Positions 1-64,000 of a DNA stretch of 64,000 nucleotides are shown one piece after another. Under the pieces are notes generated by a model. It was not told the origin of the DNA, did not search any database, and saw only the letters and a program-made list of their open reading frames with translations. Source of the DNA: a virus; IMG/VR virus record IMGVR_UViG_3300037470_000856, positions 1 to 64,000 of that record; one strand, given 5' to 3'. How positions within the stretch are numbered: the stretch's first letter is position 1; each line of letters opens with the position of its first letter. The position numbers were made by a program, and so were the translations under genes.

Positions 1-557
1 CGCACGGAGGAGAACCCGGGCGTCATCGAGATCGTTGGACGCTCGGCAAAGTCCCACGCGGGGTACACCGTCTTCCCGCGAGCCCGGTACTGGAGCACGA
101 ACCCGAGAGACGTGGCCGCGTCACCGTCGACCCGGACCTGCGAGCGCGGGCCCCGGTCGAGCACGTCGAGCAGGCCAAGGTAGCCCCCTATGTTGGCGGC
201 CTGAATCGAGAGGTTGCCGTTGCGGAAGGCCGCGTTCAGGAGCTCGACGACGCGGTCCGTCGTCACCCGGGTTCCCACGGGCAGCGCGAAGTTGGCGAGG
301 GACTGGGCTCGGTTCGAGATCGTGATCGTGTTCTCGTTCTGGATGATCCTGAACGGCCCGCTCATGGCCCCCATGAGGGTTGCCCGGCTCAGGATCCCCT
401 GCCTCGGAATTGTCACGTCGTCGTTGGCCGTGATTCGGATGCGCGTCGAGGCCACGGGCTGACGCGTGAGTAGCTCACGACGGTCGGGCCCGAGAGGGAC
501 CTCCTCCTCGATCGTGAGATGTGGGCACGCGTGTGCCAGTTGGAAGTCGATGCTCAT
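1..557 (-). CDS. Virion structural protein, possibly a baseplate wedge component (3' end runs off the window)
   Basis: Not in the ORF track. ATG at 557 reads open to the window edge (MSIDFQLAHACPHLTIEEEV...YPAWDFAERP) with GC3-rich codons. Follows the baseplate genes and a promoter-like motif at 568-583. Confidence 0.6.
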   Translation of the reverse strand, partial: MSIDFQLAHACPHLTIEEEVPLGPDRRELLTRQPVASTRIRITANDDVTIPRQGILSRATLMGAMSGPFRIIQNENTITISNRAQSLANFALPVGTRVTTDRVVELLNAAFRNGNLSIQAANIGGYLGLLDVLDRGPRSQVRVDGDAATSLGFVLQYRARGKTVYPAWDFAERPTISMTPGFSSV

Positions 558-567
558 GGGTTTACTG

Positions 568-583
568 GGGCGTCGATATAGGC
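568..583 (-). promoter_or_regulatory. Candidate phage late promoter (GCCTATATCGACGCCC)
   Basis: 15/16 identical to 44927-44942. Both lie in short intergenic gaps just upstream of a start codon. Confidence 0.5.
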
Positions 584-586
584 AAA

Positions 587-1543
587 TCAGCCCGTGGCGA
601 AGGGGTCCGTGCCGGGAGGATCGGAGAAAAGGCTATCGTAGTAGGCGATGCCGCTCGGGCTGACCTGCCCGTCGTCGCTCTTGGTGCCGAGATTCACGGT
701 GGTGAAGTCGGGTTCGCCATCGCTCCCTACTTCGTAAAAAGTTCGGTCCATCTCAGTCACGATGCGCGTCAGATGAAGGTTGCGCGCGTAGCGTTCCTCG
801 TCGGGCGCGAGAGGAAAGTCCGGGACGGAGCCTCCGATGGCCTGCTGGATCAGCGTGTCGCGCTCCTCAAGAAACTGCTCGCGCAGGTCCATCAGCTTGA
901 TGATTCTCTGCTCAAGCGCCGTGATCTCGCTGATGGTCTGCCTCGCCCACCTGCGTCCTTGGTCGAGACGAATGGCGATCTTAGCTCCCGCGCTTCCCTC
1001 GTTGAAGTAACGCCCCGCCAGGTTGGTTGGATCGCGGATGAAGGTTGGAAGGCCGCCCGGATACTGTCCTCCGGGCCCGTACGAGTCCGTGCTCTTCGGA
1101 GCCACCACGCCGCCGTAGGGCTGGTCGTACGGTGACGAGGGGGCTCCCGCGTCCGTGAAGAACTCGTTAGGATCGTCGTCGGGATCGTCGATCGGGTCCG
1201 AGTCGGTGGTGAACAGTATCTCGTCGGGCTGCAGCCACAGCGAGATGCTCATGGGGTTGCCGCCGCAGGCGATGTACGCCTGCACGAGTTTCTCGAGCGA
1301 CGACCCCTGCGAGACGTAGAACGCCTCGCGCTCCTCGGTCACGCTCTCGATCTGCTGCTCGGCGCCGTCGGCCGTCTGCACCGTCTCGACGCGGCGCCTG
1401 TAGAAGACCGTGATCCTGCCGATGCGTCTGAGCTCGGCGTTGATCACCCGCAGACGCGAAGAAGTGGCCCGTCGCTCCGTCAACATCCAGTCGCGAAACG
1501 CCTTCCACTGACACTGCCTCATCGTGCCGAGGTAGTTGAACAT
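587..1543 (-). CDS. Hypothetical virion-associated protein (318 aa)
   Basis: Start overlaps the upstream stop. Coiled-coil segment. Lies in the baseplate cluster. Confidence 0.7.
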   Translation of the reverse strand: MFNYLGTMRQCQWKAFRDWMLTERRATSSRLRVINAELRRIGRITVFYRRRVETVQTADGAEQQIESVTEEREAFYVSQGSSLEKLVQAYIACGGNPMSISLWLQPDEILFTTDSDPIDDPDDDPNEFFTDAGAPSSPYDQPYGGVVAPKSTDSYGPGGQYPGGLPTFIRDPTNLAGRYFNEGSAGAKIAIRLDQGRRWARQTISEITALEQRIIKLMDLREQFLEERDTLIQQAIGGSVPDFPLAPDEERYARNLHLTRIVTEMDRTFYEVGSDGEPDFTTVNLGTKSDDGQVSPSGIAYYDSLFSDPPGTDPFATG

Positions 1544-4224
1544 CAGGTGTCTCCCTTGAAGAGCGCGCGGAACACATCCAGGGCGAGATTGGGGATGCCA
1601 CCCGCGAACAGCACGATGCCGCCGCCGTAGGAGTCGGTCTCCGCGTTGGCCGGAGGGATGGGCTTGTTCTGCGATTCGATGAGAGCCGTGGTGACCCCGG
1701 CGGTGCCGGGCGCCACGACCACGAGGCCGGCCGCGGGCACGATGGAAAGGAAGAACCTGAGAAGACGCTGGATGAGGGCGTTGAGTCGGTTGAGAAATGC
1801 CTGGAGCTCGCGGATGCGGCTCTGGAGGAACTCGATGTATCGGCGGATGGTCTCGGCGATGCTCTCGATCGCGGCCTGGATGGCGCGCAGCAGCGCGAGG
1901 ATCTGATCGAAGAAGCGGTCGATGGCCGGGATGCCCTGCGGGAACAGACGGAAGGCGATCCAGCCCCGCTCCTGCGGGCGCACCTGAGGGCCCACGGCGA
2001 CCCGGAGAACGAACTGCGCGCCTGCGTAGACGGTGTCCGGGATCAGATTGCGGATGAACGCGATCCGGCGCAGGCGCAGACCTTCCCGGCTGTACACCAC
2101 CGGCGCGGCGTCCATTGATCCGCGACCCAGGAACGGGTTGGTCCCCGTGAAGTTCGGGTTGTCGTCGTTTGAGGCGAAGAAGAAGTGAGGTTCGCGCTGG
2201 AGCTCCCGCTCATCTCGGATGAGGACGGAAATGCGGTCGGCCGCCCGAGGGACGCCGATGGAAAGCGAGTTCGGGTTGGGCCCGATGCCGAACTGCACGT
2301 TGGAGTCCTGGAGAAGCTCAAGCAGGGAGCCTCCCTCAAGGTCGCCCGGGAAATTGGGGTCCGTCGTCGAGATGATGGGTCCTATCGGCGACTGGAGGAT
2401 CTGGAAGTTGAGCAGATCCTCCGCGCGCTCGACCGCGAGCTGCCGCGCCGCGAACGGAGGCAGGTTCTGCGTGAGCATCCGGTTCGTCAGGTTGATGCAG
2501 TTGACGAATAGCTTACGACGGAACTTAGGGACGTTGGCGTTGGCCTCCTCGAAGAACTTCTTGACCTGCCGTCGGCCGACGAGCTTGACCATCATGAACT
2601 GCGCGAGCTCCTCAAGCCCTGTCGCCTTGTTGGCGCGCCCCTCGAACTCGTTCCACCACATCGGCTTGTTTCCGTTGGAGAGAACCCCGGACGGCGGGTA
2701 TCCGATGGGGCCGTTCTCTCCGTAGAGCACGGGGATGTCGGCCCGAGAGAGAGCGAGCACAGCCAACGCCTCCGCCACGGCCCGCAGGTAGAGCTGCGTA
2801 CTCGCGTCCGGGAACAGGATGGGCGTCACGAAGGACGGAGGCCCCACGTCGTCGAGGCCCACGACGTCCGGGTTCTTGATAGGCAGCACGGGCCCTTCGC
2901 GGTCGCGCAGGGCCGTCTGGTCGGCAATGAACTGGTAGTCCGTCGCGCTCTTGATGTCGCGGCTCACGGCGCGTACGCGAACGAAGAACCGCTCGGGCTG
3001 TCGGTTGTCGTTCTTCCGGGTGATGTTGCCTCCTCCGAAGAGGCTGGTCCTGAGGTCGAACTCCGCCTCGTACGGCATGTCCTCGAACACGAAAGTCGCC
3101 CCGTATCCCTTCCCCGGGAAGAAGAAGTTCTGCGCGAAAGGGACGTAGAACGTCTTCTGGAGAAAGTGCCTGTCCCCCTCCTGTAGCTGATCGAGCGGGA
3201 TGGGAGCCTGGTCGCTGAGGTTCTTGATGCCGTAGATGCGAACGGCGTCGCTCTTGAACTCGCCCCGGAAGTCGATCGCGTCGTTCCAGTTGACGGCTCC
3301 GCGCACGTCGAGCTGCTGGATGCCGCCGCGCAGGAGGATCGGGTTGCCGTCCTCGTCGAGGACGTCCACCACTTCGGTCTTGGCCGGCTGGTTATTGAGG
3401 TCCATATGCTGCGCGGAGCCCTCGATGACACGCTCGGCCACGAGTTTGATCGGCTGCTCAAGCGTGGAGAACTCGACGAGGAACCCGGCTGGCGGCAGCA
3501 GGGGCGTGTCGGGGAACGGCGCCCCGGGGATGGGAGCCATCTGCCACGTCAGGTTCACCGCGTTGTACGGGTTGTTGATGCTGTCGTCGGGGCTGCCCTT
3601 GTCGAAGATCTCGCTGCGGAAGAAACTCTTGTTGAACGAGAAGATCGTGGCACCGTCGTACCCGTAGGTCGCCTGCACGTTGGTGACCTTCCCGATCATG
3701 CGCGGCACCGGGTACTTGCGGTTGAAGAGAGCGAGGATCGCCTTGATGAGCTGGATGATCCGGTTGATGCCGCGGATGTCAGCCTGCACGAACAGGAACA
3801 CCGCGAGGCACGTCGAGAGCTCGCTGATGTCGGGACGGTTGGGATCCGACGTGTCCTGGAGGCGCGCGACCATCCGCGTCTCGTACTGAAGATAGCCGCC
3901 CTTGAGCTCCTTGAAATCGGGGCCCTTGAGTGAGTAGAAATCGCCGTGGATGTAGATGCCTAGCTGCCGGAGGTCGTTGAGAATCTGCTCGATGAGGTTG
4001 CGGAGCGCCTCAATGAGAGCGATCAAAGGGTCGAGCAGCCCCGTGAGGAAAACCTTAAGCAGCTCGAGGACAGCCAGGAGGATGTCGAGGATGCGGATCA
4101 GGAAGGAGAAGAAGGCGTCAACGGCCTGGCGGACGGGCTCGAGAAAGTCAGGGATCTCGAGCGAAATGGTCTGCCAAGTGCCGACGATGCCCTGCTGTTG
4201 TGGTCCCTGTTCTGGGTTGGCCAT
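1543..4224 (-). CDS. Hypothetical baseplate/tail-associated protein (893 aa) with long amphipathic helical ends
   Basis: Long ORF with native codon usage. N- and C-terminal Leu/Ile-rich heptad-like helices flank a beta-rich core. Confidence 0.7.
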   Translation of the reverse strand: MANPEQGPQQQGIVGTWQTISLEIPDFLEPVRQAVDAFFSFLIRILDILLAVLELLKVFLTGLLDPLIALIEALRNLIEQILNDLRQLGIYIHGDFYSLKGPDFKELKGGYLQYETRMVARLQDTSDPNRPDISELSTCLAVFLFVQADIRGINRIIQLIKAILALFNRKYPVPRMIGKVTNVQATYGYDGATIFSFNKSFFRSEIFDKGSPDDSINNPYNAVNLTWQMAPIPGAPFPDTPLLPPAGFLVEFSTLEQPIKLVAERVIEGSAQHMDLNNQPAKTEVVDVLDEDGNPILLRGGIQQLDVRGAVNWNDAIDFRGEFKSDAVRIYGIKNLSDQAPIPLDQLQEGDRHFLQKTFYVPFAQNFFFPGKGYGATFVFEDMPYEAEFDLRTSLFGGGNITRKNDNRQPERFFVRVRAVSRDIKSATDYQFIADQTALRDREGPVLPIKNPDVVGLDDVGPPSFVTPILFPDASTQLYLRAVAEALAVLALSRADIPVLYGENGPIGYPPSGVLSNGNKPMWWNEFEGRANKATGLEELAQFMMVKLVGRRQVKKFFEEANANVPKFRRKLFVNCINLTNRMLTQNLPPFAARQLAVERAEDLLNFQILQSPIGPIISTTDPNFPGDLEGGSLLELLQDSNVQFGIGPNPNSLSIGVPRAADRISVLIRDERELQREPHFFFASNDDNPNFTGTNPFLGRGSMDAAPVVYSREGLRLRRIAFIRNLIPDTVYAGAQFVLRVAVGPQVRPQERGWIAFRLFPQGIPAIDRFFDQILALLRAIQAAIESIAETIRRYIEFLQSRIRELQAFLNRLNALIQRLLRFFLSIVPAAGLVVVAPGTAGVTTALIESQNKPIPPANAETDSYGGGIVLFAGGIPNLALDVFRALFKGDT

Positions 4225-4227
4225 CCG

Positions 4228-4527
4228 CTATCTCCCTCCTCCTCGCTTGAGGCGCATGAGCTGGTAGTTCAACTCGTCGGTCTCCTGGAGGTCTCGCTTG
4301 ACCTGCTCCTCGAGGATGACGCCCATCTCCTTAAGCATCTCGGCGTACCAACTGAGCGTCGGCAGGTTCGCCTTGTCTCCCGCCTTGACGTAGTCCTCGT
4401 TGTCCGTCCACTTGCCCGGATCGATGCCGGACGCCCGGAGACGCTCCTCCACCTCCTCAACCGTCATCTTGGTCATGTCAAAGTCGAAGGGACTCCGGTA
4501 CTCCCACTTGTGCTTCCTCGTGGTCAT
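4228..4527 (-). CDS. Small hypothetical protein (99 aa), C-terminal coiled coil
   Basis: ATGA overlap with the 3642-aa gene stop (4524-4527) supports the start MTTRKHKWEY rather than 4659. Confidence 0.7.
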   Translation of the reverse strand: MTTRKHKWEYRSPFDFDMTKMTVEEVEERLRASGIDPGKWTDNEDYVKAGDKANLPTLSWYAEMLKEMGVILEEQVKRDLQETDELNYQLMRLKRGGGR

Positions 4528-7500
4528 CCGGCGTCTCCGATCGACTGGGACAGGCGAAGTTGACGCAACTCCTCGCGTCGCTTCTTGGGAAGCTCCCGGT
4601 CGAACCTGCGAATCTGCTCGAGGGTGCCGTCCTCCCGGTTGACCCGGAAGTCGAGCCATGCGAACCGCTGCTCTCGAAACTGGTCGTCGTTGTCGAGGAC
4701 GTCCGCGATCCGGTCGATGAGCACGGGGCGGCCATCGCCCTCCTCGGCCGCGGGGTTGTTGACGTTCGTCTCGAGGGTCGAGTAGCTCGGGGTGCCCGGA
4801 GGGGAGCCCACGGGGAACTCGGAGTCCAGGCGCGTGTCGAGCACCCAGAATCGCCTGTCGAGAACCGACAGGCTGTCCGTAGTGTTGGCGAACGGGCTGA
4901 TCGCCACCAGGCCTCGGACGCCGTCTACGAGTTCGTTGCTCATGACCCCCTTCCCCTCGTCGGGGATCAACGGGTTACCGAGATCCGAGATGTGCTCATC
5001 CCTCTGGAACACGAAGTAACTCCCGTACTTGTCCTCCCGGAAGAAGACCTCGAACTCCTCAAGGAAGCTCAGCGTGCGCTCTCGCATGAGCAGGACGAGA
5101 TCCACGGCGTCCTCCGAGAACAGCGCGGAGGGCCGGAAGATCGTGTACGAGACCGGAGCGATGCTCAGCAGGTTCCCGAGGAAGGAGTTCGAGGCCGATC
5201 CGTTCTCTCCGGCGAAGGAGGTGGGACGGAGGTCCATCTGACCCTCCACGCCCGGGCCCCCGGGAGGATCGGCGAAGGGGGCCGTCGAGGCAGAGACCGT
5301 CGGGTAGACCGTGTACTCGGCGTCCACCCCGAACGTGACGTTGCCGGCGCCCGGGTCGGCCGAGTACTCGGTCTGCGAGCTGACGGTGACAGCGTCTCCG
5401 GCCACCTCCGTGACGCGGTACCAGCCGCGGTTGTCGTCGAGCTCAGACGGGGCACCTCCGATGAACGGCACATCCTGCCCCGCCGTGGCCACGGTCCGGT
5501 TCGGGACGCTCCGATCTCCGAAGGGCCTCGTGCCTTGCTCCTGGCCCGTGGCGGGGACACCCGTGGGTCCCTGCACGAGGCCGGCCGAGTCGATGAGCAC
5601 AATGTCGCCCTCCTGGACGCCAAGCGCCGAGAAGTTGATGTCGCCGTCGGTGTCCTTGAGACGCCTGGGATCGGTGGGGGTTACCTCCGACGGGACGAAC
5701 CCGCCGTCCTGCGTCGAGTAGTCGGCCTCGCGCTCGAGCAGGACCTGGTCAACAATCTGCGTGAAGAGTTGCTCGTTGCTCTGCTCGTGCGGGACGGGGA
5801 TCTGTCGGAGATAGATCTCGAAGTCGAGGCCCGGCACGTCTGCCGCGTCCACCTTGGTGATGCCCGGCTCCTTGAGCCAGATCTGCGTCCCCGACTCGAT
5901 TCCGGCGATCTCGATCTCGTCGAGCAGGTTGCCCTCGTCGTCGAGCAGGCGGAAGAAGTCCCCCGGATTGACGTTGACGAGGTTGTCGTTGAACGGCCCG
6001 AGGTTGGTCGCGTCGTTGGCCGTCACGACGTACGGATAGACGAACGCGTCGGGTCCCACGGGCGCGGGGCCAAACGCCGACACGACGCCCGTGCGTTTCT
6101 GGTAGACGTAGCGGAGCGGCCCGAGCAGCTCTCCGATGCCCTGCAACACGTCGTGGAACCGTCGGATGCGGCGTACCTCCCACGTCACGGGTTCATCGGC
6201 CACCTCGCCGAAACTCGTCGGATCTCGGAATCCGATGTCCGCAGCGGCGACCGAATTGGAAGAGTCGACGACACGTTCGGCCCCGCCTGACAGATCGAGG
6301 ACCGGCTTGGGCCACGAGGGCTCGAGGAAAATGCCGGCCTGCGCATGAAAACCAGATAAGAGCCCCCCCGTGATGGTGATGAGAGAGTCGCCGGGCATAA
6401 GAGCGTAGAGACCGGCCACAGCGTGGATGGTGTCCCAGTCGGTATTGCCCGGGTCGGTCTGGTCGATCTGCATGAACTGCGCGATGTCATTGTAGACGTA
6501 CGCGTCGGGATTCGGGTCGAACGCCGTGTTGGAGATCGACGTGGCGACGAACACCCCGAGCTGGTCGACGCCCGGGACCCCGGCCACGAGCGTGCCGCCC
6601 GCCAAGTCCCACGCGATGGCGCCGCCAGGGCCCGAGACGGCGACCCCGTTGAAGCCTCCGATGGGCGTGGGCACGAGATCGACGGCGCCCACGCAATTGT
6701 GGGGGAGTTTCTCGTCGGCCGCGTTCTCCATCGTGATGTCGAACCGGTAGAACCCCGAGACGAGCGTCCCCGCGGGGAGGGTGTCGATCACGTCCGCCGA
6801 CGCGGAGGCGCCGGAGAAGTCCTCCACGCTGAGGGCGTTCACGTTGAACGTGTTGGTGGCGATGTTGACCGCTGTGTACGTGATCTTGTAGTTGGCCGTC
6901 ATGTAGTCGCCCGCGGCAGGATCAGGCTGCGCGATGAAGTAGATGACACCGCCCGCCGCGTCCCAGGCACTCGTGCCATCGACCAGGACCGTGTTGGAGA
7001 TCTCAACGGCGCCTCCGCCGTTCACATTGGCCAACACGAGGGACGGGAACTGCACGTCGGCCCACCCGGGCGTGTTGGAGGGCAGCGTTTCTTGCACGAG
7101 GGAGAGGTCGCGACGCTGTGTCGACGCCTCGTTGGGCTCGACCGTGTGCTTGACGAGGTAGGTCCCCGCCGTAACCGCCCCCTTGGGGGAGACGTCGTCG
7201 GACCCGAGGATCACCAGGACGTCCCCCGCCACCACCGCCTCGAAGCCCTGGCCGGTGACGCTGAGCAGCGTCGCGCCGTCGCTCGAGATTCGGTTGTTCC
7301 GTTCCGTGGTGACCCCCGCGACGCCGGTCCCCTCGGCGATGACGATCGCCTGGTCCTCACCGAACCGCGACGAGGGGATGGCCGAGAAAGTGATCGGGCT
7401 CGACGTCGTGATGGGGGTGTTCCCGGCCCCCTCGAACCCCATGACGCGCACGGTCCCCTGGCCCGATCCGCCCGTGACGGCCGAGTCGAAGGTGCCGATG

Positions 7501-10500
7501 AACGGGTAGACGTCACTGCGCGCGAGGAAGGTAAACGGACTGCCTCCGTTGACCGACGCCGGAGCGTTGACGGTGTTGTTCGTCGTCGTCTTGCTCTGGA
7601 TCTCCGTGACGCTGAGCTCGGTGAACACCGGGACGCCCGCCACGGCAGGTTCCGTGCGCGGGAGAATCGAACGCAGGTCGAGCCCCTCGCTGAACGTGAG
7701 CCGGTCGGCCTGGACGAAGGCCGTCATGCTGGCTCCGGCCGAGGTGTCAACGTCGATCGTGAACCAGAGCGGAATGGTGTCACCCGGATTCGCGCCGTCC
7801 TCGGGGAGCACGGGCGGAGGCAGGAAGCCGATCACGACGAACGAGCCGACCGTCGAGATGCTGAGGATGTTGTCGTCGGCCGAGGCGGCGGTGATAGCCG
7901 ACGCCCCCGTGCCGCTGGTGGCCGTGTTCGCGCCGAAGTCGAGAATGATGGTGTCGATCACGACCGGCACGGGAGACCCGAGATCGGGCGCGGTCCAGAG
8001 GTTGATCGTGACGACGTTGCCGCTGCCCAGCGTGATGAGATTGTTCAGGCCGCCCACGACGCCGGCCGGCGTCCCGTCGTTGAAGACCAGGATGCCAGTC
8101 GAGATCTGCGTGATGTCGAACTGCGTGACGGGGCCCGCGATCTCGCGGACGAGCATCCCCGGCGGGTTGGCCAGCACCGGCTGGTTCACGAAGGACATCG
8201 CGGTGCGCATCACGTAGCGCATCGTGTCGGCGAAGGCCGTCGGCGTGATGAACCGCGGAGGCTCGATGACGCTTCCGCTCGCGTCTCCCTCGACGTACCC
8301 CACGGACAGAATGCCCTGCGACCCGGCGGGCAGGCCCAGGCCCGACTGCCCCGTCTCGACGAACAGTACGTCGAAGACCCTGACGTCCCCGAATCCACTG
8401 TGGGGCGTGTATCCCCCCGCGGTGTTCACCGGCCACACGTCGAGGTCCGTGTTGATGGCTGCGGGCAGGTTGTTGCCCGAGAGAGTCCCCTCGATCTCAC
8501 CGTCGGTGCCCTGGATCTCGTCCGGGTAGACCGCGTTGGGGACGAGGGAGTCGGCGAACAGATCGTTGAAGGCCCCGGCCACGATGCCGAGTTGGTCGAT
8601 CTCGGTGTTCTGCGCGTACAGGTACGGCAACGAGTAGTCGCCGCTGTCGTTCGTGAAACCTCCCGTAAGCGCGGGGATGGGGGCCGGCTCCGTGAACCCG
8701 TTCCTGAACGTCACGATGCCCTCGACGTTCGACAGCGGGCTCGGGGGCTTCTGCCCGAGGAGTTCCTTGATGCCGAAAATGCTCGGGTCCTTGAACGACG
8801 GGAACGTGATGTCCCGGAGCTCGCCGTCGGGACGGTCCACTCCGACGTCGAACCCGACGCGGTAGTTCGGGAGCCCCTCGAGTTGAGCCTCCGTGTCACT
8901 CTTGGTCGAAGGCTCGTCGGGGTCCGCCCCGGGATTGACCTCCGCGTCCGTGGGGGTCACGAAGATGGTATCGCCCCGGAACAGCTTGATTGACCCGTCG
9001 GCCACGGCCGAATCCTCGGACACCTCGAGCAGGTCGTTGATCGACGTGATGAGATCGAGGCTGACGGGATTGCTGTCCTCGCGGGCGAAGGTGATGATGC
9101 ACCCGAGCAGTACCTCGCCCACGAAGACGGACTTGCCCACGGTGAACGTCTCGGGATCGCCGATGCCGACAGCCGACGACGGGAAGTCGAACGACACACT
9201 CTCGGACGTCTGGACGTCGAGGATGCGGCCGTCCGGGCGCCCGAAGGTGATCTTGGGGCGCCTGTTCACGCGGGCGTCGGTCACCTGCCAAGCGGGCGTG
9301 AATAGGTCGGGGTCGCCCGTAGTGAGATCGATGACCTCGCCCCCCTGAGCCGCGAACTGGAACACGTCGGGGAGACCCTTCTTCCCGATGGGGAGATCCT
9401 GGAGCGGGAGGGGCGTCGCGATGACGGCCGGCCGCGGGTTCGCGCCGAAGTCGGTCCCGACGAACGGAATGTCGTCAAACTCCGGGAACCCCGTGGGAGA
9501 GAAGGCGAAGATGCGAGCCCTCGGGAGGCGATTGCGGACCGTGACGGAACCGATGTTCTCGACCTGCCCAAGCACAGGGTTACCAACATCGGCGATGCCC
9601 TTGAAGAACGTGCTTGCGCGTTTGGGGAGTTCGGTCTTGAACTGGCCCCCGCTGCCCTTGATGGACAGGCGCTTGATCTTCTTACGGAAGGCGTAGACGC
9701 CCGGGTTGACCGGGACGGCCTCGAGATCGGCCCCGATGCCGGGGTCGGTGAGGGTGAAGTACTCGGCGAGCTCGGGGAAAATGCGAGAGAAGGGGCTCGG
9801 CTCGCCGAGACACCGGTACTTGCCAAGCGACTCGAGCCGCAGCGGGAAGAGGCGCAGGCGCTTGCGGGTCCGCGAGTAGAGGACGATATCGTCCACGTCG
9901 TTCAGCGCGAAGCCGCGCTGGAGCGCCTGAAGGTCCGCGAGGAAGTCGGGATCGAGGAAGGGACCCTCGAGCTGGTCGTTCACGACCGTGAAGTCGGTCG
10001 GGTCGACCAGGAAGTCCCGGGTCAGGAAGGTGACCTTCGGGTTGTAGCCGAAGAAGACCTCGGAGAAGAGGTTCCGGGCGTTGAGTTCTCCGGTGATCTG
10101 GTCCTCGTAGCCGGGGGGAGTCACCTCCTTGCCCTTGCCGACGAGGAACTGGAACTTGCCGTCGCGGTCTCCGATGATGTTCCCCGAGAGGGTCTCGGTG
10201 ATCTGCTCGAACGCGACGATCGCCTCGTTGTAGAACTCGAGGAACACCCGAGCGGCGCGGTCTTGGTCCTCGAGGTCGCGACGCTGCGACTTGAGACCGA
10301 GCCGCCCCTGGTTCGCATTCTCGACGGGCGGGATGACGGCGGGCGCGGGGCCCAGAGACGGGAGTTGTGCCGCGACCCCCTGCGCCACCTCGTTCGCCAC
10401 CTCGCCGAGGTACGACAGCAGCGGCAGCGTCCGGTAGAAGAACGTGTCCGGGTTTGAGAAGGTGTAGGTGCCGAGCAGGATCTGCCCGAGTCTTCCGTTC

Positions 10501-13500
10501 TCCTCTGAGGGGGATGCCACGTAGGAGAACGAGGCCACGAACCTCGGGTTCAGGATAAACGGGCCGAACTCGACCGGCGTGGTCGCCCGCTGGCGCGTGT
10601 GACGAAGGTAGAGGCTCTGCGTAGGAAGAAGTGACCCCTGCGGGGGATTGAGAAATTCGACGGCCCCATCGTCGAAGTTGAGTTCGTAGTCGATCGACGA
10701 CCGGAGCGTGCGCCCAGGAAGTAGATTGCCAGGAACATCTCTCTCTCCGAACAGGATCAGCTCAAAGGGCTCCTCGGTCGCGACGCCCCCGCGCCCGATG
10801 AACTGCGAGGGGGTGGGCTGGTACACAGGACGCACGCTGACCTTGACCGTGTCCTGACCGAAGGCGAACCCCCGGGGGAAGAAACTCGTGATGTCGATCT
10901 GCGTCCTGCTCCCGTCGACGAGCGTCACGCCCGAGATCACGAACGGCAACCCCCCGAGCTCAAGAAGATGTCCCGCGACGAGGAAGGATGTCAGGTCCGC
11001 GAGGAACTTGATGCTCTGGAATCCCTTGTTGACGGGCTCGTAGCGCGCGGTGATGTCGAGCCAGAGCCCCTCGTGAGCGTCCGGCGAAATGTCGGTCGAC
11101 AGCGGCACGTCGCTGAGGAGGGAGAGCGAGTCCCCTCCGGGATCGCGCGACCCGGCCTCGAGCTGCGTCTCGGGGATGAAGTCGACGATGGTGAGATCGG
11201 ACGCGGGGTCATAGATCGACGCGGTGAGGTAGAAGGGGAACTCGGCGACCCGCAGCAACTTGCCCGGCACCGTGTCGTCGGTCCGGTCCGTCTGGAGCGC
11301 GAAACTCGTCCGGTTCGTCTCGATCCGGAAGGGAGGACGGTACACGGGGGGCTGGCTCACCGTGTACGTCTGCTCGCCCCCGAACGCCTCGAAGACCGCG
11401 TAGGAGACGAGCACCTCACTGCCCACGTCCACCGGCTGCGCGAGGATGGCGACGTAGGTCTCCGAGTCGTTGTCGATCTCGAACGTGGCCGTGGGAGAGC
11501 TGCCGATGTTGTAGAGTGTTGACCCCACGTACAGCGCGACCTCGACGTCCTCGTCGACGGTGCGCTTCGTGGGATTGAACACCCACCGGGACGTCGTGCC
11601 CGACGCCTGGTTGTTCTCGGGAGTGGCCGCCTCGAGACGCACGAACAGGGGAAGCTGCTCCGTCACCTCTACGTCTTGGAGTCCCTCGTCGAGGTTCTCG
11701 GGATCGACAGGCACCTTGAGTTTCTCGCCCGTGCCATTCTCGGCCTGGAAATAGTGTGTCTCGACGACCTGAAACTCGCGCAGGGGCTTCGTGAACGCGA
11801 AGGACCCCTGGATCGGATTCAGCGTCACGTCCTGGCCCGACGTCTCCGTGTTCATCTCCTCGACGAGGTACACCTTGGTGCCCCCGAAGTTGGCCATATC
11901 GAGTGCGTTGAAGTTGAGTTTGCCGTCGTCCGGGTCGTACTCGACCTTGCCCGACGGGAGCGAGATGGGACTCAGGTTCGGCGTCAGGAACTCCTCGATG
12001 TAGAGAGCACTCTGGCCGTCGAACTGAACGAAGACGTCGGTCCCGAAGTTGAGCAGACCCGTCACGTCCTGCACCTCGATGACGTCTCCGACGAGCGGGA
12101 ACGTCAGGGCGCCGGCGATCTTGACGAGGTTGCCGTCTGTGAAGGTGTACGTCTTGTCGCCGACGCGGATCGAGAAGTCCTCGTTCACGAACCGCTCCGA
12201 CGCCGGGGCGGGCACCTCCAGGGCGGAGTGGACAATCTCGCCGAGTTCCTCCTGCTCGAGGGCCACGAGTTCCGCCGTCTGGCTGTTCGGCTCGAGCCCG
12301 TAGCGCACGCTGATCACGCGCCCGCTCTGGAGCGCGTCTCCGAGATCGGCCATGAGACGACCGGAGTTCTGCGCCGCCTGGTCGGCCGGGACGTCGCCGA
12401 GGGGGCTGAGCACGCGAACCTGCCACGGGTCCTGGGGCAGGTGCTGGAACTGCACGTACTGCGTGTCGGCGACGATGCCGGGGTCGAACTCCGCCGTCGT
12501 CACGCCGTCGTAGAGTTCCCAGGGCACCGGGCCGTCCGAGACCGGGAAGGGCTGCTTGACCTCAAGCTCGTTGGGCAGTGTGGCGTCGACCGCGACGATG
12601 TACGTCCCCTGCGCGTTCCCCTGCGTGACCTTGAGTTGCCACCCGGCTTTGACCCCGAGCACCACAAAGTCGATGTCGGCCGAGTCATCCGTGAAGATCG
12701 TGCTCCCGGCCGAGCATGTCCCGCGGCCACCAAGCTGCTTGAGTGCCCCGACGGTGTCGATCAGCAGAGCGATGCCGGGATCGCCGTTGTCGGGCAGGAT
12801 GTAGTCCTCGTCGAGAATCTGGTCCTTGAGCGGCGAGCCAGCGGTCGAGAGGCGCAGTCCGTTGCCGGGAAGGCGCAGCGAGTTCTTGATGACCTGACCC
12901 TGGCCGACGAACAGATTGTTCGTCGGCTGCTCGACCGTCGCATTCTTCGTGTGCTTGAAGGCCCACGAGAATTTCTCGAGACCGAACTCGTAGTAGACCT
13001 CCTCGTAGTTCTCGAGGTTGAAGCTGACGAGGCCGTCCTGGATACGGAAGAAGATCCCCTCGTCGTATCCGGCCCGATCCTCGAGCGGCGGCCGGTCGAG
13101 CAGAACGACGGGCGACTGAGAGATGGACGGCGTCAGCACGACGTTGTCGAACGTCCCGACGTGCCTGACGTCCGGGATGTCGTTCTTGCTGCCGTCGAGG
13201 TTGTACGGGCTTCGGAACACGCCGACCGAGCTCCCGTTGTCCGGGAGCCATCTCAGGTCTGGAGGTGGGTTGGCCTCGTTCGGCGTAGCGATGCGGACCT
13301 TCCAGCCCGGCAGGAAGCCGAGGGCGGCCGGACCGGAGAGATCCTTCGTGCCCCCGGGGCCGTATCCAATCTCGATGTCTCCGTACCGACGCCCGTTGAC
13401 GACAGTCGTGGCCGCAATGAAGACGCGGCCCCCCGCGGCGCCCACCTCGGCGCCGGTGACTGCCCCGAGACTCGTGGCGATCTCCTCAGCCGAAAAGGTC

Positions 13501-15452
13501 CCTCCGGCCGACGTGGCCACGCCTCCGGGATCCAGGGCGGCGTCCCACGTCGAGACTGCTCCGTCTACCGAGAACACGAGAACCTCGTTGCCCTCAAGGA
13601 CAAACTCGTCTCGCACGCGCGCCCACATCCGAGCCTCGTTGGCGAAAACCGACGGCTGGATGCCGGACTGGAGGAAGTACATCGATTTGCCGTCGAAGCG
13701 GCGCAGGTCCTGACGTCCCAGGATGATCTCGGAGCCACCAGAGCCGGAGCGCAGGTCGACGTAAGCGACGCCTCGCGGGATCTTGAACCGGAACCTCGGA
13801 CGCTCGTCGTCGTCGTCGAAGGTGCGGATGCTGCGAATCTGCCCATTGTCCGCGAACAGCACGAGGTCCCACGGGCCGTCGATCTGGCGCAGGAGACCCG
13901 AGCCGTTGCCAGGCCGGATGTTGGCCGGGACGGTCGTGTTCGGGATGGTGCCCGTGCCGTCCGGATGGTGGAGGACGCCCGAAACGCCCGGCGTGGGGAG
14001 GGGGGCGGCGTCCGGGAGGTAAATACTGTGGTTCTTGCCGTCGACCACCGTCGGGTCGCCGCCGGAGTTCACAATCTGCACAGGTTGACGCGTCGGGACG
14101 GGCCGTTGCGTGAGGCTCACCCCGTCGTAGAACACCTGCGCCCCGAGGTAGTTGCGATCGAACCCGACGTCGTCGGGGTCAGCCTTGGCCAAGTCGGCGT
14201 CGGAGAACTTGAGGCGCCCGGTCGACAGCGCGATGCCGACCTGTCCCTCCCCAAGCACCAACGTGGCGAGAAGCGCCTCCGTGTCGGCGAAGCGGACCTC
14301 AAGCGGCTGCCTCGATCCGATCCTGACGAACGGATAATCGGTGGGCCCCGGGATGGGCGCAAGGAACAGCAGGTCGAGGTTCGCGTTCTCGAGGTCGCCG
14401 AGCGGCTCGATGTCCACCTGGTCGACGAAACTCTGGTACGAGTAGAAGATAGTCTGGCCGGCGTACTCGTCGACGAACGCCGGGTTCCACACGAGCTGCC
14501 CGGACTCCTGCCCGACGACGCCGGCCAAGGTGGGCTCGGCGCCGAAGTCGAACTCCTCCGCCTCGTCGTCCGTCACGACCTTAATACCTCCAAAGTCGGA
14601 GGCGGCGACGGGCTCGGCCACGGGGATCGACGCGGCGTCGGGCCGCGTGCCGATGCGCACCATGCAGTACTGGTCGGGATCGGCGCTGTTGCCGGGCAGA
14701 AAGTCCCCGTTGTTGACGCGTTGAGGGGCTGGCGAGAGGACGTAGCTCTCGTCCTTGAGCAGCGTGCCGAGATCACGGGGAGGTGTTCCTCGGAGAGGCA
14801 CCCACCGCTGGAGGCGACCGTTCCAGACGAAGCGAGTGTCGTAGAGATCATTCTTCGTCCACCAGAAGGTGGGCGGCTCGAGCAGGTACCGGAGAGTCGT
14901 CGCACGGTCGCCCCGGATGCTCGAGACTCCTCCTCCGAGCGCGGCGATCGTCGCGGGATCCGTGATGGTGAAGGCCCCCGTGACGGGGTTCCACTCGCCG
15001 TGCCCGTCGAGTTGAACCACGGCGCCGGAGTCCCCGCGCACGACGTCGAGGTTCGTGATCTCCCGGATGCTGCGGTCGGCGTCGTCGACGATGATCACGC
15101 GGTTCGACCCGGTGGTCCCCGCGAAGATAGTGTTTGTGTTCTCGACGGGCGTGTCGCCCGTGGGGAAGGTCGCGGTGCCGTCGGCGACGACGAAGTCTCC
15201 GACGTCGCTCAGGTTGGCCGTGTTGGCGGCCCAGACCAGGTACTGCGTCTCTCCGTCGTTGGCACGCAGGAGCACCGCCGAGCGGTACTGGTCGGCCGCC
15301 ACCTCGACGAGCTCGGGGGACGGGATGGAGTAGTCGGTGGACAGAGGCTTGAAGTCCCTGTCCACGCCATCGGATGCCTCATCCGTCGTCGTGAAGTTCG
15401 ATGGAGCGGTCCTCGGCGCTCGCAGCACAAAACCTGAGAAGTCGAATCCCAT
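4524..15452 (-). CDS. Giant virion structural protein (3642 aa), probable baseplate/fibre component
   Basis: 10.9-kb ORF downstream of the spike gene. Acidic and beta-rich, with recurring modules (GVKAGWQLKV..GTYIV; VVAGDVLVI..GTYLV; GVQEGDIVLI..GWYRV). Confidence 0.7.
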   Translation of the reverse strand: MGFDFSGFVLRAPRTAPSNFTTTDEASDGVDRDFKPLSTDYSIPSPELVEVAADQYRSAVLLRANDGETQYLVWAANTANLSDVGDFVVADGTATFPTGDTPVENTNTIFAGTTGSNRVIIVDDADRSIREITNLDVVRGDSGAVVQLDGHGEWNPVTGAFTITDPATIAALGGGVSSIRGDRATTLRYLLEPPTFWWTKNDLYDTRFVWNGRLQRWVPLRGTPPRDLGTLLKDESYVLSPAPQRVNNGDFLPGNSADPDQYCMVRIGTRPDAASIPVAEPVAASDFGGIKVVTDDEAEEFDFGAEPTLAGVVGQESGQLVWNPAFVDEYAGQTIFYSYQSFVDQVDIEPLGDLENANLDLLFLAPIPGPTDYPFVRIGSRQPLEVRFADTEALLATLVLGEGQVGIALSTGRLKFSDADLAKADPDDVGFDRNYLGAQVFYDGVSLTQRPVPTRQPVQIVNSGGDPTVVDGKNHSIYLPDAAPLPTPGVSGVLHHPDGTGTIPNTTVPANIRPGNGSGLLRQIDGPWDLVLFADNGQIRSIRTFDDDDERPRFRFKIPRGVAYVDLRSGSGGSEIILGRQDLRRFDGKSMYFLQSGIQPSVFANEARMWARVRDEFVLEGNEVLVFSVDGAVSTWDAALDPGGVATSAGGTFSAEEIATSLGAVTGAEVGAAGGRVFIAATTVVNGRRYGDIEIGYGPGGTKDLSGPAALGFLPGWKVRIATPNEANPPPDLRWLPDNGSSVGVFRSPYNLDGSKNDIPDVRHVGTFDNVVLTPSISQSPVVLLDRPPLEDRAGYDEGIFFRIQDGLVSFNLENYEEVYYEFGLEKFSWAFKHTKNATVEQPTNNLFVGQGQVIKNSLRLPGNGLRLSTAGSPLKDQILDEDYILPDNGDPGIALLIDTVGALKQLGGRGTCSAGSTIFTDDSADIDFVVLGVKAGWQLKVTQGNAQGTYIVAVDATLPNELEVKQPFPVSDGPVPWELYDGVTTAEFDPGIVADTQYVQFQHLPQDPWQVRVLSPLGDVPADQAAQNSGRLMADLGDALQSGRVISVRYGLEPNSQTAELVALEQEELGEIVHSALEVPAPASERFVNEDFSIRVGDKTYTFTDGNLVKIAGALTFPLVGDVIEVQDVTGLLNFGTDVFVQFDGQSALYIEEFLTPNLSPISLPSGKVEYDPDDGKLNFNALDMANFGGTKVYLVEEMNTETSGQDVTLNPIQGSFAFTKPLREFQVVETHYFQAENGTGEKLKVPVDPENLDEGLQDVEVTEQLPLFVRLEAATPENNQASGTTSRWVFNPTKRTVDEDVEVALYVGSTLYNIGSSPTATFEIDNDSETYVAILAQPVDVGSEVLVSYAVFEAFGGEQTYTVSQPPVYRPPFRIETNRTSFALQTDRTDDTVPGKLLRVAEFPFYLTASIYDPASDLTIVDFIPETQLEAGSRDPGGDSLSLLSDVPLSTDISPDAHEGLWLDITARYEPVNKGFQSIKFLADLTSFLVAGHLLELGGLPFVISGVTLVDGSRTQIDITSFFPRGFAFGQDTVKVSVRPVYQPTPSQFIGRGGVATEEPFELILFGERDVPGNLLPGRTLRSSIDYELNFDDGAVEFLNPPQGSLLPTQSLYLRHTRQRATTPVEFGPFILNPRFVASFSYVASPSEENGRLGQILLGTYTFSNPDTFFYRTLPLLSYLGEVANEVAQGVAAQLPSLGPAPAVIPPVENANQGRLGLKSQRRDLEDQDRAARVFLEFYNEAIVAFEQITETLSGNIIGDRDGKFQFLVGKGKEVTPPGYEDQITGELNARNLFSEVFFGYNPKVTFLTRDFLVDPTDFTVVNDQLEGPFLDPDFLADLQALQRGFALNDVDDIVLYSRTRKRLRLFPLRLESLGKYRCLGEPSPFSRIFPELAEYFTLTDPGIGADLEAVPVNPGVYAFRKKIKRLSIKGSGGQFKTELPKRASTFFKGIADVGNPVLGQVENIGSVTVRNRLPRARIFAFSPTGFPEFDDIPFVGTDFGANPRPAVIATPLPLQDLPIGKKGLPDVFQFAAQGGEVIDLTTGDPDLFTPAWQVTDARVNRRPKITFGRPDGRILDVQTSESVSFDFPSSAVGIGDPETFTVGKSVFVGEVLLGCIITFAREDSNPVSLDLITSINDLLEVSEDSAVADGSIKLFRGDTIFVTPTDAEVNPGADPDEPSTKSDTEAQLEGLPNYRVGFDVGVDRPDGELRDITFPSFKDPSIFGIKELLGQKPPSPLSNVEGIVTFRNGFTEPAPIPALTGGFTNDSGDYSLPYLYAQNTEIDQLGIVAGAFNDLFADSLVPNAVYPDEIQGTDGEIEGTLSGNNLPAAINTDLDVWPVNTAGGYTPHSGFGDVRVFDVLFVETGQSGLGLPAGSQGILSVGYVEGDASGSVIEPPRFITPTAFADTMRYVMRTAMSFVNQPVLANPPGMLVREIAGPVTQFDITQISTGILVFNDGTPAGVVGGLNNLITLGSGNVVTINLWTAPDLGSPVPVVIDTIILDFGANTATSGTGASAITAASADDNILSISTVGSFVVIGFLPPPVLPEDGANPGDTIPLWFTIDVDTSAGASMTAFVQADRLTFSEGLDLRSILPRTEPAVAGVPVFTELSVTEIQSKTTTNNTVNAPASVNGGSPFTFLARSDVYPFIGTFDSAVTGGSGQGTVRVMGFEGAGNTPITTSSPITFSAIPSSRFGEDQAIVIAEGTGVAGVTTERNNRISSDGATLLSVTGQGFEAVVAGDVLVILGSDDVSPKGAVTAGTYLVKHTVEPNEASTQRRDLSLVQETLPSNTPGWADVQFPSLVLANVNGGGAVEISNTVLVDGTSAWDAAGGVIYFIAQPDPAAGDYMTANYKITYTAVNIATNTFNVNALSVEDFSGASASADVIDTLPAGTLVSGFYRFDITMENAADEKLPHNCVGAVDLVPTPIGGFNGVAVSGPGGAIAWDLAGGTLVAGVPGVDQLGVFVATSISNTAFDPNPDAYVYNDIAQFMQIDQTDPGNTDWDTIHAVAGLYALMPGDSLITITGGLLSGFHAQAGIFLEPSWPKPVLDLSGGAERVVDSSNSVAAADIGFRDPTSFGEVADEPVTWEVRRIRRFHDVLQGIGELLGPLRYVYQKRTGVVSAFGPAPVGPDAFVYPYVVTANDATNLGPFNDNLVNVNPGDFFRLLDDEGNLLDEIEIAGIESGTQIWLKEPGITKVDAADVPGLDFEIYLRQIPVPHEQSNEQLFTQIVDQVLLEREADYSTQDGGFVPSEVTPTDPRRLKDTDGDINFSALGVQEGDIVLIDSAGLVQGPTGVPATGQEQGTRPFGDRSVPNRTVATAGQDVPFIGGAPSELDDNRGWYRVTEVAGDAVTVSSQTEYSADPGAGNVTFGVDAEYTVYPTVSASTAPFADPPGGPGVEGQMDLRPTSFAGENGSASNSFLGNLLSIAPVSYTIFRPSALFSEDAVDLVLLMRERTLSFLEEFEVFFREDKYGSYFVFQRDEHISDLGNPLIPDEGKGVMSNELVDGVRGLVAISPFANTTDSLSVLDRRFWVLDTRLDSEFPVGSPPGTPSYSTLETNVNNPAAEEGDGRPVLIDRIADVLDNDDQFREQRFAWLDFRVNREDGTLEQIRRFDRELPKKRREELRQLRLSQSIGDAG

Positions 15453-15459
15453 GGGCCTT

Positions 15460-16044
15460 TCAAAATACCAGCGAAATGCTCGTGCTCACGGCGGGGACGG
15501 GGGACGGAGATCCGGTGATTCCGCCGAATCCGAAGCCCGTCTGCACGAGATTCGCGATGCCGATCCCGAGCCCCGACGCAAGTCGGGGAGCCTGCTGCCC
15601 GTTGACCTGAGCGGCTTGGAGGTTGGTGAGCAGGATGCCCACCAGGGTGGCCGAGTTGGAGCGCCTCACCTTGGACGTGTCTGCTCCGACGCCGACACCG
15701 GCGGAGGTGCCCGAGTACTGGAGAGAGGAATTGAGGACGGACGCGACGCCAGATCCGACGGCGGTCCCGAGCCCCTGGGCAGAGGGCCCGTTGATTCCCA
15801 CCTGGTTGAGACCCGCCACGACGAGGGCAGCCCCGTTGAGGACGAACAGCTTGCCCTGCACGGTGCCCGCTCCCGCCACTCCGACGCAGGCCCCCTGCGC
15901 GAGCACGTTCGTCGGAATCGGCAACCACTGCGGGAGCGACTTGCCCACGGCCGACGCGATCCGGGGAAGGTTCTGCGACCCGGGGAAGATTGCCTGTCCG
16001 GCCGCGATGATGGCCGAAGTCAGGGCTGCGCTTACGACTGCCAT
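15460..16044 (-). CDS. Gly/Ala-rich protein (194 aa), candidate spike-tip or membrane-contact protein
   Basis: Coupled to the spike gene. Two internal repeats with glycine-zipper-like helices. No PAAR motif. Confidence 0.5.
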   Translation of the reverse strand: MAVVSAALTSAIIAAGQAIFPGSQNLPRIASAVGKSLPQWLPIPTNVLAQGACVGVAGAGTVQGKLFVLNGAALVVAGLNQVGINGPSAQGLGTAVGSGVASVLNSSLQYSGTSAGVGVGADTSKVRRSNSATLVGILLTNLQAAQVNGQQAPRLASGLGIGIANLVQTGFGFGGITGSPSPVPAVSTSISLVF

Positions 16045-18473
16045 CAGATAGGTATCCCGAGTCGGTGTCCGAAGCTGCCCATCCCGAAGAACGAGAAGGG
16101 CAGGTTGGTGAGGGGATCGCGGTCGGCGCTGCTGATGATGCGGCCCACGTTGCCGGTGCCCCCGAGGGTGGTGATGAGGCCCGACAGTTTTGCCTGGCCC
16201 ACGGACTTGAGCGTGATGGTGGCGAGGGCCGAGACCGTGGTGGCGAGCGTGGACGTCATGCTCGTCGTAGTGACCGACGTCATGCTGATGCCAGATCCCG
16301 TGTTGACGGAGATCTGGTTGAGGCCCGCGCGCACGGTCGCCGTGCCGAGGCGCGTCTCGTAGGTCATGTTACCCACGAGGATCGTCGTCGAATGGCTCCC
16401 GATGCGAATCTCCTCGTCGCGGTTGCCGAAGAGCATCGTGTACTTGTCGGTCGCGCCGCCCGCGTGGCCGGTAAGGGGCGTAGCAATGAACTTGACCTCG
16501 CGCAGGGGCGCGTTGGTGGGGAGGGAGTGCTTGGGCCCCGAGAACGCGCTGACCTCCTTGCCCTGCACGGTCTTGTCGACCGTGTTGCACTGGAGGAGCC
16601 ACTTATCCGTGAACGTGTTCACGTTCTGCTTGGCCGAGAGCAGCACCTCGTTCGTGTCGACGAGCTGGATGCCGTTAGCCCCCGAGATCTTGGTGAAGCG
16701 CCCCGACTTGATGTGCGTGTTGCCCGAGGGCGACTCGACGAGGACGGAGGGCAGGTTGTTCTCTTGGAGATCCTTGCTCGGCGTGCGCGCCGAGAAGCTT
16801 CCCTGCGTGGTGGGAGCGTTGCCGCGGATCGCCACGGCGCCCGTGTCGGAGGTGATCACAGCCGCAAAGTTGTTCGTCGCGTCGCCGCCCCTGAAGTTCA
16901 GGACTGTGTTCGGGGCGTCGAACACCATCGGCCCGTTCGACTGGATCCGCATCCCTCCGTTGAGCGCGAGCTCGATGGAATTCTCGTGCTCAGGACCTCC
17001 GACGAAACCTCGAATGGCCCCGGCCTTCGTCGTCGCCAGGAACATCGTGGGGAGTCGTGCAGGGTTCTCGAGCGGAGGCTGGAGTTGAAACAGGCTCGCC
17101 GCGTGCTGCTCGAGCGGGAGACCGATCCCCGATTCGAGCCGAGGCTGGAGTTTGTCCCCCTCAAACACGATCGGGGCGAGTGGCAGCCCATACTGCTCGC
17201 GCCCGGTACGGGTGAAGGCGTCGTTGCCCACAACGGAGCCGAGCACCCACGTCAGGAAGGGACCGGCGTTCGCCATGACGCCCGACTGCACCGGGTCGGA
17301 GGGGAGACGGTCCGCGTCGAAGCCGTCCGTCTGCTCCGTGACGGGCAGGCGCCCGTCCCAGGTGTGGTCCATCTCGATGCGGTACTCGGTCAACGTGTCG
17401 GAGTCCGTGACCTCCTCGCCGATCGCCCCGTTCGTCGGCGGGGAGAGATTCTCGGGGTTGGGGTCGATCGAGACGCGGAAGATAGGCTTCCCGGCGTACT
17501 CAGCGTCGGACACCACCCTCGCCGGGTCGAGCGCGTAGCCGTCGGGGCCGATGAGAAGTCCTCGCTGGAGGAAGGAATACGGGTCGACGTTCGCCTGGAC
17601 CCCGATGCCGCTGTCCGGGAAAGGCAGCGACGCGTCGGACCGCATGAAGACCTTGTGCGGGGTGAGGGCCCCGGTGGGGACGGACGAGCTGCCGAGCCGC
17701 GACGACGACAGAGGGTCGCCGTTGTCGTCCTGCTGGACCCCCGCGGTCCAGTCGATCCCGTCACTGAACATGCGCGTCGGGAGGTAGACCGCGTCGCGCT
17801 GCACCATCCCCGCGTAGATCCGCGCGCCGCCCGTCGCGTGGAACTGCTGCAGCGATCGGAAGATGATGGCCTGGTCGGAGTCGCGGAGTTTGATCTCGTT
17901 GGCGCGGCGGTTCGTGATGTAGACGTTCTCGTCGAGGTGAATGTCGGATCCCTGGCTCGAGCTCAGGCAGATGCACCCGGGCCGCATGAAGGGCATCTTG
18001 TGCCGATAGCGGCCGTAGATGCCCTCGAAGTGCGCGCGCGTCCTCGGATTCATGTCCGCCTCCGTCGGAAGAAACGACTGGAGGGGGAGCCACTCGTTGC
18101 CCGAGCCGACGCCGGTAGGGATCCATGTCAGGATGACGGGGTACTTGCTCTCGGCCGCCATCCACCCGACGATGCAGACGTCTCCAGGCTCGGGCATCGC
18201 TCCGATGAAGTGCCGCGACCCGGCGGCCGCGTAGGTATTCGTCGCGGTCCACTCGAACGTGTCGCGCTCGCCCGTGAAGATCTGCATCTGAATCTCGTGC
18301 TTCACGTAGTCCACGCGGACGACGCGGGCCATCGAAAGCGCGTAGGCTGCTGGCCCCGTGCTCGGATCCTGCTCCTTGACGCGGTGCTCGGGCGAAACCT
18401 TCTGCCTGACGGCCATGTCGGGCATGTGGCCGCTGCCCTGGAACATCAAGGGAGTCTTCGGTGTGCGCGCCAC
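16044..18473 (-). CDS. Baseplate central spike protein (gp5/gpV-like, 809 aa)
   Basis: N-terminal OB-fold-like signature (ARVVRVDY...MPEPGDVCIVGW) and C-terminal Ser/Thr-rich beta-helix-like strands. Follows the hub gene. Confidence 0.7.
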   Translation of the reverse strand: MARTPKTPLMFQGSGHMPDMAVRQKVSPEHRVKEQDPSTGPAAYALSMARVVRVDYVKHEIQMQIFTGERDTFEWTATNTYAAAGSRHFIGAMPEPGDVCIVGWMAAESKYPVILTWIPTGVGSGNEWLPLQSFLPTEADMNPRTRAHFEGIYGRYRHKMPFMRPGCICLSSSQGSDIHLDENVYITNRRANEIKLRDSDQAIIFRSLQQFHATGGARIYAGMVQRDAVYLPTRMFSDGIDWTAGVQQDDNGDPLSSSRLGSSSVPTGALTPHKVFMRSDASLPFPDSGIGVQANVDPYSFLQRGLLIGPDGYALDPARVVSDAEYAGKPIFRVSIDPNPENLSPPTNGAIGEEVTDSDTLTEYRIEMDHTWDGRLPVTEQTDGFDADRLPSDPVQSGVMANAGPFLTWVLGSVVGNDAFTRTGREQYGLPLAPIVFEGDKLQPRLESGIGLPLEQHAASLFQLQPPLENPARLPTMFLATTKAGAIRGFVGGPEHENSIELALNGGMRIQSNGPMVFDAPNTVLNFRGGDATNNFAAVITSDTGAVAIRGNAPTTQGSFSARTPSKDLQENNLPSVLVESPSGNTHIKSGRFTKISGANGIQLVDTNEVLLSAKQNVNTFTDKWLLQCNTVDKTVQGKEVSAFSGPKHSLPTNAPLREVKFIATPLTGHAGGATDKYTMLFGNRDEEIRIGSHSTTILVGNMTYETRLGTATVRAGLNQISVNTGSGISMTSVTTTSMTSTLATTVSALATITLKSVGQAKLSGLITTLGGTGNVGRIISSADRDPLTNLPFSFFGMGSFGHRLGIPI

Positions 18474-18476
18474 GGC

Positions 18477-21400
18477 CTATCCCTCCTCGTCATCGAGCAC
18501 CGACGGGAGATCATCGGGGTGGGCGGTGGTGGGCGGGTTCTCAGGCGACACCGTCCCTGCGCTCTGCGGAGAGGGAACTCGACCTCCTCCGGGCAGCGGA
18601 GACCCGATGTCCACGGCCTGGATGCCCGCATTCTGTGCGTCGTCAAACGCCTGAGCGTCGGGCTGCTCTCCCTCGAGAAGCGAGCCGGCCACTCGCTTCT
18701 CCTGCTCGACGCCCTCGGGAGACATCTGGATGATCGTCTCGCTCTGCTGCGCGGTGGCCTTGTCCTCCATCTGGTCCACGCCGTCGACCGTGATGAAGTT
18801 CTCCCGGGCGTAGGCGGCCATCGTGACGTCCGCGTACGATCCTCGACAGATGCACGCCTCTCCGGCGCGCGCGCGCAGGTGTGACGTGAGGTCCGCGAGT
18901 TGGTAGGCGGCGTTCGCCGCCGTGGTCTTGAAAACGGGGCTTTTGCCGAAGTTCACGGCGAAGTTCACGAAGTTGCGGGCGAACTGCGTGTCGGTGATGT
19001 CGAACGACTCCTGCTTAAGCACGTTAGGGTCGTCCCCGTTCACGGTGAGGAGCTCGTGCAGGACGTCCTGACCCGTGCTGGTCTGCCCAAGCTCGGTCAC
19101 GACCTGTGCAAGGTCCTGCACGGACTGCTCCACCTGGTTGCGCTCGCGCTCGCTGAGGCCGACCTTCTGAACCACGTCGCCGGGACCCACGACCGCCTCG
19201 CCGGTGGTCTGCGTGTCCCGGCCTAAGAACGCGACGTCTTCTCGAAGCGGCTCCTGTCGCTGGTCGAGCACGAACTCGACCATCTTGGCCGCGGCCTCCT
19301 GAGCGCCGCGGAGAACCTGGTTGAACGCGCCCGCCGAGCTGTGTGTGCGCCCTTGCTTGGTCAGCGTCAGTACCCGGAGGAACTCCTCCGCTGTCTGGGC
19401 GGTGACATTCTTGAACGGGTCCTGGCCGCTGTGGATGAACTCGAAAGTGCCGCCCTGCTCCACCGAGAGACCACGACCGTAGCGGTAGGCTCCGTAGTGC
19501 ACGTAACCTTTCTCGTCGGAGACGGGGAACACCGGGGTGTGGATGGGCTTGTCGATCTTGCCCTGGTTCGGCGTGGACTCGATGACGGTGTTCTCGAGGA
19601 TCATCGTAAGCACCTGCGCGATGCCGATCGCCTTGGCCCCGGCCCGGTTGAACGCTTGGCCGATCAGCGCGAGGCGCTGGTCCTTGGCGGGGTTGCCGTC
19701 GACCTCTCCGGCGGGAGTCAGGGCCGCCGTGGTCACCTGCTGGAATTTCGCCTCCATCTGACGGACGATGCTCGCCGCGTAGTTCGACCCGGCGACCACA
19801 GCCGCTCGTGTGTTCGTCTGCCCGATGTCGGTCTGCGGGCCTCCCGGGACGTATCCGGGGAGCGTAACCATGTCTCGAATCTGGAACGGAGCGAGAAGGT
19901 ACTCGTCGGCCGTCCCAAACTTCGCCTCAATGTCGGGGAGCACGGGCGCCGGGATGGCGCTCGTGGGCATCACGAGCACATCGGGGAACTCGGTGAGAGG
20001 GATCATCGTGTCGTCCCCGGGGATGCCCTTCTCAAACGTCGGAATGGGGATGGACGCCAGGTCGTCTCGAATCTGGTTGTAGAGATCCTCGAACACGTCG
20101 GAGAGCGTCTGCGTGTCGTCGTCGAGTTCCTGCGCCGCCTCGCGGAACTTGTTCGCCAGCACCCCCTGGAGTCCCTGCGCGTTGAAACTCGTGCGCCCGG
20201 TTTGCCCCGATGGCCCGACGACCTGCGTGAACTTGGCGACGCGGTGACGCACGAAGGAGATCGACTGGATCTGGTCCGTCGTGAGGACGCGAGGCGTCCT
20301 CTGAGGGCCCAGCGCGATCTGGATGCCCTGGTTCACACGTCCCACCCCAAACTCGGCCTCGGGAGCACGCATCGCGCTGTCGGGTTTCGAGACCGTCGGT
20401 TTGAACTGCACCACGAGGCGCTCCGCGTCGGTGGACAGGGGACGTTCCGTGATGGACGGTGCGACCGGCTGCGACGTCTGCGTGGACTGAGGAGGAGGCA
20501 GCGTGGGAGAGGCATCCTGCGGAGTCGTGCTCGGACCCAAACCGAGCTCGAGTTTGTCGATCGGGGGACGGCTCTTGCCGGTGTACTTGGCTCCGAACTG
20601 AGACCAAGGGGGAGGCTTGGGGAGCCCCTTCGTCCAGCCGCCCGTTCCCGCGGGCAGAGGTGCGGTGTCCCCCCCCTTCGTTCCGGTGACGGGGTCGGCC
20701 ACGCCGATCCGCTTGAAGAACTTCTTGCGCTTCTTGAAACTCCTGGCGTAGGCCCCGGACCCCGGCTTCCCCTTGATCTGGGGCGCGTCGAGACGTCCCT
20801 GCTCGTACGCCTCGCGCTTGTCTGTGCCCTGCTGACGAAGCGCCTCCCGAGACTCCCGGGGCCGTCGGTCGACGTGCACGAACGTGTCGCTGCTGAGGAT
20901 GTAGAAGCCAATCCCCTGCACGAGCCCCTCGTTCAGGGCTACGGCGACCTCTCGACGCAGCACGCCGATGGCGACCTGGAACTGAGGAGTCACGCCCTTC
21001 GCCGCGGCCGCCTTGTTGCCTCCGTTGGCGAACGTGATGTCGATTGCATTGCCCTGAGAGTGATACGCCTCCGCGCTGGAGGGTTCGAGAGAGGGACGAA
21101 ACCCGGAGAGGAGTTTCGGCTTTTCGAGGACAAAGCCGTCGCTGTCTCGAGACGCCTTCTGGTAGTCAGCGTCGGCCAAGATACGGTTCACGATGGTGTT
21201 CCCCACCGACACGATGTCCATGAGGTTCTGGGCGATGCGCTCATCCATGAGCGCGTCGGCGGCGTTGCGTCGCTCTTTCGTGAGCCCGAGCAGTTTCCGC
21301 ATCTCCTGGTCCATGGCCTGAGGATCGAGCCAGTTGTCGATGCCGGGCAGCGTGTCCAGGGCGTCGCGAATGGTGGAGAACAGGCTGTTGCCCGAAGGGA

Positions 21401-24095
21401 AGAAGGACGTCGAGGCCGAAGTCTGACGTCGGGTGCCTCCGCTGCGCCGCTGGCTCCCGGTGGCCGAACTACCCCCCTTAGCGCGCTCTCCGTCGTCCCA
21501 CTCGATGATCGGCATCCCCTGCTGAGACGTGAACGGGTGCGAGCACGAGAAGTAGCGGTAGTTGCCCGGCACGCTGCCCGCCAAGTACTGCGACTTGAGG
21601 TGCGAGAGCGTCTCGAAATAGGAGAGTTGCACGTCCGAGCCCGCAATGCCGTCGACCTTACGCCGAATCGGCTTGTTGCTCTCGGGCTGGAGCGCGTCGA
21701 AGATCATCGTCAGGAGTTGGAGACTCCCGCTCTCGCCGAGCGTCTGGTGGAACTTGCGTTCCTCGTTGAGCACGTTGGCGTCTCGGAAGTCGAAGGCGGC
21801 CAGTGCGGGTGTGCGTGCCGTCCCGGTCGCGGCCCCCTGCTGCTGCCGCACGGGATCGAACGCGTTGTCGGCAGACGTGGCTCTCGTCACCTGCTCCTGC
21901 GCGGAATTCCTCTCGGCCCGCGCGCTATCCAGAGGATCGGAGGCCGACTTGTAATCCCCGAAGGCTCGGACGAGGTCGTCGAGGCTGAACTCGATGAATT
22001 CGTTGTCGCCGTAGCGAAAGCGGAACCGCTGGATCTGTCGCGGGTCGGCGATGATCTGCGTGCCGTCGGGCAGAGTCTCGTACCCCACGGCCTCAAAGGC
22101 GTTGAGGGACGCGACGTCGCGCTGCAGCCACCCGAACAGAAGGTCCGCCGAGGTTCGCTTGTCGAACTGGTCGAAGTAGTCGATGCCCGCTCCCACGACC
22201 GAGAAGTTCGGGTTGACCTGCCGCGGGTCGAGGGCCATCACCACGTTTGGGAACCCGACGATACGAGGGATGCCGTTCTGGAAGATCTCGAGCGGTCGGG
22301 GCGGAAGGTCGGGACGGTCGAGGCGGATCTTGACGACCGCGCTCTGCCCATCGGGAGCGGGCTCGAGGTACCCGGGCGCATGCCACTTGGCGCGTCGGCA
22401 GGTGAGCACGAGGTTGGTTGTGCACTTCCCTCCGAACACGAAGGAGAGGCTGAGCTGCGAAATGTAATAGTAGCAGTCCGCGAACGGGATGTAGACCGGG
22501 AACCCGGGACGTATCTCGGGCCGGATGGGGATCGTGGCGGACGCGCTGAAAGTGTCCACGTTGAGCATGTCGAGCCGAGCCACGCCGATCCAGAAGAGGA
22601 TCTTCGGGTCGGTCACGTAGGTCAGGTCGAGGGACGGGGCCGGGCGCCACCCAAACTGCGCCACGAGTTTGTAGTCAATGTAGAGGCCGCGCTTCTCGGT
22701 GGTGGGGTCCCCTCCTGCGACCCCCTCGGCCTTGAGCCCCTCGAACCACACGCCGCGCACGATGATGTACGTGGCGGTGGGCTCCTTCTCCGTGAAGGTG
22801 ATGTTGATGATGTCGGAATCCTCAAGCCGGTAGTAGCGGTTCGTGGCCGTGTCGAGGTTCCAGAACGGAGGCTTGAACACCAGGTCTCCGTCGACGTCCT
22901 GGTAGAACTCGTAGCCCGTCACCTCCATCACGCGCTGCGCGACGTTCATTTTGGTCTGGTACGTCGAGACCCACAGGTTCGGCGTCCCGATCTCCGCGAT
23001 GGACTGATCAAACGCGTACATGTCGAGGACCGACAGGTTGAACAGTTCATTGTTCTGGCCAATGAGGGGCGAGTAGATGAAGTCCGCTCCAGCCCCCTGG
23101 AGGCCCAGAGCCTTGGCCACCGACTGGCGAGAGGACAGGGGGTCGGTCTCGGTGCGTGTCGTGGACGGGTCGTTGTACGTCGGGCTCGGGAGCAACCCTT
23201 CGCCGTCGCGGGTGTCGGCCCCTCCGAGCCACGCCTGCTGCGCGGCGTTGAATAGCTGCCCGTTGGTGCCGTACATACGCAGGGTCTGGATGCGCGTCTT
23301 GAACCTCTGCTCCCAGTACAGCGAAACCATGTCGTAGAGTTGGCGTCCGGTCTCGGTCTGCGCGGCGCTGAGGTTGCTCTCCTTGTCGAGGGCGTAATCG
23401 ACTCCCGCGGCCGACCCCGCCACGTCCCTGTACAGGGTGTAAATGATCGAGAACGGGTGGACGTTGTTGAAATTGTGGCCGAAGAGGGTGGGACGGCCGG
23501 GGTCGTTGTACGGGCGGTCCTCCTGCGCCATGAAGGCGCCGCCCGTCGTGATGTTGATGAAGTTCCAGAAGTGCAGCAGAGACGCGCAGGTCAGGGAGCC
23601 GGTGTAGAAGCCGTCCGAGTACTCGTAGCTGACCTGCGTGATCACGCCGTGGAAGGCTGGGTAGTACGGGTAGGTCGCGTACTTGGACAGGTCGAGCTGG
23701 TCGTTGTCCGTGGGATTGGCGAACTGGATGTCGCGGCCCGCTTGCGGATCCGAAAGATGCCTGAACATGCCGCGCACCGGGAAGAACCCGCGCATGAAAA
23801 TGTGCACCTCGAGGCCGGCCCGGAGGATGTTGTAGCCGTCGATGAAGACCTGCTCGCCCTGCACCCGCGGGAGCGTGAGGTTGATCGTCGCCGAGTGGGA
23901 CGTGGGCTCGGTGCCCGCGTCCACGGAGATCGACGTGACGAACTTCTGCACCTCGATGCGACCGCGGCAGCGAGCGCACCCGGGCATCGATGTGTCTCCG
24001 TTGATGAAGACCAGCGCGTCGGGCGTGTACTTGACGACCGAGCGGTTGTTGAGTTTCCAGGTGCCAACGTAGGGCCTGTTCTGGATGTTGCTCAT
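18477..24095 (-). CDS. Baseplate hub protein (gp27/gp44-like, 1872 aa) with inserted peptidase M15-like domain
   Basis: Hub-like motifs (YEFYQDVDGDLVFKPPFWN; ATIPIRPEIRPGFPVY). Internal SGFR..H..GNAID..GIGFY..FVHVDRR is M15 zinc-peptidase-like. Confidence 0.75.
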   Translation of the reverse strand: MSNIQNRPYVGTWKLNNRSVVKYTPDALVFINGDTSMPGCARCRGRIEVQKFVTSISVDAGTEPTSHSATINLTLPRVQGEQVFIDGYNILRAGLEVHIFMRGFFPVRGMFRHLSDPQAGRDIQFANPTDNDQLDLSKYATYPYYPAFHGVITQVSYEYSDGFYTGSLTCASLLHFWNFINITTGGAFMAQEDRPYNDPGRPTLFGHNFNNVHPFSIIYTLYRDVAGSAAGVDYALDKESNLSAAQTETGRQLYDMVSLYWEQRFKTRIQTLRMYGTNGQLFNAAQQAWLGGADTRDGEGLLPSPTYNDPSTTRTETDPLSSRQSVAKALGLQGAGADFIYSPLIGQNNELFNLSVLDMYAFDQSIAEIGTPNLWVSTYQTKMNVAQRVMEVTGYEFYQDVDGDLVFKPPFWNLDTATNRYYRLEDSDIINITFTEKEPTATYIIVRGVWFEGLKAEGVAGGDPTTEKRGLYIDYKLVAQFGWRPAPSLDLTYVTDPKILFWIGVARLDMLNVDTFSASATIPIRPEIRPGFPVYIPFADCYYYISQLSLSFVFGGKCTTNLVLTCRRAKWHAPGYLEPAPDGQSAVVKIRLDRPDLPPRPLEIFQNGIPRIVGFPNVVMALDPRQVNPNFSVVGAGIDYFDQFDKRTSADLLFGWLQRDVASLNAFEAVGYETLPDGTQIIADPRQIQRFRFRYGDNEFIEFSLDDLVRAFGDYKSASDPLDSARAERNSAQEQVTRATSADNAFDPVRQQQGAATGTARTPALAAFDFRDANVLNEERKFHQTLGESGSLQLLTMIFDALQPESNKPIRRKVDGIAGSDVQLSYFETLSHLKSQYLAGSVPGNYRYFSCSHPFTSQQGMPIIEWDDGERAKGGSSATGSQRRSGGTRRQTSASTSFFPSGNSLFSTIRDALDTLPGIDNWLDPQAMDQEMRKLLGLTKERRNAADALMDERIAQNLMDIVSVGNTIVNRILADADYQKASRDSDGFVLEKPKLLSGFRPSLEPSSAEAYHSQGNAIDITFANGGNKAAAAKGVTPQFQVAIGVLRREVAVALNEGLVQGIGFYILSSDTFVHVDRRPRESREALRQQGTDKREAYEQGRLDAPQIKGKPGSGAYARSFKKRKKFFKRIGVADPVTGTKGGDTAPLPAGTGGWTKGLPKPPPWSQFGAKYTGKSRPPIDKLELGLGPSTTPQDASPTLPPPQSTQTSQPVAPSITERPLSTDAERLVVQFKPTVSKPDSAMRAPEAEFGVGRVNQGIQIALGPQRTPRVLTTDQIQSISFVRHRVAKFTQVVGPSGQTGRTSFNAQGLQGVLANKFREAAQELDDDTQTLSDVFEDLYNQIRDDLASIPIPTFEKGIPGDDTMIPLTEFPDVLVMPTSAIPAPVLPDIEAKFGTADEYLLAPFQIRDMVTLPGYVPGGPQTDIGQTNTRAAVVAGSNYAASIVRQMEAKFQQVTTAALTPAGEVDGNPAKDQRLALIGQAFNRAGAKAIGIAQVLTMILENTVIESTPNQGKIDKPIHTPVFPVSDEKGYVHYGAYRYGRGLSVEQGGTFEFIHSGQDPFKNVTAQTAEEFLRVLTLTKQGRTHSSAGAFNQVLRGAQEAAAKMVEFVLDQRQEPLREDVAFLGRDTQTTGEAVVGPGDVVQKVGLSERERNQVEQSVQDLAQVVTELGQTSTGQDVLHELLTVNGDDPNVLKQESFDITDTQFARNFVNFAVNFGKSPVFKTTAANAAYQLADLTSHLRARAGEACICRGSYADVTMAAYARENFITVDGVDQMEDKATAQQSETIIQMSPEGVEQEKRVAGSLLEGEQPDAQAFDDAQNAGIQAVDIGSPLPGGGRVPSPQSAGTVSPENPPTTAHPDDLPSVLDDEEG

Positions 24096-24098
24096 GGG

Positions 24099-25523
24099 CT
24101 ACCCGACCTCCCCGAACGGGTTGACCGTGCTCGTGCGCCCGCGCGTGCCCGTGCCGGCGGCCGCACGTCTCTGGAGGGCCGGGTCGAACGGGTCGACGGA
24201 GGGGTCGAGGATGGCCGTGGACGTGTCCGCGTCCGGGGTCATCTCGAGGCCGCGCGCCGCGCGGGTCTGAGGAGGAGGCATGAAGGGGGTTCCGCCTCGG
24301 GTGGCGGCGCTCGGAGACGGGGTAGGAGACGCGAGAGGTTCGACAGCGCCGCCCTGCGAAAGGTCGAACATGAAGGAGGCGGTGAAGTCGAAGCTGAACT
24401 CTACCGCCCCGTGCTGCTTGCCCTCCGAGTACGTGTACTGGAAGTTCTCGAACTGGCCGACGTACACCCACTGGTCGTAGGTAATCTCGATGTTGCCGAT
24501 GAACAGGTGCGCCTCGGAGCGCGGGCGCCCTCCCGTGTCGTAGATGTATCCGTTGTTCCGGTAAAGAGCGAAGAGCCCCATCAGGTTCTGCCACGCCGCC
24601 GAATCCCACTTGGACGCGTATTGGTAGCCGCTGACGGAGGTCGTCTCCGAGGGGGTCTTGACGTTCCCGGTGGCGGTCTCGCGGAGTTGCGTTTGCCCTG
24701 ATGTGTCAAGGTCGTAGGCTCCAATCTGTCCGGCCCCGACGACGAATCCCGCGGACTTGCCGGTGATGCTCAGTTTCACCTGCTCCTCGCCCCAACTCTG
24801 GAAAATGTAATTGAACCTGTTGCGGTCCGAGTAGGTCTGCTTCTTCGCGTACTGGATCTGGAGCGTCTCGGGGTTCACCAGCAGCGTGAGCGGCGGGGTG
24901 TCGAGGACGCGGTTGAGTTGCACGATGACGTCGAGCGCCTGAGTCAGGTCCGAGACAGCGGCCTGGTTGGCCTGCGACGCCTCGACGCGCTGCGGATCGA
25001 AGCGGACCCCGTTGGACGCCACCATCTTGTCGAGGCGTGTCAGGGTGGCTCCTCGCGTGGGGCCCGTGGCGAAGAAGTTGGACTGGCGGAACTGGTTCCG
25101 GCTGGCGACCACCCTCGAGAAGTTGTTCTGCGAGCGCGAGGCTGCCTCGATAATGCCGATGTTCTGGCCGCCGTTGGTGGGAGGCCTGGTGCCGAGGAGC
25201 CCCTGTCTCGCGGTCTCGATCTGTTCGGGCGTCGCGTTGGGGTCGTTGAGCAGCACCTGGAGGTTGGCCTCCGCGGCGTTGAATGCCTGCCGCAGGAGGG
25301 GATCGAAGGCGTCCAGGGTCTGCGCCTCGCCCTTCCCGAGCAGGGCGTCGACCAGGATCGGTGGCGGGACGACGCGGAGGGTGAACGGAGACCCGAGGTT
25401 CGGGTCGCGCAAGCGCTGCTTGGTCCCGTCGATGGCGTGAGACTGTGGGCCGATGTAATCTCGGTGCCAGTTGGGGCCGGCCTCGATGCCGCCGTAGGCG
25501 GAAAGCGGACGGAAGCGGGCCAT
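24099..25523 (-). CDS. Baseplate/tail-tube initiator-like protein (474 aa)
   Basis: LLVNPETLQIQYAKKQ..QSWGEEQ..YVGQFENF resembles the adjacent 258-aa protein. Lies between tape measure and hub. Confidence 0.6.
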   Translation of the reverse strand: MARFRPLSAYGGIEAGPNWHRDYIGPQSHAIDGTKQRLRDPNLGSPFTLRVVPPPILVDALLGKGEAQTLDAFDPLLRQAFNAAEANLQVLLNDPNATPEQIETARQGLLGTRPPTNGGQNIGIIEAASRSQNNFSRVVASRNQFRQSNFFATGPTRGATLTRLDKMVASNGVRFDPQRVEASQANQAAVSDLTQALDVIVQLNRVLDTPPLTLLVNPETLQIQYAKKQTYSDRNRFNYIFQSWGEEQVKLSITGKSAGFVVGAGQIGAYDLDTSGQTQLRETATGNVKTPSETTSVSGYQYASKWDSAAWQNLMGLFALYRNNGYIYDTGGRPRSEAHLFIGNIEITYDQWVYVGQFENFQYTYSEGKQHGAVEFSFDFTASFMFDLSQGGAVEPLASPTPSPSAATRGGTPFMPPPQTRAARGLEMTPDADTSTAILDPSVDPFDPALQRRAAAGTGTRGRTSTVNPFGEVG

Positions 25524-26299
25524 CAGAAGAACTCCTCCCCGGCCTGGTCGCGTCCGAGCAGCCCGATAAGGCTGCCGTCGGTCTCGAGCCGCCCGACCTG
25601 CACGTTGGGATCAAGGATGCTCGTGCCGGTGTCGGGCTGCGGCGTGTCTCCGAGCCCTCCGGGCACCACGGCGGCCTGTGCCCCGAAGTCGAACAGGTCG
25701 GCGGAGCGGAACCGCATGATCTCGCGGTCGATGATGAACCGCGCGCTCATGTTGAACATGTAGGGTGTCGAGGCGTCCTCCGTGACGCTGAACCCCCCGT
25801 CGAACCAACCGATGTGCACGCCCCCGTCGAACGTCATCTTGATGTAGCCCTGGAGCACGATGTTCCCGAAGGCGTCGTAGATGGCTCCGTTGTTGTGGAA
25901 CAGGGCGAGCAGGTCGAGGTACTTGTTGTAAGCGAGGGTCTGGCGCCGACCCTGCACCCCGCTGCCTGCTCCGGTGATGCTGGAGAGCCCCGTGTAGAGG
26001 CGCATGAAGCCTCCCGTGGCCGCCTCAAAGGTGATCTCCTCGGCCGCGTCACCCCAGTGGTACTCGACCCACCCTCCGCGCGTCTGCGTGCGCGTGATCT
26101 GCTTGGCGTAGCTGAACTGCATCGTGCGCGGGTTGACGTGCAGCACGAGCCGCAGGTCCTGCTGAACCATGTCGAGCAGGCTCGTCTCCTCGTCGGGGGC
26201 GAGCACGTCGAAGATCACGGGCCTGCGTCCGCGCCCGATGTCGGCCTCGTTGGGGCCGACGAAGGACCCCTTGAACACCGGCTCCGTGATGTCAGGCAC
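25523..26299 (-). CDS. Baseplate/tail-tube initiator-like protein (258 aa)
   Basis: LHVNPRTMQFSYAKQITRTQTRGGWVEYHWGD is tube-fold initiator-like. Immediately downstream of the tape measure gene. Confidence 0.65.
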   Translation of the reverse strand: MPDITEPVFKGSFVGPNEADIGRGRRPVIFDVLAPDEETSLLDMVQQDLRLVLHVNPRTMQFSYAKQITRTQTRGGWVEYHWGDAAEEITFEAATGGFMRLYTGLSSITGAGSGVQGRRQTLAYNKYLDLLALFHNNGAIYDAFGNIVLQGYIKMTFDGGVHIGWFDGGFSVTEDASTPYMFNMSARFIIDREIMRFRSADLFDFGAQAAVVPGGLGDTPQPDTGTSILDPNVQVGRLETDGSLIGLLGRDQAGEEFF

Positions 26300-29200
26300 G
26301 GCCCACCGCCTTGAGCGCCTTCATCACGGTGTCGTACACCTGCCTCTGGTCGCCTCCGTAGATGCTGATGTGGACGTCGCCCCCGCGACCGCCGCCTCCC
26401 ATGGCACCGGCAAGTGGTCCTCCGGGCTTGAACGCCATGAGAGTGTCCCTCTCGTCGGTGAGGATGGGCTGGCCGCCAGCCGCGGGCAGGATGAGATCGT
26501 TGGCCTTCGTCGCGTTTGAGAGATCAAGTCGAATGCCGGTGTCGGCGGCATGCGCCGTCTCGTCCGTGGACTTCGCTATCATCTCAAGGTTGCGGATGAT
26601 CTGCTCGTTAAAGCTGCCGAGCACCGGCATGGTCTCCATGGAGCTGCGAAGCTCGTCAAGCGTGTAGGCGCCCCCCTCGCCGCCACCCGCCGACTGGAGG
26701 AGTTTCGACTTGAAAGCGCCCACGGCGGCTCCGCGGATCTGTTCCCACTCGGTGGCCTCAGTCGTCCAGACACTCTCGACCTCCTCGGCTTTCTTGACCG
26801 CCGCGTCCTCGGCGGCCTTGAACGCTTCGGCAACGGCGTCTTTACCGTAGAGTTTCTCGAACGCCTTTTTTGTTTCCTCGTCCAGGGCCTCGTATCCCTG
26901 GCGCATCTCCTCGGTGATGTCTTCGGCCTCAATGTCCTCGAACACGCCAATGGTCTTCGTGGGGATGTCGGACCACGCGGCGACGATCCCCGAGGACGAT
27001 GCATCGACCTCACCAAACATTTTTTCGATGGTGGCCTCAGCGTACTTGCCCCCGAGCGATGCCTGCTGCTGCGTGATGACCCCGGCCTCGGCCAGCTTCT
27101 GCTCGCCGCGCTGGAGAGTCCTGCCGGCCGGCCCTGTCTTGGCCGCCTTCCACAGGACGTCCGCTCGTTTCGCGTCCTTCTGTGCCCGCTCGGCGTCCTT
27201 ATTGATGGTCTCGCGTTCTTTAAGCAGCTTCTCGCGCTCTTCGCCCTCCGCGGTCCTGAGTTTGACCTCGATAGTCCGCAGGTCGCTGTGCTTCTTCTCG
27301 AGTTCTGCCTGGGTCTTCTCGCGGTACTTCCTGGCCTCCTCGATGGCCTGGACCTTCTCCATCTCCTTCGACCCCATCAGATACTTGCGAGCGATGGCGG
27401 CTACGACCCCGTAGATGTCGTTGAGGATCTTGGCGATCGTCTGCTCCATGATCTCGTTCAGGCCGTAGATGTTCTCGGAGATTCCAACGGCGATCTCCTG
27501 GTCACGGCTGAACTGGTCGGAGAGTTTCTCCCCGCTGTCGACGCTCGAGGTTCGGACAAGGTCCATCGCCTCCGTCATCTCCAAGCCGTCCTTGGTGATC
27601 TTCTCTCCGAGGTCGGTGATCTCGATGCCGAATTTGTCCTCGAGTCGCTGGAGGTAGTCCTGGTCCTCCTGAGCGAGTTTCGTGCGGTCACCCGCGTTCT
27701 TCTTGATCTCCTGCTGGATGCGTTCGAGGTTCTGCCAACGGGCATCCGCCTGCTCAAACAGCTCGACAAGCTGCTCGAGTTTCATCCCCTGAGCATCGGC
27801 GACGCTGGACAGCGCGACGCGGACGGCCCCTTGGTCGCCCCCTGCGCGGGCCTGTCGAGCAACTTCGCCGACGTTGCGACCCTGGAACACCTGCGAGGCG
27901 TTCATCGCCATGGCGATGTCGAAACCGGGGCCCGCGGCGCCCATGGCCTCCATCATCGCTCCCTTGCCTCGTCCCGGAGCGGCGCCGAGACGCTGAGCCG
28001 TTGCGAACCGGCGCATCTCTTCGGGCTTGAAACCTTGACGTTCGAGCTGTTGGCGAAGCTCCTGCTCCGTCATGGAGGTGAGCATCTCGGCCACGTTGGC
28101 GCCTCCGAGACGGTCGCCAAAATCGCGCTGGAGCTCGGACACGCGGAGATCGAACGCTTTTCCCAACTCCTTGGCGACGAGCCCCTCACCTTTCACGATG
28201 ATGTCCTGGAGTTTTTTCTGTTCACCCGCGTCGCGATACTGACCGACAAGGCGCTTAAACGCCTCGGCCCCAACGGTCTCTCCGAGGAGAGAGTCGAAAC
28301 TCGCCAAGAGTTTGGTTGTCTCCTCGAGACGGACGCCGTAGAAGGCCATGCCCGAGGTCGCCGCCGTCACGGAGGCGTAGAACCGCTTGGTCACGAATCC
28401 GGCACGCATCGCCTCGGTCGTGATCCCCGAGAACTGGTCGGCGATCTGCTCGAGCCCCTGGCCCGTCTCGAGCGTAAACTCGCCCATCGTCTGGGCCATC
28501 TGGCTCGAGGAGACCCCAAGCGCGCGCGAATAGGTCAGGGCCGCTCCGAGAGCATCGGCGTATCCCTGGACACGTTGCGCCGCGCTCGTCGTGCCCTCGG
28601 TCATCTTGGCGTAGGTGAATCCGGCCTGGTTGAGCTGCGAGAGGACGGCCTGCTGCTCCTTTGCGCTCGCCCCGAAGTTGAAGAAAACCTCGTTCAGATC
28701 GGCCGTGTTCTCGCGAAGCTCTTGGAGGCGCTCGTTCAGCTTTCCGCTGACGACGTCGACGTGACCGAGCCCGAAGTCCGCCGCACCGGCGGACTCAAGG
28801 AGAGCCTTGTTCATGTCTTTCGCCTTCGACTCGATGTCGGCGAAGATCTTGACGAGGATGACGATGGCCCCTACGACCGCGGCGACGGTGGCGAGGGCCA
28901 TGCCGACCTTTGCCAGCGTCTGGCCCATCTTCGCCATCTGCGCGACCTGTTTCGGGTCTGCTCCGCGGAGACCGGCCTCACGGGCCTTAGCGATCCTGGT
29001 CTCTCCACGCGCCTGGAGACGACCTCCGAGCCCCTTCCCGGCCTGCGCGAGATTACCAAAAAGATCTCCGCCGCTCAAGAGTCCGCGAAGATTCTGTGCT
29101 CCACTCTCCAGCCCTTCGGCGAATCTTTTCGCCCCCTCGCGCTGGGCCTTGGCACCTTGGCGCTGGAGTGCGAGTTCGCGCTGGAACTCCTTGTATCGCT

Positions 29201-29528
29201 CGTCGAGCAGTTTCCGCGTGGCAGCGGCCTGTTCGGTCAGGCGTTTCTTCTCAGCCTTGTCCTTCGTAGCCTCCGCCTGCCGAATGAGGGACTCGTACTG
29301 CTGCTGCGCGTCGAGAATGCCGGACTTTATCGTGCCCCGCAGCGCTTGTCCGACCTTCCCGTCGGTCAGGGCATGGACGGTCGCCTCGCGGAAGGTGTTG
29401 GAAACCATCCGCTGCGCGTCCCGCATCGCCCGCTGCGTGCCGCTGACGAGCGCGCCCTCAAGGTCCCGCGCGAGGTTCTGCGAGTGGACGTTGAGGAGGA
29501 GATCCGCGGTGATCTGAGGTCCGGGCAT
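26292..29528 (-). CDS. Tape measure protein (1078 aa)
   Basis: Ala/Gln/Glu-rich helical protein with one hydrophobic segment (VGMALATVAAVVGAIVILVKIF) and a C-terminal GGGGRGGDVHISIYGG. Canonical position after the tube and chaperones. Confidence 0.8.
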   Translation of the reverse strand: MPGPQITADLLLNVHSQNLARDLEGALVSGTQRAMRDAQRMVSNTFREATVHALTDGKVGQALRGTIKSGILDAQQQYESLIRQAEATKDKAEKKRLTEQAAATRKLLDERYKEFQRELALQRQGAKAQREGAKRFAEGLESGAQNLRGLLSGGDLFGNLAQAGKGLGGRLQARGETRIAKAREAGLRGADPKQVAQMAKMGQTLAKVGMALATVAAVVGAIVILVKIFADIESKAKDMNKALLESAGAADFGLGHVDVVSGKLNERLQELRENTADLNEVFFNFGASAKEQQAVLSQLNQAGFTYAKMTEGTTSAAQRVQGYADALGAALTYSRALGVSSSQMAQTMGEFTLETGQGLEQIADQFSGITTEAMRAGFVTKRFYASVTAATSGMAFYGVRLEETTKLLASFDSLLGETVGAEAFKRLVGQYRDAGEQKKLQDIIVKGEGLVAKELGKAFDLRVSELQRDFGDRLGGANVAEMLTSMTEQELRQQLERQGFKPEEMRRFATAQRLGAAPGRGKGAMMEAMGAAGPGFDIAMAMNASQVFQGRNVGEVARQARAGGDQGAVRVALSSVADAQGMKLEQLVELFEQADARWQNLERIQQEIKKNAGDRTKLAQEDQDYLQRLEDKFGIEITDLGEKITKDGLEMTEAMDLVRTSSVDSGEKLSDQFSRDQEIAVGISENIYGLNEIMEQTIAKILNDIYGVVAAIARKYLMGSKEMEKVQAIEEARKYREKTQAELEKKHSDLRTIEVKLRTAEGEEREKLLKERETINKDAERAQKDAKRADVLWKAAKTGPAGRTLQRGEQKLAEAGVITQQQASLGGKYAEATIEKMFGEVDASSSGIVAAWSDIPTKTIGVFEDIEAEDITEEMRQGYEALDEETKKAFEKLYGKDAVAEAFKAAEDAAVKKAEEVESVWTTEATEWEQIRGAAVGAFKSKLLQSAGGGEGGAYTLDELRSSMETMPVLGSFNEQIIRNLEMIAKSTDETAHAADTGIRLDLSNATKANDLILPAAGGQPILTDERDTLMAFKPGGPLAGAMGGGGRGGDVHISIYGGDQRQVYDTVMKALKAVGRA

Positions 29529-29531
29529 CAG

Positions 29532-30773
29532 CTAGTCCTCTTCTCCGTCGTCCACGAAGGTGGCCGTCGGCCTGCGCTGAGAGATCTTGTCCTGAAGCGT
29601 CTCGCGGGCGTTCTGATCCGGCTTGCGCAAAACGTCAACCATGTCCTCCGTCACGGGCCGAAGGGACTTGATGTTGCCCTCTTCGTCGACGTGAAGGTCC
29701 CCCACCTCGGGGTTCTTCTCGATGTACTTCTGATAAGCGCTGTTGTGAGTGTGATCGTCCACAACGTACTTGGCGCCGGGGAACCGGGCCTGCATGCGCT
29801 CGAGGAACTTCTTGCCGGCGTCTCCGGCCAGCGGCACAAGCTGATTCCGGGTGATGCCCTCTTCCTTGAGGGCAGCGTCGAGAGCCCCCCGGCGCTTGAC
29901 ATTGTCCTCCTTGCGCTTCTCAACCTCGTACTTGATCTTCGCCTTGGCGTTGTCGACGACGCGGTCGTGATCGTCCTTCTTCCCTTCAACCCAGCGGCGC
30001 ATCGACTCGCGCAGTTCCTCCTCGGTCTCTGCCATGATGACCTGCTGGAAGGGGCGGTTGTCGGTCTGATCCTTTTCGCCCTTCTTGCTGAGGAGCCCCT
30101 TGGCCTCGTAGTAGACCCGGTCCTGCACGCGCTCACGGCGACGCCTCGTGTCTGCGTCGCGCTTCTTGTCCTGCGCGTTGAGTTTCTTGACGCTCTTCGG
30201 AGCGTGCGGACTCACCAAAAACTTCGTGAGGACCCAGTCGTGGTCCTCGCTCTCGCGCCGATCCTCCATCTGGTTGTAGTAGATCCACAGGGAGATAACC
30301 GAATTGTGGAACCGCTGCATGGCATGGGTCGCCTTGCGCTGCCTCAACCCCTCCCCGTCCGTGCGCCACAGGGACCGCGACTCGTGCTCGTAGAGAAACC
30401 CCTCAAGGAGGTCCCCGGCCCGCTCTACACGACGCATGAGCGACGTGACCAAGTTGTAGAGCATGTTCAACGTGTCGCGCGGAAGTTCGACGAAAGCCTC
30501 AAAGAGGCGACACGTCGCGACCTCGTCGTTGGAAACGACGGACCCGTTGACCATCCAGATAGCCATAGCGACGCACCAAGATCTCCAGTCATGTTCGCCG
30601 AGGCCCCAGGCGCGATATTGAAGGAGATCCCAGTCGGCTTGGTCGATGGAGCGCATGACGAAGCGCGCCGAGCCGATCGAGACCGCCTGCGACAGGAACC
30701 CCGGCACGAGGAGGGTTCGCACATCGTCGTAGATCTCCGATCGCTGCTCGGACGTCGTCTTCGCCAGCTCCAT
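29532..30773 (-). CDS. Tail assembly chaperone-like protein (413 aa)
   Basis: Directly precedes the tape measure gene. Charged and helical. Confidence 0.55.
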   Translation of the reverse strand: MELAKTTSEQRSEIYDDVRTLLVPGFLSQAVSIGSARFVMRSIDQADWDLLQYRAWGLGEHDWRSWCVAMAIWMVNGSVVSNDEVATCRLFEAFVELPRDTLNMLYNLVTSLMRRVERAGDLLEGFLYEHESRSLWRTDGEGLRQRKATHAMQRFHNSVISLWIYYNQMEDRRESEDHDWVLTKFLVSPHAPKSVKKLNAQDKKRDADTRRRRERVQDRVYYEAKGLLSKKGEKDQTDNRPFQQVIMAETEEELRESMRRWVEGKKDDHDRVVDNAKAKIKYEVEKRKEDNVKRRGALDAALKEEGITRNQLVPLAGDAGKKFLERMQARFPGAKYVVDDHTHNSAYQKYIEKNPEVGDLHVDEEGNIKSLRPVTEDMVDVLRKPDQNARETLQDKISQRRPTATFVDDGEED

Positions 30774-30783
30774 GGACTACCTG

Positions 30784-32298
30784 CTACTGGCTACCGGGGG
30801 CCCGGAACTTGTCCTGGCGCCCTCCGGCGGCCGGGTTGATCTGCACGGGACCGGGAGGCGCATCTCCGTGCTGACGTTCGACCGCCTCGGCGTGCCTCTG
30901 TCGCGCGGGCCTGTCGAGGACCTGGGTCGGCATCTTGTAGACGGGCTTGCCGTGGAGGGTAGTCGCGGGGGCACCGGGTCGCCCCGCGGGCTGCGGGTGC
31001 GTGGGTTGAGCCTGCTGCGGCTGAGTTCGCTGAGGCCGCGCGGTCTGCTGACGTCCTGCTCCGGTGTCGAAGACTTGGTCCTGCAGGTTTGCGGCCTCGC
31101 GCAGGCCGGACGTCCGAGGATCGAGACTCACGGCCGAGGGACGTCCCGCGTCGCGCTGTCGCTGCTGTACCTGGCGTGCCGCGTCCTCGCGAGACGGCAT
31201 CCCCATCGCCTCGGCCCGCTGCTGCGCCATTTTCTTCTCCCGCTGACTCCTCATGTGGTGGGCGTGGAGTTGCGCCTGACGCTTGGCTTCCGCGGCCATG
31301 GCAGCGTCGGGATCGGACGGGTCGAAGAACGAGTCGCCCTCGTGAGGCAGCGCGAATCCCTGCTCGTCGACACTGTCCTCAAAAGGCGCCTGCCTCGGAG
31401 GCTCCTCGGAGAGGTCGGGCAGCGTGTACCGATCAGGAGGCGCGGCCTCCTGCGGGATGGCACTCTGGCGTCCCTGTGGCTGAGGAGGCTCGTGGCGGGG
31501 CTGCGGGGGGGACTGAGAGGGTTCGCGTGCGGCTACCTGGGGCGGTCGCCCCGGCTGGCCTGCGGGTTGGGGCAGCCGTTGAGAGACCGCTTGAGGCACG
31601 CCCTGAAGCTCCTCGTCGGGTAGTTCGCGCTCAGGTGAGGCCTCTCCCGCAGCAGCGTTGCCTCCCGCGTTCGACCGGATGCGGTTGCGTGCTGCTTGGT
31701 TCTGGTGGTCGACACGGAGAACTGCTTTCTGCGCCTTCTGGGCGGGCGTTTCCGTGGGGTTCTTCTTGCGTTCGTTCCGCTTAAGTTTGAGGTCGGCAAG
31801 CCGTTTCTCGACGCGGTCGATCTCCTCCTCCAAGTCAGTCGGATCGAACTTCACGAGTTTCGACGCCTGGATCTCGACGCGCTCGAGCAGTTCCCCAAAC
31901 TTCGCGAAGACCTGAAGCGAAACGGCCTTGGCCCACTGGTCCCGGATCAGGTCACGGACGGCCTCCCACTTCGGGACGGAAATCTCGTTGCCGTTCTCGT
32001 CGATCTCCCCGGTTTCGACCCAGTCAACGCCGTGGAGGTCCATGTCGCCGAGGCGTACGATCGAGAAGCCGAGCGTCGCCAGCCGGACCCGGTCCATGAA
32101 GTCTTGGTAGGCGGCGGTGTCGCCTTCTTCTCCCATCCCCTCCCACGCAACCTGTGCGTAGCGTTGCACATCCGTCTCCTCGTTGGAGCGAAGCGGCCTC
32201 AGGGTGATGGCTTGTCCGTCGACCGTGAACGTCAGTTCATGGGCGTGGATCGTCTCGATTTGGTTGATTGCGGCCTCAAGGGCCTTGAGCTGGACCAT
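30784..32298 (-). CDS. Tail assembly chaperone-like protein with a long disordered Gln/Pro-rich tail
   Basis: ATG at 32298 with a GGAG RBS. N-terminal ITLRPLRSNEE is chaperone-like. Lies between tube and tape measure. Confidence 0.55.
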   Translation of the reverse strand: MVQLKALEAAINQIETIHAHELTFTVDGQAITLRPLRSNEETDVQRYAQVAWEGMGEEGDTAAYQDFMDRVRLATLGFSIVRLGDMDLHGVDWVETGEIDENGNEISVPKWEAVRDLIRDQWAKAVSLQVFAKFGELLERVEIQASKLVKFDPTDLEEEIDRVEKRLADLKLKRNERKKNPTETPAQKAQKAVLRVDHQNQAARNRIRSNAGGNAAAGEASPERELPDEELQGVPQAVSQRLPQPAGQPGRPPQVAAREPSQSPPQPRHEPPQPQGRQSAIPQEAAPPDRYTLPDLSEEPPRQAPFEDSVDEQGFALPHEGDSFFDPSDPDAAMAAEAKRQAQLHAHHMRSQREKKMAQQRAEAMGMPSREDAARQVQQRQRDAGRPSAVSLDPRTSGLREAANLQDQVFDTGAGRQQTARPQRTQPQQAQPTHPQPAGRPGAPATTLHGKPVYKMPTQVLDRPARQRHAEAVERQHGDAPPGPVQINPAAGGRQDKFRAPGSQ

Positions 32299-32391
32299 GA
32301 CTGTCTCCACAGGGTCGTGGAGCAAGTCGGTGGTTCGTTTTCACAGCGCAAGCGGGTTCACATTTGTGGAAACCCATCTTCATCTTCATGG

Positions 32392-32412
32392 TGACCGTCC
32401 CCGAGGGGAGGA
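32392..32412 (-). promoter_or_regulatory. Leader hairpin motif copy 1 (TCCTCCCCTCGGGGACGGTCA)
   Basis: Near-identical to 44310-44330 and 55322-55343. About 94 nt upstream of the chaperone start. Confidence 0.6.
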
Positions 32413-32504
32413 GGGAGAACAGCTCGATGAGCGATCTGTCGGTTCCCATTTTTTCACGTTCACATTCGCGTCTGTGACGCTCCACCGATTGCTCGGGTTG
32501 CACG

Positions 32505-32532
32505 AAAACCCCCCGCCCGAGAGCGCGGAGGC
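32505..32532 (-). terminator. Possible intrinsic terminator/attenuator after the tail tube gene
   Basis: Minus strand GCCTCCGC-loop-GCGGGGGG followed by TTTT. Confidence 0.4.
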
Positions 32533-32580
32533 ACTGTGGGGACAGGACGGCATAAACCACCCTACCCCCGGAATTCAGGG

Positions 32581-33372
32581 CTAGACCGTGATGAAGTCGG
32601 ACGCGGTGCGCTGGTCGGAGGCGTTGAAGCGCACCGAGCCCACCTGGCCGATGGTCGGGTCGTTGCCGGTGGCGAGGAACTCGCCGTACTCGGACGAGAA
32701 GTCGTGAACGTCACTGATCGTGACGTCGCCGGTCTCCATCAGCATCCCGGTGTCGCGGCTCAGGTTGGTGAGCGACCACGAGTTGAACCAGCAAGTCTCG
32801 TACAGCGTGATGATCGCGGTGTGACCGCGAAGATCCCCGGGGAAGTTGTTCGGGTCGTTGGTGACCTGCGGGTAGACGATCTCCTTGACGCCGCCGTCGA
32901 AGGTGCCGCCGCCGCCGTTGAACCCGACGCCCGACTGCCCGGTCAGGTCGAGGTCCGCGAGGGTCGAGAAGACGAGCTGCTGCTCGATGTCGAAGGGCCA
33001 CCGGTGGTGACGCAGCGAGCGCACGGGACCCGAGACTCCGCCCGCGTAGCCCGTGGCCTGCCAGAGATTGGCGAGATACAGGAGCGCGCGTTCGAAGCCG
33101 GCGGTCATCGCCTCCGTCACCGACGGGACGAGCTCGGCGATCATGTCGCCGAAGCCGATGCCCCGGAGGGTGTCAATCGTGCGCGTCTCGTTCGGCGTGA
33201 AACTCGAGAGGACGCCCATCTGAAACAGGAGGTTCGCGTCCGACCCGTAGGCGGGGGTCAAAAGGCGAACCTTCTGCGAGACGGCCGTGCGCGTCTGTGG
33301 GGAGGTGCCAAAGTCGTACAGGTAGCTCGATCCCTGTACGCCGTTGCTGGGGTTGATGTCCTTGTTGGCCAT
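32581..33372 (-). CDS. Tail tube protein (263 aa)
   Basis: RTIDTLRGIGFGD..ELVPSVT..FERALLY..WPFDIEQ..ITLYETCWFNSWS is tube-like. Strong AAGGAAGG RBS. Lies downstream of the sheath. Confidence 0.8.
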   Translation of the reverse strand: MANKDINPSNGVQGSSYLYDFGTSPQTRTAVSQKVRLLTPAYGSDANLLFQMGVLSSFTPNETRTIDTLRGIGFGDMIAELVPSVTEAMTAGFERALLYLANLWQATGYAGGVSGPVRSLRHHRWPFDIEQQLVFSTLADLDLTGQSGVGFNGGGGTFDGGVKEIVYPQVTNDPNNFPGDLRGHTAIITLYETCWFNSWSLTNLSRDTGMLMETGDVTISDVHDFSSEYGEFLATGNDPTIGQVGSVRFNASDQRTASDFITV

Positions 33373-33466
33373 GGTGCCTTCCTTGTTGGTCAGACGGCTA
33401 GCCCCAGCCGGGGCGACTCACCGCGCAAAGTGGAGACGAGACGGTCCCCTCTACAAGAGACGCCGC

Positions 33467-33640
33467 CTATAAACGGAGAAACGAAGAGAGCCACGCGCGG
33501 GCGACGCGCGAGGCGCTCCAGGCTAGAGGGTTGCCTTGGCGCATGGCCCAGCGTTTTGCGGGGTCCGACTCGGTCTCGAAACGCCGCGCGAGCTCGGTAG
33601 GCGGGACGTTCATGTAGGCCACATCGTGAAACTCGCTCAC
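33467..33640 (-). CDS. Small ORF (57 aa) carrying an RVAxxW motif
   Basis: Below the ORF-track cutoff. GTGA overlap with the AdoMetDC stop. Translates MSEFHDVAYMNVPPTELARRFETESDPAKRWAMRQGNPLAWSASRVARAWLSSFLRL. Confidence 0.45.
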   Translation of the reverse strand: MSEFHDVAYMNVPPTELARRFETESDPAKRWAMRQGNPLAWSASRVARAWLSSFLRL

Positions 33641-34098
33641 GGCCAGTGTCTCACAATCCAGTGGCTCGACCTGATTTTCACGTTGAAGCGAGATTGCAGG
33701 AACTCGTCCGTCGCCGACGAGCTGAACTCCTTGCAGGAGAACACATCGAGCGCGAAGCGGTGACGCAGGGGCCAGGTGTGGATGCTGAGATGGCTCGTGG
33801 TGTGGATGCTGAGATGGCTCGTGGTGTGGATGCTGAGATGGCTCGTGGTGATGATGCAGGTGCCCGTGACGCCGCCGTCGTCCTCGAGCGTGCCCCCCAT
33901 CTTGGCCGGCTCGAGCGGGACGGTCTTGAACGTAGGGGCGACGAGCACCTTCATGTCGAGGAGTTCTACGAGGTCGAGGAACACCTTCTTGAGGAACACG
34001 ACGTCCCCGAGCTGCCCCGACTTCTCGGGGTTCACGACGGCGTCGTAGGTAAGGTGCCAGCCGGCGTAGTTGTTGTCCATGGCGGCACTCGGGTTCAC
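33637..34098 (-). CDS. speD: S-adenosylmethionine decarboxylase proenzyme (SpeD/SpeH-type) with a triplicated cleavage motif
   Basis: GWHLTYD...GGVTGTCII-TSHLSIHTWP...ALDVFSC matches the pyruvoyl-dependent AdoMetDC pattern. Confidence 0.85.
   Translation of the reverse strand: MNPSAAMDNNYAGWHLTYDAVVNPEKSGQLGDVVFLKKVFLDLVELLDMKVLVAPTFKTVPLEPAKMGGTLEDDGGVTGTCIITTSHLSIHTTSHLSIHTTSHLSIHTWPLRHRFALDVFSCKEFSSSATDEFLQSRFNVKIRSSHWIVRHWP
33778..33849. repeat. Perfect 24-bp tandem repeat x3 (gtggatgctgagatggctcgtggt)
   Basis: Directly visible. Encodes TTSHLSIH three times. Confidence 0.95.
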
Positions 34099-34108
34099 GC
34101 CAACCGTT

Positions 34109-36703
34109 TCAAGCCCGGAACACCAGGAGCGGATCAGCTCTCGTGGCGCCGGATTTCAGCCTTCTCACCGGCATGTAGATGGTCGGCTCTACGCGGAAAC
34201 CAAGACGGGATGCTTCCCTGACCGCTTCGTCCGCGAGGACCACCCCATCGAGCGGCTTGGCGGGAAGGTTCAGGACGAGATGCGCCCCGAGCTTGAGACG
34301 GGCACGTGCCGTTTTCATCACCGGCACCAAGAACCCGGCGATCCACCTCGCAATGCTCCCGTACGATAATGCCTCGGCCGAGGCGCTCCCGTAGACCTCC
34401 AAGTCGAAGTAGGGAGGGGACGTGAAGACGAGGTCCAACGGACGACCAGGATCAAAAGTCTCCGCCCGGGCGCAAACAATCTCGCACCTGTCGACAACTT
34501 CAAGATCCCGGGCCAAGCGCAGGTTGCCCTCAACAGTCTGAGGTTCGACGTCGGTCCCGAGGTAAGTCCCCACCCCTGCAGCCATCGCCCCGAAAAGACG
34601 GCCACCATATCCTGCGCAAGGGTCCCACACGACGCCTCCGCGATCACCATAAGTTTGGCAGATGTACTTCGCCACCGCAGGCCGAAACACGGACGGCGTC
34701 CGGCACAGCATCTGGAGGGCCCGCAGCACGCGTGCTGGCGTCGTGGGGTGCCCCGCGTTGAGTTGCACTCGGACCGCGGCCCTAAGCCTGTCGTCGTCGT
34801 CCCATGCTTCCCGAACGCTACGCGCTTTCTTGTACCGGGCCTCGTAGCGATTCGGGAAGAAAGAGGCACACGCGATCGTGCCGCGCAAGGTGTACGGCCG
34901 CACGAATCCTTCCCCGTCAAGCCACACTTCCTGTTGACGCAACTTGGTGAACTCGGCCTTGGTCTTGGGTGACGGGAGGATATCAGGAAACCCTTGGGCC
35001 CTCAGCGTCTCCAGGATCTCCTCTACGTCCCGCACCTTGGCCTCTTCGCTCTTGTTGGCCCATAACGTGACATCGTTCCCAAGAAGTCTTTTCCAAAACC
35101 CTTGGTCGTGGATCGGATCGCTGTACCGCACGATTTTCACCGTGTACCCAATCTCCCGCGCGCGGGAGACCTTGAAGTCGTCAATCTCGCGGAGGCGCTC
35201 AAATTCTTCGTGGGTCTTGTGCCACGATTCGATGAAGTAAAAATGCTGCTCTCCGTGGGCCTCAATGATCAGGTTACGCGCCGGGAAATAGCCGTCAAAG
35301 TGAAATTTGCGCCCCGTTGCACCGTTCACAATTCTCGGGTCCGTCCACTCAGGTTCGTAGTGAACCCCCAAAAACGACGCCACCCCGTCCAGCACGGCCT
35401 TTTGCCAAGCGAGACGGCTCCGCGTTTTCAACCCGAGATCGGAACAGTTTCGGCGAATTTGCCACTGTGCGCAGCGGAAAGCCCTTGAAGCAGCAGCAGC
35501 GATGACTCGTCCTTTGTCATCCATGAAGGGACGGAGTTGCTCCGCCGTCAACACGAGTTTGTTGGTGGGGGGGAGCCGCTGTCCGGCTCGTAGTGCCGTC
35601 AGGGGGGCCTTCGGATGGTCCCGGCAATAACGTTCAAGGGTGTGCGCTGAACGGACGTGAGACGTGAGATTCTCCGCACGATGCCCGCACTCCCGGCACA
35701 TCACGAAGTCCTCCGGCTCGCTCTTTTCTCGCCACAGCACAAGGTCGTCCTCTGCCTTGCATTCCTCGCAGCGCAGATCGTGCAGTGAGCCCGCGAACAG
35801 AGACACCCGGACACCTTGTCCGCAGGTTGGACACGAAACCTCCTTGAGGGTCCCTTTCATGTAGTCGTTCGCTGCTCGGCCCTCTAACGAGCGCGCCAGT
35901 CGTGCCTGCTCAACCTTCTCAATGCGCCAGCGCACACCGGGCCACTTCGCCACGTAGACGGACGGAGTTGTCCTGTGCTCAGTCTTGAGGTGCTTCCACA
36001 AGTTCAGCGCACGATGTCCGCACTCCATGCAGACGACGTGGTTAATGCCCTCCTCGCCGAGTCGCTCCTGCTCACGCCGCTCACGCCATGCCCGGTGCTC
36101 GTCGTCTTTGGCGTGAGAAAAATGAGCGCCGAGTCCTCTCTGCCCTACGCACATCGTTCCGCACACGGGACAGGACGTGTCGGCTCCTCGATCCTTGAGG
36201 TCGCATGTCGTGCACAGAAACCTCGATCGCTTGGAGGCAGAGATGGCAGACACCTCCATCGGCTCCCCACATCCCTCACAGGGAACCTCGACGGTTCTGA
36301 TTTGTCTCGACTCCCTGGCGCGTGCCCGGTTGTTCTCAGTGGCTCTCACCGTCTGGAGTTCCCGTCCCCGCTCCCGAACCACATCACCGCCGTACACCTC
36401 CTCCCACCACGCCCGCACCTGCGTGTAGTGGACACCGAGGCGCTTCGCGACACCCTTCATCGGCTCACCCCTCTCAAAGGCCACGACGGCCTTGGCTTGA
36501 ACCGCAGAGTTCCCTGCGTTCCCCGTCTGCGCCTTGGCGAGTCCGCGAAGACGGTTGCCACGCTCTCGCACGGCATCACCGAACTCTTCCTTCCACACAC
36601 GGTAGACCCGATCACGACCCACGCCCACCCGCTTGGCCACGACGTTGGCAGCATCGTTGGAGCGGAAGGCGTCGAGGATCTGCGAGCGGACTTCAGGAGT
36701 CAC
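34109..36703 (-). CDS. HTH/zinc-finger + PD-(D/E)xK nuclease + amino-DNA-methyltransferase-like fusion (864 aa)
   Basis: Two HTH-like repeats and several CxxC/C2H2 fingers. FDGYF..LIIEAHGEQH nuclease motif, DPCAGYGGR SAM-binding motif and FTSPPY catalytic motif. Lower GC than its neighbours. Confidence 0.8.
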   Translation of the reverse strand: MTPEVRSQILDAFRSNDAANVVAKRVGVGRDRVYRVWKEEFGDAVRERGNRLRGLAKAQTGNAGNSAVQAKAVVAFERGEPMKGVAKRLGVHYTQVRAWWEEVYGGDVVRERGRELQTVRATENNRARARESRQIRTVEVPCEGCGEPMEVSAISASKRSRFLCTTCDLKDRGADTSCPVCGTMCVGQRGLGAHFSHAKDDEHRAWRERREQERLGEEGINHVVCMECGHRALNLWKHLKTEHRTTPSVYVAKWPGVRWRIEKVEQARLARSLEGRAANDYMKGTLKEVSCPTCGQGVRVSLFAGSLHDLRCEECKAEDDLVLWREKSEPEDFVMCRECGHRAENLTSHVRSAHTLERYCRDHPKAPLTALRAGQRLPPTNKLVLTAEQLRPFMDDKGRVIAAAASRAFRCAQWQIRRNCSDLGLKTRSRLAWQKAVLDGVASFLGVHYEPEWTDPRIVNGATGRKFHFDGYFPARNLIIEAHGEQHFYFIESWHKTHEEFERLREIDDFKVSRAREIGYTVKIVRYSDPIHDQGFWKRLLGNDVTLWANKSEEAKVRDVEEILETLRAQGFPDILPSPKTKAEFTKLRQQEVWLDGEGFVRPYTLRGTIACASFFPNRYEARYKKARSVREAWDDDDRLRAAVRVQLNAGHPTTPARVLRALQMLCRTPSVFRPAVAKYICQTYGDRGGVVWDPCAGYGGRLFGAMAAGVGTYLGTDVEPQTVEGNLRLARDLEVVDRCEIVCARAETFDPGRPLDLVFTSPPYFDLEVYGSASAEALSYGSIARWIAGFLVPVMKTARARLKLGAHLVLNLPAKPLDGVVLADEAVREASRLGFRVEPTIYMPVRRLKSGATRADPLLVFRA

Positions 36704-36704
36704 A

Positions 36705-36745
36705 CACTGGTCCTACCATGTCAGTAGGACCAGTGCAACTACTGA
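36705..36745 (-). promoter_or_regulatory. RBS-sequestering hairpin with a competing alternative stem
   Basis: 12-bp perfect inverted repeat (36705-36716 / 36724-36735) contains the AGGA RBS. Alternative 7-bp stem 36721-36727 / 36739-36745. Confidence 0.65.
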
Positions 36746-36747
36746 GA

Positions 36748-39700
36748 TCAACCTCCTAGGTTGGAGCGGAGGTTGAAGGTTATAACGATGTATAAAAGTG
36801 GAAAGACGGGCTGGTAGAACGCCTCCACCTCGACGACCGTCGGGTCGTTGGTGGTGCGCGCCTGGATGCCGGTGAACGCCGTGATGATCTCGGCGTTCTT
36901 GAGCGCCTTCATCGTCGTGGCGAGCTGTCCCTCGATCTCGGACAGGACTCCCGGCAGGAACTTGATGCCGATGAACCTGTCGAGGTCGCGCCGCGCGGCC
37001 CTCTGCACCTCGTCCGCGATGGTGATCACGGTCGGGAGCTTCGTGAGGATGTTGCTGATGTCCGTCGTCAAACCCTGGCGGATGCGGATGACGGTGCCGC
37101 TCTGGTCGAGCACGGTGACACCCTGGACAGCCACCTGGTTCTGCTCCACCGCGTCGAGGTTGCGCTGGAGTTGGTCGAACCCGACGATGCGAGCTCGCGT
37201 CCACGGGGTCGCCACGTCGATGTTCGGCCGCGCCCGGTCACCCGCGACCGCGGCCGCGAGGTAGGTCCCGTCGACCAGGAACTGCTTGTCGTTGCCGAGC
37301 GCGTCCTGGATGGTGACGGTCACGATGTCCGGGTAGACCAGGCGGATGCGGGTGTTGTGGATCTGGTTGGCGATCCCGCCCACGTCGCTCGGCTGCGTCC
37401 CCGACGACACCCCGATGATGGCCGTCCGCTCGGAGCGGTACCGGATACTCGACTGGATGTCGCAGTGGTTCTTGAGAGCCAGGAACAGGTCGACGTCGTC
37501 GCCCTTGAGCGGGGTGATGGTGTCGAGCGTCCCGCCGCCCGGAAGCGGCCCGCGCAGGTCGTTGAGCGCATCAAGGTACGACGGTGTGCTGGCCTGGTTG
37601 CTGCCCGGGATCTTCGGCACCTGCTTGATGCCGAGGACCACCGCGCCGTTCAGGAAACTGAGGAACGCCGCGAGAGAGACCGGGTTGTCCGGGCTGATTT
37701 CACCGTAATTGCGCTCCACGGCCCGCTGGTTCGTGAACAGCATCGTCTCGAAGTCGGCCTCGGTCTTCGTGTAGTTGTAGGTCACGAAGTAGCTGTCGCC
37801 GACCGCCGGCTCCTGGCCACCGCTCTCGAAGGTCTCGACGATCGCGGTGTCCCCCTGCGGGATGGTCGACCCCTCGGTGTTGGCCACCGTGAGCTCGAGG
37901 CCCGGGATCGAGTTGGCCGGGAGGTTGGCGTCAGTGGTGACGAGTTTGCGCACCTCGAAGGTGAACCAGGCCCCGGCCCCGGTCGGGTAGTCCGCCCCGC
38001 CCTGACGCTCGAGGATCGTGAACACGAGCCCCGTCTTGGTGTCGCGGTAGGTCTGCCCGATGACGCCGTCCTGGCCCACGCCGTTGTTGAGACACGAGGT
38101 GTCCACCGAGCCCGACCCGTCGATCGGATCGGAGCTCGTGACGTAGAAGCCCTGGAAGCCGCTCTCGCCGGACGCTCCGTCGCCGGAGGCCACGTCGAGG
38201 CCGGTTCCCGTGAGCAGCCACGAGGCCGTGCTCGCGTTCAGGAACGAGATGTTCGAGGACGCCCCCAAGCCGACGATGTTGTTGGCCTGCGACTGAACGA
38301 ACAGGAACTCGTTGTTCGCCGAGTCCACCATCTTGCCCGCGAGGGCCTGGTCGGCGAAGAACGTGGTGTCCGGGCTCTGGTAGTCCAGGAGCGCCCCGTT
38401 GACTGTCGTGCTGTGGTGCATCATCAGCGCCGAGGCGACCTTCTCCACCTCGACCAGAGACCGCGCGGCCGTGGCCCCCTCGGAGAACCCGAGGACGTCG
38501 TTGGCGTTGCCGTCGTTGATCGTCACCGCGGAGCTGGTGTCGGACAGGCTCGAGACGAGGCGGATGCCCGCGCCCTCCTGCACGACCGAGTCGGCGGGCA
38601 ACCCCGCTCCGACGCACGCAGTCTGGATCTGACGCAACACCGTGTTCGGGCTCGTCACCGGGCCGAGCGGCACGAGCGCCTCTCCGGCCGCCGGGATCGC
38701 GGCTCCGGTTCCGTCCGTGACGACAACCGTCACCGGGGTCCCGTCGATGTTGAACTTGAACACGTTGTTGCGCGGGTTTAGGCCGCTCGCCCCGTAGAAC
38801 TGCACCGCGGGCTGACCGTCACGGTCGTCACCGTAGGTGCCCGAGGCGACCTGGCCGTCCTTGAACCCGACCTCGCCGAAGAGGCTGGCGGGGCGGATGG
38901 TCGCCTCGATGTCCGCCTGCCCGAAGGCCTTGGCCGACAGGCCGGTGAACGCGGAGGCGTTGGTCCCCTCGACGACCAGGGAGGTCTGCGCGACCTGGCT
39001 CTCGGGCCGGATTGACCCGGATCCCGGGACGACGCGGTTGCGCATGAGGATGCGGTCGTAGAGGAGGCGACCCGAGGAGCCGGCCACGGTGAACCGACGG
39101 GCGATGTCGCCGTCGATGACCTTGGTCTGCTCCTGGCTCGGAAGCGCGTCCGTGGACAGGCCCGCGAGCACCGCGAAGTCCTCGCCGACCGACGATGCGT
39201 CGATGAACTCGAATACGCCGCCGCCGAGGCCGGTGCCGCCCGTGAGGGTGGACGCCGACACGGGGAGACGCACCCCGCTGCTCGAGGACAGGTCGATGAA
39301 GTTGCCGCTCGGCCCGGGGACGGCCGCCGTGAGATCCACGGTGGATGATGTGCCCGAGGTGTTGTCGGCCGTGACGAGCGCGTCGAGCCCGTTGAGGGGG
39401 TCGGTGGTCGCCGTGACGATAGTCGTCGCGACGCCCACGTCGGTGAGGCCCCCGCCGAAGGTCGCTCCCGAGACGGGGAGGCGCACGCCGGGCGAACTCA
39501 TGAGCAGGACGCCGTTCGCCCCCACGCCCGGGATGTTCGCCCACACGGTGACCGTGGTGGACGTGCCACCCTCGTTGTTCGCCGTGAGGTACAGCGCCAG
39601 GCCGTTGCCGGGATCGTTGATCGCGGCGACGATAGAGGTGGCCACCGACAGGTTGGTACCGACGCCTCCCTGGAGGGTGAGGGCCGACATGAGCAGGCGA

Positions 39701-42700
39701 GTCGCGCTCGAGCTCGTGGTGTCGATGATGTTGCCCGCGTTTCCGGGGGTGACCGCGGTCATCGTGACCCCGCTGCCCACCGCCATGGCGGTGACCGTGA
39801 CGCTGATGCCGTTGCCGGCGTCGTTGATCGCCGCGGCGATGGAGGCCGCCACCGTGGTGTTGTCGCCCACGCCGCCGAGCAGCGTGCCGCCCGACAGGAC
39901 AATGCGCGCCGCCGCGGTGGTGCTGAGAGTGATGCCGTCGCCGACGATTCCCGGGGTGAACGCGTCGATGGTGACCACGTTCGAGGTGCCGCCGACGTTG
40001 CTCGCGACCACGAGGGTCAGGCCGTTGGCCAGGTCGGTGATGGCCGCCACGAGGCTCGTCGCCACCGAGATGTCGTCGCCCACGCCACCGAGCAGCGTGC
40101 CGCCCGACAAGACGAAGCGTCCCGCCGCGGTGGTGCTGAGGGTGATGAAGTTGCCGACGATTCCCGGGATGACCGCCGTGAGATTCACAGTGGTGCCCAC
40201 GACGACCGCGCTGACGTCGCCGTCGAACGAGTTCGCCACGTCGTTGATGGCCGCCGCGGCGTCCGTGGCCGCGGTCGCGTCGGTCCCGACGCCGCCCATG
40301 AGGGTGGCCGCGCCGAAGGTGAGTCGAACTGGCGCCGTGGAGACGGTGCTGATCGAGTCGCCCGCGACTCCGGGGGTGATGGCCCGGATGTCGACCACCG
40401 CCGAGGCGCCACCCGTGTTGTGGGCCTGCACGGTGCCCGTGAGTCCGTTGAGCGGGTCGAGGATCGCCGCGACGATGGCCGTCGCGGTGGCGATCTCGTC
40501 GCCCACGCCGCCGCCGAAGCCCCCGGTGGTGGTCACGGTGCCGTCCGAACTCATGTTCGTGACGACGTTGGCGAACGATCCGGGGACCGTCCAGGGCAGC
40601 GTCACGTCCGAGGGCCCAGGCCCCACCGCCGCGGACATAAACGTCGAGAAGGAGTTGGCCGGGTCGTTGAGGGCCGCCGCGATCTCGGCGGCGATGGCCG
40701 CCGTGGTGCCGAGCGTCTCGTCGTAGTCGTTCGCGCCCGGAGTGCGGGGGCCGCCCGCGGGAGAGAGCGGGAATGGACCGCCGTTGGCGCCACCCGAATC
40801 GATTGTAATCGTGGCGGAGGCCGGCGCGGCCATCACAATAAGCGTGTCGATCGCCTGGATGCCGGCGTTGAAATTGAGGCCGCCGGGGGTGGTGACGTCG
40901 TCAGCCGTGAGGGCGATGCCCGCGATGATGAGGGTGTCGCCGTACAAGACACCCGTGCTTGGGCCGAGCGAGTCGGCCACGACGGTCAGCATGCCAAGGG
41001 ACCGCGTGCCCGCGTCGAAGTCGTCCGCGCCTGGGGTGCGGGCGCCCTCGACCGGGGTCAGCACGTTGCCGTTGATCGCGGTGGTGTCCGCCGCGACGAC
41101 GGGCCACGGGCCGGCCGAGACCGCCCGCACGCCCATCGTCATGAAGTCACCGGTGGCCGCGGTACCGACGTTGAAGTCCATGCCGCCCGGGGTCAGCGTG
41201 TTGCTGGCCGTCAGGGTGACCGGACCTCCACCCACCACCGAGGTGTCGATGGTGATCGTGTCGCCGTACTGGACGCCGGTGAGCGTCGCCGAACCGGTCG
41301 AGCGGGTGCCCTCGTCGAAGTTGAGACCGCCCGGGGTCTGCGCACCCAGGGCCGTCAGGGTGATGCCGTCGACGGTGACCGTGTCGTTCGGGATCGGGCC
41401 CGAGACGGTGAGGGTGCCCGTCGCCTGGGTGCCCTCGTTGAAATTAATGCCGCCCGGGGTCTGAGCGCCGGTCGCCGTGATGAGCACGGGACCGCCGCCG
41501 AGCACGGTGGTGTCGATGGTGAAGGTGTCACCCGGTTCTACGCTCATCGGGATGAGCGTCCCTCGAGCCTGGCCCGTGTCGTAGTTCAGGCCGCCCGCGG
41601 TGACGCCCAGCTCGCCCGTGAGAGTGATGCCCCCGATGGTGATGGTGTCGCCCACGATCGATCCGACGTTGGTCACGGTGCCCGTGGCGAAGGTGCCGAG
41701 GTCCGTGTCCGCACCGGTGAAGGTGAAGCGCATCTGGCCGTCCGCGTTCGCGCTGCAGACGATGTCGATGCCGTCGAAAGAGGCCGGGAGGGCCGCGATC
41801 GCGGTGTCGAGCGCCGAGTTGACCGCGGCCGCCATGGTGGAGGGCGACAGGTAGATTCCCGGGGCGATAGTCGCCGTGACGGGGCCCGTCGAGCCGTTGG
41901 TGACGCCCATGTAGTTGAAGACGAGCTGGTCGTACTCGCCCGCCGTCATGACGGTCGCCCCGAGGAACCGCGTCGTGCCGTCCAGGAAGGGAGCGTTGGC
42001 GACGAGTTTGGCGTCGGCGTTGATGGCCTCGACGTAGGCGTCGGCGTCGACGCCCGTCTGCGAGGGCACCGTCACGGTGAGGACCACTCCATCCACGGTC
42101 ATCGCCACGGTGTCATTGATGCCCGAGAGGATGTCGTAGGTCGTCTTACCCGAGTCGTCGGTGTAGGCGATCTCGTCGCCGAGCAGGCTCGCGCTGAACC
42201 CGAGACCCTGCACCCCGTGCGGGGCGGACAGGTCGATGCCCGCAGCTCCGCCCGCCAGCACCGCGCTGTCCACGAGGAAACGCGCGCGGTCGGACTCGCC
42301 GGTCACGAAGGCGTAAGGACCCGCGCCATCGACCGTGAACTTGGCGATGGTGGCGTCCTCGTCCGCGAAGGTGACGGTGACCGTCTCCTCGACGGGACCG
42401 TCCGTGCCACCCTCGAAGTGCACGTCCGGCGTGAGCTCGGAGCCCGAGGGGAACTGCACGGTGACGCCGGTCATGGCCGGCCCCTTCACGCCGAAGTTCG
42501 GCGTGAAAATCGGGTTTCCGTTCGAGTCGAACAGGAAGTAGTTGCCGATGCCCGAGGGTCCGGAGGTCTCGACCGTGACGGTGTACTCCTCGTCGACGAG
42601 GATGTTGTAGTAGAAGGTCGCCCACACATCGGCGCCCACGGGCACCGGGTCCTTGAGGGTGATCTCCGTGCCGTTGACCGCCGTGACGGCGACCGCTCCG

Positions 42701-44190
42701 CGCTGGACAGCGTCCTGGAGGCCAAAGCCCCAGTACGCCTTCACCAGGTTAGGGTTGTTGGTCGGGAGGTCGATGCGGTTGTTCGAGAGCGACAGGAAGA
42801 CGTTCTGGCCGAGCGGGTTGTTGCGCCCGTTGCCCGTGGTGGGCTGAGTCGGCAGCGTGAACTTCGTCCGGTCCTCCACCGGAGGTGTCACGGCATCGTT
42901 GACGACGGGCTCCGTCGGCGCCAGAAACCAGCGGTTGTCGACGAGCAGACCGCTGATCTGAGTCGGGCCGAAGGGCGGAGCACCGGGCGTGGTGACGCCC
43001 GGGTTCACGAGGAACGCGGTGCCCCAGACGATGAGGTCGTCCTTGAGGACGAAGTCGGCGTCTTCGATGAAGTCGTTGTTGCCGGGGACGATGCCGCAGC
43101 GCAGGACCTCGGTGACGTTGATGTTCGCGAGGTAGTCGAACGTGTCCTGCCAGGAATTGAAGAAGTACTGGATCGTAACACTCTCGCCGACGCCCGGGGC
43201 GAAGGGGAGCACGACCGCGCGGTTCTGGCCGTCGACCTCGGTCGGGATGACCTGCGTGCCGTCGACGCGGACGGTCACCTTCGAGGTATCCATCGTGGTG
43301 ATGCCGCCGTTGGTGCCGTCCACGATCGGCCCGTTGAAGACGTAGAACGTCCTGTTGCGGTTCGTGTCCTGGCCGTTGGTGAACCCGAGCACCACGTTGA
43401 CGGTGCCCGCGAGGATGCGAATGGCTCGGTCCGCCACAAGACGCACGGCGGTGAGCCCGAAGTTGTTCGTGTAGGTCGAGGCCACCAGGGAAGTGGCCGA
43501 CGCAGCACCGTTGATGAGGGAGACGACCGTGGCCGCGCTCACGCTGCCCGTGGGGAAGGTGACCGAGATCTCCTGGTTCTGGTCGTCGTCGACCCGGAAG
43601 TTGAACTCGTTGGTGTCGACGGTGAACTCGTAAGTGTTCCCGATGGCGCCGTCGAGCACGGCCGACTGAGGCGTGACCTGGTCCGACACGGTGTCGGTGA
43701 TCTGCGTGTCCGTGCGCTTGAAGAAGTAAGTGACGCGGACGTCGTCGCCCAGAACCGGGGCCGTGCTGATCTCGATGACACCGATGTTGGCGCGCGCAAC
43801 GCTCAGGACTACGTCGGGCTGTCCGTTGATCGTCACGAAGATCGAACTGGGATCGGTGGCGATGGTGCCGCTCCCGTCACCGTTGGTGATCGGGTAGTTG
43901 CGGACCTGGATGCGCCGGCGCTCTCCGTTGAAGTTGCCGAGCGTGACCTCGCCCGTCTGGCTGATGCTCACGACGGCGCGACCGGTCTCGTCCTCCTGGG
44001 GGACCTGCTGGTCCACCGACGAGCTCGAGCCACGGAGGACCTCAAGGCTCTGCTGCTGGAGAAGTTCGTTGCCCGTCCCGATCATGACCGGGATGCGCAC
44101 ACCTGCGAGGACACCCGAGACCGGGTTGTCGAATTTTGTGCGGGTGTAGACGCCAGGGGGGCTGTAAATGGTACCCGGAAAATTTGCCAC
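36748..44190 (-). CDS. Contractile tail sheath protein with very large domain insertions (2480 aa)
   Basis: N-terminal YSPPGVYT. Sheath-type C-terminus (RIRLVYP..YLAAAVAG..IRIRQGLTT..FYQPVFPLLYIVITF). AAGGAG RBS. Confidence 0.9.
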   Translation of the reverse strand: MANFPGTIYSPPGVYTRTKFDNPVSGVLAGVRIPVMIGTGNELLQQQSLEVLRGSSSSVDQQVPQEDETGRAVVSISQTGEVTLGNFNGERRRIQVRNYPITNGDGSGTIATDPSSIFVTINGQPDVVLSVARANIGVIEISTAPVLGDDVRVTYFFKRTDTQITDTVSDQVTPQSAVLDGAIGNTYEFTVDTNEFNFRVDDDQNQEISVTFPTGSVSAATVVSLINGAASATSLVASTYTNNFGLTAVRLVADRAIRILAGTVNVVLGFTNGQDTNRNRTFYVFNGPIVDGTNGGITTMDTSKVTVRVDGTQVIPTEVDGQNRAVVLPFAPGVGESVTIQYFFNSWQDTFDYLANINVTEVLRCGIVPGNNDFIEDADFVLKDDLIVWGTAFLVNPGVTTPGAPPFGPTQISGLLVDNRWFLAPTEPVVNDAVTPPVEDRTKFTLPTQPTTGNGRNNPLGQNVFLSLSNNRIDLPTNNPNLVKAYWGFGLQDAVQRGAVAVTAVNGTEITLKDPVPVGADVWATFYYNILVDEEYTVTVETSGPSGIGNYFLFDSNGNPIFTPNFGVKGPAMTGVTVQFPSGSELTPDVHFEGGTDGPVEETVTVTFADEDATIAKFTVDGAGPYAFVTGESDRARFLVDSAVLAGGAAGIDLSAPHGVQGLGFSASLLGDEIAYTDDSGKTTYDILSGINDTVAMTVDGVVLTVTVPSQTGVDADAYVEAINADAKLVANAPFLDGTTRFLGATVMTAGEYDQLVFNYMGVTNGSTGPVTATIAPGIYLSPSTMAAAVNSALDTAIAALPASFDGIDIVCSANADGQMRFTFTGADTDLGTFATGTVTNVGSIVGDTITIGGITLTGELGVTAGGLNYDTGQARGTLIPMSVEPGDTFTIDTTVLGGGPVLITATGAQTPGGINFNEGTQATGTLTVSGPIPNDTVTVDGITLTALGAQTPGGLNFDEGTRSTGSATLTGVQYGDTITIDTSVVGGGPVTLTASNTLTPGGMDFNVGTAATGDFMTMGVRAVSAGPWPVVAADTTAINGNVLTPVEGARTPGADDFDAGTRSLGMLTVVADSLGPSTGVLYGDTLIIAGIALTADDVTTPGGLNFNAGIQAIDTLIVMAAPASATITIDSGGANGGPFPLSPAGGPRTPGANDYDETLGTTAAIAAEIAAALNDPANSFSTFMSAAVGPGPSDVTLPWTVPGSFANVVTNMSSDGTVTTTGGFGGGVGDEIATATAIVAAILDPLNGLTGTVQAHNTGGASAVVDIRAITPGVAGDSISTVSTAPVRLTFGAATLMGGVGTDATAATDAAAAINDVANSFDGDVSAVVVGTTVNLTAVIPGIVGNFITLSTTAAGRFVLSGGTLLGGVGDDISVATSLVAAITDLANGLTLVVASNVGGTSNVVTIDAFTPGIVGDGITLSTTAAARIVLSGGTLLGGVGDNTTVAASIAAAINDAGNGISVTVTAMAVGSGVTMTAVTPGNAGNIIDTTSSSATRLLMSALTLQGGVGTNLSVATSIVAAINDPGNGLALYLTANNEGGTSTTVTVWANIPGVGANGVLLMSSPGVRLPVSGATFGGGLTDVGVATTIVTATTDPLNGLDALVTADNTSGTSSTVDLTAAVPGPSGNFIDLSSSSGVRLPVSASTLTGGTGLGGGVFEFIDASSVGEDFAVLAGLSTDALPSQEQTKVIDGDIARRFTVAGSSGRLLYDRILMRNRVVPGSGSIRPESQVAQTSLVVEGTNASAFTGLSAKAFGQADIEATIRPASLFGEVGFKDGQVASGTYGDDRDGQPAVQFYGASGLNPRNNVFKFNIDGTPVTVVVTDGTGAAIPAAGEALVPLGPVTSPNTVLRQIQTACVGAGLPADSVVQEGAGIRLVSSLSDTSSAVTINDGNANDVLGFSEGATAARSLVEVEKVASALMMHHSTTVNGALLDYQSPDTTFFADQALAGKMVDSANNEFLFVQSQANNIVGLGASSNISFLNASTASWLLTGTGLDVASGDGASGESGFQGFYVTSSDPIDGSGSVDTSCLNNGVGQDGVIGQTYRDTKTGLVFTILERQGGADYPTGAGAWFTFEVRKLVTTDANLPANSIPGLELTVANTEGSTIPQGDTAIVETFESGGQEPAVGDSYFVTYNYTKTEADFETMLFTNQRAVERNYGEISPDNPVSLAAFLSFLNGAVVLGIKQVPKIPGSNQASTPSYLDALNDLRGPLPGGGTLDTITPLKGDDVDLFLALKNHCDIQSSIRYRSERTAIIGVSSGTQPSDVGGIANQIHNTRIRLVYPDIVTVTIQDALGNDKQFLVDGTYLAAAVAGDRARPNIDVATPWTRARIVGFDQLQRNLDAVEQNQVAVQGVTVLDQSGTVIRIRQGLTTDISNILTKLPTVITIADEVQRAARRDLDRFIGIKFLPGVLSEIEGQLATTMKALKNAEIITAFTGIQARTTNDPTVVEVEAFYQPVFPLLYIVITFNLRSNLGG
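39229..41694 (-). repeat. Seven N-half repeats followed by seven C-half repeats inside the sheath (nested domains)
   Basis: A-type xATGT..GDTxTI..TPGGxNFxxG occurs 7 times, then B-type xAxxIxAAINDxxN..PG..GN.I....GGVG occurs 7 times. Confidence 0.85.
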
Positions 44191-44309
44191 GGTTTCAACT
44201 CCTTACGAGCCTTCTTGAAAGCCCCGGTTGCAGGTCGCTGGTTGCGCGCTCGAGGCACGCTTGAGTTCACATGCGAGGTCCCATATCGGTTCGTCTATCG
44301 GTTTCCATC

Positions 44310-44330
44310 TGGCCATCCCCGAGGGGAGGA
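44310..44330 (-). promoter_or_regulatory. Leader hairpin motif copy 2 (TCCTCCCCTCGGGGATGGCCA)
   Basis: In the ~230-nt leader of the sheath gene. Matches copies 1 and 3. Confidence 0.6.
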
Positions 44331-44422
44331 AGGGTTTGAGTCCCGCGCTCGGCGGGGTCTGTGTCGATCTCGGTCTGTCTGGTCTGGCTACGTTTGGGTC
44401 CCCCTCGAGGAGGGGGCCGGGG

Positions 44423-44905
44423 TTAGCGACCGCTCCCTGTCGCAGGAGGCTGCTTCGACGCGTCTTTTCGGCGCGCGTCCTTCCAATCCTGAATGCGGTG
44501 CATCGCCTCCTGGTTCTGGAGACGAGCCTTCTTGGCGGCCACGCGCTCTTGCTCGGACATGACGAGATACTCCCCGTCATCGAGCCGGCTAAGATGGTCG
44601 CCGGTGGTGTTGTTGGCGGCGATCACGCGCCGCTTGTAGTCCTGCCGCCGCTGGAACTCGGCCAGGCTCTGCGCCGCGCTCCTGCCGATCACCACGTCAA
44701 CGTCGTGATCGACCGAGGTTGCCCCCGTGTTCTGCGGGGCCGGGCTGCCGGGCCGGTGGGCGAATTTGGAACCCGCCGTCGAGAGCTGGCGAAACGCACT
44801 CTCGCCGCACCGCCTGCACGAAAGGGACTCCTTCGCGCCCTGGGTGGATTGCATCGCCCCGAACTGTGATCCGCAGCTCTGGCACTGGTACTTGAAAATT
44901 GGCAA
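44423..44905 (-). CDS. FmdB-family zinc-ribbon protein (160 aa)
   Basis: MPIFKYQCQSCG...CRRCG N-terminal pattern. Confidence 0.75.
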   Translation of the reverse strand: MPIFKYQCQSCGSQFGAMQSTQGAKESLSCRRCGESAFRQLSTAGSKFAHRPGSPAPQNTGATSVDHDVDVVIGRSAAQSLAEFQRRQDYKRRVIAANNTTGDHLSRLDDGEYLVMSEQERVAAKKARLQNQEAMHRIQDWKDARRKDASKQPPATGSGR

Positions 44906-44926
44906 GCGCGCGTGCTCCGTCTATTA

Positions 44927-44942
44927 GGGCGCCGATATAGGC
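44927..44942 (-). promoter_or_regulatory. Candidate phage late promoter (GCCTATATCGGCGCCC)
   Basis: 15/16 match to 568-583. Intergenic. Confidence 0.5.
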
Positions 44943-44945
44943 TCA

Positions 44946-46205
44946 CTAACGGAGCATCTCACCAGTCCCGTAGACGCCGGGGCGTCCCTTCTTACCGACG
45001 AAGAAGGGATCCCACGGAGCGTGGAGGCCCAGAGTCTCCAGGGCGCGGATGTTGGTCTGGATTTCGGCGATCTGTTCGTCCGTGAGCCCGGCGATCTGCT
45101 CGATGAAAGGCGGAGTCGTGGGCGAGGTCCCCGGCTCAAGGGGCGGCCCGCCCCCGGGCTCAACGCCCAGCAGGGTGATGCCGAGGGGAACGTGGATGGC
45201 CCAGTCCGTCTGGAGTTGCATCGAGATGCTCCCGTTGTAGAAGTAGTCATCGGCGTTCTCGTCGTAGACCTCCTCGGTCTCGCCGCCGAAGTTCACGGAG
45301 AGGATCTCGATCCCCTGGCTCGAGAGCCGGGGCCGCGCGGTCGACCAGAGGTACAGGCCCGTCTGGTCGACAATTTCACGTTGGGCGCGGGGGTCCCGGG
45401 CGATGATGTCCATGTCGAGGGTCAGGTCCCAGCGGCCGCCGTACTCGAACGCGGCGATGGTACGCTTGCGCTGCACCACCACGGCGAGGCGGTCGCCGGC
45501 CGTGACGCGACGGCCAAAGGCGAGGATGGTTCCCGGGATCGGCTCGCGGAGAGCCCTGTTCTCAAAGACCTCCCAGGGACCGGTCGTCTCGCCGGGACAC
45601 CGGTAGTCGGCCGAGAGGAACTCGTCGTCCTCGAGGTCGTCGACGAGGGTGACCTCGCCAGTGGCGGGGTCCGCCGTATAGTTCGTCCCCTCGTACAGCC
45701 GGAGGTTGCCAGGCATCCGGTAGAGTTTGAGCGTCCCGGACAGAAACTTGCCCTTCTGGAGCTGGTACTGCGTGTCGTTGATCTGGAGGGGGGTCTCGTC
45801 GATGACGTCGAACAACGGGTCCACGAAGAATGTCTGGTCCGTCGGGTTGCCGTTCGCGTCGCAGAAATCGATGAAATAGATCCCCGGCTCACTCGGGAAC
45901 ATGCCGTCGTTCGCCTGGATGGCGAGCGCGTCCTCCCGCACCCACTCGATGGACAGGTTAGGCTTGCCATCCACGAACGCGAGGTACACGTAGCTCTGCA
46001 CCGTCCCCTGGAAATTGTCGGCGGCGAGTTGGGCCTGGTTGCCGGCGCTGTTCTTGAGGACGATGCCAAACTGCGGGCGCTCGCGGAAGCTGTACTTCCC
46101 CTGAATGTGGGAGACGATGCCCTTGTACTTGGGGTGGTACGCCCAGTACCTGCGGAGTTCCTCGATGAATTTCCGCTGCACCTGTTCGGTCAAAAAATAA
46201 TACAT
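44946..46205 (-). CDS. Tail completion/terminator-like neck protein (419 aa)
   Basis: Position between neck genes and sheath. C-terminal GGRWDLTLDMDIIARD..YFYNGSISMQLQTDW resembles tail terminators. Confidence 0.55.
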   Translation of the reverse strand: MYYFLTEQVQRKFIEELRRYWAYHPKYKGIVSHIQGKYSFRERPQFGIVLKNSAGNQAQLAADNFQGTVQSYVYLAFVDGKPNLSIEWVREDALAIQANDGMFPSEPGIYFIDFCDANGNPTDQTFFVDPLFDVIDETPLQINDTQYQLQKGKFLSGTLKLYRMPGNLRLYEGTNYTADPATGEVTLVDDLEDDEFLSADYRCPGETTGPWEVFENRALREPIPGTILAFGRRVTAGDRLAVVVQRKRTIAAFEYGGRWDLTLDMDIIARDPRAQREIVDQTGLYLWSTARPRLSSQGIEILSVNFGGETEEVYDENADDYFYNGSISMQLQTDWAIHVPLGITLLGVEPGGGPPLEPGTSPTTPPFIEQIAGLTDEQIAEIQTNIRALETLGLHAPWDPFFVGKKGRPGVYGTGEMLR

Positions 46206-46214
46206 TTCAACACC

Positions 46215-46835
46215 TTACAGGTTTTGATCGGTCACTTTGAACGTCCAGCCGCGGCTATGAGCGAAACGCCTTCCGGTGTTCAGCTTGTCGTTTTCGATCA
46301 CGCGCCGAGGTTTGATCTCCTCCAACTCAGGCGTGCGTCCCTCGTAGATCACGAGGATGTCCGGCGTGTAATGTTTGGTCGTCCCCTCCCACGGGTACGG
46401 GATTGAGCAAGGCTGCGGCTTGGACATGAGCACGTCTGGATCGCCGTCGAGTTCTTGGAACCGGAAGAGTTCCCACAAACTCATGTAGAAGACGCGCCCG
46501 GCCTTGGGTGACTCGTAATACCCGCGCAGGAAACCTGCGCCCGTGGTTCGAAGGCGCTGAGTGACGATGCGGGACATCTTGGCCCGGTACGCGGGCGTCC
46601 GAGCGACCTTGTCCTTCTTGCCCGTGCGTGCTGCCGAGATTTTCGCCCGAGTCTCGGGGCTGCGTACGATGCCGGTCATAGCCTCAGACCGCCATTTCAA
46701 CCCATGTGCTCGAAAAGAATCGCGCACAAGGCTGTAGGGAACCGCTTTGGCGATCTTGTGAAGGGATAGACCTTGGTCGAAGTAGAGCCCCTCCAGAATT
46801 TCACGTTCAAGAAGCGGTTGGGTACGTGCCGGCAC
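46215..46835 (-). CDS. Free-standing homing endonuclease-like protein: NUMOD3 + TnsA-like PD-(D/E)xK domain (206 aa)
   Basis: SPETRAKISAARTG is NUMOD3-like. YMSLWE..QPCSIPY..HYTPDILV..EEIKP is TnsA-N-like. Lower GC. Confidence 0.75.
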   Translation of the reverse strand: MPARTQPLLEREILEGLYFDQGLSLHKIAKAVPYSLVRDSFRAHGLKWRSEAMTGIVRSPETRAKISAARTGKKDKVARTPAYRAKMSRIVTQRLRTTGAGFLRGYYESPKAGRVFYMSLWELFRFQELDGDPDVLMSKPQPCSIPYPWEGTTKHYTPDILVIYEGRTPELEEIKPRRVIENDKLNTGRRFAHSRGWTFKVTDQNL

Positions 46836-46837
46836 AG

Positions 46838-46874
46838 CTCAAAGCCTCCTGTGACTCTCACAGGAGGCTTTGAG
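46838..46874 (-). promoter_or_regulatory. 17-bp perfect hairpin sequestering the AGGAGG RBS of the endonuclease gene
   Basis: ctcaaagcctcctgtga-ctc-tcacaggaggctttgag. The RBS (46845-46850) lies 9 nt before the GTG at 46835. Confidence 0.8.
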
Positions 46875-46883
46875 ATAGGACGA

Positions 46884-47939
46884 TTAGTCCCCGGAGCCGC
46901 CGAACGCCTCGTTGAGTGTCGCGGCGATGGATTCCCGGTCCGGCATCTCGTCCTCTTGGTGCGTCTCGCAGAGTCCCCACCGGAAGCAGCCACCACCGGG
47001 GGGAAGCTGCGCCAGACGCACCTTGTGGCCCTTCCGATCGGTCCGGGCCCAGTCCACCACTTCGTCAATCTTCGCAGAGCCCTTTGAGCTGTTGCGCTCG
47101 ATGACCGCCTCAAAGAAGGCCGGGTTCTCCTTGCCGTAGCGGCCGGGCTGCTCCTCGTTGCGGCGACTCCGGATCGCGTGGAAGAGAGTCTCGAGTTCGC
47201 GGACCATTTCGATGTGCTCGGGCGCGAGCTTTGCGATGAGGGCGATCTCGTCCTTGCGCGCGAGGATGCACGGGTAGCAGCCGACGCGGTTGTGCCCCAT
47301 CGTGTAGAGCGGGTTCACGGGGATGTCGTGGCGCTGGTGAATGCGAAGCACGTCGTCGGTACGCCAGTGGTGGATCGGGAGCCACATTTGGCCGTCCCAC
47401 TGCGAGTCGAAGTACCACCGCTCCTTCGCGGCTCGAGACACGCTCTCCTCGGCGCGCACGCCGATGACGTTGACCGTGTCGAGGTCGGTCTCCTCCTGCA
47501 CTCTGAGGTGATAGTTCTTGATCGGGCGCAGCTTGTACTCGATCGTGCACCACCGTCCGATGCGAAGAGGCGACCCTCCCCGGTACAGCATCCCGCGGGG
47601 GAGCGCGCCGAATTTGCGGCCGAGCCTCTTCTCCGCGGCCTCGACGAGTTCCTCAGCCCACGGCTCGAGCTCGGGAGGCGTCGTGCCGACCACGGCCACG
47701 TCGAGCCCGAGTTTCTCGGAGATCTCGTGCACGTAGTCGACGGTGCTGTCGGCCTCCCACCCCGTGTCGGCGAAGACGTGCCTCGCCTCGATGCCGTGCT
47801 CGATCAGGGCGAGCGCGGTGGCGACCGAGTCCTTCCCCCCGCTGAACGAGACGATGGGCTGGTAGTCGGTGAGGTCTGGGACGAAGGAGAGGTCGGTCTT
47901 GGTTTCCGTCCACAGGGAGAGACCGTCGGACTTGCTCAC
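46884..47939 (-). CDS. Phosphoadenosine phosphosulfate (PAPS) reductase-family protein (351 aa)
   Basis: SFSGGKDS PP-loop, FADTGWE, RWCT..K, GVRAEES..R, NPLY..G..RVGCYPC. Confidence 0.85.
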   Translation of the reverse strand: MSKSDGLSLWTETKTDLSFVPDLTDYQPIVSFSGGKDSVATALALIEHGIEARHVFADTGWEADSTVDYVHEISEKLGLDVAVVGTTPPELEPWAEELVEAAEKRLGRKFGALPRGMLYRGGSPLRIGRWCTIEYKLRPIKNYHLRVQEETDLDTVNVIGVRAEESVSRAAKERWYFDSQWDGQMWLPIHHWRTDDVLRIHQRHDIPVNPLYTMGHNRVGCYPCILARKDEIALIAKLAPEHIEMVRELETLFHAIRSRRNEEQPGRYGKENPAFFEAVIERNSSKGSAKIDEVVDWARTDRKGHKVRLAQLPPGGGCFRWGLCETHQEDEMPDRESIAATLNEAFGGSGD

Positions 47940-48949
47940 TCGTCCTCGTATTCCTGCAAGGCCTGGACGAGCAGGCCCCGCGCGACCGCGTCGAGCGGCT
48001 CACGGGCCGCGCGAACCTCCGACACCTCGATCGGAAACTTCCTCTTCTTCTGCTCGAAGACCTGCTGGAAGAACTCAAGGAAGCCCCCGGCCTTGCTCGT
48101 GCCGCCCGAGATGACAATCGGGATCGGGTTGGGCAGTGCGAACTTGTTCTGGATCTTGACGAACTCCTTGGCGACGTTGTCGAGCGCGTACTCGATCAAC
48201 GCCTTGTAGTACACGCAGAGCGCCTCCTCGTCGCGGCTCTGCGGGTGCACGAGATTGAGCCCCTTCTCCTTGAGAGAGCACATGCGGGCCTGCGTCGAGC
48301 CAACAGACTTCGCCGCGCCCGCGTCGATCCAGTCTCCTCCGCGCGCCACCGAGAAACTCAGCCCCTCGATGGTGTTGATGGCGAGTGTCACGTTCGTCAT
48401 GCCCGACCCGAACGAGAAGGCGATGCCGCTGAACACATCCTTCGCGCACTCGGAGTAGATGATGGCCAGCGCCTCGTTGCTCGGGAAGGGACGGTATCCA
48501 CACTCGCTCACGATACGCTCGAGGACGCCGCGGTGGTACACAATGTCGCGAGACGGGTCGTCGACGGGAGCCGCGGGCACGGAGAAGTAACAGATCTCGT
48601 TCTCCTCCTTCGGCTCGCCCAGGACGTGTCGCACGAGGACGCCGAGGATTTCGAGCGCGTCGATCTCCCCGGCCGCGACAAGCCCCGACTGGAGCGGACG
48701 ACGGACCTCCCTGCTCATCATGTTCGCCATGTCGTAGGCGGCGTCCCCCACGACGATGAGGTCGTTCTCCTTCTCGATGTAGTTCACGCCCGACAGCCGC
48801 AGCATCTTGCGGTTCTCGGCAGGCAGGTCGAGGAAGGCGTCACGGATACGGTTCGTGACTACGCCCTTCTTGGTGCGCCTCGCGGCCACGATGTTCATCG
48901 TGCCCATGTCGAGGCCAACGCCCAGGGTCAAAACTTCTTCTTCGGTCAT
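47936..48949 (-). CDS. Actin-like ATPase (MreB/MamK/ParM superfamily, 337 aa)
   Basis: GLDMGT (phosphate 1), NEALA (connect 1), SFGSGMT (phosphate 2), GGDWID, ISGGTS (adenosine), AVARG (connect 2). Confidence 0.85.
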   Translation of the reverse strand: MTEEEVLTLGVGLDMGTMNIVAARRTKKGVVTNRIRDAFLDLPAENRKMLRLSGVNYIEKENDLIVVGDAAYDMANMMSREVRRPLQSGLVAAGEIDALEILGVLVRHVLGEPKEENEICYFSVPAAPVDDPSRDIVYHRGVLERIVSECGYRPFPSNEALAIIYSECAKDVFSGIAFSFGSGMTNVTLAINTIEGLSFSVARGGDWIDAGAAKSVGSTQARMCSLKEKGLNLVHPQSRDEEALCVYYKALIEYALDNVAKEFVKIQNKFALPNPIPIVISGGTSKAGGFLEFFQQVFEQKKRKFPIEVSEVRAAREPLDAVARGLLVQALQEYEDE

Positions 48950-48952
48950 CGG

Positions 48953-49699
48953 TCACTTCTCCTGGCTGCCCTTACTTCTACCGCGCCGAATTCGCTTCAT
49001 TTCACGAAGCGCGGCCTGGGCGGCGTCGAGGTCGCCCGTGCCCTCGGTCTTCTGGCTTTTCACGGTGATCTTGCCTTTCGCGTCCTTGTCCACGATGGCC
49101 GCGGGGATGAACAGCGGGTCCTCGGGACCGTCGGAGGTCGATCCCTGCCGTCCCGGGGCACCCACGGGCGCCGGGACTCCCACGCGTCTGAGGACGCTCT
49201 CGAGGACGTTCTCGAGCTGAGCGGCGTCGAGCCCTGGCTGCTGCGCCGGGGCAGGCTGAGGAGCCTCGTGCGGCTCTCGAGCGGCGAGGGCCTTTCCCAC
49301 CTCCTCGGCGATGGCCGCTCGGAGGCTGGGGACGAGATCGCCGATCAGTTCGGCCTTTATCTTGCGCGCAAACTCGTCCGTGTCGATCTTCGACTCGACC
49401 TCGACGATGCGCTCGACCTCGATCACTTCGGGCTCGCGGCGGGGAGCGACCTGCGGACGCGAGCCCGCCACGAAGGGGGGCGGAGGACGACGAGGGGGCG
49501 GAGGACGACGAAGGGATTTCTCCATGCGACGCACCTTTCTGTAGACGCGGACGTTGCCCTTGCGCTGCTCCTTCGCCAGGTCAGAGGACGCGTCCGCGGC
49601 CGCGATCGAGACCCACCGTTCCTCCCCACGCCTGAGCCCGACGATCCCGAGATCCGGGATGTTGCAGGGATCGCAGCAGATAATTTGTGCCTCAATCAT
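48953..49699 (-). CDS. Pro-rich hypothetical protein (248 aa), candidate actin partner
   Basis: ATGA overlap at 49696-49699 gives the start MIEAQIICCDP. Contains RRPPPPRRPPPP (18-bp duplication, 49476-49511) and a C-terminal amphipathic helix. Confidence 0.65.
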   Translation of the reverse strand: MIEAQIICCDPCNIPDLGIVGLRRGEERWVSIAAADASSDLAKEQRKGNVRVYRKVRRMEKSLRRPPPPRRPPPPFVAGSRPQVAPRREPEVIEVERIVEVESKIDTDEFARKIKAELIGDLVPSLRAAIAEEVGKALAAREPHEAPQPAPAQQPGLDAAQLENVLESVLRRVGVPAPVGAPGRQGSTSDGPEDPLFIPAAIVDKDAKGKITVKSQKTEGTGDLDAAQAALREMKRIRRGRSKGSQEK

Positions 49700-50238
49700 A
49701 CGATGGGCGTCTTCTTGAGGATGTTGCCGACCTGCTTCTCGAGCTCGAGCGCGAACTTCCGTCTGGCCTTCTCGTACCCACGTCGGAGGAAGTTGTGCTT
49801 CCTGAACCCCGGGTGAACCCAGGGCTTCTGCATGAGTCCAGGGGTGCTTCTGATCAGCACTGTACCGGGCTGCTTGCCAGCCATCGGGACACGCGAGACG
49901 CCCTCGACCTGCGTGAGCCACTCCATCGGATAGGACTTGCGCCCCTCCGTGATCTGCTCGATCCACGGCCACGTCGAGTGGATCTCGATCGTGTTGCCGT
50001 CGACCTTGTACGAGAAACTCTGGAAGAATTTTTCGGAGGCCGGAATGCCCTCGGGGACCCCCTCAGGCGTGGGACGGCCGCCCTGTTTGGCGAAGTCCTT
50101 GCGCGCCTCGAGGAGAATGGCGCCGAGGAGGAAGCCCCCAAGTTTCTCCATGAAGGGCGGCGTGAGGAAGTCCTCCTGCTTGAGGCCCACCCACGTCTTG
50201 CCGCGGGTCTGCTTGAGTTTGGCGGAGGGTTTGGCCAT
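49696..50238 (-). CDS. Putative neck/tail-completion protein (180 aa)
   Basis: Basic protein with WVHPGF..NFLRRG, reminiscent of HK97 gp10-like proteins. Lies in the neck cluster. Confidence 0.5.
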   Translation of the reverse strand: MAKPSAKLKQTRGKTWVGLKQEDFLTPPFMEKLGGFLLGAILLEARKDFAKQGGRPTPEGVPEGIPASEKFFQSFSYKVDGNTIEIHSTWPWIEQITEGRKSYPMEWLTQVEGVSRVPMAGKQPGTVLIRSTPGLMQKPWVHPGFRKHNFLRRGYEKARRKFALELEKQVGNILKKTPIV

Positions 50239-50251
50239 TCACCATTCCACC

Positions 50252-51763
50252 TCAGAAGTTGAGCAGATTGCCCATGAAGAACAGAAAAGGTAGCGCGTAG
50301 GTGATGTTGGACCAGACCGGAGTGCGGCCCCGCTGCTCGCGCTCTTCGGGGATGTTGTCCTTCTCGGTCTGCCACGCGCCGCCCTGAAGCACGGCCGGGC
50401 GTCCGCGGCACTCGGGCCAGCACAGCTCGGTCGTATCAAACAGCGGAATCTTATACCTGATGTCGCCCTCCTCGAGGTAGGCGATCTGGAAGTGCTGCTG
50501 CATAATGTTGCCGCGATTCGACGGCTTGCGAACCGGGCCGATCGAGTAGCGCTCCCCCGTGAGTTTCACGATGAAGTCACGCTGCGTCAGCAACGGCGAC
50601 GGCCCCGTCCACACGTCCTGGAGGTGCGAGACGTAGCGGCCGTTGGGGGTCTGCCGGACGGCACGCTCGGCGTCATCGGGGGCGACGATCATGTCGTAGG
50701 GCCCCTCGTAGCCGCCGATGTAGCCGGTGCCGAAGCACTCAAGGCAGCGAGAATTGGGCTGCTGGTCCCACTCGATGGTTCGCGGGTCGGAACGGCAGAA
50801 GCACTGGTGTCCGCTCGTCTTCTTGACGAAGACCTTCACGCGCTCGCCGCCCTGCTCGAGGACCCAGTTGTTGCGCCGGATCGCCTCGCGCCAGATGTAG
50901 TCAAGGCGCTCGATCTGCCGGTGGGTGCTGGGCTCAGCAAAGTCGAGAGGCGTCTCGCGGAAGCCGGTCGGGGAGTCGGGATCTCGCGCGACGGTCGTGA
51001 CACGGTACCACGTCTTCTTATCGAGGTCGGTCCTGACTGTGTTCTTGTTGTAGTGGTAGCTGACCGCCACGGCCGACTGCGGCCCCTGGGGGAGGACCGG
51101 CTCGATCCAGCGCTCAGTGGCGAAGTTGTAACCGCGCACGTTGACTAGGGTGATCTCCCCGGTGGGGCCGAAGACCGCTTGCACGGGGACGACCTGCCCG
51201 TCGATGGTGAGCACGATGTCCATCGGACTGTCGGCCGCGATGGACTGCCCCGACTTCTTCACGATCGGGGAGTGCTTCACGCGGAAAGTCCACCGCGCGT
51301 TGTTGGCCTGCACTCCCCGGGAGAGCCAACTCGCGTCCCAGTCCACGACCTCGTTCTCCACGAAGGCATTGTCCGTGAAGTCGCGGTAGAAGGTGCCCCC
51401 CACCGGGGCCGCGTTCAGGCGCACGTAGGGACCACGCTCGGAGGTGTCCGAGCGGTACACATTGACGCCGACCACGGCAAACTTGCCGTTCTTGGCGAGG
51501 ATCGCCGAGTTGTCCCACCGGATGTCGAGCGTCCCCGTGAACAGAGGAGAGACGACCTCGACGTTGATGGGAGGAGCCGGACACTCGTTCGGCCCCGCCT
51601 CCCACCCGATGCAACCCGGGCCGAACGGTCCGGGACTCGGGCACGGGTCAGGGCACGGCGGAGGACATGGATCTGGGGGCGAAGGCGTAGGCCCACAAGA
51701 CTCCGGCCCCTGAGGGTTGGTCTTGGTCGCCCACGGTTCGAGCCCCTTGTTGATGCACGTCAT
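50252..51763 (-). CDS. Putative head-closure/neck protein (503 aa) with Zn-binding CxC..CxxCxGxG
   Basis: GERVKVF..CFC..CLECFGTGYIGGY..PLLTQRDFIV..GERY pattern. N-terminal FN3-like segment. Confidence 0.55.
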   Translation of the reverse strand: MTCINKGLEPWATKTNPQGPESCGPTPSPPDPCPPPCPDPCPSPGPFGPGCIGWEAGPNECPAPPINVEVVSPLFTGTLDIRWDNSAILAKNGKFAVVGVNVYRSDTSERGPYVRLNAAPVGGTFYRDFTDNAFVENEVVDWDASWLSRGVQANNARWTFRVKHSPIVKKSGQSIAADSPMDIVLTIDGQVVPVQAVFGPTGEITLVNVRGYNFATERWIEPVLPQGPQSAVAVSYHYNKNTVRTDLDKKTWYRVTTVARDPDSPTGFRETPLDFAEPSTHRQIERLDYIWREAIRRNNWVLEQGGERVKVFVKKTSGHQCFCRSDPRTIEWDQQPNSRCLECFGTGYIGGYEGPYDMIVAPDDAERAVRQTPNGRYVSHLQDVWTGPSPLLTQRDFIVKLTGERYSIGPVRKPSNRGNIMQQHFQIAYLEEGDIRYKIPLFDTTELCWPECRGRPAVLQGGAWQTEKDNIPEEREQRGRTPVWSNITYALPFLFFMGNLLNF

Positions 51764-51776
51764 CCGTTACCTGTCA

Positions 51777-52136
51777 TCAGGAGGGCTGCGCGCCTCCCCC
51801 CTCTTGAATCTGAGCCGTCCCGGGTCTGTTGACCAGTCGGATGGTGCCGTCCTGCAGCCCGTGCCACTGCACGCCGTCGGGGAGCCCCAGGCGCTTCGTG
51901 ATGCCGGCGATGATCTTCTGACCTTCGTCGTCGAGTTCCTCGACGCGCGCCACGATGCGGAGTTTGAGCAGCTCGTGCTCTCCGCACTTGGCCAGAAGCT
52001 GCTGGGACTCCGCGCGGATGCGTGTCATCGCCCCCTGCTCCTCGGGAGTCAGGCGTCCGAGGATGGACGGGTCGCTCGGAGCCTCGGTGGTGGTCTCGGT
52101 GGTGGTCTCGATCTCGGTGGATTCGTTATTTTCCAT
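51777..52136 (-). CDS. Small hypothetical protein (119 aa)
   Basis: GGAGG RBS before ATG 52136. Coiled-coil core. Confidence 0.65.
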   Translation of the reverse strand: MENNESTEIETTTETTTEAPSDPSILGRLTPEEQGAMTRIRAESQQLLAKCGEHELLKLRIVARVEELDDEGQKIIAGITKRLGLPDGVQWHGLQDGTIRLVNRPGTAQIQEGGGAQPS

Positions 52137-52401
52137 GTGAACCTCCGTCACGGGACACTGTACCCACGCGGCCGAGTTCCTTCTCCTTCTCCTCCTCGAC
52201 GATCAGACGCTTGACGGCCCGCAACTCGGAAAGATACGTGTCGAAAGGCGTTCCCACGCGGTCGTCCAGGCGCAGGGTCCTGCTGTGCGTCACGACGGAC
52301 GAAAAACGAGTGAACGACCAGAAGATGTTGCCGTCCTGGTCCGTATATTCGTAGATTCGGTGCCCCTTCGAGATGGCGGCTTCCTTGGATGTGTCCGTCA
52401 C
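52126..52401 (-). CDS. Small hypothetical protein (91 aa)
   Basis: GTGA overlap with the upstream stop (52398-52401). Reads MTDTSKEAAISKGHRIYEY... Confidence 0.55.
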   Translation of the reverse strand: MTDTSKEAAISKGHRIYEYTDQDGNIFWSFTRFSSVVTHSRTLRLDDRVGTPFDTYLSELRAVKRLIVEEEKEKELGRVGTVSRDGGSHGK

Positions 52402-52910
52402 GGTCCCCCCTTCTCGGCGCCCTCTCTCTTCTGCTCCTCGCGCAGGATCTCGAGAATCTCGTCGAGATCGTCCTCGGCCTTCTCGACCTGCGCCACCTGC
52501 TGCTCGAGCAGCTCGTGCGCGGCCTCGGCGGCCTGCTGAAGTTTGGCGGCCTTGTGGTACTTCTCGAGGGCCTCGCGCTCGCGCTCGTCGAGCACCTTCT
52601 TGACCTTCTCCTTGGGTCGGCACTCGCCCTCGAAGAGCATCTCGTCGGCTCCGCACCCGTCGCGGTGTGGCGGCACGGCCTCCTCCCCGCCAGTCTCGTC
52701 CTGCGCTCCGGAATTCTCGATCTCGTGACCGGACTGCTTATCGCCGTGAGGCTCCTCGAAGCCGTCGTCGGCCTTTCCCTCGTCCATGCTCGCGTCGACG
52801 ATGGAGACCTGTGTCACGTCCTCGTGCTTGTCGTCCTTCGGCACCAGACAGGAGATCGAAAGCAGGAGGAGGCTACTGCTCGCGACCGCGGAGTAGCTTC
52901 TTGACTTCAT
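52398..52910 (-). CDS. Predicted lipoprotein, candidate outer-membrane spanin (170 aa)
   Basis: MKSRSYSAVASSSLLLLSISC signal peptide with a lipobox-like Cys and a C-terminal coiled coil. Overlaps the upstream membrane-protein gene. Confidence 0.55.
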   Translation of the reverse strand: MKSRSYSAVASSSLLLLSISCLVPKDDKHEDVTQVSIVDASMDEGKADDGFEEPHGDKQSGHEIENSGAQDETGGEEAVPPHRDGCGADEMLFEGECRPKEKVKKVLDEREREALEKYHKAAKLQQAAEAAHELLEQQVAQVEKAEDDLDEILEILREEQKREGAEKGGP

Positions 52911-53169
52911 CGATCTTCTCGTCCACATTGTCGAGTTTGCCCTCGAGGCGCACGAGCGTGAGCGTGTTCCTCTGAACCGTCTCGGTCACGTCGGCGAGTT
53001 TATCAAGATCCTCCCGCAGCTCCAAGATGCGCTCGTCCTGGATCGCGTTCGTCACCTCGAGTTTGACGCCCCAGACGATGAGCGGGATGACGAACGCCGA
53101 CAAGACCTTCATGGTGATGTCAAGGACCTTCGCTGTCGAGCCGGAGGTAGTCGTCTGCGAGGAGGACAT
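52873..53169 (-). CDS. Single-TM coiled-coil protein, candidate inner-membrane spanin or holin-like protein (98 aa)
   Basis: VLSAFVIPLIVWGV TM segment followed by a heptad coiled coil. Start ATG 53169. Confidence 0.55.
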   Translation of the reverse strand: MSSSQTTTSGSTAKVLDITMKVLSAFVIPLIVWGVKLEVTNAIQDERILELREDLDKLADVTETVQRNTLTLVRLEGKLDNVDEKIDEVKKLLRGREQ

Positions 53170-53206
53170 GCGAGAACTGCTCTGCCTGCGGGTCTCTATA
53201 GGCTCC

Positions 53207-53569
53207 CTAACAAGCCCGGGAAACGGCGGAGGCCATGAAGCGGCGCGCAACCCGGGCGATCTTGTCGAGAGACAACTCGCCCTTGGTCTCCTTGATCCAT
53301 CCATCCTTCTTGAGAGCGTCCACCGCGCTTCGGAAAAGAGTCTCGCCCTCACCGTGAAACGGCCAGTGGCGGCTGATGTCCTCGGCCATGGTGCTCACGT
53401 TCACGGTGTCCTGGGCGGGCATGGTCTCGAGGTAGCGCAGGATGGCACTCTGGACCTGCTTCATCTGATCCCCGGCGTTGTCGTTGCGCAGGTCCGTGAG
53501 GCCTGAGCGTCGGGCAGCCAGGTCCCCTCTCAGGTACTCCCAGGTCTGTGATTCGTGACGAGCTCGCAT
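53207..53569 (-). CDS. Small winged-helix-like protein with a C-terminal RVARRF motif (120 aa)
   Basis: Helix-rich core ending AVDALKKDGWIKE, then IARVARRFM. Confidence 0.55.
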   Translation of the reverse strand: MRARHESQTWEYLRGDLAARRSGLTDLRNDNAGDQMKQVQSAILRYLETMPAQDTVNVSTMAEDISRHWPFHGEGETLFRSAVDALKKDGWIKETKGELSLDKIARVARRFMASAVSRAC

Positions 53570-53643
53570 TTTGGGCCTCGCGGCGGGCTAGGGGTCACCT
53601 ACGGGTCGTGATAGGAGGGTCACCGGAGGCAAGTTCGTGAAAA

Positions 53644-54017
53644 TTAGGACGGGGTGTCCGAGTGCGTCGAGCAGCCCGTGTAGTCGTGGATCACGTGCCT
53701 GAGGAAGACCGAGTCGGTGCTCCCCGTGTACGTGTTGCTCGTGTCGGTCTGCTGGGCCTCCATCGCCGACTTCGATCCGCCGTAGTACATCACGTAGGCT
53801 GGCGACGTGTTGATGGTTTCGGACCCGCAGTACAGACCTCGGGACAGACCCTGCGTGGTCGCGTAGTCGTGCCACGGCTCGAAAGGACAAGGCTCGAAGG
53901 ACGTAGCCAGGTGTGCTCCGATCGCCATGCCGCCGCCAGGACCATCTCGAGGAACTCGAGGTTCCCGTCCGTGTTGATGCCCGCGACGTAGGCCAGATCC
54001 CCCGGGTGACGCGCCAT
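53644..54017 (-). pseudogene. Small gene split by a single-base frameshift near 53940 (error or real)
   Basis: MARHPGDLAYVAGINTDGNLEFLEMV and GGGMAIGAHLATSF... are both GC3-rich and join in frame if one C is added to GTCCT. Confidence 0.55.
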
Positions 54018-54065
54018 CGGGACCCGATCCAAAAGAGCAAAGAAATCAACACTCTGTGAGAAACC

Positions 54066-54971
54066 TCACACAAAGCTCCTAGGTGAAAGAACCCCCCGAC
54101 CGACATTGGGGCCGAAGCTAGAGCGCACGCCGAAGCCGAACTTCGGCTGCTGCAGACCACGGATGAACTTGACGGTGCGAGCCTTGGCTTCGGCGGCCTT
54201 GTCCTGCTGTCCCTCGGCGTTCTGCTTGAGGCTCTCGTACTTGCTCGACTTCTCGATGCTGAGGCTGATGCCCCCGATCGAGTAGTCGAACTCGTCCGCG
54301 ACCCAGTTGACGCTCAGAGCGAACAGGGCATGCACCGCCGCGCCCCACAGGATGAAGGTGCGCCACTCAGGCTTCTGCTGACAGAGCATGTTGAGCGTGC
54401 TGATACCCGTGGCCGGAGGCAGCGAGTTGAACCAATCGAGTGACATCTGGAGGTAACACAACAGTTCATAGTCCTCCCACAGGTAGCCGAAGACGCGGTT
54501 GAACTGCTTGATCTCCCCCTCCTGCTCGGGAGGACGGAAGTGGTAGTTGCGGTCCGGGTTGTTGTCCCGGAGCATCACGCGGAGTTTGTCGACCAGGCCT
54601 GCCTCGCAGGTGGACAGGATAGGCTGACCCATCACCTGCGACTCGGGGTTGGTCACGCCGAACTCCTGGACAACGACCTGCTCCTCGCCGCCGACGGTCT
54701 TCGTGAACGTCCAGCGAATGCGATAGTCGCCCCCGGACGCTCCCGGGGGCACAAGGAGCGCGGCGTAGTACTCGCCGATGGACGGGTTGACCGGGGTGCG
54801 CTCGGCGGGTCCGATCAGCACCTCGATACCCGGCTCCCCCATGCTCACGTCCACGAAGTAGATCGCGTAGGAGATCGTCGCGGCGTTGCACGGCACGCCG
54901 AGCTCGTCCACGAGGAAGATGGAGAGGTCATTACGACCGAGTTCCGTGCCGACGTTGAAACATACGGGCAC
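54066..54971 (-). CDS. Head-tail adaptor/neck protein (301 aa)
   Basis: LVDKLRVMLRD..LQMSLDWFN..DYSIGGISLSIEKS resembles SPP1 gp15/T4 gp13-type adaptors. N-terminal Ig-like region. Confidence 0.6.
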   Translation of the reverse strand: MPVCFNVGTELGRNDLSIFLVDELGVPCNAATISYAIYFVDVSMGEPGIEVLIGPAERTPVNPSIGEYYAALLVPPGASGGDYRIRWTFTKTVGGEEQVVVQEFGVTNPESQVMGQPILSTCEAGLVDKLRVMLRDNNPDRNYHFRPPEQEGEIKQFNRVFGYLWEDYELLCYLQMSLDWFNSLPPATGISTLNMLCQQKPEWRTFILWGAAVHALFALSVNWVADEFDYSIGGISLSIEKSSKYESLKQNAEGQQDKAAEAKARTVKFIRGLQQPKFGFGVRSSFGPNVGRGVLSPRSFV

Positions 54972-54974
54972 GGC

Positions 54975-55037
54975 TCACATCCTCACGTCCTGGAGCCCGA
55001 AGACGTCGGCGGGGTCGAGGTCGAGGCTGCTCCTCAT
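54975..55037 (-). CDS. Possible 20-aa micro-ORF (MRSSLDLDPADVFGLQDVRM)
   Basis: GAGGAG RBS, GC3-rich codons, and it fills the gap between two genes. Confidence 0.35.
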   Translation of the reverse strand: MRSSLDLDPADVFGLQDVRM

Positions 55038-55044
55038 GCGCTCC

Positions 55045-55302
55045 TCAGTCCTCGTGTGTCAGCCCCTTCATCACCCGAATCTCGTCCACGTAGGTCAGGG
55101 CGGCCACCTTGCTGGTGCGGTTGTAGTACTGCTGCTTGAGTTCGCGGATGGACACGGCGCCGCCGTCCTCGAAGAGGAAGGACACCCGCCCCCCGTCGCG
55201 CGCGGTGCCGGCGAACGTAACACCCGCCACCTTGAGATAGGCCGCGTAATACAGGTCGCTCGTCCTGTAGTGCCTATTCTTCTGTTGTACCTGGTTCTCC
55301 AT
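55045..55302 (-). CDS. Small basic protein (85 aa), DUF5659-like, candidate nucleic-acid-binding regulator
   Basis: YRTSDLYYAAYLKVAG...RVSFLF pattern (family recalled from memory, not searched). Leader carries hairpin motif copy 3. Confidence 0.55.
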   Translation of the reverse strand: MENQVQQKNRHYRTSDLYYAAYLKVAGVTFAGTARDGGRVSFLFEDGGAVSIRELKQQYYNRTSKVAALTYVDEIRVMKGLTHED

Positions 55303-55321
55303 CGTGTTCGTCTCCGTTTCC

Positions 55322-55343
55322 TGACCATCCCCGGCGGGGAGGA
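55322..55343 (-). promoter_or_regulatory. Leader hairpin motif copy 3 (TCCTCCCCGCCGGGGATGGTCA)
   Basis: About 20 nt upstream of ATG 55302. Same stem and flanks as copies 1 and 2, different loop. Confidence 0.6.
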
Positions 55344-55394
55344 AAAGCGCGGGGGCGACAAGGCCACGAAAGTGACCACGTCGTCCCTCGGTGC

Positions 55395-56069
55395 CTAGAC
55401 GTACAGGGTGCCATCTTCGGCGTAGACCGTGACGGCCTGCTGCTCGACGTCGAGGTACGTGAAGTTCGGGTCCTTGAGCAGCGACACGTTCCCGTTCAGG
55501 TGCGAGCACTTGAACTGGCCGATGTCATAGAGCTGCTTGTAGGTCCCCTCCACGAAGTCCCCGACCGGGCCGATGAACGCTCCACCGCCGTCGGACAGTG
55601 CGGTGCCCGACGAGACGAGATACACATTGCCGGCCAGAATGCTCAGCAGCTCGGTGAGGACGCCCGTCGAACCTCCAGCCGTGAGGGAGGCTCCACCCAC
55701 GACGCCGCCGATGACGGCGTTCACGGCCGCCAGGTTGAGAGCCGTGCCTCCTCCGGGGTCCGCCTGCGTGATGGCCAGGAGACCCGCCGCGATGGCGTCC
55801 GCGTCGGCCGCGGTGATCGTCGCGCCGCCGTCGTCGATGTTGCCGAGCATGTACGCCCCGACCCCGTAGAGGTCCGCCATGGCGACCACGGGCGGACCCG
55901 TGTCCACGCTGCCCGCCATGAGCGGCGCCGGGATGTTGTGGATGTACCCCGTCTGACCGAGTCCCGGCGGGTAGATGTAGTTCTTGCTCGAGGTGTTCGG
56001 CCAGAGGTCGACGACCTGGAGTTCCCCGTCGGGGATGTCGGTCCGGTTCATGATGAGAAAGACTTGCAT
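55395..56069 (-). CDS. Virion decoration-like protein, paralog 3 (224 aa)
   Basis: Shares IMxRxDIPxGxLxxxDLxPNxSxxNY and C-terminal VxxxDGT with the two upstream genes. Confidence 0.6.
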   Translation of the reverse strand: MQVFLIMNRTDIPDGELQVVDLWPNTSSKNYIYPPGLGQTGYIHNIPAPLMAGSVDTGPPVVAMADLYGVGAYMLGNIDDGGATITAADADAIAAGLLAITQADPGGGTALNLAAVNAVIGGVVGGASLTAGGSTGVLTELLSILAGNVYLVSSGTALSDGGGAFIGPVGDFVEGTYKQLYDIGQFKCSHLNGNVSLLKDPNFTYLDVEQQAVTVYAEDGTLYV

Positions 56070-56081
56070 CGTCCTTGTCTC

Positions 56082-57110
56082 CTACGGGGTGAAGAAGGTC
56101 CCGTCGTCGTTGTAAACGACGACCGCCTCGCCGTTGGGGTCACCAGCCACGCCGGCGTAGACGAAGCTGTTCGCGGTGAACGCGGAGAGCTCACCCATGA
56201 CGAACGACAGTGGCAGGCCGTCGTTGAGGAAGAGCGCCCGGTTGCCACTCAACGAACTGACCGGGGGGCTCACGACGTGGAAACCGCCCGCGTCCGCGAC
56301 CTGCGTGCCGGCCGGGAGCGTGAACTTGGCCCCGGCGAGCATGTTGAGCAATTCGGCGAGCGATGTTGTGTCGAGGACGGCCCCCACGAGGAGGCCGTTG
56401 ACGGTGGCGAGATCCAGGACGCCCGCGGCCGACGTCAAGTCTCCGAAAGCGAGTTGACCGAGCGTTGCCGCGGCACTCGCGTTCGCGTCCGCGGCCGTGA
56501 TGGCCGACGCGTCCACGCCGCCCGCCATCGCCGCGGACACCGAGAGGTTGGCGCCCACCTCGGAGAGGAGGATGCTGTTGCCGGCGGTCCCGGCCGTCAC
56601 CGCCGTGATGTCGATGTCCACCGGAGCAGCACCCCCCGGCGTTGCCGCGGTGACGTAGGGGCTCAGGCCGTTCAGCGGGTTGTTGATCGTATTGACCAAG
56701 TTGGTCGCCGAGTCGGCTTCGGTGGCACCCACGAGCACGTCCGTCGTCGCGACCGGAGCCGCGCTGAACGTGAAGGTGACCGAGGGGCCCCCCACCACCG
56801 TGGCGTTGATGGTGGCCGTGTCGCCGGGAGCGACGTTGCCCGCCGCGATCTGGAACTGCCCGGTCGCGGCGACGGCCGTGCCGTCGTTGGTGCGCGCGAG
56901 GAACCAGGCCGACAGCCCGGAGTACGTGCGGAAGGACGTGACGGGGCCCGCGCCGAGCGTGATGACCGTCTCGTTGTCGACCGCGTTGACGTACTTGGTC
57001 TGACCAGGGGCGTCGAGGGTGTAGTTCCGCTGCGACGTGTTGGGCTCCATGTCGAGGATCTGGAGCGTCCCATCGGGGATGTCGCTGCGCTTCATGATGA
57101 TGTACGGCAT
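56082..57110 (-). CDS. Virion decoration-like protein, paralog 2 (342 aa), with a ~120-aa inserted domain
   Basis: Paralog of its neighbours. The insert at ~56511-56877 matches the sheath A+B repeat unit. Confidence 0.65.
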   Translation of the reverse strand: MPYIIMKRSDIPDGTLQILDMEPNTSQRNYTLDAPGQTKYVNAVDNETVITLGAGPVTSFRTYSGLSAWFLARTNDGTAVAATGQFQIAAGNVAPGDTATINATVVGGPSVTFTFSAAPVATTDVLVGATEADSATNLVNTINNPLNGLSPYVTAATPGGAAPVDIDITAVTAGTAGNSILLSEVGANLSVSAAMAGGVDASAITAADANASAAATLGQLAFGDLTSAAGVLDLATVNGLLVGAVLDTTSLAELLNMLAGAKFTLPAGTQVADAGGFHVVSPPVSSLSGNRALFLNDGLPLSFVMGELSAFTANSFVYAGVAGDPNGEAVVVYNDDGTFFTP

Positions 57111-57122
57111 CGGTCGATCTCC

Positions 57123-57788
57123 TTACAGGACGGTTCCGTCGTCGGCGAGAACGAGGATGGCCGGCCCGAACACGCCGTTGTACTCGAAACCCACCTGCTT
57201 GTAGTTGAAGAGGTCACCTGCGCCGTTGCTGACGTTGAAGGCGCCCGTCGCCAGGATGTTCTTCACGCCCGGCGTCGTGGCGAAGAAACCCTGACGAACC
57301 GGGTTGAAGGCATTGGCGCCGTCCTCGACCTCGGAGCCGGCCGGCAGTTGGTATTCCGCGCCAGAGAGGATGAAGAGGAGTTCGGAGAGCATGCCCGTCG
57401 AGGCGCCCGCCTCGAGGCTGGTGCCCGCCGTGGCTCCGGCCGCGACGAGCGCGGCGTCCACGTCGGTCAGGGTCAGCGTGAAACCGCCCACCGCTCGGGC
57501 GATGATGGTCGCCGCCGCCGCATTGGCCACCGCCGCCGTGATCGCGGTGCCCGAGGAGTCCTCGACGTTGTCGATCAGGTAGGCCGCGAGCCCGCAGGCG
57601 TCACGCACCGTGAGGATTGGACCCGCTCCCGTCGTGATGACGGTGTCGCTGACCGGGATCTGGCGCACGTACCCGCTCTGACCTGGAGGATCGAGCGTGT
57701 AGTTGCGCTGAGAGTCGTTCGGCTTGAGGTCGATGATCTCGAGCACCCCGTTCGGGATGTCGGCGCGACGCATGATGATGTACGGCAT
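57123..57788 (-). CDS. Virion decoration-like protein, paralog 1 (221 aa)
   Basis: MPYIIMRRADIPNGVLEIIDLKPNDSQRNY. GGAGG RBS, with a promoter-like TTTATA upstream. Confidence 0.6.
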   Translation of the reverse strand: MPYIIMRRADIPNGVLEIIDLKPNDSQRNYTLDPPGQSGYVRQIPVSDTVITTGAGPILTVRDACGLAAYLIDNVEDSSGTAITAAVANAAAATIIARAVGGFTLTLTDVDAALVAAGATAGTSLEAGASTGMLSELLFILSGAEYQLPAGSEVEDGANAFNPVRQGFFATTPGVKNILATGAFNVSNGAGDLFNYKQVGFEYNGVFGPAILVLADDGTVL

Positions 57789-57867
57789 CGTGAAAATCCT
57801 CCGGTGTCCGGGCTGCGGGCCTTCTCTGTATAGGGGGCCCTATAAAACGAAAACCGATAGGGTGCGT

Positions 57868-58650
57868 CTAGCGCAGACCCGTCACGGTCGAGATCAGCAG
57901 CGAAAAGTTTGGGTTCCCCCCCGTCGAGCACAGGACAAGATCGTCCTTCATTCCGCTCGCGTGGGAGATGCTCGTCTCGGGGTCGATCTGGATGAGCGGC
58001 TGGCCCTCCGAGATCGAGAAGTAAAGGGGGAGCGCCATGTCGTGGTTCGTGATAATGATGGCGTCCGCGAACGCCGGGACGGCGAACACCAGCGCCTCGG
58101 GAGGCGCAGGGAGCCCCGGCACGGCCGTGGCCAGGTTCGGCGCCGTCCCGTACAGCGAGAGCGCGGGGCGAGGGACGCTCTGGAAGTCGGGGTCGCGCAT
58201 GATCATGATCTTCGACTGGTTCGACGCGTTCGCGGTGCCCGGGAACACGCCGCCGGGGAACCCGGCCGGCACGCTCCCGGAGATCGCCGCGGTGGCCACG
58301 GTGCTGACCTGCACACGGATGAACCAGAGATGGGAGTCGGGCGGAACCTCGGGGCTGAGCCCGAAGAACTCGTTCGGGTCGAAGGTGGCACGCGTCTGTC
58401 CGCGGGTAATGTCTCCCGAGATGCCCGTCCGTCGCTGTCGAATCGTCTTGGAGATGAAACTCCGGCCGCGCAACACGTCGAACAGGGCCGTGGTGCCAAC
58501 CCCGGTGACTCCGTTGAAAGTGCCGTAGGCGTCGTCGAGGCTGTTGGCGACTCGAACGCGGTAGCCGAGGATGTCCTCGTTGTTGATGAACTGGAGCGTC
58601 GCGAACCCCTTGGCTCGCTCCAGCATGTTGGGAATCGGGATGGTGGTCAT
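57868..58650 (-). CDS. Hypothetical virion-associated protein (260 aa)
   Basis: ATGA-coupled to the upstream zinc-ribbon gene. Beta-rich. Confidence 0.6.
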   Translation of the reverse strand: MTTIPIPNMLERAKGFATLQFINNEDILGYRVRVANSLDDAYGTFNGVTGVGTTALFDVLRGRSFISKTIRQRRTGISGDITRGQTRATFDPNEFFGLSPEVPPDSHLWFIRVQVSTVATAAISGSVPAGFPGGVFPGTANASNQSKIMIMRDPDFQSVPRPALSLYGTAPNLATAVPGLPAPPEALVFAVPAFADAIIITNHDMALPLYFSISEGQPLIQIDPETSISHASGMKDDLVLCSTGGNPNFSLLISTVTGLR

Positions 58651-59045
58651 GCGCTACCCGTCCTCTCCTTGCGGGCATAGGACTCGTATCCGCTCGTGTC
58701 ATTGCCCTTGGACCGGGCGAGTTTGGCCGCGTCGCTCCAGGTCTCGGTGCGCTCGCCACCCACGTTGGGCTGGAGCGACGGGATCGTCCCGTCCCCCTTC
58801 TGCTCCCGCTTCTTGTCGGCCAGGCGTTCATTCTTGCGGCGCATCTGGCCGGCGACGCGGTTATTCTTCGTGGCCCACCCGTCGCCCGAGAAGTTGATCA
58901 TCGGCGGCGTGAAGATGCGCACCGACCTCTCCTCCACGCCGCACTCGGGGCACGGCGGCTTCATGGAAGTGCCATACTCGGACATCTTCATCACGAGCTC
59001 GAATTGGTGCTCGCAGCTCTGGCACTCGTAGGGGTACGTCGGCAT
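58647..59045 (-). CDS. FmdB-family zinc-ribbon protein (132 aa)
   Basis: MPTYPYECQSCEHQFE...CPECG...FSGDGW. Confidence 0.8.
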   Translation of the reverse strand: MPTYPYECQSCEHQFELVMKMSEYGTSMKPPCPECGVEERSVRIFTPPMINFSGDGWATKNNRVAGQMRRKNERLADKKREQKGDGTIPSLQPNVGGERTETWSDAAKLARSKGNDTSGYESYARKERTGSA

Positions 59046-62000
59046 CAGGAGTCCTCCCCGTCAACGTACCGACGGGCCACGCGCCGAACGACGTCTCGCT
59101 CGGCGACCCTCTGCGCCACGCGCGTCACGATGTCCTGTTCGTCGGTCACGACTTCAATAGCTGCAGGGCTATCGACCGAAAACCGAGAACCCAGCTTCTT
59201 GAGGGGGCTCTTCTCGGGGCGCACGAAGAAGTCCTGGGACTTCTCGAGAACCGCGTAGGCGTGCTTGCAGACGGGTCTCCAGCGAGCCGGGTCCCTGATC
59301 TTGGGGTAGGTGGCGGTCCCGGGGGCCTCCCCTTTCTGGTAGTCGGACTTTGTGGCCCAGTGGGCGGGGCCCCACCACCGCCAGTAGGGGCACGAACATG
59401 AAACTCGGAGATTGAGCTTCGGAACATTCGAGGTGTTCCCCCGCTTGAAAGCCTGGACACGGACGACGTGGTTTCCCACGTCCCAGTGCCAGATCCAGTT
59501 CTTCGTGTCGGTGCGCGCGAGCTTGGGCGTGTACTGCCGCGACCGCTCCTTGATCTTCTTGTCGCAGCGCCTGAGGATCTCGCGGACCGTCGTCGCCACG
59601 CGTCGAAGGCCTTCCTCTGGACCGAACGCGGAGCGCACCCCGTGCCCGAAGTGCGCGTCGAGGATCTCGCGGACGAGAGCCCGCGTCGCCTGCTTGACCT
59701 CGAAATTGTTGTTATGGAGGTAGCGATCCTGCCGCCCGTCCGAAACCTGCTGCGTGTTGTTGGCGAGGTCCGTGTAGTACGACATCGGAAGAACTTTCCC
59801 CGAGCCGTCCGTCGGGTTCATCGTGTTCCGCACCTTGTCGTCCGGGTAATCGAGGCCCCCGGGGGCCGGGGGCCGAATCTCCCACTTGAGACCCGTCTGA
59901 GGGTGCCCGTCCAGGTTCGGAGCCTGGAGATCTTCGCCCTTCTGCTTGCCTGGGTCCTTGCGCGGCGTCCCGGTGTCGCGGCTCTGCCCCTTCCCGTAGT
60001 TCTGGTCGAGCTGCTCGGGGGGCTTGGTCTCCTTAACGTGCGTGTTCCAGTTCGAAGGCCAGTTGGCTCCTTCAATCTCGAGACCGAGGAGGTCGAACGC
60101 CTCGGCAAGCGCACCGAACCCCGCGTTTCTGTCTCGCATGCGATCCTTCTGCTGCTCGGGCGTGATGCCCTTGCGACGACGCTCCGCGAGCTGCTCCTCG
60201 CGCCACTCCCTGGTGCGTTCGGCCGGGAGCCGAAACCCGATCCCGCGTCGCTCGTAGCGCTTCGGGTACAGACGGTAGTACTTGTTTTTGAGTTTCTTCC
60301 GCGGCAGCCGTTTGTCGCGGAGGCGATACTTCATCCGCATCTTCCGCTTTTTCTGCGGGTGCTGCCGGTAATCCTGCTTCGACCGGAGTCGCGCGGGGCC
60401 GGCCTGGTTCTTCTGGTGCTCCTTCGGGAAGGGGCCTTGACGCTCGACCGCGACCGGATCGTGCCCCTCCTCGTCGTCGAATGCCGTCGGGCCGTCCACC
60501 CGGCGCGTCGGCATGTTGTAGTCGTACTTGGTCGGGTGCCCGTACTCGTCGCCCTTCTCGTCCAGGGTGCGGTAGGGGATGTGGCGCGGCTTGTTGTAGT
60601 AGGTTGGCCCGATCCGCTTCTCGCGGTTCTTGCTATGGTTCGAGGGCAGCGGGAGAGCCCGCTCCTTCTCTCGAGACTGAGGGAGCTGCACGGGCCACGC
60701 GGAGTCGAGATTCGACTGCCCCCGGTCCGGGCTCGTGTTCTCCGTGTCGGCCGGGGTGATGCCAAGCTGCGACTTCTGGTCGACGACCGTCTTGTAGCCC
60801 GGAGTGTCCTGCCAGCGCGGGCGGTAGGCAAGGATGCCGGCCGCGGCTCGCAGCTCCCGGAGGCCCGCGGTCCTGGAGGCAAACATGAACGGCTTGCCGC
60901 TTTGAGGCTCGCCCTTTCCGTCATCCTTCCCCTTCCCCTTCGGGCCCGACGTCGCGGGGACCTTGGGAGGCGCCTTCTTCTTTCGCTTCGGGAACTTGCG
61001 GTCGTCCTTGAGGCGCATGGCCTTGGACTTCGACATCTTGTCGTCGTCGAACTCGATGAATTTGAGCGTGGTGAGATCACCGTTGTCGGGATGGAGCGCG
61101 TCGACGAACAGACGTCCTCCGGTGCCCACCCGGTCGACACGGCCGACGTACCAGCGGCCGTCGTGCTCGTACCCGAACATATCGCCCTTCTTGAGTCCCT
61201 CGACGCTCGACAGCGCCTCCCCCTCGAAACTCTCGGGCTTCTTCTTGGGGGCCTTCTCCTTGGTGACCCGGGGCTGCCCCTGAGAGGGGAAAAGCTGCTT
61301 CTTGTGCTCCTCCCACTCCTCCTTATCGTGCGCCTCCCACTCCTCCTTGGTCTTGATGACCGCGGGGATCTTCCCCCACCCGGAGATCTCGGCGTTCTTG
61401 TAGGTGGAGTTGCCGTCGCGGACCGTGTACGTGCCGTCGCCGTTGTCGATCAGGCTGATCGGCTTGCGCTTGCCGTACTTCCCCTTCGCCGCCATGGCGA
61501 GCAACTCGTTGCCGTTGAGGACGCCCTTGAGGCGCACCTTGGCCGGCTGGATCTTGCTCATGTCCACGAGCTCGGACTTCTTGTCGTCGCGGAAGTACTT
61601 CTCCGGGTCCTCCTTGAGTTTCGATAACCCTTCGTACAGGGCCTTCTCGTTCTCCTTGGCGGGGTCGGGAGGGGCGTGCTTCACCTTGTGCACGTCCATC
61701 TGACCGAGGTTGTAGTCGCGGAACTCCTCGAAACCGTGCTCCTTGAGTTCGCCGGTCTTGGGATCAATGTCGATCGTGAAGAACTCGTGGCCGCGGGAGT
61801 CGATCACCCGACCGTGGTGGACGGCACCCTTGTGGTGGTACGAGACGACGTCGCCGACCTTGACGTCCTTCGGGTTCTTGAGCGGCTCGCCCGTCTTGCC
61901 CATCTCCTCGACGGCGGCCTTGCGCTTCTTCTCGGCCTCCTCGCGTTCCTTCTTCTCCTTCTCGCGCTTCGCCTTCTCCTCGGGCGAGAGCTCCTTCACC

Positions 62001-62713
62001 TTCGGCTTGCCCGACGAAGGAGCGTCCTCCTCGTCGGGGTCGAAGTTTCCCCACAGGTCCTCGTCGACCAGGAGAGCCTCGCGGTCCTTCACCTTCTTCT
62101 TGTCGAAGGACCACTCCGTCTTGTCCGTGACCTTGCCGGTCCTGGAATCGACCTCCTGAATCCAGAACCTCGAGTCATCCTCCGACACTCGCGTGACGCG
62201 GCCCATCCGGTCGTTGCCTTTGACCCTGTAGGCGACGACGTCGCCCGCGAAGATGTCGTCGAGCGAGAGCTCAGGCCACGTCTTCTTGTTCTTGAACGGG
62301 TCGGAGACCCTCGAGGGCTGAATCGTCCGCACGTCGAACGACTCGACGGCCACCTGCGGGATCGAGAGGGGCGCCTCCTTCATCGGCTTGCCAGTCTTGA
62401 GGTCGAGTCTTTGCGCGACGACGTTGCCGTCGGACGCCGACGTGACGAGAGCGTGGATCGTCAAGTTGGGTGCCTGGATGGAGAGCACGTCGCCCTCGCG
62501 GACGTCCTTGATGTTCTCAACCTTCTTGCCCTCCTTGGGCCCCGGCTCTACGAGGGACTGATACTGCTTCCACTGCTCGTAGATGCGGTGCTGCTCATCC
62601 ATCGGCAGCGACGTGTAGAGCACCAGGTTGCCGGTTTCGGGGTGCTTGAACTTGCGCCCCTCGACGGCCTTGCCGAACTCCGACAGAGCTGTCCTGATGC
62701 CGAAGTCGGGCAT
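59045..62713 (-). CDS. Multidomain protein (1222 aa): four SH3/Tudor-like repeats, a ParB/Srx-like domain and a C-terminal SWIM-like Zn finger; probable internal head protein
   Basis: Repeats VREGDV/FAGDVV/KVGDVV/KKGDMF. KPISLIDNGDGTYTVRDGNSTY is ParB-like. SCSCP...CKH is SWIM-like. Confidence 0.65.
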   Translation of the reverse strand: MPDFGIRTALSEFGKAVEGRKFKHPETGNLVLYTSLPMDEQHRIYEQWKQYQSLVEPGPKEGKKVENIKDVREGDVLSIQAPNLTIHALVTSASDGNVVAQRLDLKTGKPMKEAPLSIPQVAVESFDVRTIQPSRVSDPFKNKKTWPELSLDDIFAGDVVAYRVKGNDRMGRVTRVSEDDSRFWIQEVDSRTGKVTDKTEWSFDKKKVKDREALLVDEDLWGNFDPDEEDAPSSGKPKVKELSPEEKAKREKEKKEREEAEKKRKAAVEEMGKTGEPLKNPKDVKVGDVVSYHHKGAVHHGRVIDSRGHEFFTIDIDPKTGELKEHGFEEFRDYNLGQMDVHKVKHAPPDPAKENEKALYEGLSKLKEDPEKYFRDDKKSELVDMSKIQPAKVRLKGVLNGNELLAMAAKGKYGKRKPISLIDNGDGTYTVRDGNSTYKNAEISGWGKIPAVIKTKEEWEAHDKEEWEEHKKQLFPSQGQPRVTKEKAPKKKPESFEGEALSSVEGLKKGDMFGYEHDGRWYVGRVDRVGTGGRLFVDALHPDNGDLTTLKFIEFDDDKMSKSKAMRLKDDRKFPKRKKKAPPKVPATSGPKGKGKDDGKGEPQSGKPFMFASRTAGLRELRAAAGILAYRPRWQDTPGYKTVVDQKSQLGITPADTENTSPDRGQSNLDSAWPVQLPQSREKERALPLPSNHSKNREKRIGPTYYNKPRHIPYRTLDEKGDEYGHPTKYDYNMPTRRVDGPTAFDDEEGHDPVAVERQGPFPKEHQKNQAGPARLRSKQDYRQHPQKKRKMRMKYRLRDKRLPRKKLKNKYYRLYPKRYERRGIGFRLPAERTREWREEQLAERRRKGITPEQQKDRMRDRNAGFGALAEAFDLLGLEIEGANWPSNWNTHVKETKPPEQLDQNYGKGQSRDTGTPRKDPGKQKGEDLQAPNLDGHPQTGLKWEIRPPAPGGLDYPDDKVRNTMNPTDGSGKVLPMSYYTDLANNTQQVSDGRQDRYLHNNNFEVKQATRALVREILDAHFGHGVRSAFGPEEGLRRVATTVREILRRCDKKIKERSRQYTPKLARTDTKNWIWHWDVGNHVVRVQAFKRGNTSNVPKLNLRVSCSCPYWRWWGPAHWATKSDYQKGEAPGTATYPKIRDPARWRPVCKHAYAVLEKSQDFFVRPEKSPLKKLGSRFSVDSPAAIEVVTDEQDIVTRVAQRVAERDVVRRVARRYVDGEDS

Positions 62714-62716
62714 CGG

Positions 62717-63133
62717 CTAACTCCCCTCGGCGTGCCGCTCCGCCACTTGTCGCGCGATGTAGCGCTCGAGGACGCGCTCAGCCGACGTGCGTGGCATCGG
62801 GGCTCCGAAGGCCGGCGTTCCTTCGACCGTCTGCTCGACCGTGTTACGACGCGAGATGGGGAGCCGATCCTTGAGATGGTCCTTGCCCATGAGTGAGAGC
62901 GCGTAGCCGGTCTCGTCGAGCTGCTCCTCGAGTCGCCCCACGCAGCGCGGAAGATCCACGATGAGATCTCCGGCCACCTGGTACAGGTGCTCGCGCTGGG
63001 GGCTCGACTCAACGAGCGCGAGCACCTTGTTGAGAAGCTGGTGCAGCCGGTGGGCATCCACTCGCGCGGAGTTCACGCCCCCGGTGATCAGGGCCCAACC
63101 CGCCTGGCTGCCAGCTTTTCGTGAAAAGGACAT
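62717..63133 (-). CDS. Hypothetical helical protein (138 aa) with C-terminal RVxxRY motifs
   Basis: Native codon usage. Ends SAERVLERYIARQVAERH. Confidence 0.65.
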   Translation of the reverse strand: MSFSRKAGSQAGWALITGGVNSARVDAHRLHQLLNKVLALVESSPQREHLYQVAGDLIVDLPRCVGRLEEQLDETGYALSLMGKDHLKDRLPISRRNTVEQTVEGTPAFGAPMPRTSAERVLERYIARQVAERHAEGS

Positions 63134-63176
63134 GGACCGCCTTCACAGGAGGGTGGTCCATCGACGGAAAACCGAA

Positions 63177-64000
63177 CTAGTCGGCCTTCTGTGCCCTCTG
63201 TGCCCTCTCAAGCAGGCTCGCGAGCCCCTTCTTGATCTCCTCGCGGGTAAACGCGGTCTCCACGGCGAGGATGCCCTTCACGAACAGCGGGTTCTTGACG
63301 TGCTTGAGGGCCTCGGCGACGCGCTCCTTCATCGGACGGTCCTTGTTCCACTCGAAGTCGGGGACGAACATCCTGACCGCCGCGTAGGCCGGGTCCTCCT
63401 CGGGACGCCGGTGAACCTCGGGAGCAGGCGTGGCCGCGTCGGGCAGCAGCTCCTCGAGCGTGTCTCCCGTGCGGGCCTCCTGCACGTCGCCCGTCGCCAC
63501 GACCTTCGCCTTCCCAGGGCCCTCGGAGGCGTCCCCCTGGTCGGACTCGACCTCGTACCTCTCCACCTTGGGCCTGCGCCCCTTCGCCGTGCGCTGGATC
63601 GCGTCGGGAGATGTGTTGCGTGCGTCGGCGGTGAAGGTCTGGTGGGTGGGGGACAGAATGCGGCCGACGGCGACTCCCTGGTCCGTCTCGGGCGCGCGGG
63701 CCATCTGCTTGCGAGGGCCCACCTGCGCCGTGTCTGCCATCCGGATCATCTCGTTGCCGCTGCTCGTCACGGCCGCGGACTCATTGAGTTTGATGGCCGG
63801 CGTGTTGCTCGAGAGGGCGATGGCGCCCATGTCGCGCTGCTCGTCGTGGATGATGGCCCCCACGCCTCCGAACCTCGGTCGCGGAGCGGGGCTCTTGTTC
63901 TCGGGCTTGGCCTGCGCGACGTCGAGGGCGAACTCTCGCTCGCGCTCGACCACCGCCTTGTTCTGGTCGGAGACCCTGCCGACCACGTCGCCCGCATTCT
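63177..64000 (-). CDS. Hypothetical protein (5' end outside the window)
   Basis: The reading frame stays open upstream of 63986 to the window edge. Confidence 0.65.
   Translation of the reverse strand, partial: NAGDVVGRVSDQNKAVVEREREFALDVAQAKPENKSPAPRPRFGGVGAIIHDEQRDMGAIALSSNTPAIKLNESAAVTSSGNEMIRMADTAQVGPRKQMARAPETDQGVAVGRILSPTHQTFTADARNTSPDAIQRTAKGRRPKVERYEVESDQGDASEGPGKAKVVATGDVQEARTGDTLEELLPDAATPAPEVHRRPEEDPAYAAVRMFVPDFEWNKDRPMKERVAEALKHVKNPLFVKGILAVETAFTREEIKKGLASLLERAQRAQKAD

Follow-up and report, generated by a model that had tools for sequence, protein, structure and literature searches.

A conserved hairpin in three tail-module leaders of huge phages resembles an undescribed gene-control signal

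The coat-protein operators of phages MS2 and PP7, and the sites used by RegA and gp32 of phage T4, are short hairpins with a single bulged base, in which structure and a few fixed bases are what matters. The boxB hairpins of lambda nut, on which N acts, and the put sites of HK022 belong to long phage operons; each genome has two or three of them, placed in leaders at variable distance from the first gene. In phage Mu, the small zinc-finger protein Com binds a hairpin in the mom leader, opening structure that hides the ribosome site. The highly expressed messages of Escherichia coli ompA and T7 gene 10, meanwhile, carry stable stem-loops close to their 5' ends, which act as stabilizers. The element described here has a point of likeness to each of these systems.

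Next to nothing is known of how huge phages control their genes, since for nearly all of them metagenomes are the only source. Here we describe a hairpin that recurs ahead of three genes in the tail module of one such phage and its relatives, and which looks like a gene-control signal not previously described. It would be a small, sharply defined RNA signal, set before the same three units of the tail module in phages that span a wide evolutionary range.

Three hairpin copies in tail-module leaders

The window is a stretch of 64,000 nt taken from a viral record (IMGVR_UViG_3300037470_000856) of 141,029 bp, itself a fragment of about 31% of a huge phage genome. The pattern TCCTCCCC-N2-3-GGGGAYGGYCA matches at three places, each time on the minus strand and in a non-coding gap (Table 1); since the called genes here all lie on the minus strand, the three copies are in the sense orientation. 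A scan of the whole record yielded no fourth full copy, and looser versions of the core at 6767-6780, 51083 and 136797 fall within coding sequence and lack the 3' half. The initial annotation had placed the motif in these three long leaders, folded it as a CC stem with a bulged pyrimidine and GG, and pointed to purine-rich tracts following it. These particulars stand: the matches are exact, with none in 100 dinucleotide shuffles, copies 1 and 3, folded in context, take the order CC, U-A plus C-G stem, bulged Y, GG as their minimum-energy structure, and the tracts can be read directly in the three sequences. Rfam offered no match, as cmscan of positions 32000-56000 with permissive filters gave one sub-threshold, snoRNA-like chance match elsewhere.

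Table 1. Features of the three leaders and the genes around them, in window coordinates.
Feature	Position	Strand	Remarks
504-aa tail-module protein ("chaperone" in the initial annotation)	30784..32298	-	ATG 32298; N-terminal 190 aa 27-53% conserved in relatives
504-aa-gene leader (class C)	32299..32580	-	long, conserved, structured; holds copy 1
Helix CUCCAC/GUGGAG	32305..32322	-	sequesters Shine-Dalgarno of 504-aa gene
Hairpin copy 1, CC base to GG base	32395..32411	-	motif including flanks 32392-32412; ATG 32298 is 96 nt downstream
Intrinsic-terminator-like hairpin and T run	32510..32531	-	from terminator scan; about 100 nt 5' of copy 1; kept in relatives
2480-aa sheath-like protein	36748..44190	-	GTG 44190; N-terminus 49-85% conserved in relatives
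Sheath-like gene leader (class B)	44191..44422	-	holds copy 2
Hairpin copy 2	44313..44329	-	full motif 44310-44330; GTG 44190 is 122 nt downstream
GC hairpin	44399..44419	-	directly past zinc-ribbon gene; copy 2 lies about 70 nt further 3'
160-aa FmdB-type zinc-ribbon protein	44423..44905	-	conserved directly 5' of sheath leader; alternative candidate binder
CCTATA promoter-like motif	44936..44941	-	upstream of zinc-ribbon gene; signal class separate from hairpin
85-aa DUF5659 protein	55045..55302	-	ATG 55302; PF18903; candidate binder
DUF5659-gene leader (class A)	55303..55394	-	holds copy 3
Hairpin copy 3	55325..55342	-	full motif 55322-55343; 22 nt before ATG 55302, Shine-Dalgarno GGAG between
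Terminator-like GC hairpin	55356..55383	-	ends 13 nt 5' of copy 3

Conservation and covariation of the hairpin

The record has no detected nucleotide similarity to deposited phages, and a volactin-like protein is its only link to two uncultured huge phages; the phages of this lineage are likewise uncultivated. Related IMG/VR records could nevertheless be compared leader by leader. As MAFFT alignments of the hairpin placed length differences at the 5' end, models were built from equal-length copies, and a four-copy model matched the same three leaders in 12 related records. For example, a relative of 619 kb (92% complete) holds exactly three matches above 20 bits, the next best scoring 16.2. 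A structural descriptor (CC, a stem of at least 4 pairs, a loop of 3-9 nt, the returning stem, Y, GG) was found in 35 of 72 distinct DUF5659 leaders, where dinucleotide shuffles gave 2.6 +/- 1.6 and the opposite strand gave 6. Among sheath leaders it occurred in 7 of 16 in a first set (0.7 in shuffles) and in 22 of 55 in a further set (3.35 +/- 1.7 shuffled, 4 in coding sequence taken as control). Of 8 leaders ahead of 504-aa homologues, proteins of 27-53% identity, 7 carried it (0.3 in shuffles), the protein alignment being too divergent for a scan for further leaders of this kind. Among distant relatives, roughly one in two DUF5659 and sheath leaders does not fit the strict descriptor. In a scan of bacterial species genomes, DUF5659 turned up on a single 2-kb MAG contig, with a leader devoid of the hairpin.

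Far from being absent from orthologous leaders or occurring at background frequency in coding DNA, the hairpin is kept ahead of all three genes in many relatives and is restricted to three places per genome. A chance origin of the motif is out, given the empty shuffles together with its retention in orthologous leaders.

The architecture is strict at the base and loose above it. All 41 distinct copies have C-G at both pairs of the C-C/G-G base. Above this base a single C or U bulges on the 3' strand, usually topped by a U-A pair. Upper stems have 3-11 pairs and loops 2-9 nt; both vary while pairing is kept, with no loop consensus. Over the 41 copies, in an alignment that was fitted to the structure of the model and so favours pairing, 98.4% of cells are paired, compared with 89.3% when shuffled and 23-69% with slid partners; both sides have changed in 4 of 6 stem pairs. 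Double-sided changes number 19 cells, a value that 0 of 500 shuffles reached (mean 2.4). The kept stem and variable loop noticed at the outset are matched by compensatory stem changes and a free loop in relatives. Upper stems of distant copies have quite different sequences. Within the close clade, the 5' arm stays pyrimidine-rich and the 3' arm purine-rich, so part of the constraint there is on sequence, beyond pairing.

Outside the stem, a single-stranded YYARAY tail follows on the 3' side; of the 41 copies, 37 have A at +3 and 36 have A at +5. This tail has no U run and a terminator scan flags none of the three copies, so that the hairpin does not have the make-up of an intrinsic terminator. 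Of internal mismatch-type pairs, G.U is present in 8 leaders whereas A.C is present in none, a pattern indicative of sense-strand RNA. Finally, in a single lineage (G016), the bulge is missing from all three copies together, as would be expected if the sites have a common partner. We consider it very probable, on these comparative grounds, that the motif, a real hairpin kept ahead of the same three genes, is a conserved functional RNA structure.

Neighbouring genes and candidate partners

The 85-aa protein matches Pfam PF18903 at 33.9 bits (cut-off 23.6), its residues 9-81 aligning to positions 1-72 of the 75-position profile, and its neighbours in a protein atlas are all DUF5659. Few small proteins of this huge-phage lineage are as well conserved as DUF5659; identity among relatives is 58-78%, with invariant Tyr, Lys and Arg residues. 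The predicted structure (pLDDT 84) has the order b-a-b-b-a-a. Foldseek against the PDB gave E values above 0.8 and no informative solved fold, a wide VIA-align search gave mixed alpha/beta domains at Z <=3.9, and a PDB profile search found nothing. BFVD matches were confined to other uncharacterised or DUF5659 phage proteins, and a full-text literature search on DUF5659 was likewise empty. The identity of 58-78% extends to relatives without a recognisable hairpin in their leaders, so hairpin binding cannot be the sole role of the protein. In DUF5659 leaders the gap between hairpin and start codon has a median of 25.5 nt and is mostly 17-33 nt, and in relatives a terminator-like hairpin stronger than that of the window abuts the motif.

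The sheath label of the initial annotation has a single support. The C-terminal 499 aa of the 2480-aa ORF resemble sheath clusters by language-model features (0.96), whereas searches of the ORF against Pfam, PHROGs and PDB sequences, including Phage_sheath_1 and Phage_sheath_1C, were silent. The chaperone label of the 504-aa protein could not be upheld, gene order being its sole support. The long leader of this gene is itself a candidate second structured RNA. The helix at the Shine-Dalgarno site recurs in distant relatives with other sequences (by eye, unscored), and RNAalifold closed a structure over the leaders of the five close relatives, whose sequences are too alike to show more than a little covariation; the long-range helices of that structure are not relied on.

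A promoter-like motif, CCTATA, marks other gene starts as well, and in some relatives lies 6-27 nt 5' of the hairpin, placing the hairpin inside the transcript. No sigma-70-like promoter was found near the motif copies. A search for a T7-like RNA polymerase (PF00940) as the reader of CCTATA gave no match in the record and two relatives, with control genomes equally blank, so that the negative carries little weight, and the 619-kb relative gave one weak sigma-like match.

Proposed mechanism, alternatives and known systems

We propose that the hairpin is transcribed in the three 5' leaders of the tail module as a cis-acting RNA, and that one trans-acting protein, most likely phage-encoded, docks on it in all three. 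Docking would couple the DUF5659 unit, the sheath unit and the unit starting with the 504-aa protein. To the reading of the hairpin as a docking site of one shared protein coupling these units we assign a probability of roughly 0.55, judging from sequence. In the DUF5659 leader, where the hairpin lies just 5' of the Shine-Dalgarno, the bound protein would act on translation initiation; with DUF5659 as the binder, this would amount to autoregulation. For the sheath and 504-aa leaders, action would instead have to go through leader folding, transcript stability or read-through. The hairpin there lies 122 and 96 nt from the respective starts in the window and 41-221 nt in relatives, and in two relatives a homing-endonuclease-like gene between hairpin and sheath start raises the distance to about 1 kb, so simple ribosome-site blocking does not fit. 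Together, the unequal distances and the gene insertion leave no single simple mechanism for all three sites. The initial annotation's RNA operator holds as a structured sense-strand element kept in orthologous leaders, while ribosome blocking in the style of RegA or MS2 suits the DUF5659 leader only (22 nt, compared with 96 and 122 nt).

DUF5659 is a plausible binder, though we rate it less likely than not, and the FmdB-type zinc-ribbon protein is an alternative candidate. The fullest version of the proposal, in which DUF5659 reads the C-C/G-G base and the bulged pyrimidine, represses its own translation, sets the output of the sheath and of the 504-aa-gene unit, and so founds a new family of RNA-hairpin-binding regulators, we regard as unlikely when all its parts are taken together. 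On that version, tail assembly would be under a self-contained post-transcriptional circuit across phages of 0.4-0.6 Mb.

It is also conceivable, though rather improbable, that the hairpin is a nut-like read-through signal, its RNA loading a factor onto RNA polymerase, or acting directly, so that the terminators of very long operons are passed. Every copy heads a unit, 3' of a terminator-like hairpin, and the units are long, with a sheath gene of 7.4 kb and about 32 kb after copy 1. The varying distance to the first gene, which tolerates the insertion of about 1 kb, the presence of just three copies per genome and, in some relatives, a position few nucleotides past the promoter-like motif all agree with such a role. 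However, boxB is read through its loop, and here the loop is unconserved; no boxA-like partner or N-like protein, as in lambda nut, was noticed on unsystematic inspection, and such a role does not call for a spacing as tight as the 17-33 nt ahead of the DUF5659 start codon.

We give a similarly small chance to a protein-independent stability or processing element, whereby the polycistron would be cleaved between the terminator-like hairpin and the motif, and the hairpin would mark or protect the downstream 5' end, giving neighbouring genes different levels. The sheath product is required in far larger amount than that of its upstream neighbour, which counts in favour of this explanation, as do the frequent UUCG-type stable loops among the copies and the order of DUF5659 leaders, in which a 3' hairpin and a short U-rich spacer precede the motif hairpin. 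Such an element would nevertheless have no need of the invariant C-C/G-G base, the always-pyrimidine bulge and the conserved ARA tail, and three sites in a genome of more than 600 kb are odd for a general stabiliser.

A DNA-level site, whether promoter or operator and possibly an extruded hairpin promoter as read by the N4 virion RNA polymerase, appears very improbable. Its core is an inverted repeat, no sigma-70-like promoter lies close by, and in the DUF5659 leader of the window the upstream hairpin lies so near the motif that a separate promoter would have little space. Nonetheless, stem and loop lengths vary with pairing kept, which a dimeric DNA binder would not tolerate, and a distinct promoter-like motif exists, sometimes 5' of the hairpin. 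N4-type hairpin promoters, which are read in single-stranded form, combine a stem of 5-7 bp with a loop of 3 nt whose central base is a fixed purine; the loops of 2-9 nt found here, with G.U tolerated and A.C not, depart from that format and argue against a DNA site. Least credible is a short leader ORF whose ribosome-binding site would be the purine-rich 3' arm, masked by the C-rich arm: an AUG lies 5-7 nt past the hairpin in copies 1 and 2 and several relatives, and in four close relatives the ORF in the 504-aa-gene leader closes at a common UGA, but the AUG is unconserved (at most 15 of 41 copies, with ACG in its place in two sheath-leader copies), the window's own ORF in this leader does not share the frame of that UGA, and the arms of distant copies are not Shine-Dalgarno-like.

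For the shared-protein reading, the two small conserved proteins are the obvious candidate partners, and the question is approachable without culturing the phage. Its answer could give Pfam DUF5659 a first function or exclude one.

How, then, does the shared-protein reading sit among described systems? As with the repressors of MS2, PP7 and T4, one copy of the hairpin adjoins the ribosome site of a small phage protein, in keeping with autoregulation. In the MS2 and PP7 operators, however, it is a purine that bulges, on the 5' strand, and the loop is conserved, whereas here a pyrimidine is bulged on the 3' strand and the loop is free. Placement at a ribosome-binding site, as in MS2 and PP7, describes the DUF5659 leader and neither of the other two, in which 96-122 nt, and in relatives up to 1 kb, separate hairpin and start codon. 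Nor does the carrier, a huge dsDNA phage, have a coat-like or RegA-like protein. In lambda boxB the N peptide reads a conserved GNRA-like pentaloop, which caps a 5-bp stem, while in the present hairpin the fixed parts are the stem base and the bulge. The ompA and T7 gene 10 stabilisers need no fixed bases or bulge, both of which are kept here together with the tail, at three sites per genome; the position of the hairpin just after a promoter-like motif in some relatives is nonetheless reminiscent of them. With Mu Com/mom there is no relation of sequence or family, the targets are three instead of one, and the hairpin and the sequestering helix lie about 70 nt apart. Even so, a zinc-ribbon gene adjoins one of the three leaders and a Shine-Dalgarno-sequestering helix lies in another, and in these two respects the locus recalls the Com/mom arrangement.

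The hairpin copies and their genes

The record whose first 64 kb form the window comprises 141,029 bp at 64.5% G+C; CheckV puts its completeness at ~31%, so that the whole phage genome would measure some 0.45 Mb. Codon-position G+C places practically all genes on the minus strand. The bulged-hairpin pattern reported in the initial annotation occurs here exactly three times and not once in shuffled sequence, with no further full copy across the whole 141,029-bp record, and each copy does lie, as claimed, within one of the few real non-coding gaps. The gene labels call for more reserve. While the 85-aa protein is a clear Pfam DUF5659 member, the "sheath" label of the 2480-aa protein extends as far as its C-terminal 499 residues, which a language model finds sheath-like, and "chaperone" for the 504-aa protein goes no further than gene order.

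Coordinates of the hairpin copies, accompanying leader elements and other genes of the region (positions along the record)
Feature	Position	Strand	Setting
Hairpin copy 1	32392-32412	minus	96 nt 5' of ATG, 504-aa ORF
Hairpin copy 2	44310-44330	minus	122 nt 5' of GTG, 2480-aa ORF
Hairpin copy 3	55322-55343	minus	22 nt 5' of ATG, 85-aa ORF
Hairpin with T run	32510-32531		5' of copy 1; conserved in relatives
GC hairpin	~44399-44419		5' of copy 2
GC hairpin	55356-55383		5' of copy 3; equivalents in relatives much stronger
CCTATA sites, window	577, 44936, 53197, 57829	minus
CCTATA sites, record	65531, 84671, 84714, 137561	minus
504-aa gene leader	32299-32580		282 nt
AUGGRAACCGAYAGA element	44294-44308		3' of hairpin, sheath leader
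AUGGRAACCGAYAGA element	32435-32449		5' of hairpin, 504-aa gene leader
HNH-methyltransferase fusion	34109-36703		between sheath and next tail genes
337-aa protein	47936-48949		Pfam Volactin, E = 9.6e-74
3642-aa ORF	4524-15452		tail and neck region
1872-aa ORF	18477-24095		tail and neck region
1222-aa ORF	59045-62713		tail and neck region

Elsewhere in the window, the three very large ORFs have almost no family matches. The 337-aa protein, assigned to an actin-fold family whose name is taken from haloarchaea, shares 64% identity with part of an uncultured huge phage of 485 kb.

Conservation and anatomy of the hairpin

Scanning IMG/VR with the exact pattern yielded two true orthologous matches, which fall respectively in the leader of a DUF5659 gene and that of a 504-aa gene. 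Among 32 IMG/VR loci with DUF5659 homologues, all high-G+C relatives carry the hairpin, flanked 5' by a terminator-like GC hairpin and 3' by the Shine-Dalgarno site. The arms co-vary in these DUF5659 leaders—an extra pair, U-A for C-G, C-G runs that vary from four to six pairs—and loop size ranges over 2-8 nt. The check proposed at the outset, a covariance model, was built from four copies, and in 12 related records its matches fall in these same leaders, three in number. Protein searches extended the comparison to the sheath and 504-aa homologues of more divergent huge phages, A+T-rich ones included, and the hairpin recurs in their leaders with quite different upper stems. Public data were found to contain 172 DUF5659 loci and 199 sheath loci.

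A structural descriptor (CC, a stem of at least four pairs with at most one G.U, a loop of 3-9 nt, the returning stem strand, Y, GG) captures this wider set. It is found in 35 of 72 distinct DUF5659 leaders, where dinucleotide shuffles give 2.6 +/- 1.6 and the opposite strand 6; in seven of eight 504-aa gene leaders against 0.3; and in 7/16 sheath leaders against 0.7, with further sheath leaders contributing 22 of 55 (3.35 +/- 1.7 expected, and 4 in a coding control). A second, broader model returns exactly three matches above 19 bits in the 141,029-bp record. In a 619-kb relative of 92% completeness just three exceed 20 bits and the fourth-best match scores 16.2, indicating that the set of hairpins is small and fixed.

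Anatomy was tabulated over 41 distinct copies in an alignment that was fitted to the model's structure and so leans towards pairing; neither the descriptor counts nor the raw sequences depend on this alignment. Paired cells amount to 98.4%, against 89.3% in shuffles and 23-69% with slid partners; four of the six pairs have changed on both sides, and 19 cells are altered on both sides versus 2.4 in shuffles. The two pairs at the foot of the stem are C-G in every copy, and the unpaired 3'-strand base is always a pyrimidine (C in 21, U in 20). The pair above this bulge is U-A in 31 copies, a U precedes the hairpin in 32, and the tail, YYARAY, keeps A at two fixed places (37 and 36 copies). Folded as single sequences, copies 1 and 3 adopt the bulged hairpin; copy 2 is instead predicted to pair with a GC palindrome resembling it ~70 nt upstream, and we give that fold no weight.

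Leader context

All three copies lie 3' of a terminator-like hairpin, a setting in which a nut-like read-through signal might be entertained, although we consider this rather unlikely: the hairpin departs from nut elements in form, as discussed below. No sigma-70-like promoter was found near any of the three copies. The record contains 11 instances of CCTATA with A, T or G as the next base, most of them intergenic and in sense orientation; they make up a candidate class of phage promoters separate from sigma-70. The copy at 44936 stands ahead of the gene for a zinc-ribbon protein that precedes the sheath leader. In several distant relatives CCTATA is found 5' of the hairpin, 6-27 nt away in DUF5659 leaders and ~25 nt away in sheath leaders. 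If CCTATA is a promoter, the hairpin would sit within the transcript, near the 5' end in those relatives and, in the present record, inside a longer transcript.

Spacing to the start codon divides the leaders. In DUF5659 leaders the gap, which contains an A/C-rich linker and the Shine-Dalgarno site, is tightly held (median 25.5 nt, mostly 17-33 nt); in sheath and 504-aa gene leaders it spans 41-221 nt. Two relatives even accommodate a ~1 kb homing-endonuclease-like ORF between hairpin and sheath start with the hairpin intact; this insert (loci L165 and L166 of related records G008 and G009) carries repeated NUMOD-like motifs.

The 504-aa gene leader is conserved almost throughout, and its 3' end forms a helix hiding the Shine-Dalgarno site. 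By eye, and unscored, distant relatives place a helix of other sequence at the same position. The segment 32285-32425 gives z = -2.5, and the leader may constitute a leader RNA in its own right, not described before. Its layout also includes the terminator-like hairpin, a 7-nt long-range complement and a small hairpin whose triloop varies. A second shared element of ~15 nt, AUGGRAACCGAYAGA, occurs in the sheath and 504-aa gene leaders and recurs in close relatives, with a shorter form 3' of copy 3.

A proposed shared docking site and its possible partners

A fixed stem base, bulge and tail beneath a free upper stem and loop are the signature of a protein reading the foot of a helix, and three sites per genome, unchanged in location among widely divergent phages, point to one shared partner. 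In one relative, G016, the bulge is paired off in all three copies (L020, L171, L160) by an added 5' G opposite the pyrimidine; this concerted change at three unlinked sites fits a shared partner, as a single case. We therefore favor, with a probability of about 0.55, the reading that the hairpin is an RNA docking site through which a shared protein would couple three tail-module units. A hairpin that serves stability or processing and lacks a dedicated partner would not need the fixed helix foot, and appears as improbable as the nut-like signal. A DNA-level site is very unlikely: among stems of at least five pairs, eight leaders contain one internal G.U and none one internal A.C, which is a prediction of sense-strand RNA folding and not of a cruciform or double-stranded DNA site. 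That the hairpin masks a leader-ORF ribosome site is scarcely credible.

Operator-type translational control, as originally envisaged, survives in part: the spacing of the DUF5659 copy suits initiation control, but the geometry of the other two copies does not. A protein bound to the hairpin would control translation initiation in the DUF5659 leader, and would have to act through leader folding, stability or read-through in the sheath and 504-aa gene leaders. DUF5659 itself, the binder first nominated, is possible but doubtful. It is a reasonable choice because its own leader is one of the three hairpin places and alone among them has the start codon at an operator-like distance, because the protein is small and, by our count, slightly basic, and because invariant Tyr, Lys and Arg residues are kept. 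Against it, the fold search was uninformative and the protein is highly conserved even where no hairpin is recognisable. The other obvious candidate is the 160-aa FmdB-type zinc-ribbon protein conserved beside the sheath leader.

Rfam holds no match for the hairpin, and our literature search found no work on it or on DUF5659. The element would work like phage operator and nut hairpins yet belongs to none of them, differing in its 3'-strand bulge, free loop and lack of a U run; we would classify it as a new family of cis-regulatory RNA motifs in huge phages.

Follow-up and report, generated by a model that had tools for sequence, protein, structure and literature searches.

The current study describes what is very probably an unbranched arm built from seven copies of one domain, nested successively within one another and carried as an optional accessory by the tail sheath protein of an uncultured giant phage. 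The arm is encoded within a window of 64,000 nucleotides, the whole stretch of DNA that was analysed. Each copy of ~117 aa would form a beta-sandwich-plus-helix that is split just before the helix, where the next copy is hosted, such that the chain would run outward through the N-half units A1-A7, turn in an intact tip domain (A7+B1) and return through the C-half units B2-B7. As two strands would cross each junction, the arm would be double-tethered. The insert occupies a beta-hairpin exactly halfway along the sheath chain, which runs out and back, with 832 residues before it and 826 after it in a sheath of 1658 aa without the insert, and so it probably lies outermost, away from the tube. At about 3 nm for each of seven domains, we estimate an arm of roughly 20 nm.

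Sequence and model comparisons both identify the product of the host gene as a contractile tail sheath protein, with the sheath fold recognized in its C-terminal core. By tblastn, the C-terminal 350 aa match gp178 of Bacillus phage G (E 1e-27) as well as the sheaths of Tunturi_5 and Bxz1-like phages, while Foldseek searches with the model return the phage 812 sheath as the best match (E 8e-11) along with the DSY3957, Lin1278 and pyocin sheaths. No Pfam or PHROG sheath profile gives a hit above threshold with the ORF, the family lying too far from these profiles. Close homologs of the sheath are found on contigs of up to 619 kb.

The insert comprises 822 aa (residues 833-1654, nt 39229-41694), exactly the span for which the original prediction had proposed seven N-half units followed by seven C-half units, and the proposed run of A7 directly into the first B unit at about nt 40707 is likewise borne out, the two being joined by two residues. 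The six C-halves B2-B7, of 69-72 aa each, would close D6 to D1 in reverse order. A and B units differ in sequence, as A profiles score ~0 bits on B units, compared with 4-51 bits among A units and 28-79 bits among B units. The unit order is A7B7, which rules out an ordinary tandem domain repeat (AB)n; in contrast, the homolog P0117 contains a true tandem ABAB. The array is neither a chance nor an assembly feature, since its layout is shared by 44 independent homologs and its GC3 (0.89 in the A block, 0.94 in the B block) matches that of the remaining gene (0.91 and 0.94).

Table. Features of the sheath gene and its insert, with predicted partners and the ranges of the predicted model that align to single solved domains
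Feature	Position (nt)	Strand	Residues	Predicted partner	Remarks
Contractile tail sheath gene (predicted)	36748..44190	minus			2480 aa
A block (N-half units)	40714-41694	minus	833-1159
B block (C-half units)	39229-40707	minus	1162-1654
A1	41572..41694	minus	833-873	B7	N-half of D1, the outermost domain; partner assigned by elimination and by co-evolution
A2	41431..41571	minus	874-920	B6	model range 43-750
A3	41308..41430	minus	921-961	B5	model range 88-679; state association in text
A4	41164..41307	minus	962-1009	B4	model range 130-610, Z only 4.1
A5	41008..41163	minus	1010-1061	B3	model range 178-540, Z only 4.1; state association in text
A6	40861..41007	minus	1062-1110	B2	model range 230-470, Z only 4.7
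A7	40714..40860	minus	1111-1159	B1	N-half of contiguous tip domain D7; model range 278-395
B1	40501..40707	minus	1162-1230	A7	C-half of tip domain
B2	40285-40500	minus	within 1231-1654	A6	closes D6
B3	40078-40284	minus	within 1231-1654	A5
B4	39865-40077	minus	within 1231-1654	A4
B5	39658-39864	minus	within 1231-1654	A3
B6	39445-39657	minus	within 1231-1654	A2
B7	39229-39444	minus	within 1231-1654	A1	closes D1
Single contiguous A+B copy in 342-aa protein (ORF 56082-57110)	56511..56873	minus	about 80-200

Pairing of A(i) with B(8-i), the mirror order favored over parallel pairing in the original prediction, is supported by the following observations from sequence and model: 1) residual mirror correlation across 45 sheaths ranks the nested order 1 of 5040 and the strict parallel order 4672 of 5040, and MI-APC ranks the nested order 15 and 10 of 5040; 2) the A3 loop state covaries with the helix-cap Asp of B5 (28/0/0/17) and the A5 loop state with the B3 helix cap (33/0/0/12), both in scattered lineages, although the P values are inflated by the definition of these motif states after viewing the alignment of related sequences; and 3) in an AlphaFold2 model of the arm (mean pLDDT 89.6, no residue <50), the VIA-align ranges listed in the table form six nested spans, in which single solved domains align to A2/B6 through A7/B1. 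Model contacts are read indirectly, through these alignment ranges, three of the six resting on weak matches (Z 4.1-4.7), and the pTM of 0.54 leaves the shape of the arm poorly defined. The motifs proposed to be shared by A5 and A7 and by B1 and B3 were recovered, and single domains that are contiguous show the same pairing of motifs internally. The tip range (278-395, A7+B1) aligns to residues 91-186 of PDB 8kee, the outer domain of the cyanophage A-1(L) sheath, with Z 11.0 and rmsd 2.2 over 94 of about 117 residues at 24% identity. In the model, the fold of the A+B unit is that of the ordinary sheath outer beta-sandwich domain of the A-1(L)/PhiTE/Mu type.

Among homologs, the hairpin carries either nothing, one contiguous A+B domain (about 20 sheaths) or the seven-layer array (44 proteins). 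The single domains measure 111-124 aa with a mean of 117.1, and the array averages 117.4 (822/7). The contiguous A+B copy predicted in the 342-aa putative decoration protein is also confirmed. All 45 aligned sheaths have seven A units; apparent A6B7 homologs were rejected upon alignment, which reveals a divergent A7 that lay below the HMM cut-off. No sheaths of depth 2-6 occur among the best 120 of 642 homolog matches. P0047 has one different domain at the site, yet it is placed within the seven-layer clade. Judging from this protein and from the relatives with 0 or 1 domain, the seven-layer arm appears to be an optional and dispensable accessory. Other phage proteins exhibit balanced HMM-based counts as well (A2B2, A3B3, A4B4 and A4B4/A6B6), and the innermost pair is always of the A7/B1 type in P0123-P0126 and P0128. 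By tblastn, the array was found in none of the isolated phages, and sequence searches of Pfam, PHROG and PDB returned nothing, whether for the insert, for the A7+B1 unit or for the core of the sheath. A weak match to sticholysin/Anemone_cytotox (E 0.15-0.39) was rejected as chance, and further remote copies of the domain in the remaining sheath are unsupported (hhalign probability at most 8.5%).

When weighing other arrangements, one could retain a contiguous A7+B1 tip and pair the other halves in parallel (A1-B2 through A6-B7) as a side-by-side zigzag or ring. Such an order fits the alternation of short A units with long B units and yields the best or near-best A-B similarity correlation (r 0.76 versus 0.56 for nested pairing, and 0.77 versus 0.74 in a second comparison). 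However, similarity-matrix (Mantel) tests alone do not separate the two orders, because both A7 and B1 stand apart as outliers, and this result was left out of the pairing argument. The shifted order ranks 3725 of 5040 by residual correlation and 3280-4374 of 5040 across co-evolution, A3 exhibits no covariation with B4, the model ranges are nested, and short linkers would make ring closure implausible; it is already largely refuted and we consider it very improbable. There is scarcely any likelihood that the blocks fold as two independent repeat solenoids or rods, even though either block is a tandem array at the sequence level, given that A+B is one domain at the same site in about 20 sheaths, that single solved domains span A and B in the model, and that A and B counts are always equal, as had been anticipated. 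Independent solenoids, parallel pairing and unequal counts, the outcomes set against nesting in the original prediction, were all examined and none refuted it. A somewhat different scenario, which we regard as unlikely, is that halves are swapped between neighbouring sheath subunits, the arms then forming not free hairs but a cross-linked outer mesh, or a second shell, with a stabilising effect on the sheath. It has been proposed that extra sheath domains act as stabilisers via neighbour contacts (PMC9230969), and six densely packed arms per ring would probably touch laterally, whereas the mirror-register covariation fits a single-chain fold and the same domain is also nested in non-sheath proteins.

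For the self-nested arm, several suggestions can be made regarding growth and function. At depths 2, 3, 4 and 7 alike, the tip domain belongs to one distinct and conserved type, and the middle layers resemble one another (A2~A4/B6~B4 and A3~A5/B5~B3), which suggests that growth probably proceeded by duplication of middle layers over insertion at the tip. Hence, the proposed recursive insertion of the domain into its own loop holds for the nesting, but probably not for the tip as its route. Most likely, middle layers were duplicated in pairs in both blocks, for example by an out-of-register double crossover, and selection would keep A and B counts equal. As for function, the arm may project radially as a "hairy tail" with a role in adhesion, shielding or scanning. 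The most likely role, at about even odds, would be a many-copy weak-contact or spacer coat on the tail that adheres to cell surfaces or particles, in preference to a part of the contraction machine; adhesion has been proposed for extra sheath domains generally (PMC9230969).

Nesting occurs before the helix in the sheath arm and in P0135/P0243, and, by sequence reading only, after strand 1 (P0129/P0130), after strand 3 (P0262, P0231) and before the last strand (P0171). The ~117-aa domain could thus be a general "telescoping" module of phage particle proteins, a reading we hold to be evenly balanced, in which several loops accept insertions and depth is adjusted between 1 and 7 by balanced increments, allowing the sheath and unrelated structural genes to build length-adjustable, double-tethered arms. 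If so, the tail would be surrounded by a dense brush with a thickness of about 20 nm. For a widespread clade of very large, uncultured phages, the array predicts tails of a form not described before, and the domain offers a small natural scaffold tolerating insertion at several loops. Domains rarely insert recursively into themselves, and the sheath array provides an unbranched seven-layer case within a natural depth series of 0-7 across related genes. Consequently, questions of growth and folding become testable: how a gene is extended if every step calls for coordinated changes at two distinct sites, and how the chain folds if about 700 residues pass before the first half-domain can meet its partner.

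Both Russian-doll sheaths and recursive self-nesting are already known, whereas our incomplete literature search turned up no report of a sheath that nests copies of one domain or of a seven-deep same-domain sheath arm. Russian-doll contractile sheaths include T4 gp18, DSY3957, Lin1278 and diffocin CD1363 (PMC6088184), and "type 3" multi-domain sheaths include those of jumbo phages with five or more domains (PMC9230969). The shared features are a core formed by both termini, nested inserted domains, an out-and-back chain and extra domains away from the tube; however, those sheaths nest a few dissimilar domains, whereas here seven homologous copies are nested linearly on a 1658-aa sheath. The fold of one A+B unit resembles the outer domain of the cyanophage A-1(L) sheath, and the outer domains of the PhiTE, Sf14, Bas63, Milano and Mu sheaths are likewise of this fold, but all of these have one contiguous copy, while six of the seven copies here are split by the next. 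A middling, fold-level likeness (Z 7-8) extends to FliD D2/D3 and FliC/flagellin outer domains (PDB 4nx9, 5h5w, 6iwy), which also lie on the surface of a helical polymer with an out-and-back chain (PMC6248924), although these belong to a bacterial appendage and no seven-fold self-nesting was found for them in the literature searched. Jumbo phages CBB and phAPEC6 have hair-like whiskers on a contractile tail, those of CBB being about 119 nm with genes not pinpointed (PMC5259590); here the likeness is one of description, as the sheath arm would be much shorter and belongs to the sheath protein. A close architectural parallel is the Si3 insertion of cyanobacterial RNA polymerase beta', a recursive self-insertion forming an arm of 150 A in the crystal structure (PMC10895346), whose six-level nesting is the showcase of a 2026 survey of 2.7 million domains (PMC13114784). 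As in Si3, one homologous domain family is recursively inserted into itself to yield an elongated arm, and A(n)B(n) order, equal counts and mirror pairing are all found here in the sequence and predicted model. Membership in the Si3 (sandwich-barrel hybrid motif) family itself is ruled out, as the array resides in a sheath and its unit is a positive match to the outer-domain fold of sheaths, long helix included. Si3 is also branched, with four of eight copies discontinuous and one copy per enzyme, whereas the sheath arm is unbranched, has six of seven copies discontinuous and is displayed on every sheath subunit.

The ORF that carries the array is one of several large structural genes in a row on the minus strand of the window, which forms bases 1-64000 of a 141-kb contig (GC 63-70%). 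Pfam, PHROG and PDB sequence searches left it unnamed. The last 350 aa are similar to proteins annotated as tail sheaths in Bacillus phage G (gp178, E 1e-27), Tunturi_5 and Bxz1-like actinophages, and the modelled C-terminal region resembles the phage 812, DSY3957, Lin1278, pyocin and eCIS sheaths (best E 8e-11). Together, these sequence and structural matches identify the ORF as a predicted contractile sheath. Since contigs bearing close homologs reach 619 kb, the phage is probably very large. The N-terminal part of the sheath (residues about 90-530) has three similar beta-rich repeats, with DUF2460 (PF09343) matches in homologs.

The window encodes an actin-like protein (Pfam Volactin PF25216, E 1e-73), whose gene relatives also keep upstream of the sheath, at a distance of a few genes. 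Between the sheath and a 263-aa gene that directly follows it in some relatives lies an 864-aa ORF, which combines zinc-finger-like repeats with a middle resembling nucleases and an end resembling methyltransferases; at one homologous locus (L057) this gap holds different inserts. GC3 drops to 0.64 in the last 25 sheath codons. A SAM-decarboxylase-like ORF, recognized by eye, has a short motif three times in tandem near a conserved His-Thr-Trp segment.

Coordinates of the array and related features (P and L numbers, homologous proteins and their loci)
Feature	Location	Strand	Remarks
Sheath with array	36748-44190	-	2480-aa ORF
Seven A (N-half) units	sheath residues 833-1159		41-52 aa each
Seven B (C-half) units	sheath residues 1162-1654		69-72 aa each
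SAM-decarboxylase-like ORF	33637-34098	-	
864-aa ORF	34109-36703	-	
Actin-like protein	47936-48949	-	
342-aa protein	56082-57110	-	contiguous A+B copy
536-codon ORF	contig 114353-115960	-	outside the window
P0124	L073:2686-3906		
P0135	L074:6001-8451		two genes after another sheath, past a 164-aa gene

The original prediction described seven A units followed by seven B units, and this layout is present with exactly matching coordinates, as is the contiguous A+B copy it reported in the 342-aa protein. A units have three or four predicted strands. The predicted order in B units is a long helix, a hairpin and then closing strands, and A profiles fail to recognize B units. The 536-codon ORF has a B-half match (E 4e-17). 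In more distant sheaths, the same hairpin holds either no insert or a single contiguous A+B domain of 111-124 aa, displaced by a few residues in a few cases, while the P0117 sheath has a plain tandem ABAB instead. Single-domain inserts average 117.1 aa and the array 117.4 aa per layer (822/7). A+B is one domain and the hairpin is a cassette position.

Unit-to-unit similarity does not separate the nested order, A(i) with B(8-i), from one in which an A7+B1 tip is joined by shifted parallel pairs (A1-B2 to A6-B7). When A and B distance matrices were correlated over 45 sheaths with shared phylogenetic distance removed, the nested order ranked first among 5040 permutations by residual correlation, the shifted order 3725th and the strict parallel order, A(i)-B(i), 4672nd; MI-APC block scores placed the nested order 15th and 10th. 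The covariation can be seen by eye: an A3 loop without Thr-x-Gly accompanies a B5 without Asp after the helix (28/0/0/17) and A5 likewise tracks B3 (33/0/0/12), counts that represent several events rather than 45, given the post hoc definition of the states and the relatedness of the sequences. These coupled changes occur in lineages scattered across the tree, and the same coupling is found within the contiguous single domains of P0094 and P0121, P0111 being an exception. The shared motifs from which nesting was originally proposed behave similarly, as the A5/A7-type loop and an aromatic after the helix co-occur within contiguous single domains.

An AlphaFold2 model of the 822-aa insert (23 sequences; mean pLDDT 89.6, no residue below 50, pTM 0.54) was read through structural-alignment ranges rather than contacts. 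Single solved domains cover exactly the nested spans: 278-395 (A7/B1) aligns to a cyanophage A-1(L) sheath domain (Z 11.0, rmsd 2.2), 43-747/750 (A2/B6) to one of PhiTE (Z 9.7, 82 residues, rmsd 2.2) and 88/91-678 (A3/B5) to one of Bas63 (Z 7.8), with weaker matches for 230-470 (A6/B2), 178-540 (A5/B3) and 130-610 (A4/B4). With six pairs thus matched in the model, the A1/B7 pair follows by elimination. Co-evolution ranks and alignment spans therefore both favor nested over parallel pairing, as predicted.

Equal A and B counts, likewise predicted, are found in all 44 full-length seven-layer homologs (7 + 7; 48-82% identity over the insert) and in 9/9 other nested proteins. The latter were found by searching 1.84 billion representatives with a profile and comprise phage-like proteins with A2B2 (P0125-P0128, P0131), A3B3 (P0124) and A4B4 (P0123), as well as a separate family nesting at the same loop as the sheath array (A4B4 in P0243, A6B6 in P0135). 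The innermost pair of P0123-P0126 and P0128 always best matches the sheath A7 and B1 profiles. These five are small stand-alone proteins consisting almost only of a 2-4-deep nest and may serve this phage group as appendages of the tail or head. By reading of the sequences, unrelated proteins appear to nest the domain at three other loops (P0129/P0130, P0262, P0231, P0171); P0262 is a relative of the 342-aa protein and shares its N-terminus. Among the best 120 of 642 matches, no sheath had a depth of 2-6. On a midpoint-rooted C-terminal core tree, with clades taken by position, seven-layer sheaths largely form one group adjoining one-domain sheaths. P0047, a 1772-aa homolog whose C-terminal core is 83% identical, falls within this group and has at the array site just one A+B domain, and a different one, which suggests that its whole arm collapsed or was replaced.

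How the array grew can be weighed from its layers. The tip is a distinct type conserved across depths. By profile, A4 is the nearest match of A2 and B3 that of B5, and A3 is close to A5 and B6 to B4; P0135 and P0243 are two layers apart. These sequences fit better with middle layers having been duplicated in both blocks than with repeated tip insertion. Of the recursive insertion originally envisaged, the self-nested array is thus upheld by co-evolution and model spans, while repeated insertion at the tip appears disfavored. An out-of-register double crossover could duplicate middle layers in both blocks; unbalanced intermediates would leave one half unfolded and hence be purged.

The array is accessory, as it is absent in many relatives. 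The insert lies midway along the out-and-back sheath chain and is therefore probably outermost. Sheath extra domains face away from the tube, and adhesion or stability roles have been proposed for them (PMC9230969). We favor a many-copy weak-adhesion or spacer coat, at roughly even chances, with a stabilizing outer shell or shield as second choice.

No paper describing a linear sheath arm made of one domain nested seven deep turned up in our literature search. As an architecture, this self-nested arm is well supported; its role is a proposal. In the model, the A+B unit has the same fold as ordinary sheath outer domains and middling likeness to FliD and flagellin D2/D3, T7 gp12-like and T4 gp11 domains. 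In the textbook plan of a sheath, dissimilar domains are inserted into one another in Russian-doll fashion (PMC6088184, PMC9230969), and cyanobacterial RNA polymerase Si3 is a known case of homologous domains nested recursively, with eight copies, four of them discontinuous (PMC10895346), and with six levels of nesting (PMC13114784).
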